A stretch of 64,000 nucleotides of DNA from Casimicrobiaceae bacterium (GTDB lineage Bacteria; Pseudomonadota; Gammaproteobacteria; Burkholderiales; Casimicrobiaceae): the NCBI GenBank assembly GCA_035470905.1, contig DATIQL010000159.1, positions 693 through 64,692 on the forward strand. The letters run 5' to 3'. Shown one piece after another: positions 1 to 64,000 of this stretch (positions are counted from its first letter, which is position 1; each line of letters starts with the position of its first letter). The translations under genes and the position numbers were made by a program. Under the pieces are notes generated by a model. It made no database searches and was not told where the DNA came from. It saw only the letters and a program-made list of their open reading frames with translations.

Positions 1-23
1 TGCGGCGCCAAGGGCGCAATGAC

Positions 24-137
24 GCCTAACCCATCGGTCGCGGCGAGGCCCAACGGCATGCGCCTGCGGGGCGCCAAGGTTTATCCTGCACTTCGCGCGC
101 CCACACCGTTGGTCCCGCTTCACCTCGAACGTTAGGC
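24..137 (+). repeat. attC recombination site (114 bp)
   Basis: GCCTAAC (24-30) and GTTAGGC (131-137) are exact inverse cores. 5' arm CCATCGGTCGCGGCGAGGCCCAACGGC, 3' arm GCTTCACCTCGAAC. The next ORF starts 17 nt downstream. Confidence 0.8.
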
Positions 138-153
138 AACGCCCGCCCCTTTC

Positions 154-708
154 ATGCAACTCGTTCGGCCGTCTGAGCGCCACTTGCCGAGCTACATCGC
201 GGCGCTGGAGCGCGGGTGGTCCGCGGACAATCTGCGCCCCGAAGCAGCGCAAGAAGAGCTTGCCCGTGTCCGGGCTGACGCCCAGGCGTTCATCGCCAGC
301 ATGGAGGATCGCCAAGCCAAGGGCCCGCCGCTCACTCTTCCGGACGGCTCCGTCGTCAATCGGCTTCCGGGCTTTCGGCGCTGGCTGTGGGACGGAGAGT
401 TCTGCGGAAGCATCGGCTTCCGGTGGCAGGAAGGAACAACGGAACTGCCGCCACACTGCCTCGGCCATATCGGCTATGCGGTCGTTCCCTGGAAGCAGAG
501 GCTTGGCTACGCCAAAGCGGCGCTGGCGCAGCTGCTACCAGAAGCCAAGTCCGTTGGACTGCCGTTCGTGGAGCTCACCACAGATCCAGAGAACCTGGCG
601 TCCCAGCGTGTCATCTTGGCCAACGCCGGCATTCTGGTAGAGCACTTCACCAAGCCACCGCAGTTTGGCGGCAAGCCAGGGCTGCGGTTTCGCATCGCGC
701 TGGCGTAG
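154..708 (+). CDS. GNAT family N-acetyltransferase
   Basis: 184-aa ORF with a GNAT core (HIGYAVVPWKQRLGYAKAAL, ASQRVILANAG). Confidence 0.8.
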   Translation: MQLVRPSERHLPSYIAALERGWSADNLRPEAAQEELARVRADAQAFIASMEDRQAKGPPLTLPDGSVVNRLPGFRRWLWDGEFCGSIGFRWQEGTTELPPHCLGHIGYAVVPWKQRLGYAKAALAQLLPEAKSVGLPFVELTTDPENLASQRVILANAGILVEHFTKPPQFGGKPGLRFRIALA

Positions 709-752
709 AGTAGACGCTGGGCGCCATTTAGTACCCTCAATACGCCGAACGC

Positions 753-1052
753 ATGTCTTTGTCTGTGCTCAACGGAGGGACCATGAGATTTAGTGCCACC
801 CTACTGGCTTTGACGCTTGGAGTGTTTTGGGGCGCGGCGATCCTCATCGTTGCCGTGGCAAATCTGATCTGGCCAAGCTACGGTCGCGCTTTCCTCGACT
901 TGGCCGCCTCCCTCTACCCTGGGTACCATCCTGGCTCTGGCCTGGTTTCGGTTATCACAGCCACGCTTTACGGTCTGGTAGATGGCGCAGTCGGTGGCGC
1001 TGTATTTGCCTGGTTATACAACTTCGTGGCACGCCGCCTCGGTGCAGCCTAA
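753..1052 (+). CDS. small membrane protein, unknown function
   Basis: 99 aa with two hydrophobic helices. Its stop lies inside an attC core. Confidence 0.5.
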   Translation: MSLSVLNGGTMRFSATLLALTLGVFWGAAILIVAVANLIWPSYGRAFLDLAASLYPGYHPGSGLVSVITATLYGLVDGAVGGAVFAWLYNFVARRLGAA

Positions 1053-1130
1053 CCTCTAGTCCAACCGGGCCGTGCCCCGCGGGCGTCCTTCTGCTCCCGC
1101 GGGTGCGGCCCGTTGACGCAGACGGTAGGT
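1047..1130 (+). repeat. attC recombination site (84 bp)
   Basis: GCCTAAC at 1047-1053 contains the TAA stop of the upstream ORF. Internal palindrome CGGGCCGTGCCCCGCGGG / CCCGCGGGTGCGGCCCG. 3' core is GGTAGGT (one mismatch to GTTRRRY). Confidence 0.6.
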
Positions 1131-1140
1131 CTCTCTCCGG

Positions 1141-1368
1141 ATGACCCCGCATCCCGCGTCATCGCAATTGGTTGGCTTGCCCGCGTGGCTGTTGGCTGCG
1201 TTGGCCGCAGGTGCAGTGGGGGCCGTCGCCTCCGATGATGCGGCATCGTTCTACGCACAGTTGAGCAAGCGGTCCGGGGCGCCGCCGGCTTGGGTGTTCG
1301 ATCCCGTGTGGTCGGCGCTGTACGCGCAAATGGGGTTGGCGCGGGGCATGGATCCTCGATCGACCTAA
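1141..1368 (+). pseudogene. TspO/MBR family protein, N-terminal fragment
   Basis: 75 aa containing the PPAWVFDPVWSALY motif typical of TspO helices 1-2. The family is normally about 150-160 aa. The ORF terminates at an attC. Confidence 0.5.
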
Positions 1369-1419
1369 CTTCGATTCGAGCGGACGCGATGAAGCGCGCC
1401 GCTCAACATCGCATTGGGT
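1363..1419 (+). repeat. attC recombination site (57 bp, classic 59-be size)
   Basis: ACCTAAC at 1363-1369 contains the stop codon. Palindrome GAGCGGACGCG..GCGCGCCGCTC. 3' end is CAACATCGCATTGGGT. Confidence 0.55.
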
Positions 1420-1440
1420 GTCTCGTCGGCCAGGAGTTGC

Positions 1441-2043
1441 ATGAGTACCAACCTGTCCCAGCTGCCAGCCGACCTGCCGAGGCCCGTTGACGACGGTGCC
1501 GCTGCGCATCTCGCGGGAGAGCTGCTGCCGCGCATTGCACTCCCGAGCACGGACGGTACAACCGTCAACCTGGCTGATCTGGCCGGCCGATGGGTGATCT
1601 ACATATATCCAATGACTGGGCGCCCCGACGTTGCCTTGCCTGACGGGTGGGATGGCATCCCTGGGGCACGAGGATGCACCCCTCAATCTTGCAGCTTTCG
1701 CGACCACTACAAGGAGCTCCAAGAGCTCGGAACTGGCGTATTCGGCCTCAGCGCCCAGGGCACGGACTATCAGCGTGAGGCCCGTGACCGTCTGCATCTG
1801 CCGTTTCAGTTGCTGAGCGATAGCTCGCTCCAATTGAAGAGTACGTTACGGTTGCCAACGTTTACCACCGCCGGCATGGAGTTGTTCAAGCGCCTCACGC
1901 TCATCGCCGGGCACGGGAAGATCAGGAAAGTCTTCTATCCGGTGTTTCCGCCCGATCGCAATGCCGATGAGGTCCTGGCATGGCTGCGAAAAGACTCCCA
2001 ACCCGGCGCTCCAGGGGGCGCGCCGCACGCGGCGCGGCCTTGA
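1441..2043 (+). CDS. peroxiredoxin (AhpC/TSA, Bcp-like)
   Basis: YIYPMTGRPD...GCTPQSCSF active-site region. ATG at 1441. Confidence 0.75.
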   Translation: MSTNLSQLPADLPRPVDDGAAAHLAGELLPRIALPSTDGTTVNLADLAGRWVIYIYPMTGRPDVALPDGWDGIPGARGCTPQSCSFRDHYKELQELGTGVFGLSAQGTDYQREARDRLHLPFQLLSDSSLQLKSTLRLPTFTTAGMELFKRLTLIAGHGKIRKVFYPVFPPDRNADEVLAWLRKDSQPGAPGGAPHAARP

Positions 2044-2058
2044 GCTTTCCCATCAGGC
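1996..2058 (+). repeat. possible degenerate attC
   Basis: 3' end CCCATCAGGC matches the ATCAGGC/GTCAGGC ends of other sites. The 5' core is only TCCCAAC, and the peroxiredoxin stop lies inside the site. Confidence 0.3.
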
Positions 2059-2092
2059 GTCGCAGGCACCAATCCAGGCCCATTCAGCGCAC

Positions 2093-2488
2093 ATGAACAT
2101 CCGAAGCGCTGCTTGCTCCTGCGGGCGACTCACGGCAACCGTCGCTGGAGAGCCGGTCAGAGTCTCCGTCTGTCATTGCCTTGCATGCCAGCAAAGAACC
2201 GGCAGCGTCTTCGGCGCCCAGGCGCGGTTCGCAGCAGAACAGGTTTCCTTCAGCGGCAAGGCAAGCGAGTACATCCGCGTGGGCGACGAAGGTTCACACG
2301 CACGGTTCCGCTTCTGCCCAAACTGCGGGTCCACGGTGTACTACACCGTCGAAGAACTGCCCGGCGTAGTGGTCATACCGGTCGGGGCTTTCGCCGAACC
2401 GACCTTTCCCGAGCCGACGTTCTCGGTGTACGAGGAGCGCATGCACCGGTGGGTCGGTCTTCCCGCAGGCATCGAGCATATGCCGTAA
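2093..2488 (+). CDS. GFA family (CENP-V/glutathione-dependent formaldehyde-activating-like) protein
   Basis: Zinc Cys motifs CSCG...CHCLACQ...CPNCGS. Confidence 0.85.
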   Translation: MNIRSAACSCGRLTATVAGEPVRVSVCHCLACQQRTGSVFGAQARFAAEQVSFSGKASEYIRVGDEGSHARFRFCPNCGSTVYYTVEELPGVVVIPVGAFAEPTFPEPTFSVYEERMHRWVGLPAGIEHMP

Positions 2489-2521
2489 TGCTGCGGGCGC
2501 CTGCGCGGCTCGAACGTTAGC
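2482..2521 (+). repeat. possible truncated attC
   Basis: Ends CTCGAACGTTAGCC, as in CTCGAACGTTAGGC of site 24-137. The 5' box GCCGTAAT contains the TAA stop. Only about 40 bp long. Confidence 0.35.
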
Positions 2522-3533
2522 CTTCGGAAAATCCATGCTCGATGTCGCTTCGCCCCGTCGAGTCGCAATCCCCGCCGGTGCGCTCATGGACATCGAGGTC
2601 GCAGCGTACGCAGCCTTGTCGTACCGGTGAAATCGTCGGCTCTCGCCGGCGGGCGGGAATTGTCATGGCGGCGACTCCTGCCACAACGCACACCAGACCG
2701 ATCACGCCGGTCGACGACAGGCTTTCCCCGAGAAAGAGAACGCCGATCGCCACGCCGAAAGGCACCCGCAAGTAGGCCTGAGCAGTGGTCCCAACTGGCC
2801 CGAGTGTCTGGACCAGTCGGAAGTAGATCAAGAACGCGAGCGCCGTGGAGAAAACCGAGAGGCCAAGCAACGCGAGGATCGACTGCCATGAAGGAGCCAA
2901 GGCCCAAGGTTGGTCGACCACGAGGCTGACGGGACCGAGGACGGCTGCACCGCAAATCATCGACCCCGCCGCCGGCATGATCGGCTCCAGGCCCTTGAAG
3001 TTCTTTCCGAAGATCGCCGCACCGGCATAGCATGCCGTCGCCGCGACAATTGCGAGCTGTGCCCGGACCTCTTGGCCGAAGCCGCCGAGCGCCTGAACGC
3101 CGACAACGAGACAAACGCCGGCAAGGCCGGCAACTACGCCAAAGAGTTTCCGGCCCGTAACGGGTTCATGGCGGGCGAAAACTGCGGTGAACAAGAAGGC
3201 GAAGATCGGCGAAGTGGAGTTGAGGACCGTCGCCAGGGCTGCATCGGTGGTCTGCTGAGCCCATGCGATGAGCGTGAAAGGAATCACACTGTTGAGACAC
3301 GCCTGAAAGAAGAACCGTCGCCACGTGGCCGCGTCGCTCGGGAGCGCAAGCCCTCGCCACAAGATCACGAGGGCCAATGCCGCGCCTGCGATCATCGTCC
3401 GCGCCGCGATCAGCGTCACGGGCGGGATGGTCTCAACCCCGACCTTGATGAAGCTGTATGAGGCTCCCCACAGCGCAGCGAGAGCCAGCAGCAGCGCGAG
3501 TTCCGTCGGTAGATTCACTTCTTTCGCTGACAT
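2517..3533 (-). CDS. DMT superfamily (EamA-like) transporter
   Basis: About 10 TM segments forming two EamA repeats. Start at MSAKEVN. Reverse orientation relative to the array. Confidence 0.8.
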   Translation of the reverse strand: MSAKEVNLPTELALLLALAALWGASYSFIKVGVETIPPVTLIAARTMIAGAALALVILWRGLALPSDAATWRRFFFQACLNSVIPFTLIAWAQQTTDAALATVLNSTSPIFAFLFTAVFARHEPVTGRKLFGVVAGLAGVCLVVGVQALGGFGQEVRAQLAIVAATACYAGAAIFGKNFKGLEPIMPAAGSMICGAAVLGPVSLVVDQPWALAPSWQSILALLGLSVFSTALAFLIYFRLVQTLGPVGTTAQAYLRVPFGVAIGVLFLGESLSSTGVIGLVCVVAGVAAMTIPARRREPTISPVRQGCVRCDLDVHERTGGDCDSTGRSDIEHGFSEG

Positions 3534-3636
3534 GGATCCCGATCTGCGGGGAGGAGCCCGAATGGCGATGCTATCGCGGGTCCGTTCGCAGATGGTTCGG
3601 TGTCGGCCGAATCGTGGCCGGACGCGGCACAACCAT

Positions 3637-3836
3637 GCCTGACCCCTCGGTCGAGCGGAGAGGATCTCCGGGCTCTCGGCGGAGTCACGATCAATCCCGG
3701 CGGACTTTCGGCCGGCCCAGCGCTGGCCGGGCCGGCAATCGCGGACTCGCGGTCAATTCGTGGGGACTCCCGGCAGGGTGCGCCGGCGCGGTTTTCGACA
3801 CCATTCGCCGGCACACCCTCACTTGAAACGGACCAA
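3637..3836 (+). repeat. possible long attC
   Basis: Starts GCCTGACCCCTCGGTCGAG (family A 5' arm). Candidate 3' end is CACTTGAAACGGACCAA. The 200-bp length is atypical. Confidence 0.35.
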
Positions 3837-3842
3837 CCAACC

Positions 3843-4046
3843 ATGGGCACCGAACCATCCGACACCGAAGCCGTCGTCCAGGCCCACCTGAAGGCGTTCG
3901 TCCGGCAGATGGGCGTCGAGGGCGAGGTCGCGTACATCACCTGGAGCGTCGGTGACTACGCGCCGCTCGGCATGGACACTTTCGTCGTGCGCAATGGAAA
4001 GATCGTGTCACAGACCTTCGCGATGCATCCGCCGGCGGCGGCATAG
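3843..4046 (+). CDS. short NTF2/SnoaL-like fragment or small protein
   Basis: 67 aa. AVVQAHLKAF...DTFVVRNGKIVSQTF resembles the N- and C-terminal ends of SnoaL-like proteins with the middle missing. Confidence 0.3.
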   Translation: MGTEPSDTEAVVQAHLKAFVRQMGVEGEVAYITWSVGDYAPLGMDTFVVRNGKIVSQTFAMHPPAAA

Positions 4047-4080
4047 CTTCGTCGCCGAGGCGGCCTCGATCCCGGACCAA
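4041..4080 (+). repeat. possible short attC remnant
   Basis: GCATAGC contains the stop codon. GCCGAGGCGGCCTCG is a palindrome. It ends GGACCAA, like the preceding site. Confidence 0.3.
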
Positions 4081-4090
4081 GGACCCCGCA

Positions 4091-4822
4091 ATGACTGCAA
4101 TCCTGACCTTTCTGTACGGCCTGATCGCATATGCCGTGGGTGTTGGCGCCCTGGCCTATTTCATTGGCTTCTGCGGCGACGTGCTCGTGCCGAAGTCGGT
4201 GGACAGCGGTACTGCAGGGACTCTGGCCGAAGCAGTGTGCATGGATGTGCTCCTGCTGAGCCTCTTCGCCCTGCAGCACAGCGCGATGGCGCGCCCGGCC
4301 TTCAAGCGCTGGTGGACGCGGATCGTCCCGCAGTCAGTGGAGCGAAGCACGTACCTGCTCGCGACCAGCGTCGTGCTCGGTGTTCTCATCTGGCAATGGC
4401 GGCCGATCCCGGCGCCGATCGTCTGGCGGATCGAAAATGGCGATGCCGTGCGGCTTCTGTGGACGGTGTTCGGCCTCGGATGGACGATGACGCTGGTCAG
4501 CACGTTCCTCATCAATCACTTCGAACTCTTCGGGCTGCAGCAGGTCTTCGCGCGCCTGACCGGACGCACGATTCCTGCGCCGGAGTTCAGGACGCCGCTC
4601 TTCTACCGGTACGTGCGCCACCCACTCTATCTCGGCATTCTGCTCAGCCTCTGGTCGGTGCCTGTGATGACGGCAGGACACCTGCTGTTGTCGACCGGGC
4701 TCAGTGGCTATATCGTCCTCGGTATCTGGTTCGAGGAGCGCGACCTCGTCGCGGCGTTCGGCGAGCGCTACCACCGCTATCGTGCGGAAGTCGGCATGCT
4801 GCTGCCGCGCCGGAGCCGGTGA
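4091..4822 (+). CDS. membrane methyltransferase family protein (ICMT/MddA/NnrU-like)
   Basis: Multi-TM protein with the C-terminal motif LFYRYVRHPLYLG...FEERDL...FGERY. Confidence 0.7.
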   Translation: MTAILTFLYGLIAYAVGVGALAYFIGFCGDVLVPKSVDSGTAGTLAEAVCMDVLLLSLFALQHSAMARPAFKRWWTRIVPQSVERSTYLLATSVVLGVLIWQWRPIPAPIVWRIENGDAVRLLWTVFGLGWTMTLVSTFLINHFELFGLQQVFARLTGRTIPAPEFRTPLFYRYVRHPLYLGILLSLWSVPVMTAGHLLLSTGLSGYIVLGIWFEERDLVAAFGERYHRYRAEVGMLLPRRSR

Positions 4823-4924
4823 TGATCCGTACCCCGGTGCGAGGCGACGGGTTCGCATCGCCCGGGACTGGGCGCGCAGGCGCCGCGCTCGGCCTGGCCG
4901 TCGGCCGCCTCGGAAGGGGCCGTC

Positions 4925-5233
4925 GTGCTTGAATTGAGACCAGCCTGCGAGCACTGCAACAAACCGCTGCCCCCCGATTCAGTCGAAGCGCGCATCTGCA
5001 GCTACGAGTGCACATTCTGTGCCGCTTGCGTCGACGCAGTACTGGGCAACGTGTGCCCAAATTGAGGCGGTGGCTTCGCGCCGAGGCCCATCCGGCCGTC
5101 GAGGAACTGGAAAGGCGACAACTATCTCGGCAAGGACCCGGCGACCACCAGGGTCAGGCACAGGCCCGTCGACCTGCAAGCCCATGCAGTGTTCGCGGCT
5201 GAAATCCGGTCGATTCCGCCCGGGCAGCGGTGA
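4925..5233 (+). pseudogene. DUF1272 zinc-ribbon protein with in-frame TGA at 5063-5065
   Basis: VLELRPACEHCNKPLPPDSVEARICSYECTFCAACVDAVLGNVCPN*GGGFAPRPIRP. Homologues read CPNCGGG, so the TGA replaces a Cys codon. Confidence 0.6.
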
Positions 5234-5299
5234 CTGTGCTGCAGTTCGTCCTGCTCGATCTGACGATGGCGCTGCTCGACGCCGTCTACGAGTTCCTGC

Positions 5300-5621
5300 T
5301 TGCGTGGCTTGCTTGCAGCGCTGGTCCGGCCTGAAGATACAAGCGCCGGGGCTGCGCACCTGTCCCAGCGCCTGCGGCCCGCAGGCTTCGTCGGCCTGGC
5401 GCCCTTGCTCGATCTCGTGGCAGCAGCCAGTGCGAACCTCGGGAATGGAGCCGTCCACGCCTTCCTGGGTGGCGCGCCCACCACGGTGCCCGAGCGCTAC
5501 CGCGTCGCCGCCGGCCGCGCTGCTTCCGCTGGGCGTCCGCCAATGGATACTGCATGGCGACGCAGATGACGCCGTTCCTCCGGCGCCGAGCAAATCGTAC
5601 GTCGCCCAGGGGGCCGCATGA
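5300..5621 (+). pseudogene. alpha/beta hydrolase, 3' remnant with frameshift
   Basis: One frame reads GLAPLLDLVAAASANLGNGAVHAFLGGAPTTVPERY. It continues in another frame as LLPLGVRQWILHGDADDAVP. There is no N-terminal half. Confidence 0.5.
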
Positions 5622-5682
5622 AGCGCGGCGTTGAGCATCGCTTTTGCAATGCGTCAGGCCACCAGAGGAAAAGGGGCTTCAT

Positions 5683-6012
5683 ATGCAGATGTCGTCAATC
5701 CCCTTCGGCACCACCGATTGGGCGAAGGTCGAGAGTACGGAACACAAGGGCGAGCGTGGCTCCGCCTGGTGGCGCACCCGGCAGTTCGGCGATGTTCGCG
5801 TCCGCATGGTCGAGTACTCGGCTGGTTACGAGGCAGATCATTGGTGCGCCAAGGGCCACATTCTTCTTTGTATCGACGGCGAGCTTCACACGGAGCTGCA
5901 AGACGGTCGCCTCTTCACACTTCGCCCGGGCATGAGCTATCAGGTTGCCGACAATGCGGAACCGCATCGCTCGTACACAAAGATCGGTGCGAAGCTGTTC
6001 ATCGTTGACTAG
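5683..6012 (+). CDS. DHCW-motif cupin fold protein
   Basis: MQMSSIPFGTTDW...GYEADHWCAKGHILLCIDGEL. Confidence 0.75.
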   Translation: MQMSSIPFGTTDWAKVESTEHKGERGSAWWRTRQFGDVRVRMVEYSAGYEADHWCAKGHILLCIDGELHTELQDGRLFTLRPGMSYQVADNAEPHRSYTKIGAKLFIVD

Positions 6013-6033
6013 TGCCGCAGCCTGGTCCTTCGT

Positions 6034-6147
6034 TCCACCCAATTCGCGGCAGCGGACCTCCACCGGCTTGGCTCGCGAGCCGCTGCGGGTCTATGCTCCG
6101 TCTCGCGGGCCGGGCCGGTTCCGGCCCGCTCAGCTCAAGCGTTAGGC
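6034..6147 (+). repeat. attC recombination site (114 bp)
   Basis: Ends GCTCAGCTCAAGCGTTAGGC (GTTAGGC at 6141-6147). The 5' arm TCCACCCAATTCGCGGCAGCGGAC resembles the TAACAATTCGTTCAAGCCGAC arm of classical aadA-type attC (quoted from memory). Confidence 0.65.
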
Positions 6148-6227
6148 GGCGGACGGCCTTTGGACTCCCGTTCGCAAGCAGATTGGCTTCTACTCCAGCG
6201 TCGTACACGGACGAAATCACCGGCCCC

Positions 6228-6287
6228 TTCCATCGAGCGGACAGCCACCGGCAAGTCGGCGCCTGCCACCCATGTCAAGCGTTAGAA
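6228..6287 (+). repeat. attC recombination site (60 bp)
   Basis: TTCCATCGAGCGGACA...CCCATGTCAAGCGTTAGAA. The 3' core is GTTAGAA (6281-6287), and its reverse complement TTCTAAC is close to the 5' TTCCATC. Confidence 0.65.
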
Positions 6288-6342
6288 GTCCGAGTCCGAC
6301 ACCGCGAAGCAACATCAAGGTCTAATCGAACGGAGGACCTGC

Positions 6343-7206
6343 ATGACCGAACAGCAGCCCGCATTCGACGCAGCGAAGTACAAGAACGCGCAGCGAGAGC
6401 AATGGAACAAGGACGGCGCGGCATGGCGACGCTGGAATCCCACTCTGGATCGTTGGTATGGCGAAGTCACCCGCCGGATGCTCGACCTCGCCCGGATTCA
6501 CCCAGGTCAGCGCATCCTGGACATCGCCGCGGGCGCAGGCGAACCGGCTGTCGGTGCCGCCGAACGAGTTGGCCCTGATGGTTACGTGCTGGCGACCGAC
6601 ATCTCCGAAGGAATCGTCGAGCTTGCGCACCAGGTCGCCCGTGAACGGGGACTCAAGCAGATCGAGACCCGCGCCATGGACGGCGAGAAATTGGATCTCC
6701 CCGACGCTTCCTTCGATGCGGTGCTGTGTCGGCTTGGGCTGATGTACATGCCGCACCCCGTGACAGCGCTGCGCGAGTGGCGCCGTGCCCTGAGAGCGGG
6801 CGGCCGAGTCGCCGTCGTCGTATTTTCCACCCCCGATCGAAACAGTTGGGGTGCCGCGCCGGCTTCCATCATCCGCCGGCGCGCGCAACTTCCGCCCCCC
6901 GTTCCGGGACAACCCGGACCATTCAGCCTCGGCGGCCCCGGAGTGCTCGAAGGCGTCTTCCGTCAAGCCGGATTTGCCAATCCCGAAGTTCACGCCGTGC
7001 CGGTGCCCCATCGAATGGCCAGTGCCGCGGAGTACGTGCGGGTCGCCCGAGAAGCCTTCGGCGCATTCAATGCCATGATGGCTCACCTGTCCCCTCAGGA
7101 ACGCGAGTCCGTGTGGAACGAAGTGGAAGACTCAATGCGTAGTTTCGAATCGCCCGGTGGGTTCGACGTGCCGGGTGAGTGCCTCGTCGGTGCGGCCACG
7201 AAATGA
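6343..7206 (+). CDS. class I SAM-dependent methyltransferase
   Basis: ILDIAAGAGEP motif I, followed by an FDAVLCRLGLMYM region. Confidence 0.8.
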   Translation: MTEQQPAFDAAKYKNAQREQWNKDGAAWRRWNPTLDRWYGEVTRRMLDLARIHPGQRILDIAAGAGEPAVGAAERVGPDGYVLATDISEGIVELAHQVARERGLKQIETRAMDGEKLDLPDASFDAVLCRLGLMYMPHPVTALREWRRALRAGGRVAVVVFSTPDRNSWGAAPASIIRRRAQLPPPVPGQPGPFSLGGPGVLEGVFRQAGFANPEVHAVPVPHRMASAAEYVRVAREAFGAFNAMMAHLSPQERESVWNEVEDSMRSFESPGGFDVPGECLVGAATK

Positions 7207-7265
7207 TCGTATGCAGACTGCCGACCATCCGTTGAAGCCGACCCGTTGTCTGGAGGAGATGCAGC

Positions 7266-7658
7266 ATGGACCGATTCACGGGCGGTTGCCTGTGCGGCAA
7301 CATCCGAATCGTGGCTTCGGGAGTCCCATACCGGGTCGGCATTTGCCACTGTCTCGACTGCCGCAAGCATCATGGGGCCCTTTTTAACGCTTCCGCGGTG
7401 TTCCCTCGGGATGCAGTGACGATCGATGGCGAAACACGCGATTACGCCGGGCGGTTCTTCTGTCCCCGCTGCGGCTCGTCCGTTTTCGCACGCACCGCAG
7501 ACGAAATCGAAGTGAATCTAGGATCCCTGGATGCACCTGACCAACTGATGCCAACCTACGAAAGCTGGACCGTCCGGCGCGAGGCCTGGTTGCCGCCGTT
7601 TCCGCTCGCGAGACGATACGACCACGATCGTGACGCCACGAGCCGCTTTGAGGAGTAG
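7266..7658 (+). CDS. GFA family protein
   Basis: GGCLCG...CHCLDCRK...CPRCGS. Confidence 0.85.
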   Translation: MDRFTGGCLCGNIRIVASGVPYRVGICHCLDCRKHHGALFNASAVFPRDAVTIDGETRDYAGRFFCPRCGSSVFARTADEIEVNLGSLDAPDQLMPTYESWTVRREAWLPPFPLARRYDHDRDATSRFEE

Positions 7659-7880
7659 GTCGCACCAACCTCCGCGCCCTTCCCCACCTTGATCCTCGCG
7701 AACCCATGAGCACAGTCCGCCCTGGGAACCAACCCACTCTCGTGGTCGTAGACTGTCGCGATGAAGTGGTTAAGGTACCCCGGACGCAACAACGGTACCG
7801 CGGGCACTGAAGAGGTGAATTTTGCGGCTGCCTCCGGCGAGCCCTGACCCGACGCTCATCGCACAGCGAGCGGGGCTGCG

Positions 7881-7949
7881 GCCCAATGCCTCGGTGGAGG
7901 CGAGGCCCAACGGCAAACCACCGGACCCGCCTCGCCTCGAACGCCAGGC
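7881..7949 (+). repeat. attC recombination site (69 bp)
   Basis: GCCCAATGCCTCGGTGGAGGCGAGGCCCAACGGC...CCTCGCCTCGAACGCCAGGC. The GGAGGCGAGG and CCTCGCCTC arms pair. Confidence 0.6.
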
Positions 7950-7994
7950 GTCGCACGGCGCCCGCGGAGCTTCCGAGTCGAGAGGTCACGCATC

Positions 7995-8402
7995 ATGTAC
8001 GCGATCAAGACCGAGATCGGTGACACGACAGCCGAGACCTGGACCTTTGGCCGGCAGAAGACCATGTATGGAGGGAAACGCATCGGCAAGGGCGACACCA
8101 TCTTCGTCTTCGCCAGCGAGAACGAAGGTGGCCGCGGCCTCATAGCCAGTGGCGTGGTCACCTCAGCCGAGGCCATCCCGCGAAAGGAAGGCGTCGAGCG
8201 ACAAACACCTTTGGTGAGCGTCGCAGTCAAGCGCACTGCCTCGGCGAAGCACCGACTTGGACGAGCCGAACTCAGGCCTTTCAAGGACTGGAACGATGAG
8301 CGCCCCGAGACTGAATTGAACTTCAAGTTCTATCGCCAGGCGACGAACAAGATCGTGGGCATATCCGAGGAAACTGGCACATTCCTTCAGAGCTTCTTCT
8401 AG
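7995..8402 (+). CDS. hypothetical protein (possibly PUA/EVE-like fold)
   Basis: 135-aa single-gene cassette between attC 7881-7949 and 8432-8557. GDTIFVFASENEGGRGLIASGVVTS loosely recalls EVE/PUA-like readers. No firm family assignment. Confidence 0.5.
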   Translation: MYAIKTEIGDTTAETWTFGRQKTMYGGKRIGKGDTIFVFASENEGGRGLIASGVVTSAEAIPRKEGVERQTPLVSVAVKRTASAKHRLGRAELRPFKDWNDERPETELNFKFYRQATNKIVGISEETGTFLQSFF

Positions 8403-8431
8403 GTCTTCGATCTCTCCACGCCACCAGCGAC

Positions 8432-8557
8432 GCCCAACGCCGCGGTCGAGGCGAGGCCCACGGGCGAGCCACCCGGCCCGCCGGGCGCAGTGGTGTATCT
8501 TGTCCCCGTCGCGCCAGGCATCCCACCGGCGGCCCCGCTTCATCTCCAACGTCAGGC
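8432..8557 (+). repeat. attC recombination site (126 bp)
   Basis: GCCCAACGCCGCGGTCGAGGCGAGGCCCACGGGC...GCTTCATCTCCAACGTCAGGC. The next ORF ATG is 4 nt after the site. Confidence 0.7.
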
Positions 8558-8560
8558 GTC

Positions 8561-9121
8561 ATGAACGTCCTCGCGATCTCCGGCAGCCTAAGGGCAGCGT
8601 CCATCAACTCAGCGTTCTGCCGAGCCGCAGCGCGTCTCGCACCCGAAGGACTCGTGGTCACGGTCTTTGGGAGCCTCGGCGAGCTGCCCCTCTTCAACCC
8701 CGACCTGGAAATCGACCCCCCTCGCCAGGTTTCCGCCTTTCGGGCAACCGTCGACCGCTCGGACGCACTTCTCATCGCGAGCCCAGAATACGCGCATGGC
8801 CTGTCCGGAGTCATGAAGAATGCGCTCGATTGGCTCGTGAGCTTTGAAGGGTTCGTCGCCAAGCCCGTCGCTGTCGTCAACACGTCCTCCCGGGCGCGCC
8901 ACGCCTACGAGTCTCTGCAAGAAGTGTTGAAGACCATGTCCGCCACGCTCCTGCCCGAGCCCTCGGTATCTCTGCCGCTGTTGGGAAACTGCACGTCTGA
9001 AGAAGAGATGCTCAAATCGCCTGCGGTCTCCTCGCAGATCAAGTGCGCACTGGATGCACTTGCTCGCCGGCTGACGCAATTGGGTGAGTCAGGGCCGAGC
9101 TTTCCGGTCGGACCGCAATGA
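8561..9121 (+). CDS. NADPH-dependent FMN reductase family oxidoreductase
   Basis: MNVLAISGSLRAASINS...SPEYAHGLSGVMKNALDW. Confidence 0.85.
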   Translation: MNVLAISGSLRAASINSAFCRAAARLAPEGLVVTVFGSLGELPLFNPDLEIDPPRQVSAFRATVDRSDALLIASPEYAHGLSGVMKNALDWLVSFEGFVAKPVAVVNTSSRARHAYESLQEVLKTMSATLLPEPSVSLPLLGNCTSEEEMLKSPAVSSQIKCALDALARRLTQLGESGPSFPVGPQ

Positions 9122-9122
9122 C

Positions 9123-9280
9123 GCCCAACCCCTCGGTCGAGGCGAGCTCAAACGGCGGGCCACCGCGCCCACCGAGCGGTCTAGTCTGTCAGCCGCCCGC
9201 CGTGCGGGCGCTTTCAGCTCCTGCGCTCCTGCTCGGTCCACGCGCAAGATTGCGCGGGTGGATTCACGTAAACGGTCACG
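9123..9280 (+). repeat. attC recombination site (158 bp)
   Basis: GCCCAACCCCTCGGTCGAGGCGAGCTCAAACGGC directly follows the TGA stop. The 3' end GATTCACGTAAACGGTCACG is degenerate. Confidence 0.55.
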
Positions 9281-9294
9281 AATGGAGAACGAAT

Positions 9295-9774
9295 ATGGTC
9301 CCCAGGAACACGATCTGTCTTTGGTATGACGGCACCGCCTTGGACGCCGCGACGTTCTACGCCGGGACGTTCCCGGACAGCGCGGTGGGAACGGTCCTTC
9401 GCGCGCCCGGCGACTATCCCGCGGGCAAGCAGGGCGATGTCTTGACGGTCGAGTTCACCGTGATCGGCATCCCCTGTCTCGGCCTGAACGGCGGCCCGGC
9501 GTTCAAGCACAGCGAGGCCTTTTCGTTCCAGGTTGCGACCGACGACCAAGCCGAAACCGACCGCTTGTGGAATGCGATCGTAGGCAACGGCGGTCAGGAG
9601 AGCGCCTGCGGCTGGTGCAAGGACAAGTGGGGCCTGTCGTGGCAGATCACGCCGCGCGCGCTCACTGCCGCAATCGCCGATCCCGATCGCGCCGCAGCCA
9701 GGCGCGCTTTCGAGGCGATGATGCAGATGGGAAAGATCGACATCGCGGGGATCGAGGCGGCCCGGCGCGGCTGA
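9295..9774 (+). CDS. VOC family protein (3-demethylubiquinone-9 3-methyltransferase/PhnB-like domain)
   Basis: ICLWYDG...AATFY...CGWCKDKWGLSWQI. Confidence 0.8.
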   Translation: MVPRNTICLWYDGTALDAATFYAGTFPDSAVGTVLRAPGDYPAGKQGDVLTVEFTVIGIPCLGLNGGPAFKHSEAFSFQVATDDQAETDRLWNAIVGNGGQESACGWCKDKWGLSWQITPRALTAAIADPDRAAARRAFEAMMQMGKIDIAGIEAARRG

Positions 9775-9846
9775 CGCTTCCATCGAGCTGACATCTTCCG
9801 GCAGGCTTCGCTTGCCTGCTGGCGCAGCTCATGTCAAACGCTAGGG
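9769..9846 (+). repeat. attC recombination site
   Basis: GGCTGAC (contains the stop) then TTCCATCGAGCTGACA...GCTCATGTCAAACGCTAGGG. The R'' box is either GGCTGAC (9769) or TTCCATC (9778). Confidence 0.65.
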
Positions 9847-9898
9847 TGCACAGCTCGCTCTGCCTCGTTCCCTCCCCAGGTCCCACATCCTCGCTTGC

Positions 9899-10297
9899 AT
9901 GCTTCACCACATCTCGCTCGGCGTCACCGACATTGAACGAGCCGCAGCCTTCTACGATGCGGCGCTCGAGCCTCTCGGCTATGTCCGAGTCTGGAGTGAC
10001 CTTCGACCCGGAGAGCAAGGACAGGCTGTCGGCTACGGATCGCTCGGTGGCGGTGACAGGCTTGCCCTGAGGCAGGTCCGAGGAGCGAGCCTCGGCGCCA
10101 TGCCAGGGTTTCACGTAGCCTTCGAAGCGCCCTCGAGGCCCGCAGTCGCGGGGTTCCACGCAGCTGCGCTGAGCGCCGGTGCGATCGACAATGGCCCGCC
10201 CGGGCTGCGAGAGCACTACGGTCCGAGCTACTTCGCCGCATTCGTCATCGACCCGGATGGTTATCGCCTTGAAGCAGTGTGCAAGACTGCGGCCTGA
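9899..10297 (+). CDS. VOC family (glyoxalase/bleomycin resistance/dioxygenase) protein
   Basis: MLHHISLGVTDIERAAAFY...FVIDPDGYRLEAV. Confidence 0.8.
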   Translation: MLHHISLGVTDIERAAAFYDAALEPLGYVRVWSDLRPGEQGQAVGYGSLGGGDRLALRQVRGASLGAMPGFHVAFEAPSRPAVAGFHAAALSAGAIDNGPPGLREHYGPSYFAAFVIDPDGYRLEAVCKTAA

Positions 10298-10408
10298 GCC
10301 CTCGGTCGAGGCGACCCGCCACGGCGTGAGACGCCTCGGCGGTCACGGTGCTCGTTGTCCGCTGCGGGGCCCCATGCCATTGCGGGCGCCCCACCTCGAA
10401 GAATGGGG
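10292..10408 (+). repeat. attC recombination site (117 bp)
   Basis: GCCTGAGCCCTCGGTCGAGGCGACCCGCCACGGC...CCCCACCTCGAAGAATGGGG. The stop TGA lies in the 5' core, and the next ORF ATG overlaps the 3' core. Confidence 0.55.
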
Positions 10409-10651
10409 CACATGGTCACCGACCCGCTGAGGTCCGCAATCCGCGAGCTGGAGGAGCGCCTCATGCAGACGCACGTGCGCAACACCCGGGCGTTCGGCGC
10501 ACCGCTCTTCGCCGACGATTTCGTGGAATTCGGAACCTCCGGTCGCTCTTACGACAAAGAGGCGGTCTTATCGGCTCTCGCGGCCGATACTTCAGCGCCG
10601 GTTACCGCCAACGTTATGCCCGTTCCCAACCGAAGGGAGATGATGCAATGA
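10403..10651 (+). CDS. NTF2-like (DUF4440) protein, probably truncated
   Basis: 82 aa with ELEERL...FADDFVEFGTSGRSYDKEAV. The family is usually about 120 aa. Confidence 0.45.
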   Translation: MGHMVTDPLRSAIRELEERLMQTHVRNTRAFGAPLFADDFVEFGTSGRSYDKEAVLSALAADTSAPVTANVMPVPNRREMMQ

Positions 10652-11020
10652 CTCAAGAGACGCTCTACGCCCGTCTGGGGAGGCTATGACGCCATTGCCG
10701 CCGTCGTTGGCGACTTTTTGCCACGCCTGCAACAGGATCCACTACTGGCTCACTTCTGGCATCGTCGGCCAGTTGACAGCCTGCAACGGTCAAAGCAGCT
10801 CCTGATTGACTTTCCATGCTCGAACGCAGGCGGCCCGGTGTACTACACCGGACGGGACATGAAAACGTCCCACAAGGGCATGAGGCTCGGCGAAGCAGAT
10901 TGGTCGGCATTCATGAAACACCTCCACGCCGCCTTGGGTACGTTCAAGGTCCAAGAGCCTGAACGTGACGAGCTGGTGGCATTCGTACAAAGCACGAAAG
11001 ACGACATGGTCGAGGCATAG
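10648..11020 (+). pseudogene. group 1 truncated haemoglobin, +1 frameshift near 10676-10680
   Basis: MTQETLYARLG runs into a stop. The next frame continues GYDAIAAVVGDFLPRLQQDPLLAHFW...PVYYTGRDMKTSHKGM, as in intact trHbN. Confidence 0.65.
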
Positions 11021-11117
11021 AGGGCCTCTCGGCACAAGCCTGCGCTCAACCGGGCCTGCGTGAGACACCACGCGGGCCGGCCAGCCCCACGCCGGGCGCA
11101 CGAGAAACGGAGCGGCA

Positions 11118-11501
11118 ATGCACCCGATAGAACTTCTGATCAGCAAGGCGGATACCGCGATAAACCAAGAAGATTTCGAGACCCTGCTCGACATCTATTC
11201 CGATGACGCTGTCCTTGTGGTCAAGCCGGGAATGAATGCCGTGGGAAAGGAGCAGATCAAGAAGGCATTTGAAGCAATCGCGGCTCACTTCGAGCACAGT
11301 CTCGAGGTGAAGCAGGCCGGGATGGCAATCCTGGAAACCGGAGATACTGCGTTGGTGCTGGCCAGGACCGTTGTCTCGGCAAAGAACCTCCCGCCTGCAG
11401 AACGGAAGGCCACCTATGTTTTCAAGAGAAGCAGCGAAAATCGGTGGGTATGCGCGATCGATAATTCCTACGGACACAGTCTGCTCGAAGCAGATGCCTA
11501 A
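11118..11501 (+). CDS. SgcJ/EcaC family NTF2-like protein
   Basis: 127 aa ending ...RWVCAIDNSYG. The stop TAA lies inside GCCTAAC (11496-11502). Confidence 0.7.
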   Translation: MHPIELLISKADTAINQEDFETLLDIYSDDAVLVVKPGMNAVGKEQIKKAFEAIAAHFEHSLEVKQAGMAILETGDTALVLARTVVSAKNLPPAERKATYVFKRSSENRWVCAIDNSYGHSLLEADA

Positions 11502-11638
11502 CCACGCAATCGACTCGGACGCGCAAAGATGCTTGGCAGCGTCTGCCTTGACCCACCGGATTCCGCCGCCAGTCCGTGCGATGAGACGGGAGCCTTCCGC
11601 GAAGCCAACCGGCCTGGCGTTGGCGTTCTCGCCTCGGT

Positions 11639-12025
11639 GTGTCACTGGCGCGCAAGGAGGCCGAGCAGCTCCTCCCCCTCGGAGCAACGGCCCCAGGTCA
11701 CTACGTCTTCGGCATCTCATTCCTCGGAGCCCCGGGCCCGGTCGGCTATCTCTGGCTTGCGTCAATGCAGCGCGGCAGCACCAAAGTGGCGTATATCTAC
11801 CAGGTAGTGATCAGGCCCGAGCATCGCCGACACGCGTATGCTCGCGAGGCGTTGCGGCAAGCCGAAGCGCTCGCCGCAGAAGCCGGGCACGCTGCCATGG
11901 CGCTGAATGTGTTCGCCCCCAACACGCCCGCCCAGGCGCTCTACCGCTCCCTGGGCTACGCCGTCACGAAATGGCCGGACTGGCTGGCTAGGAGAACAGC
12001 CCGATGCTCGAGCTCGCAACGCTGA
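11639..12025 (+). pseudogene. GNAT acetyltransferase, 5'-decayed
   Basis: The core is present (AYIYQVVIRPEHRRHAYAREAL...ALNVFAPNTPAQALYRSLGY). The N-terminal part is only readable in another frame upstream. The 3' end runs into the next gene. Confidence 0.5.
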
Positions 12026-13539
12026 TCTCGCGCCACGCACGCTATCGCCCCGATGCTGCGGCGGTCGTGTTCGGGAGGGAACGCCTCACCTACGCGCAAT
12101 TCGGCGCGCGCGTCGCGCGCTCGGCCAACATGTTGCGCTCGCTCGGCATCGGCAAGGGTGACAAGGTCGCCACGGTACTCGGCAACTCGCGCGAGGCGCT
12201 CGAGCTCGTATGGGCAGTGCCGGCCGTGGGCGCCGCGCTGGTGCCGCTCTCGCCCCTTCTGATGCCTGCGGGCCTCGCGAGCCTGCTGCGCGACTCCGAG
12301 GCCCGCTGCCTCGTGAGCCAGCGCTCCATGCTGCCGACACTGGACGCGATCCGCGCCGACCTCGCGCCACTCCTCCCCGGGCGAGTTCTGCTGATCGACG
12401 GCGCCTCGGGCGATTTCGGCGACTACGGCGCGCTCACTGCGGCCCGGGCCGACACGTTCGTTCCGGAGCACTGCGGCCCCGACGATCTTTTCAACATCAT
12501 GTACACGAGCGGAACGACCGGGCTGCCGAAGGGCATCATGCACAGCCACCACGTGCGCTCGATGTACTGCCTGCTGATGGCCTCGGCGTACCGGATGACG
12601 CCCGAGTCGCGCACGCTGCACGCCGGGGCCATCGTCTTCAACGGCGCGTACGTGACGATGATGCCGACGTTCTACCTCGGCGCGACCTACGTGCTGTTGC
12701 CGCAGTTCGACGCCGACGCGACGATCGCGGCGATCGAACGCGAGCGAATCACCCACATCATGCTCGTGCCGACGCAGATCATAGCGATTCTGGCATCGAA
12801 GCAATACCGGCCGGAGCGCCTTGCGTCGCTGGAGTGCATCGTGTCGCTCGGCGCGCCCCTTCTGCAGGAGCACAAGGACCGCCTGAACGCCGACCTGCCG
12901 CACCGGTTCTACGAGCTCTACGGCTGCACCGAGGGCTTCGTCACCATCCTCGACCGCGACGAAGCGGCGCACAAGTCGGGTTCCGTCGGCCGCCCGACCC
13001 AGCATTTCGAGCTGAAGATCGTCGATGCCGACGGACGCAGCATGCCGCCTCGCGAAATCGGCGAGATCGTCGGGCGTGGTCCGATCACGATGCAGGGCTA
13101 CTACAAACGCCCAGACCTCACCGCGCAGGCGATCCGCGACGGCTGGATCTTCACCGGCGACGTGGGCTACGTCGACGAGGATGGCTTCCTCTACCTGGTG
13201 GACCGCAAGAAGGACATGATCGACTCGGGCGGGATGAAGGTGTACCCGAAGGACGTCGAGGAGGTCGCCGCTCGCCACCCGGCGATCCGCGAGGTCGCGG
13301 TGTTCGGCGTGCCGCACGACAAGTGGGGCGAGACGCCGCTGGCGGCGGTGATCCTGCGCGAAGGCGCGGCCGCGACCGCTGCGGAGCTTCGCGACTGGAT
13401 CAACGAACGTGTAGCCGCCCGCTACCAGCGCGTTTCAGAGGTCGTTATCATGAAGGACTTCCCGCGCAGCGCGGCAGGCAAGACACTGAAGCGCGAGATG
13501 CGCGAGCCGTACTGGGTCACGCGCGAGAAAAGGGTCTAG
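12004..13539 (+). CDS. AMP-binding acyl-CoA synthetase / long-chain fatty-acid-CoA ligase family
   Basis: YTSGTTGLPKG, YGCTEG, TGDVGYVDEDGFLYLVDRKKD and GKTLKRE motifs. Confidence 0.9.
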   Translation: MLELATLISRHARYRPDAAAVVFGRERLTYAQFGARVARSANMLRSLGIGKGDKVATVLGNSREALELVWAVPAVGAALVPLSPLLMPAGLASLLRDSEARCLVSQRSMLPTLDAIRADLAPLLPGRVLLIDGASGDFGDYGALTAARADTFVPEHCGPDDLFNIMYTSGTTGLPKGIMHSHHVRSMYCLLMASAYRMTPESRTLHAGAIVFNGAYVTMMPTFYLGATYVLLPQFDADATIAAIERERITHIMLVPTQIIAILASKQYRPERLASLECIVSLGAPLLQEHKDRLNADLPHRFYELYGCTEGFVTILDRDEAAHKSGSVGRPTQHFELKIVDADGRSMPPREIGEIVGRGPITMQGYYKRPDLTAQAIRDGWIFTGDVGYVDEDGFLYLVDRKKDMIDSGGMKVYPKDVEEVAARHPAIREVAVFGVPHDKWGETPLAAVILREGAAATAAELRDWINERVAARYQRVSEVVIMKDFPRSAAGKTLKREMREPYWVTREKRV

Positions 13540-13608
13540 CTCGTTCAGATGGTCGCCGGCGCGCGGATGTGGGCGCCAGGCATCGCCTGCAGCACCAGAG
13601 GTCCTCGC

Positions 13609-14412
13609 ATGAACGCGATGCACGTCTCGGACTCGTGGGAGCGTGGAAGCCCGTACGAAAGATACGTTGGTCGGTGGAGCCGCCAGGTTGCGCCGAAGTT
13701 CCTCGCCTGGCTGCAAGTGCCGGAAGCACGGCGATGGCTCGACGTCGGCTGCGGTACCGGCGCCCTGTGCGCGGCCATCGCTGATGGTTGCGCACCCTCA
13801 TCGTTGATCGGCGTTGACCCGTCCGAGGGCTTCCTGAAGTCAGCGGCCGCAAATCTCGGTGGCCGGGCGGTTCTTCACCGTGGAAGCGCTTCTTCGATCC
13901 CGCTCCCCGACGCGTCTGTCGACGTCGTCGTATCGGGGTTGGTATTGAATTTCGCCCCTGACGTGAGCGCTGCCCTCTCGGAAATGTCCAGAGTGACAGC
14001 CGACAGGGGAACCATCGCGGCCTACGTCTGGGACTACGCAGGAAAGATGGAACTCATGCGCTACTTCTGGGACGCTGCGGTCGAGGTCGATCCACGCGCC
14101 GCCGAGCTCGACGAAGGTCTGCGCTTCCCATTGTGCCGGCAGGACGCGCTGATTGCAGCCTTTCGAAGCGCCGGCCTTCAGGCGGTCGATTCGGCTGCAG
14201 TCGACATCGTCACGACGTTTGCAGACTTCGACGAATACTGGTCCCCGTTCCTCGGCGGGCAAGGTCCGGCGCCCGCGTATGCGATGTCGCTCCCGGAAGA
14301 CGCGAGATCCCGGCTGCGCGAGCGCATTCGACATCGCCTTCCCTGCCAGTCCGACGGATCGATCCGACTCCTGGCCCGCGCCTGGTCGGTTCGCGGCTCG
14401 CTGGCAAGTTGA
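13609..14412 (+). CDS. class I SAM-dependent methyltransferase
   Basis: WLDVGCGTGAL...VDVVVSGLVLNF. Confidence 0.8.
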   Translation: MNAMHVSDSWERGSPYERYVGRWSRQVAPKFLAWLQVPEARRWLDVGCGTGALCAAIADGCAPSSLIGVDPSEGFLKSAAANLGGRAVLHRGSASSIPLPDASVDVVVSGLVLNFAPDVSAALSEMSRVTADRGTIAAYVWDYAGKMELMRYFWDAAVEVDPRAAELDEGLRFPLCRQDALIAAFRSAGLQAVDSAAVDIVTTFADFDEYWSPFLGGQGPAPAYAMSLPEDARSRLRERIRHRLPCQSDGSIRLLARAWSVRGSLAS

Positions 14413-14495
14413 AGCGCTGCCGTGGAAAGATCACGACACTTGAATGCGTTGTCTGAAGGCATGCTGGAAGAGCCAGGAAGCTTTGGGAGGAGAAC

Positions 14496-14948
14496 ATGAA
14501 GAAGTCGGGGTCGATGGAGGTCCCGTCGGCATCCGAGCTGATCGACCAGAGAATCGCCGCGCTCGGGGACTGGCGGGGGGACACCCTGAGCAGAATGCGC
14601 AAGCTCATCAAGGAGGCAGAACCGGACGTCGTCGAGGAGTGGAAATGGATGGGCACTCCCGTGTGGTCGCGTGGCGGGATCATCTGCACTGGCGAGTCTT
14701 ACAGGTCGATCGTGAAGCTGACCTTCGCCAAGGGGGCTTCGTTGCAGGACCCGGCCAAGCTCTTCAACTCGAGCCTCGACGGGAATGCAAGGCGCGCGAT
14801 CGACATCCATGAAGGGGAGGAAGTCGACGCGGGCGCGTTCAAGGCGCTCATCCGTGCCGCGGTCGCCCTCAATGCGTCCGTCGGAAAGGCAGAGCCAAGG
14901 CTCAACCCGTCGGTCAGGCGAACGTCCCGCAAGCGGACCGCCGCTTAG
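14496..14948 (+). CDS. DUF1801 (YdhG-like) domain protein
   Basis: DWRGDTLSRMRKLIKEAEPDVVEEWKWMGTPVW. The C-terminal tail is encoded by an attC. Confidence 0.7.
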   Translation: MKKSGSMEVPSASELIDQRIAALGDWRGDTLSRMRKLIKEAEPDVVEEWKWMGTPVWSRGGIICTGESYRSIVKLTFAKGASLQDPAKLFNSSLDGNARRAIDIHEGEEVDAGAFKALIRAAVALNASVGKAEPRLNPSVRRTSRKRTAA

Positions 14949-14962
14949 GTCGAACGTCGGTC
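14900..14962 (+). repeat. attC recombination site (63 bp)
   Basis: GCTCAAC (a perfect RYYYAAC) then CCGTCGGTCAGGCGAAC...GCTTAGGTCGAACGTCGGTC. Confidence 0.6.
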
Positions 14963-14971
14963 GTGGCAGGC

Positions 14972-15946
14972 CTATCCCGCCCCGGCCTTGCGCCAGGCTG
15001 CAGGCGGCATGCCGAACTCGCGTTTGAAGGCCCTGCTGAAAGCGGCTTCCGACTCGTAACCGCTGCGCTCGGCCACACGCGCAATGGCGTCCCGGCCCGA
15101 GCGCAGCGCCTGCGCCGCGAGCGCCAGGCGCCAGCGCATCAGGTACTGGATGGGCGGCTCGCCCACCAAGGCCGCGAAGCGCTCGGCTAGCGCGGAGCGG
15201 GATAGCGCCGCCTCGCGCGCCAGCTCATCCACGGTCCACGGCCGGCCCGGCTCGCCGTGCAGGAGGGCCAGCGCGCGGCCAACGTGCGCGTCCCGCACGC
15301 CCGCCAGCCAGCCCCTGCCCCCCGGCGGCAGGCTCTCGGCGTACCGGCGCAGCGCCTCTACGAACAGGAGCTCCGCCAGCTTGGCGAGCGTGGATGCGCC
15401 GCCAGGCCGCGCCGCCGCGGATTCGCGGACGCCCACCCGCAGCAGCTCGCGCACCAGCGCCGATGCCTGCCCGTCGCCGATCGGGATGCGCAGGACGCGC
15501 GGCAGCGCCTCCAGGAGCGGTCGGCACATGCTGCGGCTGCAGGCGAGGTATCCGCACACGAAACGCGTGACGACGCCTCCCCCGCCGTGGCGTATGGGCA
15601 GGAACTCGGGGTCGCCGCCCGCTCTCACCGCGGCCTTGATCAGGCTTTCCCCTTCGAGCGGCGCAAGGTGGAGGTCGCTGCCCATCAGGTGCCGGTCGTC
15701 CTGCGGGAACAGCACCAGATCGCCGGCGGCCACGTCGAGAACGTCCCCGCCATCGGCCAGCCGCACCTTGCAGGCGCCTTCGGTGAGGAAGTGAAAGTAC
15801 ACGACGTGCTCGGCTCCGGCCAGCCGCTCGCGGATGCTCGTCCGGCCGTGCTTTCCCAGGAAGCTCCAGGGTGCGGTGAACTCCGCGTCGAGATAGACCG
15901 CGCCTTCGAGGCGCACCGCCTTGAGCACGTCCGAGAGGGCATCCAT
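14972..15946 (-). CDS. AraC family transcriptional regulator (cupin-like N-terminal domain)
   Basis: MDALSDVLKAVRLEGAVYLDAEF at the N-terminus and an AraC HTH at the C-terminus (SGYESEAAFSRAFKREFG). Confidence 0.85.
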   Translation of the reverse strand: MDALSDVLKAVRLEGAVYLDAEFTAPWSFLGKHGRTSIRERLAGAEHVVYFHFLTEGACKVRLADGGDVLDVAAGDLVLFPQDDRHLMGSDLHLAPLEGESLIKAAVRAGGDPEFLPIRHGGGGVVTRFVCGYLACSRSMCRPLLEALPRVLRIPIGDGQASALVRELLRVGVRESAAARPGGASTLAKLAELLFVEALRRYAESLPPGGRGWLAGVRDAHVGRALALLHGEPGRPWTVDELAREAALSRSALAERFAALVGEPPIQYLMRWRLALAAQALRSGRDAIARVAERSGYESEAAFSRAFKREFGMPPAAWRKAGAG

Positions 15947-16086
15947 GGGGTTTCGGGCAAAAAGCGCGGAGGACCGGCCAACACGCGAGGCCCGGCGCCA
16001 CGGATAGTAGCAACCGCCTGCGGCACCGTTCCATTCGCGCCGCTTCGCAAGTCTTCCATCCACAGCCAACCGAAAGGATCAGCAGC

Positions 16087-16557
16087 ATGCAAGCCGTCAG
16101 CGAACTCTACTCCAACGATCACCCGCACAACGCAAAGGCCTACAAGGGCAGCTGTTTCTGCGGCGCAGTCCAGCTCACCGTCAGCGGCGAACCGGCTGCG
16201 ATGGGCTATTGCCACTGCGAGTCCTGCCGCAGCTGGTCAGCGGGGCCCGTCAACGCCTTCACCTTGTGGAAGCCCGAAGCGGTGCGCATCACGCGGGGGG
16301 CCGAGAACATCGGCACCTACAACAAGACGCCGCTCAGCTCTCGCAAGTGGTGCAAGACCTGCGGCGGCCACCTCTTCACCGAGCACCCCGGGATGGGGCT
16401 CATCGACGTGTACGCGGCGACCATTCCGGACTTCCCGTACCAGCCCGGCGTCCATGTCAACTATCAGGAGACGAAGCTGCGCATCAAGGACGGGCTGCCC
16501 AAGATGAAGGACGTGCCCGCGGACATGGGCGGCTCGGGCGTCGTCGTGGCGGAATAG
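16087..16557 (+). CDS. GFA family protein
   Basis: CFCG...CHCESCR...CKTCGG. Divergent from the AraC gene with a 140-nt gap. Confidence 0.85.
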   Translation: MQAVSELYSNDHPHNAKAYKGSCFCGAVQLTVSGEPAAMGYCHCESCRSWSAGPVNAFTLWKPEAVRITRGAENIGTYNKTPLSSRKWCKTCGGHLFTEHPGMGLIDVYAATIPDFPYQPGVHVNYQETKLRIKDGLPKMKDVPADMGGSGVVVAE

Positions 16558-16733
16558 CGCGTTCGGCCGTTCGGGCCGCGCGCCGCGCTTGGCGCCGGGA
16601 AAGCGGTGGCATAGACTGCACGCGGCCCGACGTCGGACTTCGGTGGGGACCGGCACGCTCGAACTGCGGCGGCGGGAAACCTTCGCTCCATGGCGGCACG
16701 AAGATCTCACCTCACCCTCCGGAGGGCAATACG

Positions 16734-17039
16734 ATGGCAAAAGGCTACTGGATCGTTCGCGTCGACATCCGGGACATGGACGCGTACAAGGCGTACATCG
16801 CCGCCAACGCTGATCCATTCAAGAAATACGGAGCAAAGTTCCTCGTGCGCGGCGGAAAGTACGTGAACCCCGAAGGCACCAGCCGTGAGCGCAACGCCGT
16901 GATCGAGTTCCCCAGCTACGAAAGTGCGGTGGAGTGCTGGCACTCGCCGGAGTACCAGGCGGCGCTTCGGCTTCGAGAGCCGGTATCCACGGCCGATCTG
17001 GTCATCGTGGAGGGCTACGACGGTCCGCAGCCTGGTTAG
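16734..17039 (+). CDS. DUF1330 domain protein
   Basis: MAKGYWIVRVDIRDMDAYKAY...VIEFPSYESAVECWHSPEYQ. Confidence 0.85.
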   Translation: MAKGYWIVRVDIRDMDAYKAYIAANADPFKKYGAKFLVRGGKYVNPEGTSRERNAVIEFPSYESAVECWHSPEYQAALRLREPVSTADLVIVEGYDGPQPG

Positions 17040-17118
17040 CGTGGCGCTCGAGCGGGTTTGCGCCCTCCGGCACCCGGCATTCCCACGAAGACGCGCCGCC
17101 TCACCTCGAGCGTCAGCC
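17030..17118 (+). repeat. probable attC
   Basis: Ends GCCTCACCTCGAGCGTCAGCC (family A 3' arm). The 5' box GCCTGGTTAGC contains the stop codon. Confidence 0.45.
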
Positions 17119-17134
17119 ACCCACTCCACGCCCC

Positions 17135-17542
17135 ATGATTTCCATCCGTGAGATCGATCATCTGGTCCTGCGCGTGATCGACCTCGATCGCATGCTTCGC
17201 TTCTACTGCGGAGTGCTCGGGTGCACGATCGAACGACGCCAGGACTCCATTGGGCTGGTTCAACTTCGCGCCGGACGCTCTCTGGTCGACCTTGTGCCAG
17301 TGAATGGTCGCCTCGGGAAGGCCGGTGGTGCGCCACCCGCCAAGGAAGGACGGAACCTCGATCATTTCTGCTTTCGCATCGAGCCGTTCGATGAAGCAGC
17401 CATCCGAAGCCAGCTCCGAGCGCACCAGGTGGAAGCTGGGCCGCTGGAATCCCGGAACGGAGCCGAAGGAGAAGGTCCGTCGATCTACATCTCGGACCCG
17501 GAGGGCAATGTCGTGGAGCTCAAGGGGCCGCCGAATGGCTGA
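17135..17542 (+). CDS. VOC family (glyoxalase) protein
   Basis: IDHLVLRVIDLDRMLRFY...YISDPEGNVVEL. Confidence 0.8.
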   Translation: MISIREIDHLVLRVIDLDRMLRFYCGVLGCTIERRQDSIGLVQLRAGRSLVDLVPVNGRLGKAGGAPPAKEGRNLDHFCFRIEPFDEAAIRSQLRAHQVEAGPLESRNGAEGEGPSIYISDPEGNVVELKGPPNG

Positions 17543-17582
17543 CCCCGCGTCGGAGGACGTGCCGCCGGCGCAAACGTCAGGC
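17537..17582 (+). repeat. short attC (46 bp)
   Basis: GGCTGAC (contains the stop) ... CAAACGTCAGGC. The two cores are near-perfect reverse complements. Confidence 0.5.
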
Positions 17583-17587
17583 CACGC

Positions 17588-18121
17588 GTGAGAGCGCTTC
17601 GGACGCCGCTCTGTGATCTCGAGCCGCAGGTCGCCGCGCACGCACATGAGATGTTCGTCGTTCTCGGTGACCCGGCCATCTACGAGTTCGAGAACGCTCC
17701 ACCTGAATCGGAAGCTTGGCTGGCGGAGCGCTACGCCCGGTTGGAGTCTCGTTGCTCGGTGGACGGAACGGAACGCTGGTTGAACTGGGTTGTTCGTCTG
17801 CGCACGGGCGAACTCTGTGGCTACGTCCAGGCGACGGTCCTGCCGTCTGGCGAAGCCTATGTTGCATACGAGCTCGCGAGCCGCCACTGGCGGCGGGGCC
17901 TCGGTAGCTGCGCCGTACGGGCGGTGCTGGCCGAACTCGCCTCCGGCTACGCCGTGCACACCTATCTCGCCGTGCTCAAGACCTGCAACTTTCGCTCGCT
18001 TGCGATGCTTCGGCATCTCGGCTTCACCGAGGCCCCCGAGGCTCGGGTTGGCGCATCCAGCATCGAGCCTGACGAGCTTCTCATGCACCTGCGCGCGCCA
18101 GGCAGTCGGAACGTGGCCTGA
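17588..18121 (+). CDS. GNAT family N-acetyltransferase
   Basis: GTG start. YELASRHWRRGLGSCAV...NFRSLAMLRHLGF. Confidence 0.75.
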   Translation: MRALRTPLCDLEPQVAAHAHEMFVVLGDPAIYEFENAPPESEAWLAERYARLESRCSVDGTERWLNWVVRLRTGELCGYVQATVLPSGEAYVAYELASRHWRRGLGSCAVRAVLAELASGYAVHTYLAVLKTCNFRSLAMLRHLGFTEAPEARVGASSIEPDELLMHLRAPGSRNVA

Positions 18122-18298
18122 CCCCTCGGTCCGGGCTCTGCCCGACGCCTTGGCGGCGTTCGCTACGCACCATGCGCTCCGCCCCGAACTCATGGCAAGA
18201 TTCACATCCAGTCCTCGGAATCCTCCGTGCGCCGGGCCGCAGGCGGCCGCCCCGGGCTTTCGGTCAACCGGACGCGCCGGCTGCCTCCGGCATCAGGC
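18116..18298 (+). repeat. attC recombination site (183 bp)
   Basis: GCCTGACCCCTCGGTCCGGGC 5' arm (contains the stop) ... CCTCCGGCATCAGGC 3' end. Confidence 0.6.
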
Positions 18299-18347
18299 GT
18301 CACCACACGTGGACCTCGACCAACCAGCATCGAAAGGCTGAACCGTC

Positions 18348-18794
18348 ATGCCCACCAACACCGTCCGACTCCACCGCGTGTTTCGAGCGCCCCCGGAAAG
18401 GGTCTATCGCGCGTTCCTCGACGCTGACGCAATGGCCAAGTGGCTTCCGCCGAACGGCTTCACCGGAAAGGTCCATCACCTGGACACCAGGGTCGGCGGC
18501 ACCTACAGGATGTCGTTCACGAACTTCACTACCGGCAACAGCCACTCCTTCGGCGGCGAGTACCTAGAATTGGTGCCGCACGAGCGCATCCGTCACACGG
18601 ACAGGTTCGACGACCCCAACCTGCCCGGAACGCTGCAGGTCACCGTGTCCTTCGCGAAGGTGTCCTGCGGGACCGAGCTGAGCGTAGTGCAGGAAGGGAT
18701 ACCCGACGTCATTCCCGTCGAAGCGTGCTATCTCGGCTGGCAAGAGTCGCTCGCACTGCTCGCCAAGCTGGTGGAGGCCGAAATTCCGGGTTGA
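18348..18794 (+). CDS. SRPBCC (AHSA1/Aha1-like) domain protein
   Basis: RVFRAPPERVYRAFLDADAMAKWLPP...GWQESL. Confidence 0.85.
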   Translation: MPTNTVRLHRVFRAPPERVYRAFLDADAMAKWLPPNGFTGKVHHLDTRVGGTYRMSFTNFTTGNSHSFGGEYLELVPHERIRHTDRFDDPNLPGTLQVTVSFAKVSCGTELSVVQEGIPDVIPVEACYLGWQESLALLAKLVEAEIPG

Positions 18795-18915
18795 CAGGCG
18801 CCACCCGACCCGTCGCTCGAGCCGACCCGCAGCGCCAGGACCGCTCCACGGCCGGACGGTCGTTGTCCGCTCCGATGCCCATGTCCTTGCGGGCGGCCCA
18901 GTTCCAGCGTTGGAT
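18789..18915 (+). repeat. attC recombination site (127 bp)
   Basis: GGTTGAC (contains the stop) ... CCCAGTTCCAGCGTTGGAT. GTTGGAT is a perfect GTTRRRY. Confidence 0.7.
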
Positions 18916-18939
18916 TCCCGGGAATACACTTCTCCATCC

Positions 18940-19449
18940 ATGAGCTCGACTACCCTCCTCCTCTCGCTGTTCAGATACAAGGCCTGGGCCAACGAGGCGT
19001 TGTTCGCCGAACTGGAGAAGCTCGATCCGGACGCCCACAAGTCCGAGCGCCACACTGTCATTCGCCTGCTCAACCATATCCACGTCGTCGATCGAATTTT
19101 TGCCGCCCATCTGGGAGGCACCGCGCATTCCTACGCGGCGACCAACACGCCGGAGACGCCGGGCCTCCAGGAGCTGCGGGGCGCGGTGGCGGAGACGGAC
19201 CGTTGGTACGTGCAGTACATCGAGAGATTGGCTCCCGCGCACCTGCACGAGACGGTCTCGTTCACGTTCACCGACGGGGCCAACGGCCGCATGTCGCGCG
19301 AGGAGATGCTGGCCCACGTCGCAACGCACGGCAGCTATCACCGGGGCGCGGTGGGACGCATAATGGCTCAGCTGTCGGTGGCGCCTCCGCGCGACATATT
19401 CACTGCCTATCTGCACCAGGCGGAGCCGGAGCGCCGTGAGCGAAACTAG
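18940..19449 (+). CDS. DinB family protein
   Basis: LFRYKAWANEALF...LNHIHVVDRIF...HGSYHRG. Confidence 0.8.
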   Translation: MSSTTLLLSLFRYKAWANEALFAELEKLDPDAHKSERHTVIRLLNHIHVVDRIFAAHLGGTAHSYAATNTPETPGLQELRGAVAETDRWYVQYIERLAPAHLHETVSFTFTDGANGRMSREEMLAHVATHGSYHRGAVGRIMAQLSVAPPRDIFTAYLHQAEPERRERN

Positions 19450-19512
19450 CCTCTCCACCGACAGGACCTTGCCCGGCAGGCCGGGTCGAGACTGTCATGT
19501 CCAACGTTGGGT
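19444..19512 (+). repeat. attC recombination site (60-69 bp)
   Basis: CTCCACCGACAGG...GTCATGTCCAACGTTGGGT. GTTGGGT (19506-19512) is a perfect GTTRRRY. Confidence 0.6.
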
Positions 19513-19582
19513 GTCACAGGAGGCATGGCGTCAGGAGAAGCACCGGTCATATCATCTTTCGTAGAGCTCGAGGAGATCAACC

Positions 19583-19894
19583 ATGATGGTCGCCCGTTGG
19601 AGCATCGATGCGAAGTTCGGATACAAGCAGGATGTGATCGACCTGATGCAGCGTTGGTTACGGGACATTGCGCCGCAGGTCGGAATCAGTGCGGACAAGA
19701 CGCGGTTGCTTACCGGCTCGATCGGCGCGCTGGAGGCAACCATCCAGTCGGAACATCTCGTCAAGGACCTCAGCGAGCTCGACCAGGTTTGGGCGAAACT
19801 GGCCACGATTCCAGCGCACAAGCAATGGAGCAAGGATCTCGAGCCCCATGTGGTTTCCGGAACAAGCCGCTGGGAGATCTTCCGCGTCGTGTGA
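19583..19894 (+). CDS. hypothetical protein
   Basis: 103-aa ORF just after attC 19444-19512. Lower GC than its neighbours. No family recognised. Confidence 0.5.
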   Translation: MMVARWSIDAKFGYKQDVIDLMQRWLRDIAPQVGISADKTRLLTGSIGALEATIQSEHLVKDLSELDQVWAKLATIPAHKQWSKDLEPHVVSGTSRWEIFRVV

Positions 19895-19927
19895 CTGCGA
19901 GGTGAACATTTGCCTGCTGGGACGACC

Positions 19928-20020
19928 GTAGCCCGCATCCGCGGCTTTCGCCGCTGGATGTGGGACTCCGGGTCCGTGGGGAGCATCGGCTTCCGGCCAG
20001 AAAGGAGCATCTCGTCGTGA
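19928..20020 (+). pseudogene. GNAT fragment, paralogue of the gene at 154-708
   Basis: IRGFRRWMWDSGSVGSIGFRPE aligns with PGFRRWLWDGEFCGSIGFRWQE of ORF 154-708. Only about 30 codons remain. Confidence 0.55.
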
Positions 20021-20484
20021 AATCACCCGAAGACGCAAAGCCGGAGAGCTGGCACCGCTTCTTTGGATCAACCGCGAACAACGCAGCTTGGGGCCTGGCG
20101 GAGCTGCCGGCCGACCGGGTCAGTCGAGGGGATCTGCTCGACGCTGCTCATGCCGCCGCATGGCACTGGCAGCAGATCGGCACCGAGCTCAATCGCATGC
20201 GTGCGGCCATGCTTCTCGCCGAGGCACACGCAAAGGCCGGCCTTGGAACCACCGCCCTGGCCTATGCGGAAGAAATGCGCTCTTATTTCCTCGCAACGCC
20301 CGGCACGCCTGACTGGGAGGTTGCTTTCACGCACGTCGTGCACGCCCACGCGGCGAGTGCGGCTGGTGCACGGGACCTGCACGCTCGCTCCTACGCGCAA
20401 GCGGTTCGAGCGGTCGCAGCCATCGCCGACGAGGGGGACCGGAGCGTGGTCCGGCGCGTCTTCCGGCACGTACCTTCCCCGTGA
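20017..20484 (+). CDS. hypothetical protein
   Basis: GTG start 9 nt after AAAGGAG. 155 aa, helical and Ala-rich. No family recognised. Confidence 0.45.
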   Translation: MKSPEDAKPESWHRFFGSTANNAAWGLAELPADRVSRGDLLDAAHAAAWHWQQIGTELNRMRAAMLLAEAHAKAGLGTTALAYAEEMRSYFLATPGTPDWEVAFTHVVHAHAASAAGARDLHARSYAQAVRAVAAIADEGDRSVVRRVFRHVPSP

Positions 20485-20522
20485 GGCAGGCGCCGTGGCA
20501 TGACGGGACGCAGGCCGCAGCC

Positions 20523-21107
20523 ATGACGCTCGTAGTCCACCCTCTCACGCCAGGTCGCTGGGACGATCTCGAGACGCTCTTCAATGCGAAAGGGTGCTCC
20601 GTCGCACGCGGCTGCTGGTGCATGTACTACCGCATCAGCGGCAAGGGCGCTTACACGCGTCCAGGCGACGACCAGCGCTCTCGCAGCAAGGAGGCGCTCA
20701 AGGCTCTCGCCGCGCACGACCCTCCGCCGGGCCTGCTTGGCTATCGAGGCAGGATCCCCGTCGGTTGGATTTCCCTGGGGCCCAGGGAAGACTACGCGAA
20801 GCTCGCGAAGTCGCCGACCATGAAACCGGTCGATGCCCGGCACGTCTGGTCCATAGTCTGCTTCGTCGTACCGTCGGAGTACCGCAAGCAGGGCGTCGCG
20901 AGGGAGCTCCTCGCCGGCGCGGTCGATTACGCCAAAAAGCGCGGCGTTCGACTGCTGGAAGCGTACCCGGTCGACAAACGCCAACCTTCCGCCCCGGAAG
21001 CACCATGGTTCGGCTCCAAGACCATGTTCGACGAGGCGGGCTTCACGGAGGTTGCCCGACGCAAGGCTGCCCGACCGGTTGTCCGCCTGAAGTTGATCCC
21101 CGGCTAG
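20523..21107 (+). CDS. GNAT family N-acetyltransferase
   Basis: CWCMYYR...FVVPSEYRKQGVARELLAGAVDYAKKRG...EAYP. Confidence 0.8.
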   Translation: MTLVVHPLTPGRWDDLETLFNAKGCSVARGCWCMYYRISGKGAYTRPGDDQRSRSKEALKALAAHDPPPGLLGYRGRIPVGWISLGPREDYAKLAKSPTMKPVDARHVWSIVCFVVPSEYRKQGVARELLAGAVDYAKKRGVRLLEAYPVDKRQPSAPEAPWFGSKTMFDEAGFTEVARRKAARPVVRLKLIPG

Positions 21108-21123
21108 CGCGCAGGCCCCCGGC

Positions 21124-21615
21124 ATGCTGCCTCGCGTCTCGAGCAACGCAACGCTGCGCCCCGCCACGCGGGCAGATGCGTCGCGGGTCGCGGGCCTCCT
21201 GATCGACACGCGGGCCGCGTTCATGCCCTACGCGGCTTCCGCGCATCCCGACGAAGCGCTTCGCGCGTGGGTTGCCAGCCACCTGGTCCCGTCAGGCGGC
21301 GTCACGGTCGCCGAGGTGCAAGGCAAGGTCGTCGGCGCCATGGCTACCGAGCGAGACGGTGCTGCCTCCTGGGTGACCCAAATGGCCGTCGATCCCGCTC
21401 TCGTTGGCCAAGGCATCGGCTCCTTGCTCCTCGCCCATGCGATGCGCACATTGGCGCTGCCCGTCCGCCTGTACACCTTCCAAGCCAATTTCGGCGCACG
21501 GCGGTTCTATGAAAGGCATGGGTTCGCCGCAATCGAGTTCACCGATGGCCAATCCAATGAAGAGAAATGCCCCGACGTCCTGTACGAGCTCCGCACTCCG
21601 GGAGATCGGGGCTGA
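21124..21615 (+). CDS. GNAT family N-acetyltransferase
   Basis: QMAVDPALVGQGIGSLLL...NFGARRFYERHGF. Confidence 0.8.
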   Translation: MLPRVSSNATLRPATRADASRVAGLLIDTRAAFMPYAASAHPDEALRAWVASHLVPSGGVTVAEVQGKVVGAMATERDGAASWVTQMAVDPALVGQGIGSLLLAHAMRTLALPVRLYTFQANFGARRFYERHGFAAIEFTDGQSNEEKCPDVLYELRTPGDRG

Positions 21616-21671
21616 GCCTTCCACCGAGGGCCCGCCGATCGGCAATTCACTTCGGCCGTCGCGAATCCGCC
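21610..21671 (+). repeat. possible attC
   Basis: GGCTGAG (contains the stop) then CCTTCCACCGAGGGC. Contains the palindrome GCCGATCGGC and ends CGCGAATCCGCC. No good GTTRRRY core. Confidence 0.35.
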
Positions 21672-21679
21672 GTGAATCG

Positions 21680-23149
21680 GTGAGGAGGCGCTGTCGCCTG
21701 GCAGCGTGGTCGGCCGGTCTGGCCCTGGTCAGCGCGATGTCCCTCGCCCCCACGCCTGCTGTCGCCACCGATTTCGGTGCGCAATACGCCGGGAGTGCTC
21801 CGATCTATCTGTTCCGGGATGGCACCGGCAACGCGTATGCGTTGCAGCTTCCCGGGCCCGGCGACTCGACGCTGGGCAAGCACTACGTGACGTCGGGCGA
21901 GTTCTCGGCGTTGGGGGCGCTCGGAGCAACGATTGCGTACCTGCCCGAGCATCCCGACGCCGCGATCGGCCCCTGCACATCCGCCGACTTCCCGCGCGCT
22001 TTCAACATCGCTTTGATCGACGGGATCGTGTTCGGCAACGTCGCGAAGTGCGATCCGGGCGGCCGGCCTTCGTGGGCATCCAGCCAGACGGTCGAGTTCG
22101 TGCTGTTCACTTTCGGCTACCGGGCCCAGGCGGCGCACACGGTCGTGATCCCCTGGTTCAAGAACGCGCTGCACGGGCATGGAATCTATTTCGGGGACAC
22201 CAGCGCGGTTCCTTGCGCCGACGGCCGGGACTCCAAGTTCAACACCAGGATCGAAGGCTGGTCGCAATGGTCCGGATTCGGGTTGCCGACCAATCCCTAC
22301 TGGACGAGCACCGGGCCGCTCGAGACCGCAACCTGCGGGACCCCCATGACGGACGGCTGGTCACCGAGCTCGGGAATCGTGACCACCGCCTACAAGGTGC
22401 GCGTCCGCGCGACCGCGGACCAATGGGTGCGCTATGAAGTGCGACGATGGGACGGTTCTGCATGGGTCGTGCATACCGCCCCATTCGTCCGGGACATGCG
22501 CTACACGGACTGGCCCGACGGGCCGGGCAGCTTCGACCCCGCCGCCAACGGGCTCATGATCGGCTCCACCGGACCGCTGGGCCCGGCCTCGGGGTCGCGG
22601 TGGATGATTGGAATTCGGGAACTGTCGACGGCGTGGGCAGGCGGATGGGAAAGCGCAGCGAAATCAAGCGCCGTGGAGTTCTACAATGCAGCCCTCGACC
22701 ATTACTTCATGACCGCGGATTCCAGCGAGATCGGCGATCTCGACCACGGCGTACATGCCGGGTGGACGCGCACCGGTTACACTTTCGCCGTAGGCACGCA
22801 GGACCACCCCTACGCGGACCCGGTTTGCAGGTTCTATGGCTTGCCGAGCGCAGGCCTGGACTCCCACTTCTACTCCGCCAATTCAGGGGAATGCGAAGAA
22901 GTGAAAGCTCGATTCGGCAATGCATGGGCACTCGAATCGGCGGACGTGTTCGCAGTGGCGTTGCCGGACACGGTTACCGGAGAGTGTCCTCCGCACACCG
23001 AACCCGTGTACCGGCTCTGGAACACCCGAAAGGACAGCAACCATCGATACGTGACCGATCTGTCGGTGCGGGAGAGCATGCTGCAACGGGGGTTCGTCGC
23101 GGAAGGTTACGGAGTGCATGGTGTCGCGATGTGCTCGCCGCTGCAATAG
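21680..23149 (+). CDS. secreted protein: unknown N-terminal domain plus DUF5648-like C-terminal domain
   Basis: GTG start with a signal peptide (RLAAWSAGLALVSAMSLAPTPAVA/TD). The C-terminal roughly 150 aa (VEFYNAALDHYFMTAD...CRFYG...DSHFYS...EC...PVYRLWN...DSNHRY) matches the repeat domain I recall as DUF5648. Confidence 0.65.
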   Translation: MRRRCRLAAWSAGLALVSAMSLAPTPAVATDFGAQYAGSAPIYLFRDGTGNAYALQLPGPGDSTLGKHYVTSGEFSALGALGATIAYLPEHPDAAIGPCTSADFPRAFNIALIDGIVFGNVAKCDPGGRPSWASSQTVEFVLFTFGYRAQAAHTVVIPWFKNALHGHGIYFGDTSAVPCADGRDSKFNTRIEGWSQWSGFGLPTNPYWTSTGPLETATCGTPMTDGWSPSSGIVTTAYKVRVRATADQWVRYEVRRWDGSAWVVHTAPFVRDMRYTDWPDGPGSFDPAANGLMIGSTGPLGPASGSRWMIGIRELSTAWAGGWESAAKSSAVEFYNAALDHYFMTADSSEIGDLDHGVHAGWTRTGYTFAVGTQDHPYADPVCRFYGLPSAGLDSHFYSANSGECEEVKARFGNAWALESADVFAVALPDTVTGECPPHTEPVYRLWNTRKDSNHRYVTDLSVRESMLQRGFVAEGYGVHGVAMCSPLQ

Positions 23150-23397
23150 AGCACGCGAACGACCTTGATCCGCACCGTGACGACAGCAGGGATCGGGATC
23201 CATCCGCTCGCGCCCGTTCGAAGGGGCGCCTTCCTCGCGTTGTTCGACGGCGAGGCATTGGCTGCCTCACGGAGGCTGGACATCCCGGCTGCCAGGCTGT
23301 CTACTGCGCCACGTCCCCCTCGGCGTCCCTTTGGGTCGGCGACGTCCTGGCGGTTCACGGCAAATGCCACTGCCGCACCGATCACCAGGACCGTCGC

Positions 23398-23454
23398 CGC
23401 CAACGGGCTCCGCCAGGACGATTCGAACCTCCCTCCATCGATCCAACATCGGGT
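23398..23454 (+). repeat. possible attC (57 bp)
   Basis: CGCCAAC...CCATCGATCCAACATCGGGT, resembling CATGTCCAACGTTGGGT at 19496-19512. It lies 15 nt before the TMEM175 start. Confidence 0.4.
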
Positions 23455-23469
23455 TTGACGACGGCGGCA

Positions 23470-24054
23470 ATGGGCAAGGGTCGACTCGAAGCATTCAGCG
23501 ATGGCGTGCTGGCCATCATCATCACCATCATGGTGCTGGAGCTGAAGGTTCCCCATGGCGCCGATTTCGCCGCATTGACTCCGTTGATGCCGAACTTTCT
23601 GAGCTATGTCCTGAGCTTCATCTACGTCGGCATCTACTGGAACAATCACCATCACCTGCTGCACGCCGCTCAGCGAGTGTCCGGCGGGATTCTCTGGGCC
23701 AATCTGAATCTGCTCTTCTGGCTGTCGCTGTTCCCGTTCGCCACGGGCTGGATGGGCGAGAACCACTTTGCACCGCTGCCCTCGGCAGCGTACGGGTTCG
23801 TGCTTCTGATGGCGGCACTTGCGTACCTCGTGCTGCAGCAGTGCATCATCGCCGCCGAAGGCTCGAGTTCCGTCCTGAAGCGCGCCGTCGGAACCGATTG
23901 GAAGGGAAAGCTGTCCCCGGTCCTCTATGTCGCGGCCATCGGCGCGTCGTTCTGGGCGCACTGGATTGCACAGATCATCTACGTTTCGGTAGCCCTGCTG
24001 TGGCTTGTGCCGGATCGACGAATCGAACGGGCCATCAGCGCAACCGGAGGCTGA
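23470..24054 (+). CDS. TMEM175 family potassium channel (DUF1211)
   Basis: RLEAFSDGVLAIIITIMVLEL signature helix 1. Six TM segments. Confidence 0.85.
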   Translation: MGKGRLEAFSDGVLAIIITIMVLELKVPHGADFAALTPLMPNFLSYVLSFIYVGIYWNNHHHLLHAAQRVSGGILWANLNLLFWLSLFPFATGWMGENHFAPLPSAAYGFVLLMAALAYLVLQQCIIAAEGSSSVLKRAVGTDWKGKLSPVLYVAAIGASFWAHWIAQIIYVSVALLWLVPDRRIERAISATGG

Positions 24055-24099
24055 CATCCCGTGCCACGCGAACGCTTCGGGCAGCACGCGAAATCCGCC
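24049..24099 (+). repeat. possible attC (51 bp)
   Basis: GGCTGAC (contains the stop) ... CGCGAAATCCGCC, the same 3' end as site 21610-21671. Confidence 0.35.
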
Positions 24100-24124
24100 C
24101 CGCGCCCCCGGCGAACCCCTCCGC

Positions 24125-24389
24125 CCTGCTTCAATCGATCGAGCGAGTCGCGCATGGCTTGGAGATCGTTCAATCGCCCTGCTCGAATGTCCTCGGCCGC
24201 CCGCTCGCAGCCCTGGCGCACCTGCTGTCCGTCCTGTCGAAGCAGCCGGAGTCCGAACGCCTGGAGGGGGGCGACATCGTGACCACGGGGACGATCACCG
24301 CCGCCTATCCGATCCGCAGCGGCGAAGCATGGAAGACGGAGCTTCGGGGCATCGCGTTACCCGGCCCGACCGTCACGTTTACCGATTGA
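24125..24389 (+). pseudogene. 2-keto-4-pentenoate hydratase/FAH-family, C-terminal fragment
   Basis: ...PLAALAHLLSVLSKQPESERLEGGDIVTTGTITAAYPIRSGEAW...GI. There is no N-terminal part and no start codon. Confidence 0.5.
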
Positions 24390-24447
24390 ATCGGTCCTTG
24401 ATGGCACTCGCCGTGGCCATGATCCCTTGCCGCCGCTGACCGAAGCG

Positions 24448-25734
24448 ATGCTCTACGACCCTGCAAGGCACGAGCCGCTCCGCCCGGTCCCATGGGACGA
24501 GAGCCGGGTCCGGGCAGCCGTCGAGCGCATCGTCGTGGACACCGAGTCGCGTTTTTCCGAAGACGGGTATTGGCCCGCGCACCCCCTCGACCGAGGAGGC
24601 GGGGACGACGTCCACCCTGTCGAGACGCCCCTCTACCACGGCGCCTGCGGCGTCATCTGGGCCCTGCACTACCTCCAAGACATCGGGGCCGCCAGCTTGT
24701 CGCGAAGCTACGCCGCCGAATTCGAACGACTCCTGGCGCGCAACCGCACCTGGCTCGGCGAATCTGCGGAGCGAGAGCGCGCGTCATTCCTGATGGGTGA
24801 CACGCCCATTCGGATGATGGCCTACGGCAGCGAGCCGACCGAGTCCCTCGAAAGCACTCTCGATGCCCTGATCGCCGGCAACGTCGACCACCCTGCCCGC
24901 GAGCTCATGTGGGGCTCTCCGGGGACCCTGCTCGCCGCGCTGTTCCTGCACGAGCGGACGGGAAAGGAGCGTTGGTCGGCCCTGTTTCGGCTGACCGCCG
25001 CCAGGCTCTGGACCCAGCTCGAGTGGTCGCCTCAACATCGATGCTCGCATTGGGCGCAGGACCTGTATGGCCGGCGGTCGACCTATCTCGGCGCAGTGCA
25101 TGGATTCGTCGCCACGGCCTTGCCGCTGATCCGGGGCCGGCACCTCCTGAGTGCCGAGGAGTGGAATGCGTGGGAGGGTTGCATCGTCACCACCGTGCAG
25201 CGCACGGCCGATCGTGACCGTGCGCATGCGAACTGGCGCCCGGAGCTCGACGGCGCGAGCGAAGCGCAGAAGAAGCTCCTCCAGTTCTGCCACGGCGCAC
25301 CCGGATTCGTCATCTGCCTCGCCGGTCTGCCGGGCACCGCGCTCGACGACTTGCTGCTTGCCGCGGGCGAGACCATCTGGTCGGCCGGACCCCTGACCAA
25401 AGGCGCCAATCTGTGTCACGGCACCGCAGGCAACGGATATGCGTTTCTGAAGCTGTATCAGCGAACCCAAGATTCCGTGTGGCTGGAGCGCGCGCGCTCC
25501 TTCGCGATGCACGGCATCGCTCAATCGCAGGAGGATGCCTTGCGCCATGGGCAATTGCGGTACTCGCTGTGGACCGGCGATCCCGGTTTCGCGATCTATC
25601 TCTGCGACTGCCTGCGCGCCGAAGCCCGGTTCCCGACGCTGGATGTCTTCCATGCCTTCCCCGTCCCCATCGAGGCCCAGCCTCCTGAACTGCCCTCTCC
25701 TCTCCCCGGAGGTCACCATGCAGGATCCTGTTGA
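24448..25734 (+). CDS. LanC-like (lanthionine synthetase C-like) protein
   Basis: LYHGACG, WGSPG, FCHGAPGF and CHGTAGNGYAF zinc-ligand/repeat motifs. An alternative TTG start is at 24427. Confidence 0.8.
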   Translation: MLYDPARHEPLRPVPWDESRVRAAVERIVVDTESRFSEDGYWPAHPLDRGGGDDVHPVETPLYHGACGVIWALHYLQDIGAASLSRSYAAEFERLLARNRTWLGESAERERASFLMGDTPIRMMAYGSEPTESLESTLDALIAGNVDHPARELMWGSPGTLLAALFLHERTGKERWSALFRLTAARLWTQLEWSPQHRCSHWAQDLYGRRSTYLGAVHGFVATALPLIRGRHLLSAEEWNAWEGCIVTTVQRTADRDRAHANWRPELDGASEAQKKLLQFCHGAPGFVICLAGLPGTALDDLLLAAGETIWSAGPLTKGANLCHGTAGNGYAFLKLYQRTQDSVWLERARSFAMHGIAQSQEDALRHGQLRYSLWTGDPGFAIYLCDCLRAEARFPTLDVFHAFPVPIEAQPPELPSPLPGGHHAGSC

Positions 25735-25975
25735 CGCCCTCATCCTCGACCTGCTCGAATGGGTCGGACAGCGGCCCAAGCCGTACCGCGAAGTCATGGA
25801 AATCTGGCGCACGTCGTGCCCACGCCTGCCAGTTTGGGAAGAAGCGAATTCGCGCGGGTACATCGCACGTCATCACGAGCCGGGGAAGGAATCCCGGGTG
25901 TCAGTGAGCGAGGCCGGGGCGGCGCACCTGGCGCTGCACCGACCGACCCATTGGTCCCCGGTCGACCCGCCATAG
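25718..25975 (+). CDS. hypothetical small protein (possibly winged-helix-like)
   Basis: GGAGG lies 6 nt before the ATG. Overlaps the lanC-like 3' end by 17 nt. 85 aa. Confidence 0.5.
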   Translation: MQDPVDALILDLLEWVGQRPKPYREVMEIWRTSCPRLPVWEEANSRGYIARHHEPGKESRVSVSEAGAAHLALHRPTHWSPVDPP

Positions 25976-26188
25976 ACCACGCTCGCTCCCAATGCGAAAG
26001 GACCATGCGCCGGAAGCCGGTGCGGGCGTCGTTCGAGGGATGGCGACACCTCCAAAGCGCGCCGCTCGGTCGGCCCGTCAGGCGGCATTCAAAGCTTGCG
26101 CCAGCGGCGTGGAGGTATGCTCCGTCTTCGGAAATTTCTTGCTGTGGCAGAAGGGACCCGATCAACGAAACCCGCAAGGAGGAATTTC

Positions 26189-26704
26189 ATGAACAGATTC
26201 CACGCAATGATGTCGACGAGTGTGGCACTGCTGATTCTTGGATTGACTCTGCCGCCGCGCGACGCGTTCGGGCAGCACCAGGCGTTGAAAGACAGGATTG
26301 TCGGCACCTGGACATACGTGTCGGTTGATGTCGTCGGCGCGGATGGCAGCCGGGTCCCGATGTATGGTCCCAATCCCTCCGGCGTTGCGATGTTCGACCG
26401 CAACGGGCGGTACATGCTACTCACGGCGCGGCGTGGTCAGTCGAAATTCGCTTCGAACAATCGCCTGCAGGGCACTCCGGACGAGAACAAGGCCGTCGTG
26501 CACGACAACATCGCCCACTTCGGCCGGTACACGGTCGATGAAGCCGATGGCACGATCACCTTTCACATCGAGACCAGCACGTTTCCAAACTGGAACGGGA
26601 CCGAGCAGAAACGACCATTCACCCTCAGAGGGGACGAGTTGCGATGGGTAACACCCGGATCCAGTGGTGGAACGGCCGAGGTGGTACTGAAGCGGGCGAG
26701 CTAG
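26189..26704 (+). CDS. lipocalin-like domain protein, secreted
   Basis: AAGGAGG RBS and a signal peptide. IVGTWTYVS...GTITFHIETSTFPNWNGTEQKRPF. Confidence 0.75.
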   Translation: MNRFHAMMSTSVALLILGLTLPPRDAFGQHQALKDRIVGTWTYVSVDVVGADGSRVPMYGPNPSGVAMFDRNGRYMLLTARRGQSKFASNNRLQGTPDENKAVVHDNIAHFGRYTVDEADGTITFHIETSTFPNWNGTEQKRPFTLRGDELRWVTPGSSGGTAEVVLKRAS

Positions 26705-26720
26705 CATCCGGTCTCGCCGA

Positions 26721-27107
26721 ATGGATCGGCCAGCCATGAACGTTCGCCAGCTCAGAGATCTCTGCGGCAGGCTTCCCGGGGCCGACGAAACCTTGTACGG
26801 AGAGCCGAGCAATTTTCTCGTCTACTCCGTCGGCGGCAAGCCCTTCGCCTATTTCAAGACCAGCGAGCCGGAAAGGTGGCGCTTCAGCACCCGAGTCACG
26901 CCCGACCGGTTCCTCGAATTGACGGATATCCCCGGCATAAAGCCAGCGAGATACAGGGGACGCTTCCATTGGATCACCATCGTCGAAGTGCACCGTTTTC
27001 CCGGCGCCTATCTGACCGAGTTGGTCGAGTCGTCATACCGAAGGGCCTTCGGATCCCTGAGCAAGGCCAGACAGATTGCGCTTCGCACAGCTTCCGGCGA
27101 AGCCTGA
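26721..27107 (+). CDS. MmcQ/YjbR family DNA-binding protein
   Basis: ...KPFAYF...RFHWITI. The stop lies in GCCTGAC (27103-27109). Confidence 0.7.
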   Translation: MDRPAMNVRQLRDLCGRLPGADETLYGEPSNFLVYSVGGKPFAYFKTSEPERWRFSTRVTPDRFLELTDIPGIKPARYRGRFHWITIVEVHRFPGAYLTELVESSYRRAFGSLSKARQIALRTASGEA

Positions 27108-27123
27108 CCCCCTTCGCGCCGGG

Positions 27124-27642
27124 ATGAACATTCCCCCGCAGTCACCATCCGATTTGCTCGTGAAGCGGGCAGCGCCCGAGGACCGCCTTGCGCTCCATCG
27201 GATGCTCGAGCTGTACCAGCACGACCTGTCGGACATCTGGGACCAGGATCTCGATCTTCACGGAGAGTACGGCTATCCGCTCGATCGGTACTGGCAGGAC
27301 TCGCGTTGCCATCCGTACGTCTTCCTCGTCGGCGGTCACTACGCCGGCTTCGCTCTCGTGGACCCGCGCGTGCGGATCCCCGGCGATGACTTCTGGATGG
27401 ATCAGTTCTTCGTGATGAAGAAGTATCGGCGCGCGGGCGCCGGGCGGGCCGCAGCGAACCGGGTCTTCGGCCTGCATCCCGGCAGCTGGCAGGTCGGCCA
27501 AATGCCCGGCAACCACGCCGCACAGGCGTTCTGGCGAAGCACGATCCGCGCGTTCTCCGCTGGTCTCTACGAGGAGACGCGCATCACCTCGGGCTGGTGG
27601 CAAGGCGTCGTTCAGCGCTTTGCCTCGGACGCGCAGCGCTGA
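27124..27642 (+). CDS. GNAT family acetyltransferase
   Basis: MLELYQHDLSD...FFVMKKYRRAGAGRAAA. Confidence 0.75.
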   Translation: MNIPPQSPSDLLVKRAAPEDRLALHRMLELYQHDLSDIWDQDLDLHGEYGYPLDRYWQDSRCHPYVFLVGGHYAGFALVDPRVRIPGDDFWMDQFFVMKKYRRAGAGRAAANRVFGLHPGSWQVGQMPGNHAAQAFWRSTIRAFSAGLYEETRITSGWWQGVVQRFASDAQR

Positions 27643-27938
27643 CGCACGCTTCTCGATCGGAACGAAAGGGCCGCCGCCGGGAGAGAGTGATGGAACGAGC
27701 GCAGAAGAAGAGCTGGAAGACGCTCGCCTTGCCGTTGGTCGCCCTCGCGGGCGGTTTCATTCTGTCCTTCGTCGCCCTGGGAGCATTTTGCTGCTTTCGG
27801 CGCCTCCGCGGGATAATGCCGCAGCGGCGCGGTCTCTGGCTCCCGGCGGCTGCTCGTGCAGGACATCCCGCCTTTCCGCAAGGGCATGTGGGAATTCCAT
27901 CGCACCGTCGAAGGACAGGGCGCCATCGGAGACTGCAC

Positions 27939-28424
27939 GTGTCCACCATCGAGCAGCGAATTGCGGATCTCGGCCTGACGCTCCCGGCGGCGCTGCAACT
28001 TCCGCCGGGCGTCGTGCTGCCCTTTCCCTGGGTGCGGACCGTCGGCCGCAGAGCGATCATTTCCGGTCACGGACCGACCAACGTCGATGGCTCGCTCGCG
28101 CTGCCGCTCGGCAAGGTCGGGCGCGACGTGTCGCTGGAGCAGGCCCACGCTGCGGCACGGCTGACCGGCTTGGCCATCCTGGCCAGCCTGAAGCGCGAGC
28201 TCGGCGAGCTCGACCGAATTGCCGCCTGGACGCGGGTTTTCGGCATGGTCAACTCGGCGCCGGGCTTCAACAGGCAGCCCGCAGTCATCAATGGCTTCAC
28301 CGACCTCATCGTCGAGATCTTCGGTCCTGCGAAGGGGGCCCATGCACGCAGTGCGGTGGGAATGGCCGAGCTTCCGTTCGACATCCCGGTCGAGATCGAG
28401 GGCGAGGTTCAGCTCTTTCCGTGA
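27939..28424 (+). CDS. RidA/YjgF family protein
   Basis: GTG start. IEQRIADLGLTLP...ARSAVGMAELPFDIPVEIEGE. Confidence 0.75.
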   Translation: MSTIEQRIADLGLTLPAALQLPPGVVLPFPWVRTVGRRAIISGHGPTNVDGSLALPLGKVGRDVSLEQAHAAARLTGLAILASLKRELGELDRIAAWTRVFGMVNSAPGFNRQPAVINGFTDLIVEIFGPAKGAHARSAVGMAELPFDIPVEIEGEVQLFP

Positions 28425-28548
28425 CGACATGAAATTCACCGTCCGCCCCGTCACCGAAGCCGCGGCACCGACTCCCCCTCCCAGCCAACCGCGTGCGGCG
28501 GCATCTGGACTCGAACCCTAGGCCGCGGATTCGACACACCGAACCCTC

Positions 28549-29004
28549 ATGCAAATTCGACTCGACGACCTCTCCGGCCCTGAAGTGCGCGCCCTGCTGG
28601 AAGAGCACCTCAGCAGCATGGCCCGACTTTCGCCGCCCGAGAGCGTGCATGCGCTGGACATCGACGCCCTGCGCAAGCCGGAGATCACTTTCTGGACCGT
28701 GTGGTCGGAGGACCAGCTGCTCGGCTGTGGCGCCCTCAAGCAACTCGACCCCAGGCACGGGGAGGTCAAGTCCATGCGCACTTCCTCTGCCCACCGGCGG
28801 AAGGGCGTCGCAAGGACGATGCTGGCCCAGATCGTTGCCGAAGCCCGCAAGCGTTCTTATGTTCGCCTGAGTCTGGAGACGGGCTCCATGGAGGCGTTCG
28901 AGCCCGCGCGACGGTTGTATGAGGGTTTCGGCTTCACCTACTGCGCGCCGTTTGCCGACTATGTCGAAGACCCGAACAGCGTCTTCATGACCCGTGCACT
29001 CTGA
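28549..29004 (+). CDS. GNAT family N-acetyltransferase
   Basis: GEVKSMRTSSAHRRKGVARTML...ARRLYEGFGF. Confidence 0.85.
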   Translation: MQIRLDDLSGPEVRALLEEHLSSMARLSPPESVHALDIDALRKPEITFWTVWSEDQLLGCGALKQLDPRHGEVKSMRTSSAHRRKGVARTMLAQIVAEARKRSYVRLSLETGSMEAFEPARRLYEGFGFTYCAPFADYVEDPNSVFMTRAL

Positions 29005-29055
29005 GCAGCCCTCAGTGAGTACCGCCTGAGGTTCCAGGCTGGCATCGGGGCCGCC

Positions 29056-29457
29056 ATGTTCGCAGGTCATATCGGGGCCGGTCTGGCCATCGCTCGAGCC
29101 GAGAGGCGAGTGAACGTCGGTGCATTCATTGCAGCGGCGCTCCTGCTCGACTTGCTGCTTTGGTCCTTCGTTCTCCTCGCCTGGTCCGCCATCGCGGGCG
29201 GCGCGGTGTTCATCTGGCATGCGCCCCGCCAGGCACTTCGGTGGCGTGCCAGCGCACTCGTCGCTGCGGCGGTCTGGTCGCATTGGCAGGCGGCTCGTTG
29301 GCAATCCTCATCGTGGTTTGCGCGCTTGCCGGCTGGCTCGGTAAGCTTCCGCGTGAGCAGCGGGCCTGACCCAAACCGAACGGCCGGCACTTCGCCCGCT
29401 TCGGGCGCCGCGAGACCCGACCCGATCGTCCACATCACGTGCCCGGAACTCCCATGA
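29056..29457 (+). pseudogene. membrane protein, probably frameshifted after about 45 codons
   Basis: The N-terminus MFAGHIGAGLAIARAERRVNVGAFIAAALLLDLLLW looks like a conserved membrane hydrolase-like family. The remainder is Arg/Ser/Ala-rich and not protein-like. Confidence 0.3.
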
Positions 29458-29837
29458 ACAGAAGACTCATCAGCTCGGGCTCCACCTTCGAGGAGCAGAT
29501 CGGCTATTCCCGTGCAGTGGTCGCCGGCGACTGGGTATTCGTCTCCGGCACCACCGGCTTCGACTACGGCACCATGTCCATCCCGGACGGCATCCTCCAG
29601 CAGACCGAGCAATGCCTGAAGAACATCGAGTCGGCACTGAGGGAGGCGAACGCAAGTCTCCGGGATGTCGTGCGCGTGACCTACGTCCTGCCCGATGGAA
29701 ATGAGTTCGAGCAGTGCTGGCCGGTGTTGCGCAAGTATTTCGGCGAGGTACGCCCGGCCGCGATGATGATTTCCGCCGGCCTGGCGGATCCGCGGATGAA
29801 GATCGAGATCGAAGTCACGGCGCTGAAACGCCCGTAG
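29454..29837 (+). CDS. RidA family protein
   Basis: GYSRAVVAGDWVFVSGTTG...EIEVTA. Confidence 0.85.
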   Translation: MNRRLISSGSTFEEQIGYSRAVVAGDWVFVSGTTGFDYGTMSIPDGILQQTEQCLKNIESALREANASLRDVVRVTYVLPDGNEFEQCWPVLRKYFGEVRPAAMMISAGLADPRMKIEIEVTALKRP

Positions 29838-29878
29838 GCGTCGAAACGCCTGCTATTGCAGGAATCAAGGGTCACTCC

Positions 29879-30316
29879 ATGCCGACGACGTCGAGCGGTT
29901 GGTTCTTCTGGGCAGCGCTGTCTGCCTGCTTCGCCGCACTCACGGCCATCCTTGCCAAGATCGGCATCCAGGGCGTCGATTCCGATTACGCAACCCTCGT
30001 CCGGACCGTCATCATCGTGTTCGTTCTTGCGGCCTTCGTCTGGCATGCGGGCAAGTGGAGCGACCCACGTTCGCTGTCGTCGAAAACGATTCTCTTTCTC
30101 TCGCTGTCGGCGCTCGCAACGGGCGCGTCCTGGGTCTGCTATTTCCGCGCGCTCAAGATCGGCGAAGCGTCCAAGGTGGCGCCCGTCGACAAGTTCAGCC
30201 TCGTGCTGGTCGCGGTCTTTGCGTTCGCCTTCCTCGGCGAGCGTCCTTCCGCCCGGGAGTGGTTCGGCATCGGCCTGGTGGCCAGCGGCGTGCTGGTCCT
30301 GGGGCTCGAGCGGTAG
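29879..30316 (+). CDS. EamA-like small transporter (single EamA repeat)
   Basis: 145 aa, 4-5 TM segments. ILAKIGIQGVDS...APVDKFSLVL. Confidence 0.75.
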   Translation: MPTTSSGWFFWAALSACFAALTAILAKIGIQGVDSDYATLVRTVIIVFVLAAFVWHAGKWSDPRSLSSKTILFLSLSALATGASWVCYFRALKIGEASKVAPVDKFSLVLVAVFAFAFLGERPSAREWFGIGLVASGVLVLGLER

Positions 30317-30472
30317 CCGCGATGCACGTGATCAGGAGGCCGGTCGACTCCCTTTCCGCGCGGCTTCCGTTCCATCCCGACCGACTGCCGGAACTGCTGC
30401 GTGCGCAAGGGTCGCGAGTCTCGAACGCGCCCGCGCGGTAACATCTGGCGCCTGAAAACCCGCACCGATCCA

Positions 30473-31030
30473 ATGCCTCTCCCCGCCGTCACCCGCATCG
30501 TGTCGCCGCGCCTGACCCTCCGGCCGGTGGCCGCGTCCGACATCGCAGACCTGCTGGAAGTCAATGGCGATCCGGAGGCGACTCGCTTCCTGCCCTACCC
30601 GACGTGGCAGTCCGCCCAGGACGGCGCTGCGTGGCTCTCCCGGATGGAGGCACTCGCGTCCTCGGGCACGGGGCAGCAACTCGTCCTGGTGCGCAATGGC
30701 GACTCGAAGGTGATCGGTGGCCTGCTCGTCTTCAGGTACGAGGAGGCGAGCGGGCGCCTGGAGATCGGATACGTCCTGGGACGCAACCACTGGGGCCAGG
30801 GCCTGATGCGAGAGGCGATCGCGGCCATGTGCTCACATGCTTTCACGTCGATGAACGTTCGCCGCATCGAAGCCGAGGTCGATCCGGCCAACATCGCTTC
30901 GAACCGCCTCCTGCTCGGCATCGGCTTCGTCCTGGAGGGGACCCTGCGCCAGCGCTGGGTCGCCAAAGGGGTCGCCTACGACACCAACATCTATGGCTAC
31001 CTCGTCGATGATTGGCGCCGGGCGCCATGA
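30473..31030 (+). CDS. GNAT family (RimJ/RimL-like) N-acetyltransferase
   Basis: SPRLTLRPVAASD...EIGYVLGRNHWGQGLMREA...NIASNRLLLGIGF. Confidence 0.85.
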   Translation: MPLPAVTRIVSPRLTLRPVAASDIADLLEVNGDPEATRFLPYPTWQSAQDGAAWLSRMEALASSGTGQQLVLVRNGDSKVIGGLLVFRYEEASGRLEIGYVLGRNHWGQGLMREAIAAMCSHAFTSMNVRRIEAEVDPANIASNRLLLGIGFVLEGTLRQRWVAKGVAYDTNIYGYLVDDWRRAP

Positions 31031-31065
31031 CTTCGCAAACGCACAGGCAACGGCACCCTGATCCG

Positions 31066-31689
31066 ATGCTCAAAGTCCTGGGCAAGGCCTCCTCGATCAA
31101 TGTGCGCAAGGTCCTGTGGACCTGCGTGGAGCTGGGCCTGCCCTGCGAACAGGAGCAGTGGGGCTCGGGCTTCCGGTCAACCGAGACTCCCGAATTCAAG
31201 GCCCTCAACCCCAACGCAACGGTTCCCGTGCTCGTCGATGGTGACCTGGTGCTGTGGGAATCGAACGCGATCTGCCGTTACCTCGCAGCGCGCGAGCAGC
31301 GGTTCGATCTGTTGCCCGACGATCCGGCGCAGCGTGCCGTGGTCGAGCAGTGGATGGATTGGCAGGCAACCGAGCTCAACAACTCCTGGCGCTATGCGTT
31401 CATGGGGCTGGTGCGCCAGAGTCCCGCCCATGCGGATCGCGCCGCCATTGCGGCCGGCGTTGCCGGCTGGAACCGTCACATGACCATTCTGGACGCCCAG
31501 CTGTCGCGCACCGGCGCCCATGTCACTGGCGACGCATTCACCCTTGCAGACATCGTGCTTGGGCTTTCGACCAACCGGTGGTTCATGACGCCGATGGACC
31601 GACCGCGATTGCCGGCCGTGGAGGCGTACCACGAACGGCTCGGCGAACGGCCCGGCTATCGCGCGCACGGTCGCAACGGTACGCCCTAG
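31066..31689 (+). CDS. glutathione S-transferase
   Basis: SSINVRKVLW...VPVLVDGDLVLWESNAICRYL. Confidence 0.85.
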   Translation: MLKVLGKASSINVRKVLWTCVELGLPCEQEQWGSGFRSTETPEFKALNPNATVPVLVDGDLVLWESNAICRYLAAREQRFDLLPDDPAQRAVVEQWMDWQATELNNSWRYAFMGLVRQSPAHADRAAIAAGVAGWNRHMTILDAQLSRTGAHVTGDAFTLADIVLGLSTNRWFMTPMDRPRLPAVEAYHERLGERPGYRAHGRNGTP

Positions 31690-31723
31690 GCCCGATCGCA
31701 TTCGACCTTTCGAGGGGATTCCG

Positions 31724-32872
31724 ATGAAGCGCAGCACCGATCGATTTCTCACGACGCACACGGGCAGTCTGCCGCGGCCCGAGGACCTGATCCGGACGAT
31801 GTACGCCAAGGAGGAAGGCGTGCCGGTCGATGCCGCCGCGCTGTCGCAGCGAATCGCTGCCGCCGTCGACGAAGTCGTGCGCAAGCAGGCGGTGGCGGGC
31901 GTCGACGTGGTCAACGACGGCGAGATGAGCAAGCCGAGCTATGCGACCTACATCAAGGATCGCCTGAGCGGATTCGGCGGCACCGGCAACACCTTCGTCT
32001 ACCAGGACCTGGCCGAATTCCCCAGCCTCGAAAAGCGGGTCTTCGGCGATCCGGGGCGGTCGCGCCGGAAGACGCCTGCGTGCAACGCCGCGATCGGCGT
32101 GCGCGATCCGCAGGGGGCGCAGAACGACGTCGACCACCTGAAAGCGGCGCTCGCCTCGGTCGAAGTGCAGGACGCGTTCCTGACGGCCGCGTCGCCCGGC
32201 GTGGTATCGCTGTTCTTCCGCAACGACCACTACCCGACCGAGGAAGCGTACCTGTTCGCGATCGCGGACGCGATGCGGCAGGAGTACGAGACCATCGCCA
32301 ACGCCGGCCTCGTCCTGCAGATCGACTGCCCCGATCTCGGCATGGGCCGGCATATCCAGTACGCCGGCCTCAGCCTGGCCGAATGGCGCAAGAAGGCGCA
32401 GCTCCACGTCGAGGCCCTCAATCACGCGGTGGCGAACATCCCACCCGAGCAGTTGCGCATGCACCTGTGCTGGGGCAACTACGAGGGCCCGCATCACTGC
32501 GACGTGCCCCTGGCCGACGTCATCGACATCGTGTTCCGTGCGCGGCCCTCGGCCATCGCCCTCGAGGCCGCCAACCCGCGCCACGCACACGAGTGGAAGC
32601 TGTTCGAGACCGTGAGGTTGCCGGAGGGCAAGCTCCTCATTCCGGGCGTCATCGAATCGAAGTCGAACTTCATCGAACATCCCGAGCTCATCGCGCAGCG
32701 CATCGGCCGGTACGCGCAGCTCGTGGGTCGCGAAAACGTGATCGCCGGCAGCGACTGCGGCTTCGGCACCTGGGTGGGCCAGGCTGCAGTCGACCCCGAG
32801 GTCGTGTGGGCGAAGATGGCTGCGATGGCCGAGGGCGCGCGCATCGCGTCACGCGAATTCTGGAAGCACTGA
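31724..32872 (+). CDS. cobalamin-independent methionine synthase II family (MetE C-terminal-like) protein
   Basis: THTGSLPRP...NDGEMSK...HLCWGN...SDCGFG. Confidence 0.8.
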   Translation: MKRSTDRFLTTHTGSLPRPEDLIRTMYAKEEGVPVDAAALSQRIAAAVDEVVRKQAVAGVDVVNDGEMSKPSYATYIKDRLSGFGGTGNTFVYQDLAEFPSLEKRVFGDPGRSRRKTPACNAAIGVRDPQGAQNDVDHLKAALASVEVQDAFLTAASPGVVSLFFRNDHYPTEEAYLFAIADAMRQEYETIANAGLVLQIDCPDLGMGRHIQYAGLSLAEWRKKAQLHVEALNHAVANIPPEQLRMHLCWGNYEGPHHCDVPLADVIDIVFRARPSAIALEAANPRHAHEWKLFETVRLPEGKLLIPGVIESKSNFIEHPELIAQRIGRYAQLVGRENVIAGSDCGFGTWVGQAAVDPEVVWAKMAAMAEGARIASREFWKH

Positions 32873-32908
32873 GGTGGCTTCCGCAACCCCAGGCAGCGGC
32901 GGCTGCGC

Positions 32909-33586
32909 GTGAGACACCTCCTCGACGATGTCGCGTGGAATGCCCTCACCGGGCCGCACGCGAAATACGCGACCGGCACGGGCGGCGCACGCCGATACGC
33001 TCGGGGCTTCTCGCCGATTGTCGGTTTCGAGAATGGCGAGCACCCCGACTTCGAAGCCTTGACCGGCTGCTGCCGGTCCGGCGAGCAGCTTTACTGCGCC
33101 GGCTGGTCGGGAACCGCGCCGGCCGGCTGGCAGGTCGATGAAGAATCGACGATGTTCAGGATGGTCTGGGATGCGGCAATGCCCGCCGCCGACGAAGCTA
33201 CCGACGCCCGCAGGCTCGGACCGGAGCACGCATCACAGGCCCTCGATCTCGCCACGCTCACCCGTCCGGGTCCTTTTGGGCCGAGGACCATCGAGCTCGG
33301 CGAGTATTTCGGTGTCTTCGAAGGGTCGCGGCTGGTGGCCATGGCCGGCGAGCGCATGCACGCGGGCAGCTTCCGGGAAATCAGCGGCGTGTGCACGCAT
33401 CCCGATTTCCAGGGTCGCGGCTTTGCGCGGCGGCTGATGATCCGGCTGCTGCGCCGCCAGATGCAGCGTCGTGAAACGCCGTTCCTGCACGTCATGCGGG
33501 ACAACGAGGCGGCCCACCGGCTCTACGAGCGGATGGGCTTTCGCATCTACCGGGAAACCGTCGTTCGCGTCATTGCACGGCCATGA
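32909..33586 (+). CDS. GNAT family (FR47-like) acetyltransferase
   Basis: GTG start. VCTHPDFQGRGFARRLM...NEAAHRLYERMGF. Confidence 0.8.
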   Translation: MRHLLDDVAWNALTGPHAKYATGTGGARRYARGFSPIVGFENGEHPDFEALTGCCRSGEQLYCAGWSGTAPAGWQVDEESTMFRMVWDAAMPAADEATDARRLGPEHASQALDLATLTRPGPFGPRTIELGEYFGVFEGSRLVAMAGERMHAGSFREISGVCTHPDFQGRGFARRLMIRLLRRQMQRRETPFLHVMRDNEAAHRLYERMGFRIYRETVVRVIARP

Positions 33587-33617
33587 ACGATGCAGCGCAG
33601 GAGATCTTCGACTCTCC

Positions 33618-33896
33618 ATGAACCTCAATCAGGTCACGCTGCCGGCGCTCGACGTTGCGGAATCCGTCGCGTTCTACCGACGCATGGGTTTCGAGCTCAT
33701 CGTCGACTCGCCGCATTACGCGCGATTCGCGTGCCCCCAGGGCGGTGCGTCGTTTTCCGTGCATCGCGTGAGTGCGGTGCCGGAGGAATCCGCCGTCGTC
33801 GTCTACTTCGAGGACGAGGCGCTCGAGCAGGTCGATGGGGCTCGCCGAAGTGAGCCGGCGCCCGCCGGCCCGAACGACGATCGCCAGGCATCCTGA
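33618..33896 (+). pseudogene. VOC family protein, C-terminally truncated
   Basis: MNLNQVTLPALDVAESVAFYRRMGFELIV, then the second beta-alpha-beta-beta-beta half is missing. The stop abuts the next gene. Confidence 0.5.
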
Positions 33897-33897
33897 T

Positions 33898-34569
33898 TTG
33901 TTCCACGCTGCCATCTTCGACATGGACGGGCTTCTCATCGACTCCGAGCGCGCGATCATGCGCGCGTGGATCGACGCCGCGCGGGACTGCGGGATCACAC
34001 TCGAGCCGGAGGCCTACGCCGACGTCGTCGGCCGCGCGGAGCCCGAGTCCAACGCGATCCTCGTCCGTCTTCTGGGTGGGGGCGACGCGTTTCGCGCCGT
34101 CCGGTCCCGCGCTGCCGGAGTGCTATCGCGCGAGAACCGTGACCGGGTCTTCCCGTTGAAATCCGGCGTCCGCGAGCTTCTGGTGCTGCTGCGATCCATG
34201 GACGTCCTCTGTGCGGTTGCCTCGTCGTCGGCTGCGGCGGAGATCCGCCATCGCCTTGGCGCGGTCGACGTTCTCACGCACTTCGGGGCCGTTGCCGGCG
34301 GTGACGAGGTGCCGCGCGGCAAACCCGACCCCGCCGTCTACCAGCTTGCGGCCGCGCGCCTCGGCGTTCCCGCGAGCGCGTGCCTGGCCTTCGAGGACAG
34401 CGAGAACGGCGCCAGGGCTGCGCTCGCTGCCGGCGCACAGGTCGTGCTGGTTCCGGATCTCCGATCCCCACCCGACGCCGTGACGCGGAGCAGCGTCAGG
34501 GTGCTTGGGACCCTGACCGAAGCGCTCGCCTACGTGCCGGGGTGGTTTGCCGCCGCTCGGGACGCGTGA
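33898..34569 (+). CDS. HAD family hydrolase (beta-phosphoglucomutase-like)
   Basis: TTG start. AAIFDMDGLLIDSE...KPDP...FEDSENG. Confidence 0.8.
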   Translation: MFHAAIFDMDGLLIDSERAIMRAWIDAARDCGITLEPEAYADVVGRAEPESNAILVRLLGGGDAFRAVRSRAAGVLSRENRDRVFPLKSGVRELLVLLRSMDVLCAVASSSAAAEIRHRLGAVDVLTHFGAVAGGDEVPRGKPDPAVYQLAAARLGVPASACLAFEDSENGARAALAAGAQVVLVPDLRSPPDAVTRSSVRVLGTLTEALAYVPGWFAAARDA

Positions 34570-34680
34570 TCGGGATGCCGACATCCATGCGGCCCGCGCC
34601 GGAATGACAACGGATCGTCCACACGACGAACGCTTCGACCGACACGCACGACCTGAACCGCGCCCGGAGGATTCGCTACC

Positions 34681-34899
34681 ATGAGAAGACTCGGCATCGG
34701 CCTGCTCTACGCAATCGTCGGCTACGTCGTCGTCGCGATTGCCGGCTATTTCCTGACCGATCTGCTGTCGTCCAACGCCCACGACCGGGCTGTCGAGGCC
34801 GCGATGACCAGCGCTCTCGTGTGGGGGCCTCTCGGGGCGCTGGTGGCGTTCGCGGTCGGCTTCGTTCGCAGCGGGCGCAAGCCCGGTGGACGGGAGTAG
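34681..34899 (+). CDS. small membrane protein
   Basis: 72 aa with two TM helices. Confidence 0.5.
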   Translation: MRRLGIGLLYAIVGYVVVAIAGYFLTDLLSSNAHDRAVEAAMTSALVWGPLGALVAFAVGFVRSGRKPGGRE

Positions 34900-34952
34900 C
34901 GAATCGGCCATGGCACGCTTGCGCCCTTTCTGAACCGGAACGTCATTCGCTC

Positions 34953-35366
34953 ATGAATCCCAGCCTGCTGCTCCGCATCCTCCTCGTCACCGCCGTCCTG
35001 CTGGCCATTGCGGCCGGCGCCCTCGACACCGTGTTCCCGCAAGCCGTTCCCGCGAGCGGACGCGAGGCATTCCGCGCGCTCCTCGCTTCGCGCGATGCCT
35101 CGCACGGCACCGGATTCCTGGCGCTCGCGGCTGCCTACGAGCTCGTGCTTCTCGCGTCGGTCATCGGCATGTTCCGGCTGCGCCGCTGGGGGCTCCAACT
35201 CGGCCTCGCCGTGACGGCGCTCACCATGCTCCAGGCCCTGATGCTGGGTCCGCACGCCTACTCGGGCGCGGCGTTCATGCTGAGCTATGCATCCAAGGTT
35301 GCCTGGGGAGCGTCCCTGGCGCTCGCGTTCGTCCTGACCCGGCCAGCGGAGCGCAGTGGCGCCTGA
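34953..35366 (+). CDS. membrane protein, unknown function
   Basis: 137 aa with 4 TM helices. Confidence 0.5.
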   Translation: MNPSLLLRILLVTAVLLAIAAGALDTVFPQAVPASGREAFRALLASRDASHGTGFLALAAAYELVLLASVIGMFRLRRWGLQLGLAVTALTMLQALMLGPHAYSGAAFMLSYASKVAWGASLALAFVLTRPAERSGA

Positions 35367-35370
35367 TCCA

Positions 35371-35994
35371 GTGCACTCCGTCCTCCTGACCGTCGGACTC
35401 TTCGCACTCACGTTCCTGAGCCCCGGGCCCAACCTGCTCGTCGTCGTGCAGGCCAGCCTGCATTCAGGCCGACCTGCGGGCATCGCCGCCGGCCTGGGCG
35501 TGGCTGCCGGCGATGCCATCTATGCGGCGCTCGGCCTGCTCGGCATGGCGACGTTGATCGCCCACAGCGGCGAGCTTTTCTCCGTCGCCAAGGTGATCGG
35601 CGGCGTCTATCTGCTGTGGCTCGCCTGGCGGCTCATCCGCCGGCACCCGGCGGCCCGTCTCGACGCCGATCTGCCGATGCCGCGGCGCTCGCTGGGCGGT
35701 CATTTCCTGCGCGGGCTGACGACCGACCTCGCCAATCCCCAGACCGTGTTGTTCTTCGCCAGCATCTTCGCCGTCACGCTGTCGGCCGACACGCCACCGT
35801 GGGCGAAGCTGCTTTCGTGGCTCGGCATCCTCGGCGCGTCGGTGCTGTGGCGCAGCCTGCTGAGCGTGGCGTTCTCGCGCCGGCGCATTCGCGCCGCCTA
35901 CGGGCGCAGCCAGCGCACGATCGAACGCATCGCCGGTTCGGCCCTCGCAGGCTTCGGCGTGAAGCTGGTGCTGGACGGCCTCTGGCGGCGCTAG
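35371..35994 (+). CDS. LysE/RhtB family amino-acid efflux translocator
   Basis: LSPGPN...LANPQTVLFF. An alternative GTG start is at 35356. Confidence 0.85.
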   Translation: MHSVLLTVGLFALTFLSPGPNLLVVVQASLHSGRPAGIAAGLGVAAGDAIYAALGLLGMATLIAHSGELFSVAKVIGGVYLLWLAWRLIRRHPAARLDADLPMPRRSLGGHFLRGLTTDLANPQTVLFFASIFAVTLSADTPPWAKLLSWLGILGASVLWRSLLSVAFSRRRIRAAYGRSQRTIERIAGSALAGFGVKLVLDGLWRR

Positions 35995-36185
35995 CGCCGG
36001 TCGGACATTGCAGGGCCTGCGGGTCGATCGCCCCCGCGGCGGGGACACGCGCGCCGGCCCATGCGACGGTCATCCCGTTTCGACGCTGTCTTCCCCACAA
36101 ATGTCTGGCAACGCACAAACACTCGTGATTACAATGCCTTATACGTAGAAGCTGAGACTTGCGCTTAACGTCTGATGGAGGAGCC

Positions 36186-36653
36186 GTGACCGCGACCATC
36201 ATCCGCTTCATCGATTTGCTGCTCGTCGCGCTGCTGGCCGGGACGACATTCGGCATCTGGCTGGGTTTCGATCCGACGGGCTTGTCGGCGGCGGCCTACG
36301 TCGAGCAGCAGCAGCACGCGATCCGCGCGCTGAACAGCCTCCTCCCCGCAGCCGGCGCGCTCTGCATCGTCCTGACGCTGGTCCTCGCGATGGCGGCGAA
36401 GCGCAACCCTCGCACGCGCTACCTGCTGCTCGCCTCCACGGTCTGCATGGTCGTCGCCGCGGTCGTCACGCGGTTCGGCAATCAGCCGATCAACGCCCAG
36501 GTCATCACCTGGGCCGTGCAGGCGCCCCCGGCGAACTGGGCGGAACTCCGCGACTGGTGGTGGCAATGGCACACCGTGCGCACGGTCGCGATGGTGGCTG
36601 CGCTGGCGATGCTGATCCTCGCCACGATCACCGATCGCGTATCGTCGCGCTGA
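36186..36653 (+). CDS. DUF1772 (anthrone-oxygenase-like) membrane protein
   Basis: GGAGGAG lies 5 nt before the [11 protein letters not shown]...W...WHTVRT. Confidence 0.7.
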
Positions 36654-36712
36654 TGGCAGCGCAGCCGGCCGCTTGCCCGCATTGCCGATTGCCCGCGCCG
36701 CGAAAGACCACC

Positions 36713-37045
36713 ATGGAACATGCGCTCACCACCACCGGATTCGAGATCGACGGTCACCGGATTACCCGCAACCTCGGCGTGGTGCGCGGCATCACGGTGC
36801 GCTCGCGCTCGATCTTCGGCACCATCGGCGGCTCGCTGCAGACGATCGTCGGCGGCAACATCTCGCTGTTCACCAGCCTATGCGAGAGGACCCGCGCCGA
36901 GGCCTTCGACCTGATGCTCACGCATGCCCGGCAGCTCGGCGGCAATGCGGTCATCGGCATCCGCTACGACGCGACCGACGTCATGAACGGCGTCACCGAA
37001 GTGCTGTGCTACGGCACCGCAGTCGTCGTCGAGCCGACCGTCTGA
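36713..37045 (+). CDS. YbjQ family (UPF0145) protein
   Basis: [15 protein letters not shown]...NAVIGIRYD. Confidence 0.85.
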
Positions 37046-37098
37046 CGCCGGTGCCCGAGGCTTCGCAACTGCAGACGGCACCCGCATGCCGAGCGAAC

Positions 37099-37620
37099 GT
37101 GCCTGACGGCCGCATTCTCCTCCGCTCCGCGACCGAGGCCGACGCACCGGCACTGCTCGCCATCTATGCACCTTACGTCGAGCACACGACGGTCTCGTTC
37201 GAGACAACGGTTCCCGGCGTCGACGAGTTCGAGGGCCGGATCCGCAAATATGCCGAGGGCTGGGCCTGGCTCGTCGCCGAACGCGACGGCAAGCTTCTCG
37301 GTTACGCCTACGGATCCCCGCATCGCGAACGCGCCGCCTACCGGTGGTCGACCGAGACCTCCGCATATGTCGACCCGGGTGCGCAGCGGCAGGGGCTGGG
37401 CCGGACGCTCTATCTGGCGCTGTTCGAGGCGCTGGCGGGTCGCGGCTACTGCAATGCCTACGCCGGCATCGCCTTGCCCAACGACCCCAGCATCGCGCTG
37501 CATTGCAGCGTCGGCTTCGAGCCGGTCGGCGTGTTCCGCGCCGCGGGACGCAAGTTCGGCGCCTGGCGCGACATCGCCTGGTACCAGCGCAGGCTGCGCG
37601 ACGAACCACCGCATGAGTGA
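37099..37620 (+). CDS. GNAT family, phosphinothricin-acetyltransferase-like
   Basis: LRSATEADAPALLAIYAPYVEHTTVSFE...YVDPGAQRQGLGRTLY. An alternative GTG start is at 37051. Confidence 0.8.
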   Translation: MPDGRILLRSATEADAPALLAIYAPYVEHTTVSFETTVPGVDEFEGRIRKYAEGWAWLVAERDGKLLGYAYGSPHRERAAYRWSTETSAYVDPGAQRQGLGRTLYLALFEALAGRGYCNAYAGIALPNDPSIALHCSVGFEPVGVFRAAGRKFGAWRDIAWYQRRLRDEPPHE

Positions 37621-38110
37621 TCCGAAGGCACTTCGAACCCGCCCGCTGCAGCCGAGCGACCAGGCAATGCTCTGGGACCTGCTGCACATTGCGCTGTGGG
37701 ATCCACCACCCGCTCCGCTGCGACCCAGGGAGGTGCTCGAGCTGCCGCAGGTGCGGATCTATGCCGAGGCCTGGGGGCGCCCCGGCGACGTGGGAATCGC
37801 CGGCGAATTGCCCGGCGTGAACGGGCCGATCGGTGCCTGCTGGATGCGCGTCCTTTCCGACGCCCAGGGCCTGGCCTGGGTCGACGAGCACACGCCGCAA
37901 CTCGGCATTGCCCTGTTCCCGCCCTTCCAGCACCGCGGGCTGGGACGCCCGCTGATGCTGGCCGCGCTGGCCGCAGCGAAACAAGCCGGCCACCGGCAGG
38001 TGTCGCTTACCGTGCATCCGCAAAATCCGGCGATTTCGCTCTATGAAAGCTGCGGGTTTCGCAAGGCCGGATTGCGGAACACCTTCCACCTGATGCTCGC
38101 CGGGCTTTGA
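37613..38110 (+). CDS. GNAT family N-acetyltransferase
   Basis: FPPFQHRGLGRPLM...NPAISLYESCGF. Overlaps the upstream gene by 8 nt. Confidence 0.8.
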   Translation: MSDPKALRTRPLQPSDQAMLWDLLHIALWDPPPAPLRPREVLELPQVRIYAEAWGRPGDVGIAGELPGVNGPIGACWMRVLSDAQGLAWVDEHTPQLGIALFPPFQHRGLGRPLMLAALAAAKQAGHRQVSLTVHPQNPAISLYESCGFRKAGLRNTFHLMLAGL

Positions 38111-38303
38111 CCGCTCCCCCGGCCTCCCGTGGCCCGGGGTCCGGCGCAACACGGCGGCGTGCGACGCGCGACGGCAACATCGCGTCGCTGCGCATGCTGT
38201 CCATGCCTCGGGGTCGACGAATCGTCCACCCCGTCGCCCTGCGGGCGATCCCGTGGCAGGGCATGTTCGCCAGCTGCTGGCCCGCTTTGTGCTAATCGAC
38301 CGC

Positions 38304-41300
38304 ATGCCGGCGCCCCACTCCGACTCACCCCATCGGACCATCCGAGCCCACCTCGTCGCGCTCGCGCTCGCTGCCGTCATCCCGCTCGCCGCCGCCGCGG
38401 GCTATGTCATCGTCGATCGCTATCGGGAATCGCGCCATCAGGCCGAAAACCAGCTGCGCAATCTCGCGACGATCACCGCGAACAACATCGATCGCGAGAT
38501 CGCGGAAAGCGAACGGCTGCTGACGGTCCTCGCGCAGCGGCCGCTGGTGTCCGCACTGGATCCCGCCCGCTGCGATCCGTTCCTGGCCGAGTTCCTGAAA
38601 CTGCACCCCGAGTTCGCCAACCTGCTGACCCGGACGCTGCGCGGGGACAGCGTCTGCGCGCTCCTTCCCGACACCTCGGGCGGCGAGGCCGCGGCCGCCT
38701 TTCCCTGGTTCCGCGAGGGCGTCCGCCGGGCCCGCTTCACGGCAGGCGACGCCTTCCTCGGCAAATCCAGCGGTCGCTGGGTTTCGGTCCTGACGCAGCC
38801 GCTGCGGGGTGCCGGAGGGGCAGTGACCGGCCTGCTCGTGCTGCCGTTGGACCTGCTGAAGCTGCAGGCGCGGATCCTTCCGGCAATTCCCGGGGATGTC
38901 GTGGTCTCGGTGGTCGATGCCCACGGGCGGTTCCTGATGCGCTCGGCCGACCCCGAGCAATGGATCGGCAAGCCGGTCGGCAACGCGCAGCTGGCGAACG
39001 CCGCGCGCGCCCGCGGCGATGGAATTTACCGGGTGTCGAGCGTGGACGGAGTCGCCCGGGTCATCGCCTACCATTCGGACCCGCGGACCGGGTGGCTGGT
39101 CTCGGTGGGCATTCCCGAGGACACGCTGTTCGCGCCGGTACGGGACCGGATCATCCGCGCGATCGTGCTGGTCCTGGGGACGCTGGCGTTCGCGCTGCTT
39201 CTGGCGCGCCGCTACGGCAATGCCATCGCAAGGCCGATCACGAGCCTCGAAGCGGCGGCAGAACGGGTGGCCGACGGCGACCTCGCCGCACGCGCCGCCA
39301 TCGAGGGCCCCGCCGAGCTGACCAAGGTGGCCAGCGAGTTCAACCGGATGCTGGACGTGCGGGAACGCGCCGCGGCGGACCTGCGCACCCGCAATCGCAA
39401 TCTCGGCATGCTGATCGAGTGCAACCAGGCGCTCGTCCGGGCGACGCAGGAGCAGAAGTTCTTCGATGACATGTGTCGCATCCTCGTCGAGCGCGGAGGC
39501 CACGTCCTTGCCTGGATCGGCTATGCCGAGGACGACGAGGCGAAAAGCGTGCGCCCGGCCGCCATGTACGGCGCGACCGGGTACCTCGAGGACCTGAAGG
39601 TCTCCTGGGCCGACGATGCGCTGGGCCAGGGGCCGACCGGGATGAGCATCCGTTCCGGTCAGCCCGCCGTGGTTCGCGACACCCTGACCGACGGTCCCTT
39701 CGGTCCCTGGCGGGCCCGCGCCGGCCGCTTCGGCATTCGCAGCGCCATCTCGCTCCCGCTGGGCAGCGAGCAGCCCGCGTTCGGAACCCTCTGCATCTAT
39801 TCGACCGACCCGGCCCGATTCAACGACGAGGAGGTCAGGCTGCTGGTCGAGCTGGCCAACGATCTGACCTATGGCATCGAATCGCTGCGCGCCGAGGCGC
39901 GCCGCCGCGAGTCGGAGCGCGCGCAACATGAGAGCGACGAGCGGTTCCGCCAGATCGCGGAGAACATCAGCGAGGTCTTCTGGCTCACCGACCCGGCCAA
40001 GGACCGGCTGCTCTATGTGAGCCCGGCCTACGCAGACGTCTGGCAACGCAGCGTCGCCGAGCTCTACCTGCACCCGCACCAATGGCTCGACGCCGTCCAC
40101 CCGGAGGACCACGACCGGGTGGCCAGCATCACGCAGGGGCCAGCCATCGAGGGCGGCTACGACGAGGAGTACCGGATCCTGCGCCCGGATGGCGCGCTGC
40201 GCTGGATTCGCGATCGCGCGTTCCCCGTTCGCGACGCAAGCGGCAGCGTCTACCGCGTCGTCGGCACCGCACAGGACATCACCGAGCGCAAGCTCGCGGA
40301 GATGCGCGTCAAGAACCTCAACCGGATCCACGCGGTCCTCAGCCAGATCAACGCGCTGATCGTTCGCGTGCGGGACCGCGGCGAGCTGTTCCGGGAGGCG
40401 TGCCGCATCGCCGTCGACGCCGGCCAGCTCCCGATGGCGTGGATCGGCGTCGTCGACAACGAGGCCCGGAGGGTCCGGCCGGTCGCCTGGGATGGCGACA
40501 TCCGCGATTTCTTCGAGACCGCACCGCTGACCATGACCGAGATCGGGTGTCCGGGTCCCGGTCTCGCGCGACGCGCCGTCCGCAACCTGCAGCCGGTGAT
40601 CTCGAACGACGCGCAGGACGACCCCCAGATCGTCACCCAGCGCGAGTTCCGCGAACGGGGAATCCATTCGGTCTGCGTCATTCCGCTGACCGTGGGCGGA
40701 AACGCGGTCGGTGTCCTCGCTCTCTACTCGGCCGAGCGCGGATTCTTCGACGACGACGAGATGAAGCTCCTGCTGGAGCTTGCGGGTGACATTTCGTTTG
40801 CGCTCGAGCACATCGAGAAATCCGAGCGGCTCGATTACGTCGCGTATTACGATGTCCTCACCGGGCTGCCGAACCGAACGCTGTTCCACGAGCGCCTGAC
40901 GCAGCGCCTCAAGGGCACGGGACCGGAACGACCCCGGCTCGCCCTGGCCCTGCTCGACGTCGAGCGATTCAAGGCCGTCAACGACTCCCTCGGGCGGCAG
41001 GCGGGCGACGAGCTGCTGCGGCAGGTCGCGACGCGCCTGATCCAATGCGCCGGGGATTCGAGTCGCGTGGGGCGGCTGGGTGCGGACAGCTTCGCGGTCG
41101 TCGTCCCGCTGCCCGGCGAGACCGACGTCCTGGCACGCGAGCTGGACGGGCAGCTGCGCAGCTGCTTCAACGAGCCGTTTTCCATCGGTGGCGCGACGTC
41201 GTTGCACGTTTCCGCAAGGACCGGCGTCGCGCTGTATCCGGAGGACGGCGCGGACGCCGAGACCCTGCTGCGAAACGCCGAGGCGGCGCTCAAGAACGCC

Positions 41301-42149
41301 AAATCCACCGGCGACAAGCTCACGTTCTACGCGCGGCACATGACCGAGATCGCCGCCGAAAAGCTTTCGCTGGAGAACAAGCTGCGACTCGCGCTCGAGC
41401 GGGACGAGTTCGTGCTGCATTACCAGCCGAAGGTCGACGTCGCGACTCGCAGGATCATGGGCGTCGAGGCGCTGATGCGCTGGCAAAGTCCGGAGCTGGG
41501 GCTCGTGCCCCCCGCGCAGTTCATCCCGCTGCTCGAGGAGACCGGAATGATCCTCGACGTCGGGGCCTGGGCCATCCGCAGGGCGGTCATCGACCACGAC
41601 CAGTGGCGCAGCGGGGGATTGGATGCCCCGCGCGTCGCGGTGAACGTCTCGCCGATCCAGCTGCGCAAGCCCGATTTCGTCGGAATCGTGCACGCCGCAA
41701 TCGCACACGGGACGGGGCCCTGCGCGATCGATCTCGAGATCACCGAGAGCCTGATCATGGAGGATGTCGAGGAGAACATCCGGAAGCTCGCCGCGGTCAG
41801 GGCAATGGGGATCGGCATTGCGGTCGACGACTTCGGCACCGGCTACTCGTCGCTCAGCTACCTCACCAAGCTCCCCGTGCAGACGCTCAAGATCGACCGC
41901 GCGTTCATCAGCGCAATGCTCGACGACCCGAATACGATGCTGCTCGTATCGACGGTGATTTCGCTGGCGCATTCGCTCGGGCTCAAGGTCGTCGCCGAAG
42001 GCGTCGATGCGGAGCCGCAGGCCCAGATGCTGCGCCGGCTGAAGTGCGACGAAATGCAGGGCTACCTGATCAGCGAAGCGGTGCCGCCCGAGGAGTTGGC
42101 CACCCTGCTCGCCGGGGACGCCATCGCCCTGCCGCTCTCCCGGCGCTGA
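38304..42149 (+). CDS. membrane sensor: periplasmic Cache-like domain, HAMP, GAF, PAS, GAF, degenerate GGDEF, EAL (likely c-di-GMP phosphodiesterase)
   Basis: Two TM helices flank a periplasmic domain of about 270 aa. The GGDEF site reads GADSF (41079-41093). EAL motifs are intact: EALMRW at 41466-41483, then DDFGTGYSS, KIDRAF and EGVD..Q. Confidence 0.9.
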   Translation: MPAPHSDSPHRTIRAHLVALALAAVIPLAAAAGYVIVDRYRESRHQAENQLRNLATITANNIDREIAESERLLTVLAQRPLVSALDPARCDPFLAEFLKLHPEFANLLTRTLRGDSVCALLPDTSGGEAAAAFPWFREGVRRARFTAGDAFLGKSSGRWVSVLTQPLRGAGGAVTGLLVLPLDLLKLQARILPAIPGDVVVSVVDAHGRFLMRSADPEQWIGKPVGNAQLANAARARGDGIYRVSSVDGVARVIAYHSDPRTGWLVSVGIPEDTLFAPVRDRIIRAIVLVLGTLAFALLLARRYGNAIARPITSLEAAAERVADGDLAARAAIEGPAELTKVASEFNRMLDVRERAAADLRTRNRNLGMLIECNQALVRATQEQKFFDDMCRILVERGGHVLAWIGYAEDDEAKSVRPAAMYGATGYLEDLKVSWADDALGQGPTGMSIRSGQPAVVRDTLTDGPFGPWRARAGRFGIRSAISLPLGSEQPAFGTLCIYSTDPARFNDEEVRLLVELANDLTYGIESLRAEARRRESERAQHESDERFRQIAENISEVFWLTDPAKDRLLYVSPAYADVWQRSVAELYLHPHQWLDAVHPEDHDRVASITQGPAIEGGYDEEYRILRPDGALRWIRDRAFPVRDASGSVYRVVGTAQDITERKLAEMRVKNLNRIHAVLSQINALIVRVRDRGELFREACRIAVDAGQLPMAWIGVVDNEARRVRPVAWDGDIRDFFETAPLTMTEIGCPGPGLARRAVRNLQPVISNDAQDDPQIVTQREFRERGIHSVCVIPLTVGGNAVGVLALYSAERGFFDDDEMKLLLELAGDISFALEHIEKSERLDYVAYYDVLTGLPNRTLFHERLTQRLKGTGPERPRLALALLDVERFKAVNDSLGRQAGDELLRQVATRLIQCAGDSSRVGRLGADSFAVVVPLPGETDVLARELDGQLRSCFNEPFSIGGATSLHVSARTGVALYPEDGADAETLLRNAEAALKNAKSTGDKLTFYARHMTEIAAEKLSLENKLRLALERDEFVLHYQPKVDVATRRIMGVEALMRWQSPELGLVPPAQFIPLLEETGMILDVGAWAIRRAVIDHDQWRSGGLDAPRVAVNVSPIQLRKPDFVGIVHAAIAHGTGPCAIDLEITESLIMEDVEENIRKLAAVRAMGIGIAVDDFGTGYSSLSYLTKLPVQTLKIDRAFISAMLDDPNTMLLVSTVISLAHSLGLKVVAEGVDAEPQAQMLRRLKCDEMQGYLISEAVPPEELATLLAGDAIALPLSRR

Positions 42150-42217
42150 TCGTCGCAGCGCGCCTTTGCGTCGCCGGGGCCGCCCCGAGGTTGCATTCAG
42201 GCTGCGGACAGGCTGGG

Positions 42218-42223
42218 TATAAT
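42218..42223 (+). promoter_or_regulatory. candidate -10 box (TATAAT) upstream of carbonic anhydrase
   Basis: A perfect TATAAT in a GC-rich intergenic region, 134 nt before the ATG. The -35 is poor (ATTCAG at 17 nt spacing; TTGCAT at 21 nt). Confidence 0.3.
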
Positions 42224-42356
42224 CCGTCGCGCATCGCCGGCTGCCCAGGCGCGGGTTCCGGCGCTCCCCGCGCAGCCCGCGAGTCTCCAATGCGACACGA
42301 CACACTTCCCGACGTCCCCCCGTACCCCCGGATCGGCATGGCAACAAGGCGCAGCG

Positions 42357-42986
42357 ATGATTCCGGCGCGTGAAGCGCTGGAGCGCCTGATCGAGGGCAA
42401 TCGCCGCTTCGCATCGGGCCTGCGGAGCCGCGACCGGCCCACGAGCCCGGCGCGCCGCGACGAGCTCGTCGCCGGCCAGGAGCCTTTCGCGATCATCCTC
42501 GGGTGCTCGGATTCGCGCGTGCCTGCGGAGATCGTCTTCGACCAGGGCTTGGGCGACCTGTTCGTCATCCGCGTCGCCGGCAACGTCGTCGCTGCGTCGC
42601 AGGTCGGCAGTGTCGAATTCGCCGCCGCCCGCTATGGCACGCGGCTGGTCGTCGTGCTGGGCCACTCGCAATGCGGCGCCATTCTCGCCACGCTCGAAGA
42701 GCTCCAGCAGTCGACCGAGAACCGGTCGCGAAATCTGCGCTCGATCGTCGACCGCGTCCGCCCCTCGGTCGAGACCCTGCTGGCGACCGAGCTGCGGCAC
42801 GACCCCGTTGCGCTGGTGCAGCAGGCCGTCCGGGCGAACATCCGCGCTTCGGCGAATCACCTGCGACACGGATCGGAGATCCTCGAGCAGCTGATCCAGG
42901 ACAAGGGCCTGATGGTCGTCGGCGCCGAGTATTCGCTCGAGACCGGAGTCGTCGAGTTCTTCGACGGCATTCCCGACGCCGGCTAG
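42357..42986 (+). CDS. beta-class carbonic anhydrase
   Basis: CSDSRVP...GDLFVIRVAGN...VLGHSQCGA. Confidence 0.9.
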   Translation: MIPAREALERLIEGNRRFASGLRSRDRPTSPARRDELVAGQEPFAIILGCSDSRVPAEIVFDQGLGDLFVIRVAGNVVAASQVGSVEFAAARYGTRLVVVLGHSQCGAILATLEELQQSTENRSRNLRSIVDRVRPSVETLLATELRHDPVALVQQAVRANIRASANHLRHGSEILEQLIQDKGLMVVGAEYSLETGVVEFFDGIPDAG

Positions 42987-43054
42987 TGCCGGTCCGCCGC
43001 CGGACGCCAGGTCGGGCGCGCCGTGCAAAGGCCAGCGCCACGCCGCAGGTGCAA

Positions 43055-44146
43055 TCAGCCGGCGAGGAGGTTCAGCGCGGCCGCGGGAAAGGCGACGAGC
43101 GCCTGGCTTCCCGGCGCGAGCGCCAGCTGCCGACACTGCGCGGGCGTCACCGAGGCGATCAGCGGAAAGCCGCAATCGCAGTCGACCCGCACCAACGGGC
43201 CCCGATTCGCCAGCCGCAGGACCCTCGCGGGCATGGTGATGTCCCCGGCCGATGCCGCCTGCCCCAGCAGCAGCACCGAAAGATCCTCCGCACGCACGCT
43301 GACCGACACACGCTGCCCCGCCACGGCTGCACGGCCGTGCAACGGGACCCGGAGCTCCGAGCTGCCCAGGACGACGATCGCCTCCCCGTCAGCGACCGCG
43401 CGGACCTCGCCGTCGACGATGTTCTCGACGCCGGTCATCCGCGCGATCCGTGCGCTCCCGGGCGCCGCGAACACGCGCTCTGCGGGGCCGCACTGGACGA
43501 TCGTCCCGCCATCCACGACCGCGACCTGGTCGGCGAAGGCCATCGCCTCCGCGTAATCGTGGGTCACGTAGAGCGCAGGTACGCCTGCCTCGCGCAGGAA
43601 CTCCGCCAGCTCGTCGCGCAGCGCATCGCGGGTCGCCGCGTCGAGGGCGGAGAAAGGCTCGTCGAAGAGGAACACCGCGGGGTCCGTCGCAAGCGCCCGC
43701 GCCAGTGCGACCCGCTGTTTTTCGCCCCCGCTCAAGTCGGCCGGCCGGCGGTCGGCGATCCGCGCGAGATCGAAGCGCGCGAGCAGCGCAGCGATCCGCC
43801 GCTCGCCCTCCGAGCGCGCGACCCGGCCCACACCGCGCGCCTCGGTGGCAAAACGGACGTTCTGCGCGACGCTGAGATGCGGGAAAAGCGCGAAGTTCTG
43901 GAACACGTAGCCGACATGTCGCGCTTCGGGAGGCAATGCGGTCACGTCGCGGTCACCGATGCGGACGCGACCCTGCAGCGGGCGATGGAAGCCAGCGATC
44001 GTCTCCAGGATCACGCTCTTGCCGGCGCCGTTCGGGCCCAGCAGCACCAGGACCTCGCCCGGCGCGACGGCGAGGGTGAGCTCACGCAGCGCGAAGGCGC
44101 CCAGCGCGACCGAGACGCCCTCGACCGCCAGTGCCTGCGCGCTCAC
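43055..44146 (-). CDS. ABC transporter ATP-binding protein (ModC/WtpC-type, C-terminal TOBE-like domain)
   Basis: GPNGAGKS, LSGGEKQR, FLFDEP. The GTG start overlaps the permease stop (GTGA). Confidence 0.9.
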   Translation of the reverse strand: MSAQALAVEGVSVALGAFALRELTLAVAPGEVLVLLGPNGAGKSVILETIAGFHRPLQGRVRIGDRDVTALPPEARHVGYVFQNFALFPHLSVAQNVRFATEARGVGRVARSEGERRIAALLARFDLARIADRRPADLSGGEKQRVALARALATDPAVFLFDEPFSALDAATRDALRDELAEFLREAGVPALYVTHDYAEAMAFADQVAVVDGGTIVQCGPAERVFAAPGSARIARMTGVENIVDGEVRAVADGEAIVVLGSSELRVPLHGRAAVAGQRVSVSVRAEDLSVLLLGQAASAGDITMPARVLRLANRGPLVRVDCDCGFPLIASVTPAQCRQLALAPGSQALVAFPAAALNLLAG

Positions 44147-44961
44147 CGCCCGAACCCGCGATTGCCGCCGCGGCCATAGGCGAACTGGCGCAGCAGGACG
44201 AACAGCAGCAGCACGATCCCGAGAAACAGCACCGCCGCTCCGGTGGCATCGTCGAGACCGAAGCGCAGGAACAGCTCGTAGACCTTGATCGGCGCGGTCA
44301 TCGGGTAATACGCGAGCAGAGCGACCGTCGCGAACTCGCTGATCGCGCGGGCGAAGGTCAGCGTGATGCCCGCCATCACGCCGCGCCAGGCCAGCGGCAG
44401 CGCGATGCGCCTGAACACGCGCCATGGCCCCGCACCGAGGGTGCGCGCGACCTTCTCGAGATGGGGATCGATCGCTTCCTCGAAGCCGATGCGCGACGCA
44501 TTGACCGCATACGGAAGGCTCACGAACAGCATCCCGACGACGATGCCGGCGAATGTCCCCCAGAAGCGCAACCCGAACCATGCGGCCGCCGGCTCCCCCA
44601 GCACGCCTTCGCGTCCGAACGCGAGCAGCAGCGCAATGCCGGCGACGGTATGCGGCACGGTGAGCGGGAGGTCGACCACTGCCTCGACGATGCCCTTTCC
44701 GGGAAACGTGCTGCGCGCCAGCACGTACGCGAGCGGCACGCCGAACACCGCGGCGAGCGCCGCGGCGGCCAGCGCCGCGGCAAGGCTCAACGCGATCGCC
44801 GCGCGGACGTCGGGCAGCGCCGCGGCGCGGACGAGCCCGGCGAGCCCGGGCGCCGCGACCAGCGACAGCAGCGGCACGACAATGAACGCCAGCACCATGC
44901 TCCCGAGCAGCCAGAAGGCAAGGAAGAGGGCCGGACGCCGCATCGCGACTGCCGGGCTCAT
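44143..44961 (-). CDS. ABC transporter permease (ModB/WtpB-type)
   Basis: Six TM segments. EAA loop region: EEAIDPHLEKVARTLGAGPWRVFRRIALP. Confidence 0.85.
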   Translation of the reverse strand: MSPAVAMRRPALFLAFWLLGSMVLAFIVVPLLSLVAAPGLAGLVRAAALPDVRAAIALSLAAALAAAALAAVFGVPLAYVLARSTFPGKGIVEAVVDLPLTVPHTVAGIALLLAFGREGVLGEPAAAWFGLRFWGTFAGIVVGMLFVSLPYAVNASRIGFEEAIDPHLEKVARTLGAGPWRVFRRIALPLAWRGVMAGITLTFARAISEFATVALLAYYPMTAPIKVYELFLRFGLDDATGAAVLFLGIVLLLFVLLRQFAYGRGGNRGFGR

Positions 44962-44983
44962 CCAGCCCGGGAGCGCCGTCGGA

Positions 44984-45976
44984 TCACTGCTCCTTCCACG
45001 GCTGCGTCAGCGCAAGGAGCTGCGACGGCATCCTGTCGCCGTGCACGACATAGGCGGGAGAGAGCGTCTTGAAGCCGTTCTGCGCGGAGATCTTCCGTCC
45101 TTCGGGCCCGAGGATGAACCTGACGAACTCGATCGCGGCCTGGGCGTGAGGTGCGTTCAGGGGGATTGTCAGTGCGTACACGATGGGCTTGGCGGTCAGC
45201 GCCCCGTTCCTGGTGTGCACGACCGATTTCGCGTAGTCGGCCGAGTAGCGCGGATCGCTGAGATCGATCGCGGCCGGCAGCTTCAGGTACTCGAAGTGGT
45301 GCTGCAGGGCGTCGGAGCGATAGATCGCAAGATAGTCGATCTGCCCGAGCTGCAGCGCGGAAATGAGGTCGGTCTCGGTGTCGCGGATGTTCGCCTCGGG
45401 CGCGTTCTTCAGGATCGCCTCCGCGAGGCCCGGCCGGTGGTAGTGGGTTGCCGCGAGGCCGAGCATCTGCAGCGTCTGGTAGCCCGAAGGATCGGTGTCG
45501 GGATTGGAGCGCCCGATCGCGACGCCCGGACGCGCCAGGATGTCGTGCCAGTTGTCGGCCGTTATCTCCTTCGCGAACTTGCTGCTGGGCGTATAGATGA
45601 ACGTGATCGCATTGCCGACGAACCCTGCGTACCAGTCGGCATACGCCGGCGCCCCGCTCGCGCCGAACATGTACTTCGGAATCACCGTGTAGTCCGCCAC
45701 GGCGACGATGTCGGCCTGCTGCTTCAGCACGGTCACCTGCTTGACCATCTTGACGCTGCCGCCGAACTGCGGCTGGATCGTGATGTCGGGGTGCGACTTC
45801 TCGAATTCGCGCGCCATCTCGGTGAACGGCCGGGCGAGCGTTCCCGCCGCGTAGATCGTCAGCTTGACCGGATCTTGCGTCGCCGCGCTCGCCGCCCCGG
45901 CGCCCGTCGCAGCGATCGCAGCCAGTGCCACCGTCGCTCCCGTCATCAAATCCAATGCCTGCACTCGCAAATCCAC
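44984..45976 (-). CDS. WtpA-type tungstate/molybdate substrate-binding protein
   Basis: LTIYAAGTLARPF...FGGSVKMVKQV...ADIVAVADY...YADWYAGFVGNAITFIYT matches WtpA as I recall it. The GTG start has a GAGGAGGG RBS. Confidence 0.75.
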   Translation of the reverse strand: MDLRVQALDLMTGATVALAAIAATGAGAASAATQDPVKLTIYAAGTLARPFTEMAREFEKSHPDITIQPQFGGSVKMVKQVTVLKQQADIVAVADYTVIPKYMFGASGAPAYADWYAGFVGNAITFIYTPSSKFAKEITADNWHDILARPGVAIGRSNPDTDPSGYQTLQMLGLAATHYHRPGLAEAILKNAPEANIRDTETDLISALQLGQIDYLAIYRSDALQHHFEYLKLPAAIDLSDPRYSADYAKSVVHTRNGALTAKPIVYALTIPLNAPHAQAAIEFVRFILGPEGRKISAQNGFKTLSPAYVVHGDRMPSQLLALTQPWKEQ

Positions 45977-46009
45977 GTACGCCCTCCTCGATGAAAATGA
46001 ATGGCTCGC

Positions 46010-47311
46010 TCAGCCCCGCATGAGATCGGGCCGGGCGGCGCCGACGATCCGTCCGCAGTCGCGCAGGTCGTAGCCGGCAAAGCGCCCCGCCTGGCGTCTC
46101 AGCGTCCTGCCCCGCAGCACGCCGAACAGACGTCTGCAGGATGCCGAATCGAGCACCTCGCGCGGCAGCGCGATGTCGTAGCGCTCCTGCGCGAGCGGCA
46201 CGAAATCCAGGTCCCAGGCCGCTGCGACCGCGCGCAATCCCGGCCCGACATCCGCACGCCCGAGGACGATCGCCTGGGCCACGGCGTTGTGGGTGGCGAC
46301 CGCGCGCTCCCAGCCCGGGATCGACGGCGGATCGATCGCCGCGTCGCGCAGCGCGCGGGTCAGCAGCATCCGGGTGCCGGCATCGCGCTGCCGGTTCAGG
46401 AAGCGCAGGTCGTCGCGCATCAGGTCGCCGACGCCCTTTACGTCCCGGGGATTTCCCCGCGCGACGATCAGGCCGTTCTCGCGCCACGCGAGGTTCACCA
46501 GCACCCAGTCGCTCTCCGGAAGCAGGTGCCGCAGGAACGGCGCGTTGTATTCGTTGGCCTCGGCGTCGAACAGGTGCAGCGACGCCGCATCGGCCTCGCG
46601 GCGCTGCAACGCCCACAATCCGCCATAGCTGCCGACGACCCGGGTGGCGAAGCCCGACTCGTGCGCAAGCCAGCTCAGCAGCGGATCGTCGCTGCCGGCG
46701 ATGCGCAGCATGGATTGGCCGGCGTCGCGGCGCGCGGTCTCCGCGGCACGTCGGCCTGGCGGAGTGTCGCCCGTGCATGTCCGGGTCCGGGTCCGGATCC
46801 GCGACGACGACGACGCACTGGCCGACTCGGCGAGGCCGAGCGTGGCTTCGGCGGCTTCGCAGCGGCGCCGCAGGGCATCGCAGGCGAGGATCCGGCCGCG
46901 GTCGCCGGAATCGATCGCCGCGCGATATGCGCGCTGCGCCTCCTGCAGCCGCGAGACCAAGCGCCCGCGATTGGCGGCGACGACGCTCGCCAGCCGGCCG
47001 CCCTGCGCGGCGAGCGTCAGCTTGACCGTCAGCTCGTCGTCGTCCTGCGCCGGATCGGCGAGCCACGCGGCGACGGCCGCGCGGCCCCTGGGCGTCAGGC
47101 GGTAGAGCGTGCGGGCCGGCCCCTGCGTGCTCCTTTCGCGGCCGGCGGCGGCGATCAGGCCGTCGCGCAGCGCGCGGTGCAGGACTCGGTAGAGCTGCCC
47201 GAAATCGATGCGCCAGAACGGGCGCAGGTCGCGCTCCGCCCTGCTCCGGAGCTCGTAGCCGTGGGCCTGCCCGTGCGCAAGGAGGGCAAGGATCGGGTGG
47301 ACAGGTTCCAT
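46010..47311 (-). CDS. PadR-type HTH fused to a PBP_like (TunR/ModE-like oxyanion-binding) domain regulator
   Basis: N-terminus: ILALLAHGQAHGYELRS...YRLTPRG (PadR). Low-complexity linker: SASASSSSRIRTRTRT. The C-terminal roughly 230 aa resemble the substrate-binding domain of TunR-type regulators. Confidence 0.65.
   Translation of the reverse strand: MEPVHPILALLAHGQAHGYELRSRAERDLRPFWRIDFGQLYRVLHRALRDGLIAAAGRERSTQGPARTLYRLTPRGRAAVAAWLADPAQDDDELTVKLTLAAQGGRLASVVAANRGRLVSRLQEAQRAYRAAIDSGDRGRILACDALRRRCEAAEATLGLAESASASSSSRIRTRTRTCTGDTPPGRRAAETARRDAGQSMLRIAGSDDPLLSWLAHESGFATRVVGSYGGLWALQRREADAASLHLFDAEANEYNAPFLRHLLPESDWVLVNLAWRENGLIVARGNPRDVKGVGDLMRDDLRFLNRQRDAGTRMLLTRALRDAAIDPPSIPGWERAVATHNAVAQAIVLGRADVGPGLRAVAAAWDLDFVPLAQERYDIALPREVLDSASCRRLFGVLRGRTLRRQAGRFAGYDLRDCGRIVGAARPDLMRG
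46779..46796. repeat. in-frame hexanucleotide repeat (GTCCGG)x3, followed by (GAC)x4
   Basis: Read directly from the sequence. It encodes the RTRTRT/SSSS linker of the PadR-PBP regulator on the minus strand. Confidence 0.8.
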
Positions 47312-47386
47312 CGTGAGGCGGCTATATGCAATGCATATACTAGCATCGCTGCGCCAGGCTGCGACCAAACCCCGGAGGAGCGGACG

Positions 47387-47920
47387 ATGAATGACAGGCA
47401 GGCGGGCAACGCGGGTTCATTTCCCATCGACGGTGGCTGTGCCTGCGGCGCCGTCCGCTACCGGATGACGACGTCGCCGCTGTTCGTGCATTGCTGCCAC
47501 TGCCGCTGGTGCCAGCGCGAAAGCGGCGCCTCGTTCGCGCTCAATGCGCTGATCGAGGCCGATCGCGTGGTCCTGCTCGAGGGTGAGCCCGAGGTCGTCG
47601 ACACGCCGTCGAACAGCGGCAAGGGCCAGAAGATCTCGCGCTGTCCGCGATGCCATGTCGCGGTGTGGAGCAACTACGCCGGTGCGGGCGACGCAGTGCG
47701 TTTCGTGCGCGTGGGCACCCTCGACGACCCCGACCGGCTGCCCCCCGACATCCACATCTTCACGTCGTCGAAGCAGCCCTGGGTCGTGCTTCCGCCCGGC
47801 GTGCGCGCGGTCGCCGAGTTCTACGATATCCCCAGCGAGTGGCCGCCGGAGAGCCTCGAGCGCCGGCGCGCGCTGCGCGCGGCCCGCCCCCCGCAGCCAG
47901 CGGACCGGAGCTCGGGCTAG
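47387..47920 (+). CDS. GFA family protein
   Basis: GGAGGAG RBS. CACG...CHCRWCQ...CPRCH. Confidence 0.85.
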
Positions 47921-50900
47921 CGCAGGCAGGCCGGCAGGGGCGAGCCGATGCCGCGCCTGACCAGGGCGTCCTCGACGATGCGGGCCTGCGCGGGATCCTG
48001 TGGCTCGATCCAGCGGGTCTCGCCTGCGACGAGCGCGGCGATCGGAATGCCGTCGCGGTAGACCACGCGGTTGCCCGCGAGCGCCGGCACCCGGCTCCCG
48101 GGAACCGCGATGCCGACGAGGTTCAGGGGATCGGCCCCGCTCACGCACACCAGGGTCCCGGACGGCGGCGCCCGACGGGTGTCGCGCAGCATTGCGACCG
48201 CTTCGGGCAGCGCGAATTGCTCGCCGCTCAGGTCGGCAACGAAGCGTCCGCCGCGCAGCTCGCCCTGGGCCTCGAGCCTGCGCAGCACGCGCAGCAGGTC
48301 GCGCCACGGCGGGAGCCATGCCGCCTCGCGCTCCAGCAGCCGCCATGCCACGACGCCGTAGCGTCGCAGCAGCACTCGCGCGACGTGCTCGAGCGCATCG
48401 GCATCGTTGACCGGCTCGCCGGGCCAGCGCGGCGCGTCGCTGCGTCGCGGTGCCGCGTCATCGGTGGTTCCGCTGCCTGCCTGAAGCGGGGGCTTTCTCG
48501 TCAGCGACCAGCGTCCGGCATCCTCGATGCCGAACAGCGCGCCGCGCCGGTGGCGCCTGGCCCCGCCCAAGGGCTTGCGCCGCTCCGACGGCGTCAGCAA
48601 CGCCCGCAGGCCGGCGAAGCTGTCGGAAGTCACCGCTCCCCGCGCGACCAGCTCGGCAAGCGCATCCTCGACCTGGGTGCGCAGGAGCCGCGTGGCGTCG
48701 ACGATCTCGTCGTAGAACGATGCGCCATGCAGGCGCAGATGGTCGACGACCACCTGCGCGCGCGCGCTCGGGACGACCGCGTCCGAAGGCGCAGGTGCGA
48801 CACGTGTCCACTGGGGTGCGACGCGACGGGGAAGCAGCGTCACCGGCGTGGTGCGGATCGGCCCCGATGCACCTGCCCGCGAGCCCGGCGACCCCGCGGC
48901 CAGCCGCGCCCAGACGACGCGGCCGGACAGGCAGAGGTCGTCGAGCCAGGTGAAGTCGTAGCCTTCGAGGCGCGCGGGCAGGATCTCCGCTTCCCAAGAC
49001 CCGGCGGGCGCCTCGAATCCCTGCAATTTCGCGATGACGGCGTCGAGCGCATCGGGGCCCTGCCGCGCCTCGCCCGGATTGACGTGCTGCCAGCGGAACA
49101 GGAATCGCAACAGGTCCTGTCCCGAGACCGGCTCGATCTCCTGGCGCAGCCGCTTGATCGTGTAGCGATGGATGCGGGCGAGCAGCGCGCGGTCGCAGGC
49201 TTCGTTCGCCGCGGCACCCGGCGTGTAGGCGCCGCGCATCGCCATGCCTTCGGCGACCAGCGCCGCGAGCGCCACCTCCACCTCGGCTTCCGCGATCGCC
49301 ATGGACGCGGCGAGGGCCTGCGCGGTCACCGGCCCGAGACACTCGAGGCGGCTGCGGACGATCTCGCGGATCGCGTCCTCGCGCGTCCAGCTGCGGCGCG
49401 CGAACTCCTCCGGGGCGTCGATCGCAGGCGAGCGCAGTGCGCCGGGATCGACGGCGTCGAACTGCGGCAGGCGCTCGGCCGCGACCCACAGTCCAGGCAC
49501 CTCCGGCGGCGCCGCTGCCGCGGCAACGGTCGGCGCCGCCACGCGCGGAACCACGCGGGTCGCGCGACGCGCCCGAGCGAGCGCGTCCAGCAGCGCCGGC
49601 CAGCCCGGATGGCGGGCGGCCTCGCCGTCGCGGACGAAACCGAGGCCGAGCAGCGCATCGTGCATCTCGTCGGCGTTGACGGCCTCGGGCCAGGCCTCAC
49701 CGCGCACGCGCTCGATCGCGGCGACATCCAGGCCGCCGAATGCAGTGGCCGTCTCGTCGTCCAGCCAGCGACGATTCAGGACCGCCTGGGTGCGCCGCTC
49801 CTCCAGCGGCGCGTCGTCCAGGAAGGCGTAGGGCCGCGCATTCAGGATCTCCATCGCCAGCGGCGACGGGGCGGCGAGGTCGCACGCGACGACGCGAATC
49901 GCGCCCGCCGCCATCGCCTGCAGCACGCGTTCCAGTCCCTCGACATCCATCGCCTGGTGCAGGCAATCGTCGATCGTCTGCCGCACCAGCGGGTGATCGG
50001 GAATCTCGCGCTCGCCGACGATGTTCTCGGCGCAGGCGATCTGGTCGGGAAAGACCGCGGCGATCAGGTCCTCGGCGCGCATCCGCTGCAGCGGCGCCGC
50101 CACCTTGCGCCCGCCGCGAAACCGCGGCAGCGCGAGCGAGATGCCCGCCACCCACCGCCAGCGCGCCGCGAACATCGGCGCCGCGAGCATGGCCTGGACG
50201 AGGACCCCGCGCACGGTGCTCGAGTTGAGGTAGCGCGCGACGTCGGCCAGCGGGAAGCTGTGGCTGGTCGACAGCGAAATCACGATCGCGTCCTCGGTGG
50301 CCGCTGCCTGCAGCTCGAAGTTGAACTTGACGCAAAACCGCTTGCGCAGCGCAAGTCCCCAGGCGCGGTTGATGCGGCTGCCGAAAGGCGAATGGACGAC
50401 GAGCTGCATGCCGCCCGATTCGTCGAAGAAGCGCTCGAGCACGATCGCGTCCTGCGTCGGGAGCGTGCCCAGCGCCGCCCTTGCCGAAGCGAGGTAGTCG
50501 ACGAGCTGATGGGCGGCCGCCGGCACCACGCCGATGGCGCAAAGCCGCGCCACCTGCCGCGCCCGACCCTCGGGCGTGTCGCAGTCCCGCCCGACCTCCG
50601 CGCGCAGCCTCGACACTGCCAGCGACAGCTCGTCGCTGCGCCCCGGCGCCTCGCCAAGCCAGAACGGAATGCCCGGCGACTGCCCCTGCGCATCCTCGAC
50701 GCAAAGCTTGCCCGCCTCGATGCGGCGGATCCGGTAGGACGTGTTGCCCAGCTGGAAGATGTCGCCGGCGAGGCTCTCGACGGCAAAATCCTCGTTGACG
50801 GTCCCCACCTTGTGCCCCGCCGGCTCGAGAACCACGTCGTAGTCGGCGGCATCGGGGATCGCGCCACCCGAGGTCAATGCGGTGAGCCTCGCGCCGCGGC

Positions 50901-52362
50901 GCCCCCGCAGCACGCCGTTGACCGCGTCGCGGTGCAGGTACGCACCGCGATGGCCATTGCGCGTGGTGAAGCCCTCGGCGAGCATCCGCAGTACCTCGAG
51001 GTATTCGTCGCGGGTCAGGGTCGCGTAGGGCGACGCCCGGGTCAGGCAGGCGAGGAGCTCGTCTTCGCGCCATTCACGTGCGGCGACTTCGGCGACGATC
51101 TGCTGCGCGAGCACGTCGAGCGGCTTGTCGGGAATGGCGAGGCGATCGAGCTCGCCGCGCTGCACGGCATCGAGCAGGGCCGCGCATTCGACGAGCTCGT
51201 CGCGCGAGGTGGGAAAGATCCGCGCCCTGGGAACTCCGCCGACCGTGTGGCTCGCGCGACCCGCGCGCTGCAGGAAGGTCGCGATCGATCGCGGGGATGC
51301 GATCTGGCAGACCAGATCGACGTCTCCGATATCGATGCCGAGCTCGAGCGACGCGGTGGCGACCAGCACCTTCAACTCGCCATTCTTCAGCCGCTGCTCG
51401 GCCGCAAGCCGGATCTCGCGCGCCATGCTGCCGTGGTGGGCAATCACCTGGTCGCGGCCGAGGATCGCGAAAAGGTGGCGGGCGACTCGCTCGGCAAGGC
51501 GGCGCGTGTTGACGAAGACCAGCGTCGTCCGCTGTGCGCCCGCGAGCTCGGCGAGCCGCGCATACACCTGCTCCCAGACCTCGTTGGACATCACCGCTTC
51601 CAGCGGCGACGACGGCACCTCGATCGCGAGATCGCGCTCGCGCACGTGGCCGAGGTCGACGATCGCGCAGGGTGCGCGCGGGCCCGGCGCGCCGTGCGAG
51701 CCGCGCGCGCCGACGAGGAAACCCGCGATGGCGTCGATGGGTTTCTGCGTCGCCGACAGTCCGATGCGCTGCAGCGGCCGGCCGGCAAGCGCCTCGAGGC
51801 GCTCCAGCGACAGCGCGAGATGGCTGCCGCGCTTGCTCGATGCGAGCGCATGGATCTCGTCGACGATCACCGTGCGCGTCGTCGCCAGCATCCTGCGCCC
51901 CGATTCGGAGCCCAGCAGCACGTAGAGGGACTCCGGGGTCGTGACGACGACATGCGGCGGCCGCCTGCGCATGCCTTCGCGCTCGTGCTGCGGCGTGTCT
52001 CCGGTGCGCACCAGCGTCCGGATGTCGACGTCCGCTTCCCCGCGCAGGGCGAGCTCGTCGCGGATGCCGGAGAGCGGCAGCGCGAGGTTCCTGTGGACGT
52101 CGTTGGACAGCGCTTTCAGCGGCGAAACATAGACGACGGAGGTCTCGTCGGCCAGTCCGCCTTCACGACCCTGCTTCAACAGGGCGTCGATCGCCGCCAG
52201 GAACGCGGCGAGCGTCTTCCCCGACCCGGTGGGCGCGGCGATCAGCACGTCGCGTCCCGACTGGATCAACGGCCAGGCACGTGCCTGCGCCGGAGTCGGC
52301 GCCGCGAACTGACGCGCGAACCAGTCGCGTACGACGGGGTGGAACGAGGCGCTGGACTGCAA
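47917..52362 (-). CDS. lhr: Lhr-family ATP-dependent DNA helicase (full length, 1481 aa)
   Basis: [20 protein letters not shown]...R, ASLELGID and the long Lhr C-terminal extension. Confidence 0.9.
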
Positions 52363-52422
52363 CGGGCAACCGATGGGGAGGATCAGGCCCCGAGATGGGG
52401 GCGGTCTGGCGGCGCTTCCAGG

Positions 52423-52629
52423 TCATTCGATCCGGAATCCGACCTTGAGCGTCACCTGGTAATGGGCGATCTTGCCGTCGATGACATGGCCGCGCGACTC
52501 GATCACCTGGTACCAGTCGATATGCTTGATTGTAGCCGACGCCTTGACGATCGCATTGCGGATCGCATCGTCACTGCTGCTGGGCGACGAGCCGACGAGT
52601 TCGACCAGCTTGTAGGTGTGCGAGGTCAT
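52423..52629 (-). CDS. dodecin family flavin-binding protein
   Basis: 68 aa. YKLVELVGSSPSSSDDAIRNAI...W..V......G.I..YQV.LKVGF. Confidence 0.85.
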   Translation of the reverse strand: MTSHTYKLVELVGSSPSSSDDAIRNAIVKASATIKHIDWYQVIESRGHVIDGKIAHYQVTLKVGFRIE

Positions 52630-52690
52630 CCGGGTCTCCCGGGTTGTGGATCGTCGCAGCGCAGGGCGGCCGTCGCTGACGTCGGCACGG

Positions 52691-53116
52691 TCAGTCACGC
52701 ATCGTCTCGCGCTGCTCGAGATCGACGCGCAGCTCGTAGAGATCCTCGTCGAGGGCGTCGCGGACCGACACCATGCCCAGCGGCCGGTCGAACTCGACGA
52801 CCGGCAGGTGCCGGAACTTGCCTTCATACATGACGCGCAGCGCGTTGCCGAACGGCTCGTCGGGATGGATGGTCTGCGGTTGGGTCGTCATGACGTCGGC
52901 GACGCGGGTGATCGCCGGATTGCGCCCTTCGGCGAGCAGCCGGAACAGCGCGTCACGCTCGGTGAAGATTCCGATCAGGCGCGTGCCGTCGACGACCAGC
53001 AGCGCACCCACGTTGTGCCGCTTCATCAGGCGTGCCGCGTCGACGACGGTCGTCGTCTTCGACGCCGTGACCGGCGTCTGGCCCGCGACTATCGAGCGCA
53101 GCGATCGTATCGGCAT
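52691..53116 (-). CDS. CBS domain pair protein
   Basis: VVDAARLMKRHNVGALLVVD...IGIFTERD...FRHLPVV. Confidence 0.85.
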   Translation of the reverse strand: MPIRSLRSIVAGQTPVTASKTTTVVDAARLMKRHNVGALLVVDGTRLIGIFTERDALFRLLAEGRNPAITRVADVMTTQPQTIHPDEPFGNALRVMYEGKFRHLPVVEFDRPLGMVSVRDALDEDLYELRVDLEQRETMRD

Positions 53117-53197
53117 GCCCGCTCCTTCCCGTGCACTGGCAGCGCCTCAAGCATACCCGCGTCGCGCGGAGGTGCAAGGGGCTCGATCCGGGCAGGG

Positions 53198-53845
53198 TCA
53201 GCGCAGCGCATTGGAGACGATCCTGTCCCACGCCAGCGTCAGCGTGTTGACGTCGCGGCGCGTTGCGTCGGCGGCGACTTGGGCCGGGGGAACGACGATC
53301 CTGAATCCGCCACCGGCGGCGCGCTCGACGTCGAGGACGAACTGCAGCTTCAGCGCGGCGAGGCGAATGCAGGGCGCGTCGCGGCTCGAGCGCACGAAGC
53401 CGTCGATGGCCGCGTTCACGGTCTGCGCGAGCGCGCTTTCCGCGCGCGGTGCGTCGTCGATGTCGTGGACCGGCGCATCGCCGCTGACATCGAGCTTGAT
53501 CGTCATGTCCCGGGACGAGCGGCGTGCCGCCGATTCCGAGAGCCCCGGCGTCACCGCGGCGCCCGCAAGGGGGAGCGCAACCAGGCGAATCTCCCCGTCG
53601 AGGCTCGCTTCGGCGACGCGACGCATTTCGAGCGTGACGGTGGCGTTGCGCAGATCGACCTCGCGCTCCTCGTCGCTGCCGCACGCCGCGGCACGACCCT
53701 TCAGGCGCCAGTGAACCTCGCGCAACTCCGCCTTGAGCTCGTCGAAGAATTCGCCCACCGGCTTGCCGGTCACCTCCACGCCGGGCTCGAGCGTCGCGCA
53801 GCCGACGCAGAGCGCCGCCGCGCCGAGCCATGCCTGGGATCTCAT
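53198..53845 (-). CDS. putative lipoprotein, unknown function
   Basis: MRSQAWLGAAALCVGC lipobox-like signal. The ATG overlaps the emfourin stop (ATGA). Confidence 0.6.
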   Translation of the reverse strand: MRSQAWLGAAALCVGCATLEPGVEVTGKPVGEFFDELKAELREVHWRLKGRAAACGSDEEREVDLRNATVTLEMRRVAEASLDGEIRLVALPLAGAAVTPGLSESAARRSSRDMTIKLDVSGDAPVHDIDDAPRAESALAQTVNAAIDGFVRSSRDAPCIRLAALKLQFVLDVERAAGGGFRIVVPPAQVAADATRRDVNTLTLAWDRIVSNALR

Positions 53846-54192
53846 GTCGCGCCCCCTCGTCCGCGCATCGCATTCGCACGCAGCCGCAGCTCGGTGACGA
53901 GCTCGCGCATCGGGCCATCGGCAATCGGCTCGGCAAGCGTCAGGGTCCGGCATTGCAGACCGTCGTCGACCACGATCGTGTAGGCGCGGGCATCGGGAAC
54001 CGGCGCCGCAGCGACCGGCTCCCGGGCGCCGAAGAAGTCGGCCCTGCGCACGAGATCCTGCAGGCGCATCGCGTCGCGTTCCGGCAGCGCAGCGCAGTCG
54101 ATCCTCACCGGCTGTGCGAGTCCGGGAAAGGCCGCGATGCCGCCATCGATGCGAAAGTCGATGTGCATCGACGCTTTCCCGGGCGCGGCCAT
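53842..54192 (-). CDS. emfourin-like protealysin inhibitor (M4in family)
   Basis: MHIDFRIDGGIAAFPGL...ID..ALPE...L..LV....FF...Y.I.VDDG....L...PIAD matches emfourin as I recall it. It lies 32 nt downstream of an M4 protease. An alternative start is at 54168. Confidence 0.65.
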   Translation of the reverse strand: MAAPGKASMHIDFRIDGGIAAFPGLAQPVRIDCAALPERDAMRLQDLVRRADFFGAREPVAAAPVPDARAYTIVVDDGLQCRTLTLAEPIADGPMRELVTELRLRANAMRGRGGAT

Positions 54193-54224
54193 CGCAGGGA
54201 CTCCGGCTGCCTACGGCGGCGCGC

Positions 54225-55391
54225 CTATTCGCCGCCACTGCCGGCGAAGTGTCCGCCGGGTGCTTCGCGCGCAACGCTGCCGGCACCCTTGCCGCCGGGT
54301 TTGCCACCCGGCTTGCGCGCAGCACCGCCTGCGTCGATGCCGACCTCCTTCCAGGCGGCGACGACAGCCTGCCGCTCGTCGGTCCCGAACACCCGGGCCG
54401 CGTTCTGCGCGGTCAGCACGGCGAACTGCCGGAACGTCGAGGTCTGCCTGACCCGGCGGTCGCGAAGGGTCTCGTACCAGACGCGCCCGGCCTTCTCCCA
54501 GGCGTGCCCGCCGAGCGCCGTCGCGGCGATATAGAACGCGTGGTTCGGGATTCCCGAGTTCGTGTGCACGCCGCCGTTGTCCATCGTCGTGTGCACGTAG
54601 CCGGACATCGTCGCCGGCTGGCTGTCGCGGCCGAGGACCGGATCGTCGAACGCGGTCCCGGGCGCTTTCATCGAACGCAGGGCAACGCCGTTCACCTTGG
54701 AGGTGAACAGGCCGGCCCCGATCAGCCAGTCGGCCTCACCGGCGGTCTGCCCGAGTGCGTACTGCTTGACCAGCGAGCCGAAGACGTCCGAGACCGATTC
54801 GTTCAGCGCGCCGGCCTGTCCGAGGTAGACGAGATTCGCTTCGTCGCCGGTCACGCCGTGCGTCAGTTCGTGGCCGATGACGTCCAGGGAAATGGTGAAG
54901 CGGTTGAACAGATCGCCGTCACCGTCGCCGAAGACCATCTGCCGGCCGTTCCAGAACGCGTTGTCGTACTGGCGGCCGTAATGGACGGTCGCATCGAGAT
55001 GCATTCCGGCATCGTCGATCGAATCGCGCTCAAAGACCGTCGCGAAGAAGTCGAAGGTCGCGCCGAGCCCGGCATAGGCTTCGTTGACCTCGACGTCCCT
55101 GCCGGGCCGCGCGCCCTCGCCGCGCACGACCCGCCCCGGCAGGCTCTCGCGATGCTCTGCATCGTAGATCGTGCGCTGCTTCGCGAACCCGGGCATCGCG
55201 AGCGGCGCACTGCGCGGACCGCGCTCGAGCAGCTGTTGGGTCGCCCGCGACAGGCGCAGCGTCTGGTCGGTGGCGAGCGTCGCCAGCGCCGCCTCGCGCT
55301 GTGACGCGGTCCCGCGCGACGCGATGCGCCGGAGGATCTCCGGCGGCAGGATCGTGCATGCACGTCGAAAACGGCATCGGTGGACGGCCAT
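54225..55391 (-). CDS. M4 family metallopeptidase, protealysin-like
   Basis: Short propeptide with CTILPPEILRRIA. HELTHGV...GALNESVSD zinc site. GGVHTNSGIPNHAFY. Gly/Lys-rich tail of about 35 aa. Confidence 0.85.
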   Translation of the reverse strand: MAVHRCRFRRACTILPPEILRRIASRGTASQREAALATLATDQTLRLSRATQQLLERGPRSAPLAMPGFAKQRTIYDAEHRESLPGRVVRGEGARPGRDVEVNEAYAGLGATFDFFATVFERDSIDDAGMHLDATVHYGRQYDNAFWNGRQMVFGDGDGDLFNRFTISLDVIGHELTHGVTGDEANLVYLGQAGALNESVSDVFGSLVKQYALGQTAGEADWLIGAGLFTSKVNGVALRSMKAPGTAFDDPVLGRDSQPATMSGYVHTTMDNGGVHTNSGIPNHAFYIAATALGGHAWEKAGRVWYETLRDRRVRQTSTFRQFAVLTAQNAARVFGTDERQAVVAAWKEVGIDAGGAARKPGGKPGGKGAGSVAREAPGGHFAGSGGE

Positions 55392-55539
55392 GGTCCCCCC
55401 GGCTTCGTCTCGATCCCGCCGCAGCCTCCGCCTGCACCTGCGATGCGCGGCGACGGGTCTGGTGCCGCCGTTTTACCACGGGCGCGAGGCGGTGGATATG
55501 CCCCGGCCTGATCGTCCCCGGGGACGCCGCCCTGCGCGC

Positions 55540-56139
55540 TCAGCGCGGGTAGCGCCGAGCCCCGCCGCGCCAGAACTTGAGCAGCAGGTAGCCGCCGATC
55601 AGGCCGCCCAGGTGCGCAAAGTGAGCGACACCTTCCTGCGTGCCGGTCACGCCGAGGAACAGCTCGAGCGCCGCGTAGACGACGACGAAGGTCCGCGCCG
55701 ACATCGGAATCGGCGGGAACAGCAGCATCACGCGGTTGTGCGGAAAGAACCTGGCATAGGCGAGCAGCAGGCCGAACACGCCGCCCGACGCCCCGATCGT
55801 CGGGTAGATGCCGCCGGTCAGCATGGCAAAGGCGAGCTGGGTGAACGCCGCCGAAAGCACCGACACGAAGTAATAGATCAGGTAGCGGCGGGACCCGAAC
55901 ACCTGCTCGACCGGGCTTCCGAACATGTACAGCGCGAACATGTTGAAACCGACGTGCAGCAGGCCGCCATGCAGGAACGCATAGGTGACGAGCTGCCACG
56001 GATAGAACCCGACGCCCGCCATTGCCTGCGAGGCGCCCAGTGGCCACAGCGCGAACGGAACGACCAGCCCGGGCAGGATCGATTGCAGCAGGAAGATCGC
56101 GACGTTGGCGACGATCAGCGCGGTGGTGACAGGAGGCAT
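55540..56139 (-). CDS. rhomboid family intramembrane serine protease
   Basis: HGGLLHVGFNM...GASGGVFG...AHLGGL. Confidence 0.85.
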   Translation of the reverse strand: MPPVTTALIVANVAIFLLQSILPGLVVPFALWPLGASQAMAGVGFYPWQLVTYAFLHGGLLHVGFNMFALYMFGSPVEQVFGSRRYLIYYFVSVLSAAFTQLAFAMLTGGIYPTIGASGGVFGLLLAYARFFPHNRVMLLFPPIPMSARTFVVVYAALELFLGVTGTQEGVAHFAHLGGLIGGYLLLKFWRGGARRYPR

Positions 56140-56447
56140 GAGGATGGGGGCCAGGGAGGGAGACGTGGGGCGGAGGCTTTGCAGCGAAAACGCCGGGAAG
56201 TTGCACCGCTTTCCGCGGCGCGTCAGACGCGCAGCATACCCAATGCGACCGCGGCGACCGGGCGCGCAGTAATCGAGGGAACCGCCGATTGGATCGCGGG
56301 AAGGCGGCTGCGTTCCCCGGCCTCCGCAGGCCGGTGCCGCGAGGACCGCTGGATTAGAATGATCGGGCAATCCCCGCCGTCACCGCCCTACGCGCAAGAC
56401 CTTCCAGTCCTCCGGCCGCCGTGTCCGCCCTGCCCCCGCCTCCCGCC

Positions 56448-57068
56448 ATGCAAACACAGCCCGCAAGCCCGTCCCCGCGCGTGATCCGGCATTCGGTGGT
56501 CGCCATCGAGAGCTTTCTGCCCGACGCCGTCAGTGCAGCCCTGCTCGAAGCCGTGCTGGCGAGGGAGGGCCAGTTCCAGCCGTCGGGGACCCACGATGCG
56601 CGCACCGACTACCGGCATTCGCTGGTGCTGAATCCGCCGCCGGAGCTGGTCAAGCCGATCGTCGACCGGGTGCGCGCCGTCATGCCGCAGGTCCTGCCGG
56701 CACTCAAGATCGCGCCGATCGAAGTAGGCATCGTCGAAGCGCAGGTCACGGCGAGCGTCGATAGCAGCTTCTTCGGCATCCACACCGACGCCGATTACGA
56801 CAAGGTCCCCAAGCGCTACCTGACCTACGTCTACTATTTCAACCGCATGCCCAAGGGATTCGAAGGCGGCGAGTTGCGCGTGTACGACGACGTGCTGCGC
56901 AACGGCAAGCTGGCCCGCGCCGAGACCTTCCGGGCCATCGAGCCGCGCCACAACCGGATCGTGTTCTTCTGGGCGCGAACGATGCACGAGGTGATGCCGG
57001 TTCGCATGCCCTCGGGTGCGTTCGCCGATGCGCGATTCACGGTGAACGGGTGGGTCAACTCGACCTGA
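56448..57068 (+). CDS. 2OG-Fe(II) oxygenase family protein
   Basis: GIHTDAD...GGELRVY...HEV...R facial triad pattern. Confidence 0.7.
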   Translation: MQTQPASPSPRVIRHSVVAIESFLPDAVSAALLEAVLAREGQFQPSGTHDARTDYRHSLVLNPPPELVKPIVDRVRAVMPQVLPALKIAPIEVGIVEAQVTASVDSSFFGIHTDADYDKVPKRYLTYVYYFNRMPKGFEGGELRVYDDVLRNGKLARAETFRAIEPRHNRIVFFWARTMHEVMPVRMPSGAFADARFTVNGWVNST

Positions 57069-57090
57069 GCGCTCCCGGCCTCGCGTGCCG

Positions 57091-57507
57091 CTAACGGTTG
57101 GCGGCGACCCGGGTCGTTCGCTGCTGTGCCGCCTGCGCGCGGGCGTCGGCGTTGCGGGCAGCGTCCGCGTCGACGCCATCCATGACCGATGCCGATGCCC
57201 GTCCCGGCGCCGGTCCCGGGCGCAGGCCCGCGGCCGCCGCGAGGGCGAGCGCAGCTGCAACCGCGACTGCCGTCGAACGCGAACCGCGCCTTGTGCGCCA
57301 CAAGTTGAACGACATCGAGCTGTCGGCCTGCGTTGCGCCGGACGACGGCATTGATTGCGGTGCAGCGTCAACGTCCGCGTCGGCTTGCGCGCCGGCGTGG
57401 GAAGTGGCGTCCACAAGAGCCTGGGCAGACTCGATTTCCCACTCGCAGTCGGGACAGAGCTTGCGCGGGCCATAGATGATCTGGCTGCACATCCGGCACT
57501 TCGTCAC
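57091..57507 (-). CDS. zinc-ribbon protein with Ala-rich hydrophobic segment, unknown function
   Basis: CRMC...CPDC at the N-terminus, followed by a predicted TM (AVAVAAALALAAAAGL). Confidence 0.45.
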   Translation of the reverse strand: MTKCRMCSQIIYGPRKLCPDCEWEIESAQALVDATSHAGAQADADVDAAPQSMPSSGATQADSSMSFNLWRTRRGSRSTAVAVAAALALAAAAGLRPGPAPGRASASVMDGVDADAARNADARAQAAQQRTTRVAANR

Positions 57508-57638
57508 TCAAGCCTCCATCGCATGCGGTTCGGGATTTCGCGGGGCGGCAGCATCGAGGACGCTGCGATCGCCCGGCGCAGGGCCCGGGAATCAACCCAA
57601 AGCAATTCGCGGACCCGGAGGTGAATGACCGGACTGAA

Positions 57639-57684
57639 ATAATCTTGCCTTATGGTCTCAATTAGTTATTTAAGCTTGAGTTAT
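57639..57684 (+). promoter_or_regulatory. AT-rich island with dyad ATAATCTTGCCTTAT (T-N11-A type) upstream of the prx-grx operon
   Basis: This is the only strongly AT-rich stretch in the right half. It holds the dyad at 57639-57653 plus GTTAT repeats at 57665 and 57680. It lies in the divergent intergenic region. Confidence 0.35.
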
Positions 57685-57750
57685 GTCGGCCCGGTCCCGA
57701 TCATTGCCATATCGAAGCAATGCGCTTCCGTCCACCCAGGAGCTTCAACA

Positions 57751-58500
57751 ATGACCCAGCAACCGCTGCCGGACCGTACCGGCCACCGCATACCCGACGT
57801 CGCGCTGCGCGTCCGCCGCGACGGCGAATGGGCAAGCGTGACCACCGACGAGATCTTCGCCGGCCGGAACGTCGTCGTCTTCGCGCTGCCCGGCGCTTTC
57901 ACGCCGACGTGCTCGTCGACCCACCTGCCTCGCTTCAACGAGCTTGCGCCGGTGTTCAAGACCCACGGCATCGACGCCATCGTCTGAGTGTCGGTCAACG
58001 ACCCGTTTGTCATGGAGGCATGGGCGAAAGACCAGGAAGCGGACAATGTCGTCCTGCTGCCCGACGGCAACGGCGAGTTCACCCGCCGAATGGGCATGCT
58101 CGTCGACAAGAGCGACCTCAACTTCGGCCCGCGCTCGTGGCGCTATTCGATGCTGGTGCGCGACAGGAAGATCGAAAGGATGTTCATCGAGCCGCAGGAA
58201 CCGGGAGATCCTTTCAAGGTGTCCGACGCCGACACGATGCTCGATTACCTGAGCCCCGACGCCCGCCGTCCCGACCGCGTCGCGATCCTGACGCGGGAGG
58301 GCTGCGGATTCTGCGCCAGGGCCAAGCAGCAGCTGGCGGACGCCGGGTTCGACTACGTCGAGATACCCCTCCCGCACACGATTCGCAGCCGCGCGATCGG
58401 CGCGATCGCCGGGACGACGACGGTTCCCCAGGTGTTCATCAACGGCAACCTGATCGGGGGTTCGGTCGAGCTCGAAGCCTGGCTGCGCAAAGCCGCGTAA
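57751..58500 (+). pseudogene. Prx5-type peroxiredoxin / glutaredoxin hybrid with in-frame TGA at 57985-57987
   Basis: [14 protein letters not shown] (peroxidatic Cys intact) ...GIDAIV*VSVNDPFVMEAW..., followed by the Grx domain TREGCGFCARAK...TVPQVFI. Many homologues have Cys at the TGA position. Confidence 0.7.
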
Positions 58501-58517
58501 GCTGGAGGGTCCGGACC

Positions 58518-59930
58518 ATGCAAACCACGAGCACCGACGTCGCGATCATCGGCGCCGGCACGGCAGGCCTCGCGGCGTATCGCGCCGCGAAGGCAGCCGG
58601 ACGCCGCGCCCTGCTGATCGAGGGCGGCATCCACGGAACGACCTGCGCACGCGTCGGATGCATGCCGAGCAAGCTCCTGATCGCGCCGGCTGAGGCTGCG
58701 CACTCGGTAGGGCGTTTCGATGCATTCGGGCTGCGTCTCGAAGGCCGCGTCGAAGTCGACGGTCGGGCAGTGATGGCACGCGTGCGTCGCGAGCGCGACC
58801 GGTTCGTCGGGTTCGTGACCGAGGGTGTCGACGCGATCCCGGCAGCCGACAAGCTCGCCGGCTGCGCGCGCTTCGTTGCCGATACGCGGCTCGAGGTCGG
58901 CAGCGTGGCGACCGTCGACGCCCGCGCGGTCGTCATCGCGACAGGATCGGCGCCGTCGTATCCGGCGGCGTGGAAGGCGCTCGGTGACCGACTGGTCGTC
59001 AACGACGACGTGTTCGAGTGGACCGACCTGCCGGAAAGCGTCGCGGTCTTCGGACCCGGGGTCATCGGGCTCGAGCTGGGGCAGGCGCTGCACCGGCTGG
59101 GCGTGCGCGTCAAGATCTTCGGCCGTGGCGGCGGCGTGGGACCGCTGTCCGATCCCGCATTGCTGAGCGAAGCGCGCCGCGTGTTCGGAGCCGAGCTGTA
59201 CCTCGACACCGACGCGCACGCCGAGGTCTCGCGCGAAGGCTCGAATGTCGTCGTGCGCTATCGCGATCTCGCCGGGGACATGCGCAGCGAGCGCTTCGAT
59301 TACCTGCTCGCCGCGACGGGCCGCCGTCCGAATCTCGAGCGGTTGAACCTGGAGGCGACCTCGCTCGCCCGCGACGCCGGCGGGCTGCCGTCCTTCGACC
59401 GCGGCACCCTGCAATGCGGATCCGCGCCGATCTTCATCGCCGGCGACGCCAACAACGATGTCCCGGTGCTGCACGAGGCGGCCGATGAGGGCCGTATCGC
59501 CGGCGAAAACGCGGCGCGGTATCCCGATGTGCATGCGGGCCCGCGCCGGGCGCCGCTGGGCATCGTGTTCACGGACCCGCAGATCGCCACCATCGGCGGC
59601 GGATACGCCGCGATACGCAACACCCCCCATGTCACCGGCGTCGTGTCCTTCGAAGACCAGGGGCGATCGCGGGTGATGCTGAAGAACCGGGGTCTGCTCC
59701 ACGTATACGCCCAGCCGGGTACCGGCGCGCTGCTCGGCGCGGAGCTGATCGGACCGGATGCCGAGCACCTCGCGCACCTGCTCGCATGGGCGAAGCAACT
59801 CGACCTCACGATCGCCGACATGCTGAAGCTCCCGTTCTACCACCCGGTCGTCGAGGAGGGCCTGCGCACCGCGTTGCGCGACGCGTACGCGAAGCTTGAC
59901 TTGTCAAAGGGCGCGCGCCGCGTGGCCTGA
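58518..59930 (+). CDS. class I pyridine nucleotide-disulfide oxidoreductase (dihydrolipoyl dehydrogenase-like)
   Basis: GAGTAG, redox CxxxxC (TCARVGCMPSK), a second GxGxxG (FGPGVIG) and a C-terminal dimerisation domain with HP. Confidence 0.85.
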   Translation: MQTTSTDVAIIGAGTAGLAAYRAAKAAGRRALLIEGGIHGTTCARVGCMPSKLLIAPAEAAHSVGRFDAFGLRLEGRVEVDGRAVMARVRRERDRFVGFVTEGVDAIPAADKLAGCARFVADTRLEVGSVATVDARAVVIATGSAPSYPAAWKALGDRLVVNDDVFEWTDLPESVAVFGPGVIGLELGQALHRLGVRVKIFGRGGGVGPLSDPALLSEARRVFGAELYLDTDAHAEVSREGSNVVVRYRDLAGDMRSERFDYLLAATGRRPNLERLNLEATSLARDAGGLPSFDRGTLQCGSAPIFIAGDANNDVPVLHEAADEGRIAGENAARYPDVHAGPRRAPLGIVFTDPQIATIGGGYAAIRNTPHVTGVVSFEDQGRSRVMLKNRGLLHVYAQPGTGALLGAELIGPDAEHLAHLLAWAKQLDLTIADMLKLPFYHPVVEEGLRTALRDAYAKLDLSKGARRVA

Positions 59931-59953
59931 GCCCGACCCAAGCCTCACCCCAA

Positions 59954-59978
59954 CCCTCTCCCGCCTTGCGGGAGAGGG
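59954..59978. repeat. REP-like hairpin (11-bp perfect stem)
   Basis: CCCTCTCCCGC-CTT-GCGGGAGAGGG. Confidence 0.85.
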
Positions 59979-60010
59979 GGACAACTCACCCACCCCGGCC
60001 CTCACTTCAG

Positions 60011-60034
60011 CCCTCTCCCGCAAGCGGGAGAGGG
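60011..60034. repeat. REP-like hairpin, second copy
   Basis: CCCTCTCCCGC-AA-GCGGGAGAGGG. Same arms as 59954-59978. Confidence 0.85.
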
Positions 60035-60130
60035 AGACGAGCGAGGGCGAGGCGGGTGAGGGTCGTGGTTGCGCTTTACAGATCGCGGTGGCCACCGCGA
60101 CAATACGGCCCCGCACTACGTGGACTGCCG

Positions 60131-61132
60131 ATGATGAATCCCGCTTCCCGCGCGGCCAGCGCACTCGCCCACGGCACTGCAGTCGCCCTCGCTGCGCTCT
60201 GCCTGCTGCCCGGCGCCCATGCGGCCGATGCGCAACCGTATCCGAGCCACCCGATCCGCATCGTCGTCCCCTTCTCGCCCGGCGGCGCGGTCGACGGACC
60301 GACGCGGCTGATCGCCAAGGAACTCGCAAAACGCCTCGGCCAGGGTGTCGTCGTCGAGAACAAGCCGGGGGCCGGCGCGACGATCGGCGCGGACATCGTC
60401 GCCAAGTCCCCGCCGGACGGCTACACGCTGCTCCTCGCCTCGCAGACCAACGCGATCAGCGCGACGCTGTACTCGAAGCTGCCGTACGACGCCGTCGGCG
60501 ATTTCGAGCCGATCTCGCTGCTCGCGCGCGAGCCGGGAGTCGTCGTCGTGAACCCCAAGGTGCCCGCCAGCACGCTTCCCGAATTCATTGCCTACGTGAA
60601 GGCGAATCCGGGCAAGATCGATTTCGCGTCGTCGGGCAACGGCAGCGGCCAGCACCTTTTCGCCGCCCTGCTCGCGTCGAAGACCGGCATGAAGATGAAC
60701 CACGTCCCCTACCGCGGCAGCGGCCAGGCGACGACCGACCTGATCGCCGGCCGGGTCGAGATGTCGATTCCCGGCATCGCGGGCATGATGGGGCACATCA
60801 GGGCCGGGAAGCTGCGCCCCCTCGCCGTGACCGGCGCGCACCGCTCGCCGCTCCTGCCCGACGTGCCGACGGTCGCGGAATCGGGCGTCCCCGACTACGA
60901 AGCCTATGTCTGGATGGGGCTGTTCGCGCCCAGGGGCACGCCGCAGCCGATCATCGACCTGCTGCACAAGGAACTCGTCGCCGTGCTCGCGACCGACGAG
61001 GTCAAGCATTATTTCGCGAGCGTCGGGACCGAGATCGTGGGCTCGACGCCTGCCGAGTTCGGAACCTATTTCAAGGCGCAGAAGGAGCTGTGGGCGAAGG
61101 TGATCCACGAGACCGGCGCGAAGATCGACTGA
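60131..61132 (+). CDS. Bug family tripartite tricarboxylate transporter substrate-binding protein (TctC-like)
   Basis: Signal peptide, then YPSHPIRIVVPFSPGG...ENKPGAGATIG...SSGNGSGQHL...YRGSG. Confidence 0.9.
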   Translation: MMNPASRAASALAHGTAVALAALCLLPGAHAADAQPYPSHPIRIVVPFSPGGAVDGPTRLIAKELAKRLGQGVVVENKPGAGATIGADIVAKSPPDGYTLLLASQTNAISATLYSKLPYDAVGDFEPISLLAREPGVVVVNPKVPASTLPEFIAYVKANPGKIDFASSGNGSGQHLFAALLASKTGMKMNHVPYRGSGQATTDLIAGRVEMSIPGIAGMMGHIRAGKLRPLAVTGAHRSPLLPDVPTVAESGVPDYEAYVWMGLFAPRGTPQPIIDLLHKELVAVLATDEVKHYFASVGTEIVGSTPAEFGTYFKAQKELWAKVIHETGAKID

Positions 61133-61145
61133 GGGCCGGGAAACG

Positions 61146-62081
61146 ATGGATTCGGTGACCAGCACCGCCGTGAGCGACGCAGCCGTGGAGGGCGTCGAGC
61201 ACTGGACGAACAAGGGCGACGTTCGCCTGTTCCTGTGGGAAAAATACGTCGGCTCGCCCGAGGGCAAGCCGGTCGTGCTGTTCGTGCACGGCTCGTCGAT
61301 GGCGTCACAGCCGACCTTCGACCTGCACGTGCCCGGACGCCCCGATTCGTCGGTGATGGACTGGTTCGCGCGCCGCGGCTTCGCCTGCTGGTGCGTGGAC
61401 ATGGAAGGCTACGGGCGCTCGGACAAGTCGCGCGACATCTTCTGCGACATCGCCAACGGCGCCGACGACCTCGCTGCCGCCACCGATTACATGCGCAAGG
61501 CGCGCGGCATCGGAAGCGTGATGGCCTACGGCATCTCGTCGGGTGCGCTGCGGGCCGCGCTGTTCGCGCAGCGTCATCCCGACCGCGTGTCGCGCCTCGC
61601 CCTCGACGCCTTCGTCTGGACGGGCGAGGGCGCGCCGACGCTCGAGCAGCGGCGCAAGAAGCTGCCCGAGTTCATGGCGAAGAAGCGGCGGCCGATCGAC
61701 CGCGCGTTCGTCTATTCGATCTTCGAGCGCGACCACCCCGAATGCGCCGAGCGCAGCGTCGTCGACGCTTTCGCCGACGCGATCCTCGCGCTCGACGACT
61801 CGATGCCCAACGGCACCTACATCGACATGTGCTCGAAGCTGCCGGTCGTCGATCCGGCGTTGATCACCATGCCCACCGTCGTCCTGCGCGGGCAATACGA
61901 CGGCATCGCGGCCTTCGACGACCTGATCGAGTTCTTCACGCGGCTGCCCAATCCAGACAAGCAGTTCTCGGTGATGGCGGGCATCTCGCACGCCAGCTTC
62001 CAGCAGAAGAACTACCGGATGGTCTACCACATCCTGCGCGCCTGGTTCACTCAACCGGCGCCGGTGTACGTCGGCCACTAG
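61146..62081 (+). CDS. alpha/beta hydrolase
   Basis: VLFVHGSS...GISSGA nucleophile elbow...H near the C-terminus. Confidence 0.8.
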   Translation: MDSVTSTAVSDAAVEGVEHWTNKGDVRLFLWEKYVGSPEGKPVVLFVHGSSMASQPTFDLHVPGRPDSSVMDWFARRGFACWCVDMEGYGRSDKSRDIFCDIANGADDLAAATDYMRKARGIGSVMAYGISSGALRAALFAQRHPDRVSRLALDAFVWTGEGAPTLEQRRKKLPEFMAKKRRPIDRAFVYSIFERDHPECAERSVVDAFADAILALDDSMPNGTYIDMCSKLPVVDPALITMPTVVLRGQYDGIAAFDDLIEFFTRLPNPDKQFSVMAGISHASFQQKNYRMVYHILRAWFTQPAPVYVGH

Positions 62082-62115
62082 GTGCCGGCCGGTGTACGTC
62101 GGCCACTAGGTGCCG
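62060..62115. repeat. 28-bp perfect tandem duplication (2 copies)
   Basis: GCCGGTGTACGTCGGCCACTAGGTGCCG occurs at 62060-62087 and again at 62088-62115. Each copy includes a copy of the hydrolase stop codon. Confidence 0.9.
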
Positions 62116-63385
62116 GCCACTGGGTCGATTCGGTCGATTCGACCACGCCGTCGGCCACCAGCGCGTCGATCTCCCCGTCGCCATAGCCGTATTCGCGCAG
62201 CAGTTCGCGCGTATGCTCGCCGAGCTGCGGCGCGGGGCGCAGGACCTCGGTCGGGGTGTCCGAGAAGTGGATCGGACAGCCCAGGGATTTCGTCAGGCCG
62301 GCCTGCGGGTGGTCGGTCTCGACGATCATCCCGCGCGCCAGCATTTGCGGATGCTCGACCGCCTCGCCGATCGTGTGCACGGGCCCCACGGGAACGCCTG
62401 CGGCGTCGAAAGCGGCGATCCACTCCGCCCTCGTGCGCGTGGCGAGGATTGCGCTCATCGCGGCGACCAGTTCGCTCCGGTTCGCGATCCGCGTCGAATT
62501 GGTCGCGTAGCGCGGATCGTCGCGCCATTCCGGGTGCCCCAGGACCTCGGCGATCCGCTCCCAGTTCGCCTGGTTCGCGCCGCCGATGTTGAGCCACCCG
62601 TCCGAGGCGGCAAACGCCTGGTAAGGCGCGGTGAGCAGGTGCGCCGAGCCGGTCGGCCCCGGCGATTTCCCCGTGGCGAAATAGATCGCCGCCTGCCAGT
62701 AGGTCTGCTGCAGCGCGGCTTCGGCGAGCGAGGTGTCGACGACCTGCCCCTTCCCCGTCTTCAGCTTGTGCACGTACGCGGCGACGATGCCCAGCGCAGC
62801 GAGGATGCCCGCATTGATGTCGGCGACCGAGCCGCCCTCCTTGACCGGGGGTCCGCCCGGCTCGCCGGTGATCGACATCAGTCCGGCGTAGCCCTGCGCG
62901 ATCAGGTCGAAGCCCCCCTTGTCGGCATCGGGTCCGCTGCGTCCGTAGCCGGAGATCGCGCAGTAGATGAGCCCGGGATTCACCGCCGCAAGCATGTCGT
63001 AGCCCAGCCCCAGCTTCTCGAGCGTTCCGCGCCGGAAATTCTCGGTCAGCACGTCCGCGTCGCGCACCATCCGCAGCAGCACGTCGCGGCCGGAGGGATG
63101 CTTGAGGTTGAGCGCAATGCCGCGCTTGTTGCGGTTCAGCACCAGGAAAGGCGCCGAGACGCCGTTTACCCGCGGCTCGCGATAGCCGCGCGAGTCGTCA
63201 CCTCCGGGCAGCTTCTCGACCTTGATCACGTCGGCGCCCATGTCGGCGAGCAGCATGCCGCAGGTCGGTCCGGCCATGATCTGCGCGAGCTCGAGCACGC
63301 GGACCCCGGCCAGCGGACCGGGATGCCGCCCGTGCATGGAATCCGACGGCGCCGGCGCTGCGGCAGTGCGACCGGCTCCGGCCAT
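62078..63385 (-). CDS. CaiB/BaiF family (class III) CoA-transferase
   Basis: GVRVLELAQIMAGPTCGMLLADMGADVIKVE...D (catalytic Asp region GFDLIAQ). The start overlaps the upstream stop (TGATG). An alternative start is at 63337. Confidence 0.85.
   Translation of the reverse strand: MAGAGRTAAAPAPSDSMHGRHPGPLAGVRVLELAQIMAGPTCGMLLADMGADVIKVEKLPGGDDSRGYREPRVNGVSAPFLVLNRNKRGIALNLKHPSGRDVLLRMVRDADVLTENFRRGTLEKLGLGYDMLAAVNPGLIYCAISGYGRSGPDADKGGFDLIAQGYAGLMSITGEPGGPPVKEGGSVADINAGILAALGIVAAYVHKLKTGKGQVVDTSLAEAALQQTYWQAAIYFATGKSPGPTGSAHLLTAPYQAFAASDGWLNIGGANQANWERIAEVLGHPEWRDDPRYATNSTRIANRSELVAAMSAILATRTRAEWIAAFDAAGVPVGPVHTIGEAVEHPQMLARGMIVETDHPQAGLTKSLGCPIHFSDTPTEVLRPAPQLGEHTRELLREYGYGDGEIDALVADGVVESTESTQWPAPSGRRTPAGT
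62124..62141. repeat. 9-bp tandem repeat (GTCGATTCG x2)
   Basis: Read directly from the sequence. It encodes ESTEST in the minus-strand CaiB tail. Confidence 0.9.
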
Positions 63386-64000
63386 CAGCGCCCCGTGAAC
63401 TCGGGCCGGGTCTTGGCGAGAAAGGCTGCGTAGCCGATGCGGAAGTCCTCGGTGTCGAAACAGTCGAAGCATTCGTCCGCTTCGGCCGCCGAGATCGGCA
63501 GCGGATCGGCCAGGCGGCGGGCGAATCTCTTGTGCCAGCGCGCGACCTGCGGTGCGCCTTCGGCGATCCGCGCTGCGGTGGCCGCGGCCTCGGCTGCCAC
63601 CTGATCGTCGGCGACCACGCGCGACACCAGGCCTTTGCGCAATGCTTCGGCAGCGTCGAAGATCCGTCCCTCGAGCAGGATCTCGAGCGCAATGTCGGGG
63701 CCGACCAAGCGCACCAGCGGCGCCATTTCCGCGTAAGCCATGACCAGCCCCAGGTTCTTGATCGGCGCGCCGAAGCGGCTGCCCTCCCCACATAGGCGCA
63801 GGTCGCACAGTGCGGCGATCTCGAGGCCTCCGCCGACGCAGATGCCATGGATCTGTGCGACCAGGGGGATCGGGCAGGCGGCGAGCGCGCGGGCGGTCGC
63901 GTGCATGATGGCGCCATAGGCGCGCGCCTGTTCCTTGTTCGACCGCTCACGGGCGAATTCCCCGATGTCGTTGCCCGGCGAGAACGCGCGCTCGCCTGCG
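63385..64000 (-). CDS. enoyl-CoA hydratase/isomerase family protein (5' end beyond window)
   Basis: PLVAQIHGICVGGGLEIAALCDLRL...G. The ORF is open to the window edge. Confidence 0.8.
   Translation of the reverse strand, partial: AGERAFSPGNDIGEFARERSNKEQARAYGAIMHATARALAACPIPLVAQIHGICVGGGLEIAALCDLRLCGEGSRFGAPIKNLGLVMAYAEMAPLVRLVGPDIALEILLEGRIFDAAEALRKGLVSRVVADDQVAAEAAATAARIAEGAPQVARWHKRFARRLADPLPISAAEADECFDCFDTEDFRIGYAAFLAKTRPEFTGR

Follow-up and report, generated by a model that had tools for sequence, protein, structure and literature searches.

An integron gene cassette consists of one open reading frame (ORF), sometimes more, and an attC site. The hairpin formed by the bottom strand of this site comprises a paired R box and an L box, with a spacer left unpaired and two bases, G and T, bulging out. 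It is the substrate to which the integron integrase (IntI) binds, and cleavage takes place within the AAC/GTT triplet of R'. Excised cassettes are circles that reinsert at attI, beside intI and the Pc promoter, and therefore new cassettes enter at the integrase end while older ones are displaced away from it. Arrays with real attC sites and no adjoining integrase (CALINs) are common, and half of them are found in replicons without intI (Cury et al. 2016, PMC4889954). Integron integrases accept much sequence variation (PMC4889954), and Xanthomonas arrays eroded following the inactivation of intI (PMC12444791).

The window, i.e. the whole 64-kb stretch of DNA analysed here, carries in its left third small accessory genes with attC recombination sites 3' of them, most of which are decayed, and in its right part, from nt 38253 onward, ordinary chromosomal genes on both strands with higher GC. 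With a probability of roughly 0.85, nt 1 to about 19500 belong to a chromosomal integron gene-cassette array of a bacterium. This array probably reaches rightward to about nt 21700 and possibly persists as a fossil out to about nt 38000. GC content and the nearest relatives point weakly to a Burkholderiales-like betaproteobacterium, the genes compared being mobile.

Results

Gene content

A train of accessory genes on the plus strand, with two genes in reverse orientation, and its continuation lie to the left of the ordinary chromosomal genes:

154-21615, plus strand: 32 small accessory ORFs forming a co-oriented train (Pfam scans; GC3-based gene list)
2517-3533, minus strand: EamA transporter gene, reverse orientation (Pfam EamA, 126.8 bits), occupying the space between two attC relics
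14972-15950, minus strand: AraC-family regulator gene, reverse orientation, with a GFA gene diverging from it (Pfam)
21674-38200, plus strand: co-oriented accessory-gene train continued (Pfam: DUF5648, TMEM175-like, LanC-like, YjbR, five to six GNAT, L-PSP, EamA fragment, GST, HAD, LysE)

The ORFs of the first part of the train include GNAT (six), GFA (three), glyoxalase/VOC (three), methyltransferases and Redoxin, and also FMN reductase, DUF1801, DUF1330, AHSA1, DinB and AMP ligase (Pfam); TspO (1141-1368), DUF1272 (4925-5064), DUF4440 (10355-10651) and globin (10718-11020) are present as gene fragments. The strict co-orientation claimed in a preliminary description of this DNA is contradicted by the EamA and AraC genes, and the array end that it placed at about 21.7 kb needs qualification, since the accessory-gene train goes on without attC to about nt 38000. 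The AraC-family gene has a codon GC3 of 0.86-0.90, resembling host core genes. The segment 12000-16600 has few sites and host-like codon usage; it may be of non-cassette origin.

Covariance model and window-wide search

A training set (A1) of 53 non-redundant attC sites was assembled from loci of other genomes only, including two arrays (L050 and L055) adjoining a bona fide integron integrase. RNAalifold on A1 gave the R box, the L box, an 8-bp stem and both bulged bases (T and G); 12 of 17 pairs showed compensatory changes, and the AAC/GTT triplet was invariant (53/53). The covariance model built from A1 (R1) is geared to GC-rich attC of betaproteobacteria, giving the clinical-plasmid estX attC only 12.5 bits, and its E-values are rough. 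It returned 12 matches in the window at 16-65 bits (E from 1e-16 to 0.006), all in one orientation and all within nt 24-18915, so that the sites stand well above background under a model from other genomes; the maximum on either strand of nt 22000-64000 was 12.8 bits. At E<=10, 25 matches in attC orientation versus 6 in the opposite one were found in nt 1-21700, and 10 versus 14 in the remainder of the window. About ten relics at gene ends add to these 12 sites; nine to ten of the sites listed below score at background under R1 and were accepted mainly on position. A strict scan for RYYYAAC/GTTRRRY plus bulge was passed, among the window sites, by 24-137 alone, and a smooth fall of attC score with position within the window was not found. 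No attC was recognisable in 21674-38200 (R1 at most 9.1 bits in attC orientation), which may be the fully eroded tail of the array.

attC sites and relics

24-137, plus strand: best-preserved attC, R'' GCCTAAC, R' GTTAGGC, closing the upstream RibD_C cassette (R1 65.4 bits, E 5e-16); top-strand bulged C and A equal bottom-strand G and T; R box paired in the bottom-strand fold (z -2.7)
1047-1130, plus strand: attC after a small membrane ORF, R'' GCCTAAC with stop codon, R' decayed (GGTAGGT); 27.0 bits, fold z -3.0
1363-1419, plus strand: short attC after the TspO fragment, R'' ACCTAAC with stop codon, R' ATTGGGT; 22.9 bits, fold z -3.0
1996-2058, plus strand: weak attC overlapping the Redoxin gene 3' end, R' ATCAGGC; 16.3 bits, E 0.006-0.017
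2470-2522, plus strand: attC relic, 3' arm only (CTCGAACGTTAGCC; motif match, sequence read directly); 8.2 bits for 2397-2522; the minus-strand EamA gene takes its stop codon from the R' box GTTAGCC
3637-3835, plus strand: attC relic, 5' arm GCCTGAC-CCCTCGGTCGAGCGGA retained (motif match, sequence read directly), 3' end decayed
6037-6147, plus strand: attC, R' GTTAGGC intact, R'' decayed (ACCCAAT); 30.4 bits
6225-6287, plus strand: attC of CCTTCCATCGAGCGGAC type, R' GTTAGAA, R'' lost; 25.5 bits on model positions 7-106; closes an ORF-less 140-nt segment
7215-7246, plus strand: truncated 5' half of a methyltransferase-cassette attC (full site in the relative L002 at L002 12102-12179, 24.6 bits)
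7881-7949, plus strand: attC, R'' GCCCAAT, R' GCCAGGC; 31.5 bits, fold z -2.0
8432-8557, plus strand: attC, R'' GCCCAAC, R' GTCAGGC; 48.1 bits
9123-9280, plus strand: attC relic after the FMN reductase gene, 5' arm perfect (GCCCAAC-CCCTCGGTCGAGGCGA, motif match), 3' end decayed; 12.9 bits for 9123-9160
9769-9846, plus strand: attC, R'' GGCTGAC with stop codon, R' GCTAGGG; 31.3 bits
10292-10409, plus strand: attC, R'' GCCTGAG with stop codon, R' decayed; 29.1 bits
11037-11110, plus strand: possible weak attC relic, GCTCAAC box; 8.5 bits for 11039-11085, i.e. background; its position between two genes fits
11496-11587, plus strand: possible weak attC relic, R'' GCCTAAC with the stop codon of a SnoaL-like gene; 8.8 bits
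14900-14962, plus strand: attC within and past the DUF1801 gene end, R'' GCTCAAC, R' GTCGGTC; 22.5 bits
17033-17118, plus strand: attC relic, 3' arm CTCACCTCGAGCGTCAGCC retained (motif match 17105-17118); absent from the covariance-model list
17537-17582, plus strand: weak 46-nt attC relic, R'' GGCTGAC with stop codon, R' GTCAGGC; 9.8 bits, R boxes pair in the fold
18116-18298, plus strand: attC relic, R'' GCCTGAC with stop codon, then CCCTCGGTC, R' ATCAGGC (sequence read directly); 9.5 bits for 18249-18298
18803-18915, plus strand: attC, R'' ACCCGAC, R' GTTGGAT; 39.2 bits
19444-19512, plus strand: last recognisable attC, R' GTTGGGT, 5' side decayed, bulged T and G retained; 13.0 bits

The boxes quoted previously are all in place: GTTAGGC (131-137 and 6141-6147), GTTAGAA (6281-6287), GCCAGGC (7943-7949), GTCAGGC (8551-8557 and 17576-17582), GTTGGAT (18909-18915) and GTTGGGT (19506-19512), and the cores of site 24-137 are exactly complementary. 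Intact boxes are not the rule, and the array is far more degraded than had been implied: GTT is kept in R' at only 6 of 22 sites and relics, the others reading GTC, GCC, GCT, GGT, ATT or ATC or having lost the box. The stop codon of the upstream ORF lies within R'' at seven sites (1047, 1363, 9769, 10292, 11496, 17537 and 18116) and 1 nt ahead of it at two (24 and 9123), and the start codon of a following same-strand ORF is 3-70 nt away. A site after nearly every gene, as described earlier, is seen in nt 1-11600 and 17000-19500 but not in 11600-14900, 15000-17000 and 19500-21700, where four genes are without one.

Structure and covariation

R and L boxes and an unpaired spacer are seen in the window sites, together with a bottom-strand bulged G and T six bases apart, the extrahelical pair being retained in at least 9 of 12 sites. 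In their stems 86% of cells are paired versus 28-48% with partners slid; both sides have changed in 10 of 18 stem pairs, and the covariation score is 0.52 versus 0.23 in shuffles (matched by 0 of 500). The extrahelical bases and unpaired spacer, for which a check had been proposed, are present, as are covarying stems. Non-Watson-Crick stem cells amount to 24% in the window versus 3.5% in the training set, for which well-paired sites had been chosen. Hairpin energies in this GC-rich DNA ranged from z +0.7 to -3.0, mostly no better than shuffles.

Comparison with relatives

The closest relative, L002, has cassettes in common with the window in the same order, with other cassettes interposed: six blocks with identities of 83-96% and one more, at 71%, differently spaced. 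Left edges of these blocks coincide with R' boxes (GAACGTTAGGC, GTTAG and GCTAGG); in the blocks preceded by a recognisable attC (3 of 6), homology begins at R', as it does at R' of sites 6225-6287 and 9769-9846; at nt 7246, in the truncated methyltransferase-cassette attC, homology ends. Within 21674-38200 the blocks 23470-24040 and 27948-28462 are common to both, again at different spacing. Relatives differ by gain and loss of whole cassettes with junctions at R', and fixed synteny was not found. Contigs from ENA and Logan that represent the same population match the window collinearly at 99.9% identity and give no hint of current rearrangement. The GNAT gene is a cassette in circulation: among 156 homologous loci GTTRRRY occurs within 80 nt upstream in 62% (6.9% of random windows) and RYYYAAC at the stop codon in 31% (versus 3.5%).

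Upstream of the RibD_C-GNAT pair that it has in common with the window, L002 carries 13 attC of 49-82 bits within 10 kb, and from that pair onward, in the part homologous to the window, only sites of 19-42 bits. On one contig of another relative, locus L029 adjoins an intI fragment (median attC about 58 bits), and L033, 57-77 kb beyond it, has a median of about 49 bits, its second half being mostly at 20-41 with one site at 56; the array adjoining intI in this genome appears to span at least 77 kb.

The side upstream of nt 1

Neither intI nor attI nor Pc was found within the 64-kb window. The sequence covered to the left of nt 1 reaches 638 nt. Two loci (L001 and L167) contain the complete RibD_C cassette ending in attC 24-137; the array extends left of nt 1 by at least this one cassette. 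L050 and L055 encode full integron integrases (475.7 and 461.5 bits on TIGR02249, cut-off 265), divergent from textbook arrays that carry a homologue of the window's first cassette. The geometry predicted earlier is seen in two other genomes: a divergent integron integrase is followed, 3.5-6 kb downstream, by the same GNAT cassette.

Discussion

The earlier reading of a rightward-read cassette array with attC sites, and with intI to the left of nt 1 or else a CALIN, stood up to all tests run. Given the lack of intI in the window, the presence of one or more cassettes to the left of nt 1 and the 13 strong attC that L002 carries in the 10 kb upstream, the most likely reading is a large chromosomal integron of which the window is the eroded part remote from the promoter. 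The weaker attC of L002 and L033 and the share of non-Watson-Crick stem cells in the window speak for distal erosion. The window would represent the old end of the array, and intI, attI and Pc would lie to the left of nt 1, separated from it by no fewer than one cassette and probably by many others. Most of its cassettes would no longer be excisable, their attC being without the GTT triplet, without an arm or gone, and several ORFs would be decaying into pseudogenes, so that the array would fade into ordinary chromosome on its right side.

A less likely alternative is a CALIN, an orphan array whose intI was lost or from which it was split off by rearrangement, leaving stranded cassettes to decay. 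The absence of intI from 64 kb, the mutation of most R' triplets and the pseudogenisation of several ORFs would be expected after integrase loss, CALINs are frequent (half in replicons without intI; PMC4889954) and the Xanthomonas arrays eroded alike (PMC12444791). However, site 24-137, which comes first at the left edge, is intact (65 bits), the well-preserved, closely spaced attC of L002 upstream of the common cassettes suggest a live proximal array, and, since a related array beside intI apparently reaches at least 77 kb, 64 kb without intI is uninformative.

It is improbable that the array is fully functional, a normal silent reservoir and no fossil, in which the cognate integrase still accepts sites whose R' carries GTC, GCC or GCT. 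Stem pairing and bulged bases have for the most part been retained, some R-box changes yield bottom-strand G.T pairs, and integrases tolerate sequence variation (PMC4889954), but G.T, with 20 cells, is no more frequent than A.C with 15, so that selection for bottom-strand folding is not indicated, the triplet that is invariant in the training sites has changed at most sites of the window, entire arms are gone at 2470, 7215, 9123 and 3637, and ORFs are fragmented. L002 and the window moreover have the mutated GCTAGG junction in common, so this site was not renewed after the two lineages separated. That the sites are generic intergenic palindromes (REP-like repeats or transcription terminators) resembling attC by chance is very improbable and largely refuted: hairpins are common in a GC-rich genome, minimum free energy z-scores are unremarkable at most sites, loose arm motifs occur all over the window and no Rfam family confirms the sites, but matches are oriented and confined to 19 kb instead of scattered, bulges, spacer and covarying stems fit attC, T-runs are absent, L002 block junctions fall at R', and the sites are homologous to those flanking intI-adjacent cassettes in other genomes.

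The cassette array of the window is an ordinary example of a well-known system.

Covariance model and attC sites of the window

Relatives of the first cassette protein (a GNAT, 154-708) were sought in one genome per species, which gave 80 loci, and all loci were scanned for strict attC sites, the cassette recombination sites of the form R''-L''-loop-L'-R' (RYYYAAC...GTTRRRY; core complementarity of 6/7 or better; pairing of an L box, 6 bp and 2 bp, with two bulges). Of the sites that passed, 108 were on the cassette strand and 5 on the opposite one, and in 66 of them the bulged top-strand bases are C and A, i.e., G and T on the bottom strand. Fifty-three non-redundant sites were aligned as bottom strands (alignment A1), the window and its two closest relatives being left out. 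The consensus fold that RNAalifold derived from this alignment has an R box and an L box, a stem of 8 bp and, in columns 127 and 134, the bulged T and G; 12 of its 17 pairs show compensatory changes, and the core triplets AAC (R'') and GTT (R') are invariant in 53/53 training sites. A covariance model, R1, was built on A1 and run over the whole window with filters off. On a clinical plasmid it gave 56 bits to the aadA1 attC, which has a near-copy in the training set, and only 12.5 bits to the estX attC; R1 is therefore not a universal attC model. Two other criteria were set aside: the strict regular expression, which among the window sites only 24-137 passes and which is too strict for decayed sites, gave way to the covariance model, and hairpin free energy was dropped, being weak against shuffles in DNA of 64-75% GC (z +0.7 to -3.0, mostly no better than the shuffles). 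An Rfam scan of the whole window matched no family and no attC, which is uninformative either way.

R1 returned 12 matches, 11 of them at E<=3.4e-4 and the weakest at E 0.006-0.017, with scores of 16-65 bits and, in 12 of 12, the R'' box on the left of the plus strand.

Significant attC sites in the window, with R1 scores
24-137: attC, 65.4 bits
1047-1130: attC, 27.0 bits
1363-1419: attC, 22.9 bits
1996-2058: attC, 16.3 bits
6037-6147: attC, 30.4 bits
6225-6281: attC, 25.5 bits
7881-7949: attC, 31.5 bits
8432-8557: attC, 48.1 bits
9769-9846: attC, 31.3 bits
10292-10409: attC, 29.1 bits
14900-14962: attC, 22.5 bits
18803-18915: attC, 39.2 bits

At E<=10, nt 1-21700 holds 25 matches in attC orientation and 6 in the opposite one, an excess from which we estimate roughly 19 real sites or relics, whereas the rest of the window holds 10 and 14, respectively. 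The sites are imperfect R''-L''...L'-R' palindromes, with stems kept by compensatory changes, that lie on one strand, generally just past an ORF, in the kind of cluster (spacing of less than 4 kb) expected of a cassette array. Neighbouring significant sites are no more than 4 kb apart, the one exception being the 4.5 kb from 10409 to 14900, which weak relics bridge; weak relics aside, no recognisable site was found in 11600-14900 or 15000-17000, nor after 19512. At nine sites a stop codon lies inside or adjoins R''. In an alignment of the 12 sites that was fitted to the model, and hence favours it, 86.2% of stem cells are paired, and shifting the partners by 1-3 columns lowers this to 28-48%; changes on both sides are seen in 10 of 18 stem pairs, and the covariation score of 0.52 (0.23 in shuffles) was reached by none of 500 shuffles.

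The preliminary description had read nt 1-21671 as an integron gene-cassette array and had quoted core boxes, all of which were found in place, those of 24-137 being exactly complementary (GCCTAAC/GTTAGGC). It had also proposed looking for extrahelical bases and an unpaired central spacer; the bottom-strand hallmarks are such a spacer and an extrahelical G followed by a T six bases on (PMC8946536). These features are present: no fewer than 9 of the 12 sites have the bulged T and G where they are expected, and site 24-137 has, by the strict scan, the bulged top-strand C and A and a 5/6-nt spacer. Scores at background, which would have spoken against attC, were not obtained, since the 12 sites reach 16-65 bits and R1 found nothing above 12.8 bits in nt 22000-64000 on either strand. 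Confinement to the array in a single orientation argues against a scattered, generic REP.

Gene content of the array

The window has 63-67% GC in its left half, up to about nt 34000, and 67-74% from there onward. A GC3-guided ORF list and four Pfam scans gave 34 ORFs in nt 154-21615, 32 of them on the plus strand and coding for small accessory proteins.

Genes of the array (families by Pfam)
154-21615, plus strand: six GNAT acetyltransferases
154-21615, plus strand: three GFA, three glyoxalase/VOC and three methyltransferase genes
154-21615, plus strand: Redoxin, FMN reductase, cupin and SnoaL-like genes
154-21615, plus strand: DUF1801, DUF1330, AHSA1/SRPBCC, DinB and AMP-dependent ligase genes
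2517-3533, minus strand: EamA gene, reverse-oriented
14972-15950, minus strand: AraC gene, reverse-oriented
1141-1368: TspO fragment ORF
4925-5064: DUF1272 fragment ORF
10355-10651: DUF4440 fragment ORF
10718-11020: globin fragment ORF

The co-orientation, at first described as strict, is thus strong but has two exceptions, EamA and AraC. The stop codon of the EamA gene (TAA, minus strand) is supplied by GTTAGCC (2516-2522), which is the R' box of an attC relic, so that this ORF fills its cassette exactly to the crossover point. The DUF1272 ORF (in 4925-5682) ends early at a stop codon and is followed by about 600 nt without an intact ORF; no intact gene lies in nt 5065-5682, and we take the truncation and the gene-free stretch as a further sign of decay inside the array. 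No toxin-antitoxin cassettes were seen in the window, and two are apparent, from sequence alone, in L050, a relative's locus with a full integron integrase.

Between nt 12004 and 16557 the AMP ligase, DUF1801, AraC and third GFA genes have a codon GC3 of 0.85-0.90, like the core genes of nt 38000-64000, against 0.73-0.82 in the neighbouring cassettes, and attC sites are almost absent from the segment. Either material other than cassettes may have inserted into the array here, or the segment may consist of long-resident genes adapted to the host.

Cassette differences between the window and its relatives

The closest relative, L002, is a locus of an uncultured proteobacterium MAG whose GNAT gene has 97% amino-acid identity to that of the window. 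The two share discrete blocks in the same order at different spacing.

Blocks shared with L002 (window coordinates)
127-711: 96% nucleotide identity
6280-7246: 91% nucleotide identity
9838-10294: 90% nucleotide identity
18318-18837: 83% nucleotide identity
21145-21593: 71% nucleotide identity
23470-24040: 86% nucleotide identity
27948-28462: 86% nucleotide identity

The R' box is the joining point of cassettes in integrase-mediated exchange, and the left edges of the first three blocks lie exactly at the R' boxes 131, 6281 and 9840 (GAACGTTAGGC, GTTAG and GCTAGG). Four window cassettes between the methyltransferase and glyoxalase cassettes are absent from L002, and therefore synteny is not fixed. 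The comparison of cassette order that had been suggested as a check thus gave blocks in one order with different intervening cassettes and left junctions at R'; the identical, fixed synteny that would have counted against an integron was not found, as the two loci differ by whole, independent cassettes. On the time scale of the same-population contigs (ENA ERZ27272658 and Logan SRR9691026), which are 99.9-100% identical to and collinear with the window, nothing is moving.

Among 156 GNAT-homologous loci from genomes and metagenomes, GTTRRRY occurs within 80 nt upstream of the gene in 62% (6.9% of random windows), and RYYYAAC at its stop in 31% (3.5% of random windows); the GNAT gene is a circulating cassette. 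Two loci, L050 and L055, carry full integron integrases (475.7 and 461.5 bits on TIGR02249, cut-off 265), which lie 6 and 3.5 kb upstream of the GNAT homologue, respectively, and are divergent from it; L050 has the look of a textbook integron, in which each cassette is followed by a highly regular attC.

Two side observations concern the same genes. In the window (1-137, taken with L001 1-370) and in L002 (9684-9984) the RibD_C cassette is next to the GNAT cassette, with about 95% identity between the two genomes, and the interior of the attC between them is unrelated, with 114 nt of the type of locus L034 in the window and 60 nt in L002. A simple account would be a three-cassette ancestor whose middle cassette may have been lost in one lineage by R' x R' excision and in the other by deletion between the two R'' boxes. 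The GNAT family also occurs, at 72-79% amino-acid identity, in arrays of Verrucomicrobiota (L026, L042, L049 and L054; Udaeobacter/Chthoniobacterales MAGs) with their own attC subtype of about 123 nt and, as bulged top-strand base, a T in place of the C of betaproteobacterial sites, which suggests cassette sharing across phyla in soil.

Decay of the attC sites

The attC sites of the window are poorly preserved. The GTT of R' survives at six of them (R' ending at 137, 2522, 6147, 6287, 18915 and 19512), and the triplet reads GTC, GCC, GCT, GGT, ATT or ATC at the remaining ones, replacements which fit decayed attC rather than sites that never were attC. An arm has been lost at 2470-2522 and 9123-9280 and, by comparison with L002, also at 7215-7246. 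Stem cells that are not Watson-Crick amount to 24%; the figure is 3.5% in the training set, whose sites had been chosen for good pairing. Selection for bottom-strand pairing through G.T wobbles in the R boxes was considered and rejected: G.T cells (20) are no commoner than A.C cells (15), so the pattern reads as neutral erosion without bias, and the stem changes look like unselected transitions, not upkeep of the folded strand.

Integrase and the upstream side

The preliminary description had expected intI left of nt 1. In the window, tblastn with IntI1 and the L050 IntI gave nothing better than E 0.39, and a search for an intI pseudogene at E up to 10 gave nothing credible. The set that makes a complete integron (a TIGR02249/intI_Cterm integrase, usually divergent and at the attI-proximal end, the insertion site attI and the promoter Pc) is absent from the window and present in L050 and L055. 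The orientation of the sites would place intI left of nt 1, as in those two loci. Public contigs reach 638 nt left of nt 1 and add a RibD_C-type cassette, which is complete and has its stop codon right at attC 24-137; the ENA contig begins 4 nt before the start codon of this cassette, and a contig search with the GNAT gene returned a 2.8-kb Logan contig. A genome-contig scan for the upstream side of the window's own strain gave relatives only (best 97% amino-acid identity), no identical strain was found in the metagenome scan, and a search with RibD_C homologues for upstream DNA yielded unrelated contexts only.

The relatives indicate what might lie there. The 10 kb upstream of the RibD_C-GNAT pair in L002 hold 13 attC sites of 49-82 bits at a spacing of about 600 bp and are without intI; in the window-homologous part, which starts with the GNAT cassette, the scores fall to 19-42 bits. 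The loci L029 and L033 lie on one contig (CAWFYA010000004.1, 1554531-1575082 and 1611586-1632137), each with a GNAT homologue in an attC array of the same orientation. L029 begins at an intI fragment and has an attC median near 58 bits; L033, 57-77 kb further along, has a median near 49 bits, its second half being mostly at 20-41 with one site at 56. If the 36 kb between them are continuous, this is an array of at least 77 kb with well over 60 attC sites, and lengths above 77 kb would occur in this group. Integrase-distal array ends erode in this group, and the window fits the pattern, with one good site followed by decayed ones.

The right end of the array and its possible tail

The last 5'-arm-like fragment lies at nt 21671, the right limit proposed at first; no recognisable attC follows 19512, and a plus-strand train of small accessory genes runs on to about nt 38000.

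Genes of the possible tail and beyond
21700-38000, plus strand: DUF5648, TMEM175-like, LanC-like, YjbR, five or six GNATs, L-PSP
21700-38000, plus strand: EamA fragment, GST, HAD, LysE
38253 onward, both strands: ordinary chromosomal genes, among them a GGDEF-EAL sensor, carbonic anhydrase, ABC transporter, Lhr helicase, rhomboid protease and M4 peptidase

The housekeeping-type genes at nt 38000-64000 support a chromosomal context. Just past the last attC relic, 21674-23149 encodes a protein of about 490 aa with a C-terminal DUF5648, putatively secreted, and 24427-25734 a stand-alone LanC-like protein; both ORFs exceed typical cassette size. In attC orientation R1 found nothing above 9.1 bits in the stretch from there to about nt 38000, of which two blocks are common to the window and L002 at different spacing. 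In cultured and uncultured Burkholderiales (L053, Caenimonas terrae KACC 13365; L080; L076) the window's GNATs, AHSA1, glyoxalase, L-PSP and GST are clustered near the GNAT homologue in another order, several genes of the possible tail being among them, and R1 found in these loci and in L071 only marginal attC matches of at most 17.6 bits. Such attC-free trains of the same gene families, which adjoin the GNAT gene in cultured relatives such as C. terrae, may be fully fossilised arrays, and it is plausible that nt 21700-38000 is a fully eroded array tail. A bolder reading, to which we give somewhat less than even odds, is that the window catches a live array turning into ordinary chromosome, in which attC sites lose first the triplet, then an arm, and then vanish, what remains being the 37-kb one-directional gene train, which can no longer be recognised as an integron. 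If so, Burkholderiales would regularly fix horizontally acquired genes through the distal fossilisation of cassette arrays, and software that relies on attC would systematically miss fossilised arrays.

Mechanism, significance and comparison with known systems

IntI reads attC as a folded bottom strand, by its bulged bases and unpaired spacer, and cleaves in the R' triplet; cassettes leave as circles and re-enter at attI under Pc (PMC8946536, PMC4889954). For the window the attC anatomy, the confinement to the array, the single orientation, the cassette-wise differences and the occurrence of the same cassettes with intI elsewhere are established. The stretch would represent the old, promoter-distal end of an array, in which most cassettes probably depend on their own signals for transcription, could no longer be excised and may be turning into fixed genes or pseudogenes.

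The locus adds one large chromosomal cassette array, with the usual small cassettes of detoxification and acetyltransferase type, from an uncultured soil or freshwater betaproteobacterium, and leaves the knowledge of the integron mechanism unchanged. Beyond this its value is modest, that of a worked example of array ageing, seen also in two independent relatives: distal cassettes keep their order, attC sites gain unbiased transitions and deletions, and ORFs break. This bears on how long silent cassettes remain mobilisable and on the number of former cassettes hidden in genomes as ordinary-looking genes. Only the distal-erosion pattern and the possible former array in the 37-kb gene train are of wider interest.

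The attC architecture is the same as in cassettes of class 1 mobile integrons (e.g., the aadA1 attC), and the 3' arms (...CTCAAGCGTTAGGC, ...GTCAAGCGTTAGAA) resemble what we take to be the aadA1-type 3' end. The window differs in lacking resistance genes, intI1 and a Tn402/sul1 context, and its sites are longer (57-199 nt vs 60 nt) and GC-rich. As a separate observation, a chromosomal environmental array (L003 9323-9382; Piscinibacter MAG NZ_JASGKT010000002.1) contains an attC 98% identical to that of aadA1, with related 60-nt sites in L018 (15623-15683) and L077 (4035-4094). The aadA1 attC is present in 2,518 plasmids and stands directly after aadA1 in NZ_CP041112.1, while the ORF before the L003 site encodes a 138-aa protein, cupin-like by eye and not aadA, so that this attC with a different gene may bear on the origin of the recombination site of the aadA cassette.

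Chromosomal integrons of Xanthomonas with inactivated intI are similar in that the arrays are eroded, the cassettes fixed, and cassettes and sites gradually lost. As far as PMC12444791 relays Gillings et al. 2005, array content there differs between lineages and is stable within them, and the erosion goes with an intI next to ilvD that is visibly broken. The erosion in the window looks positional, at the distal end, and not global, because the closest relative, L002, keeps a well-preserved proximal array.

A CALIN is defined as at least two attC sites with no intI nearby, within 4 kb, or 10 kb in a wider test, and averages about five sites (Cury et al. 2016, PMC4889954). The window resembles one in having at least two attC on one strand less than about 4 kb apart, no intI nearby in view and few cassettes related to clinical resistance cassettes. 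It differs in the 12-22 sites in view, with more upstream, and in that the array runs on to the left end of the window and of all public contigs found. For this genome we put a complete integron at roughly 0.6-0.7 and consider a CALIN the less likely case.

Sedentary chromosomal integrons (SCIs), such as the Vibrio cholerae superintegron and the large environmental arrays of Betaproteobacteria, are defined by more than 19 attC sites or by presence in all genomes of a species (Cury et al. 2016, PMC4889954); with 12 significant sites and about 10 relics the window alone stays below 19 on the significant count, and its array continues upstream. It departs from SCIs in having no intI, attI or Pc in view and attC of several sequence types, most of them mutated in the cleavage triplet, and from the Vibrio model in that these sites are heterogeneous and decayed. 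It shares with SCIs the chromosomal location, the many small, mostly co-oriented cassettes of accessory or unknown function (GNAT, VOC/glyoxalase, DinB, DUF families), each closed by an attC of R''-L''...L'-R' structure with its bulged G and T, a cassette content that varies between relatives and an array of tens of kb. The array in the window probably belongs with the sedentary-type chromosomal cassette arrays that IntegronFinder catalogues, a known type that will not surprise the specialist.
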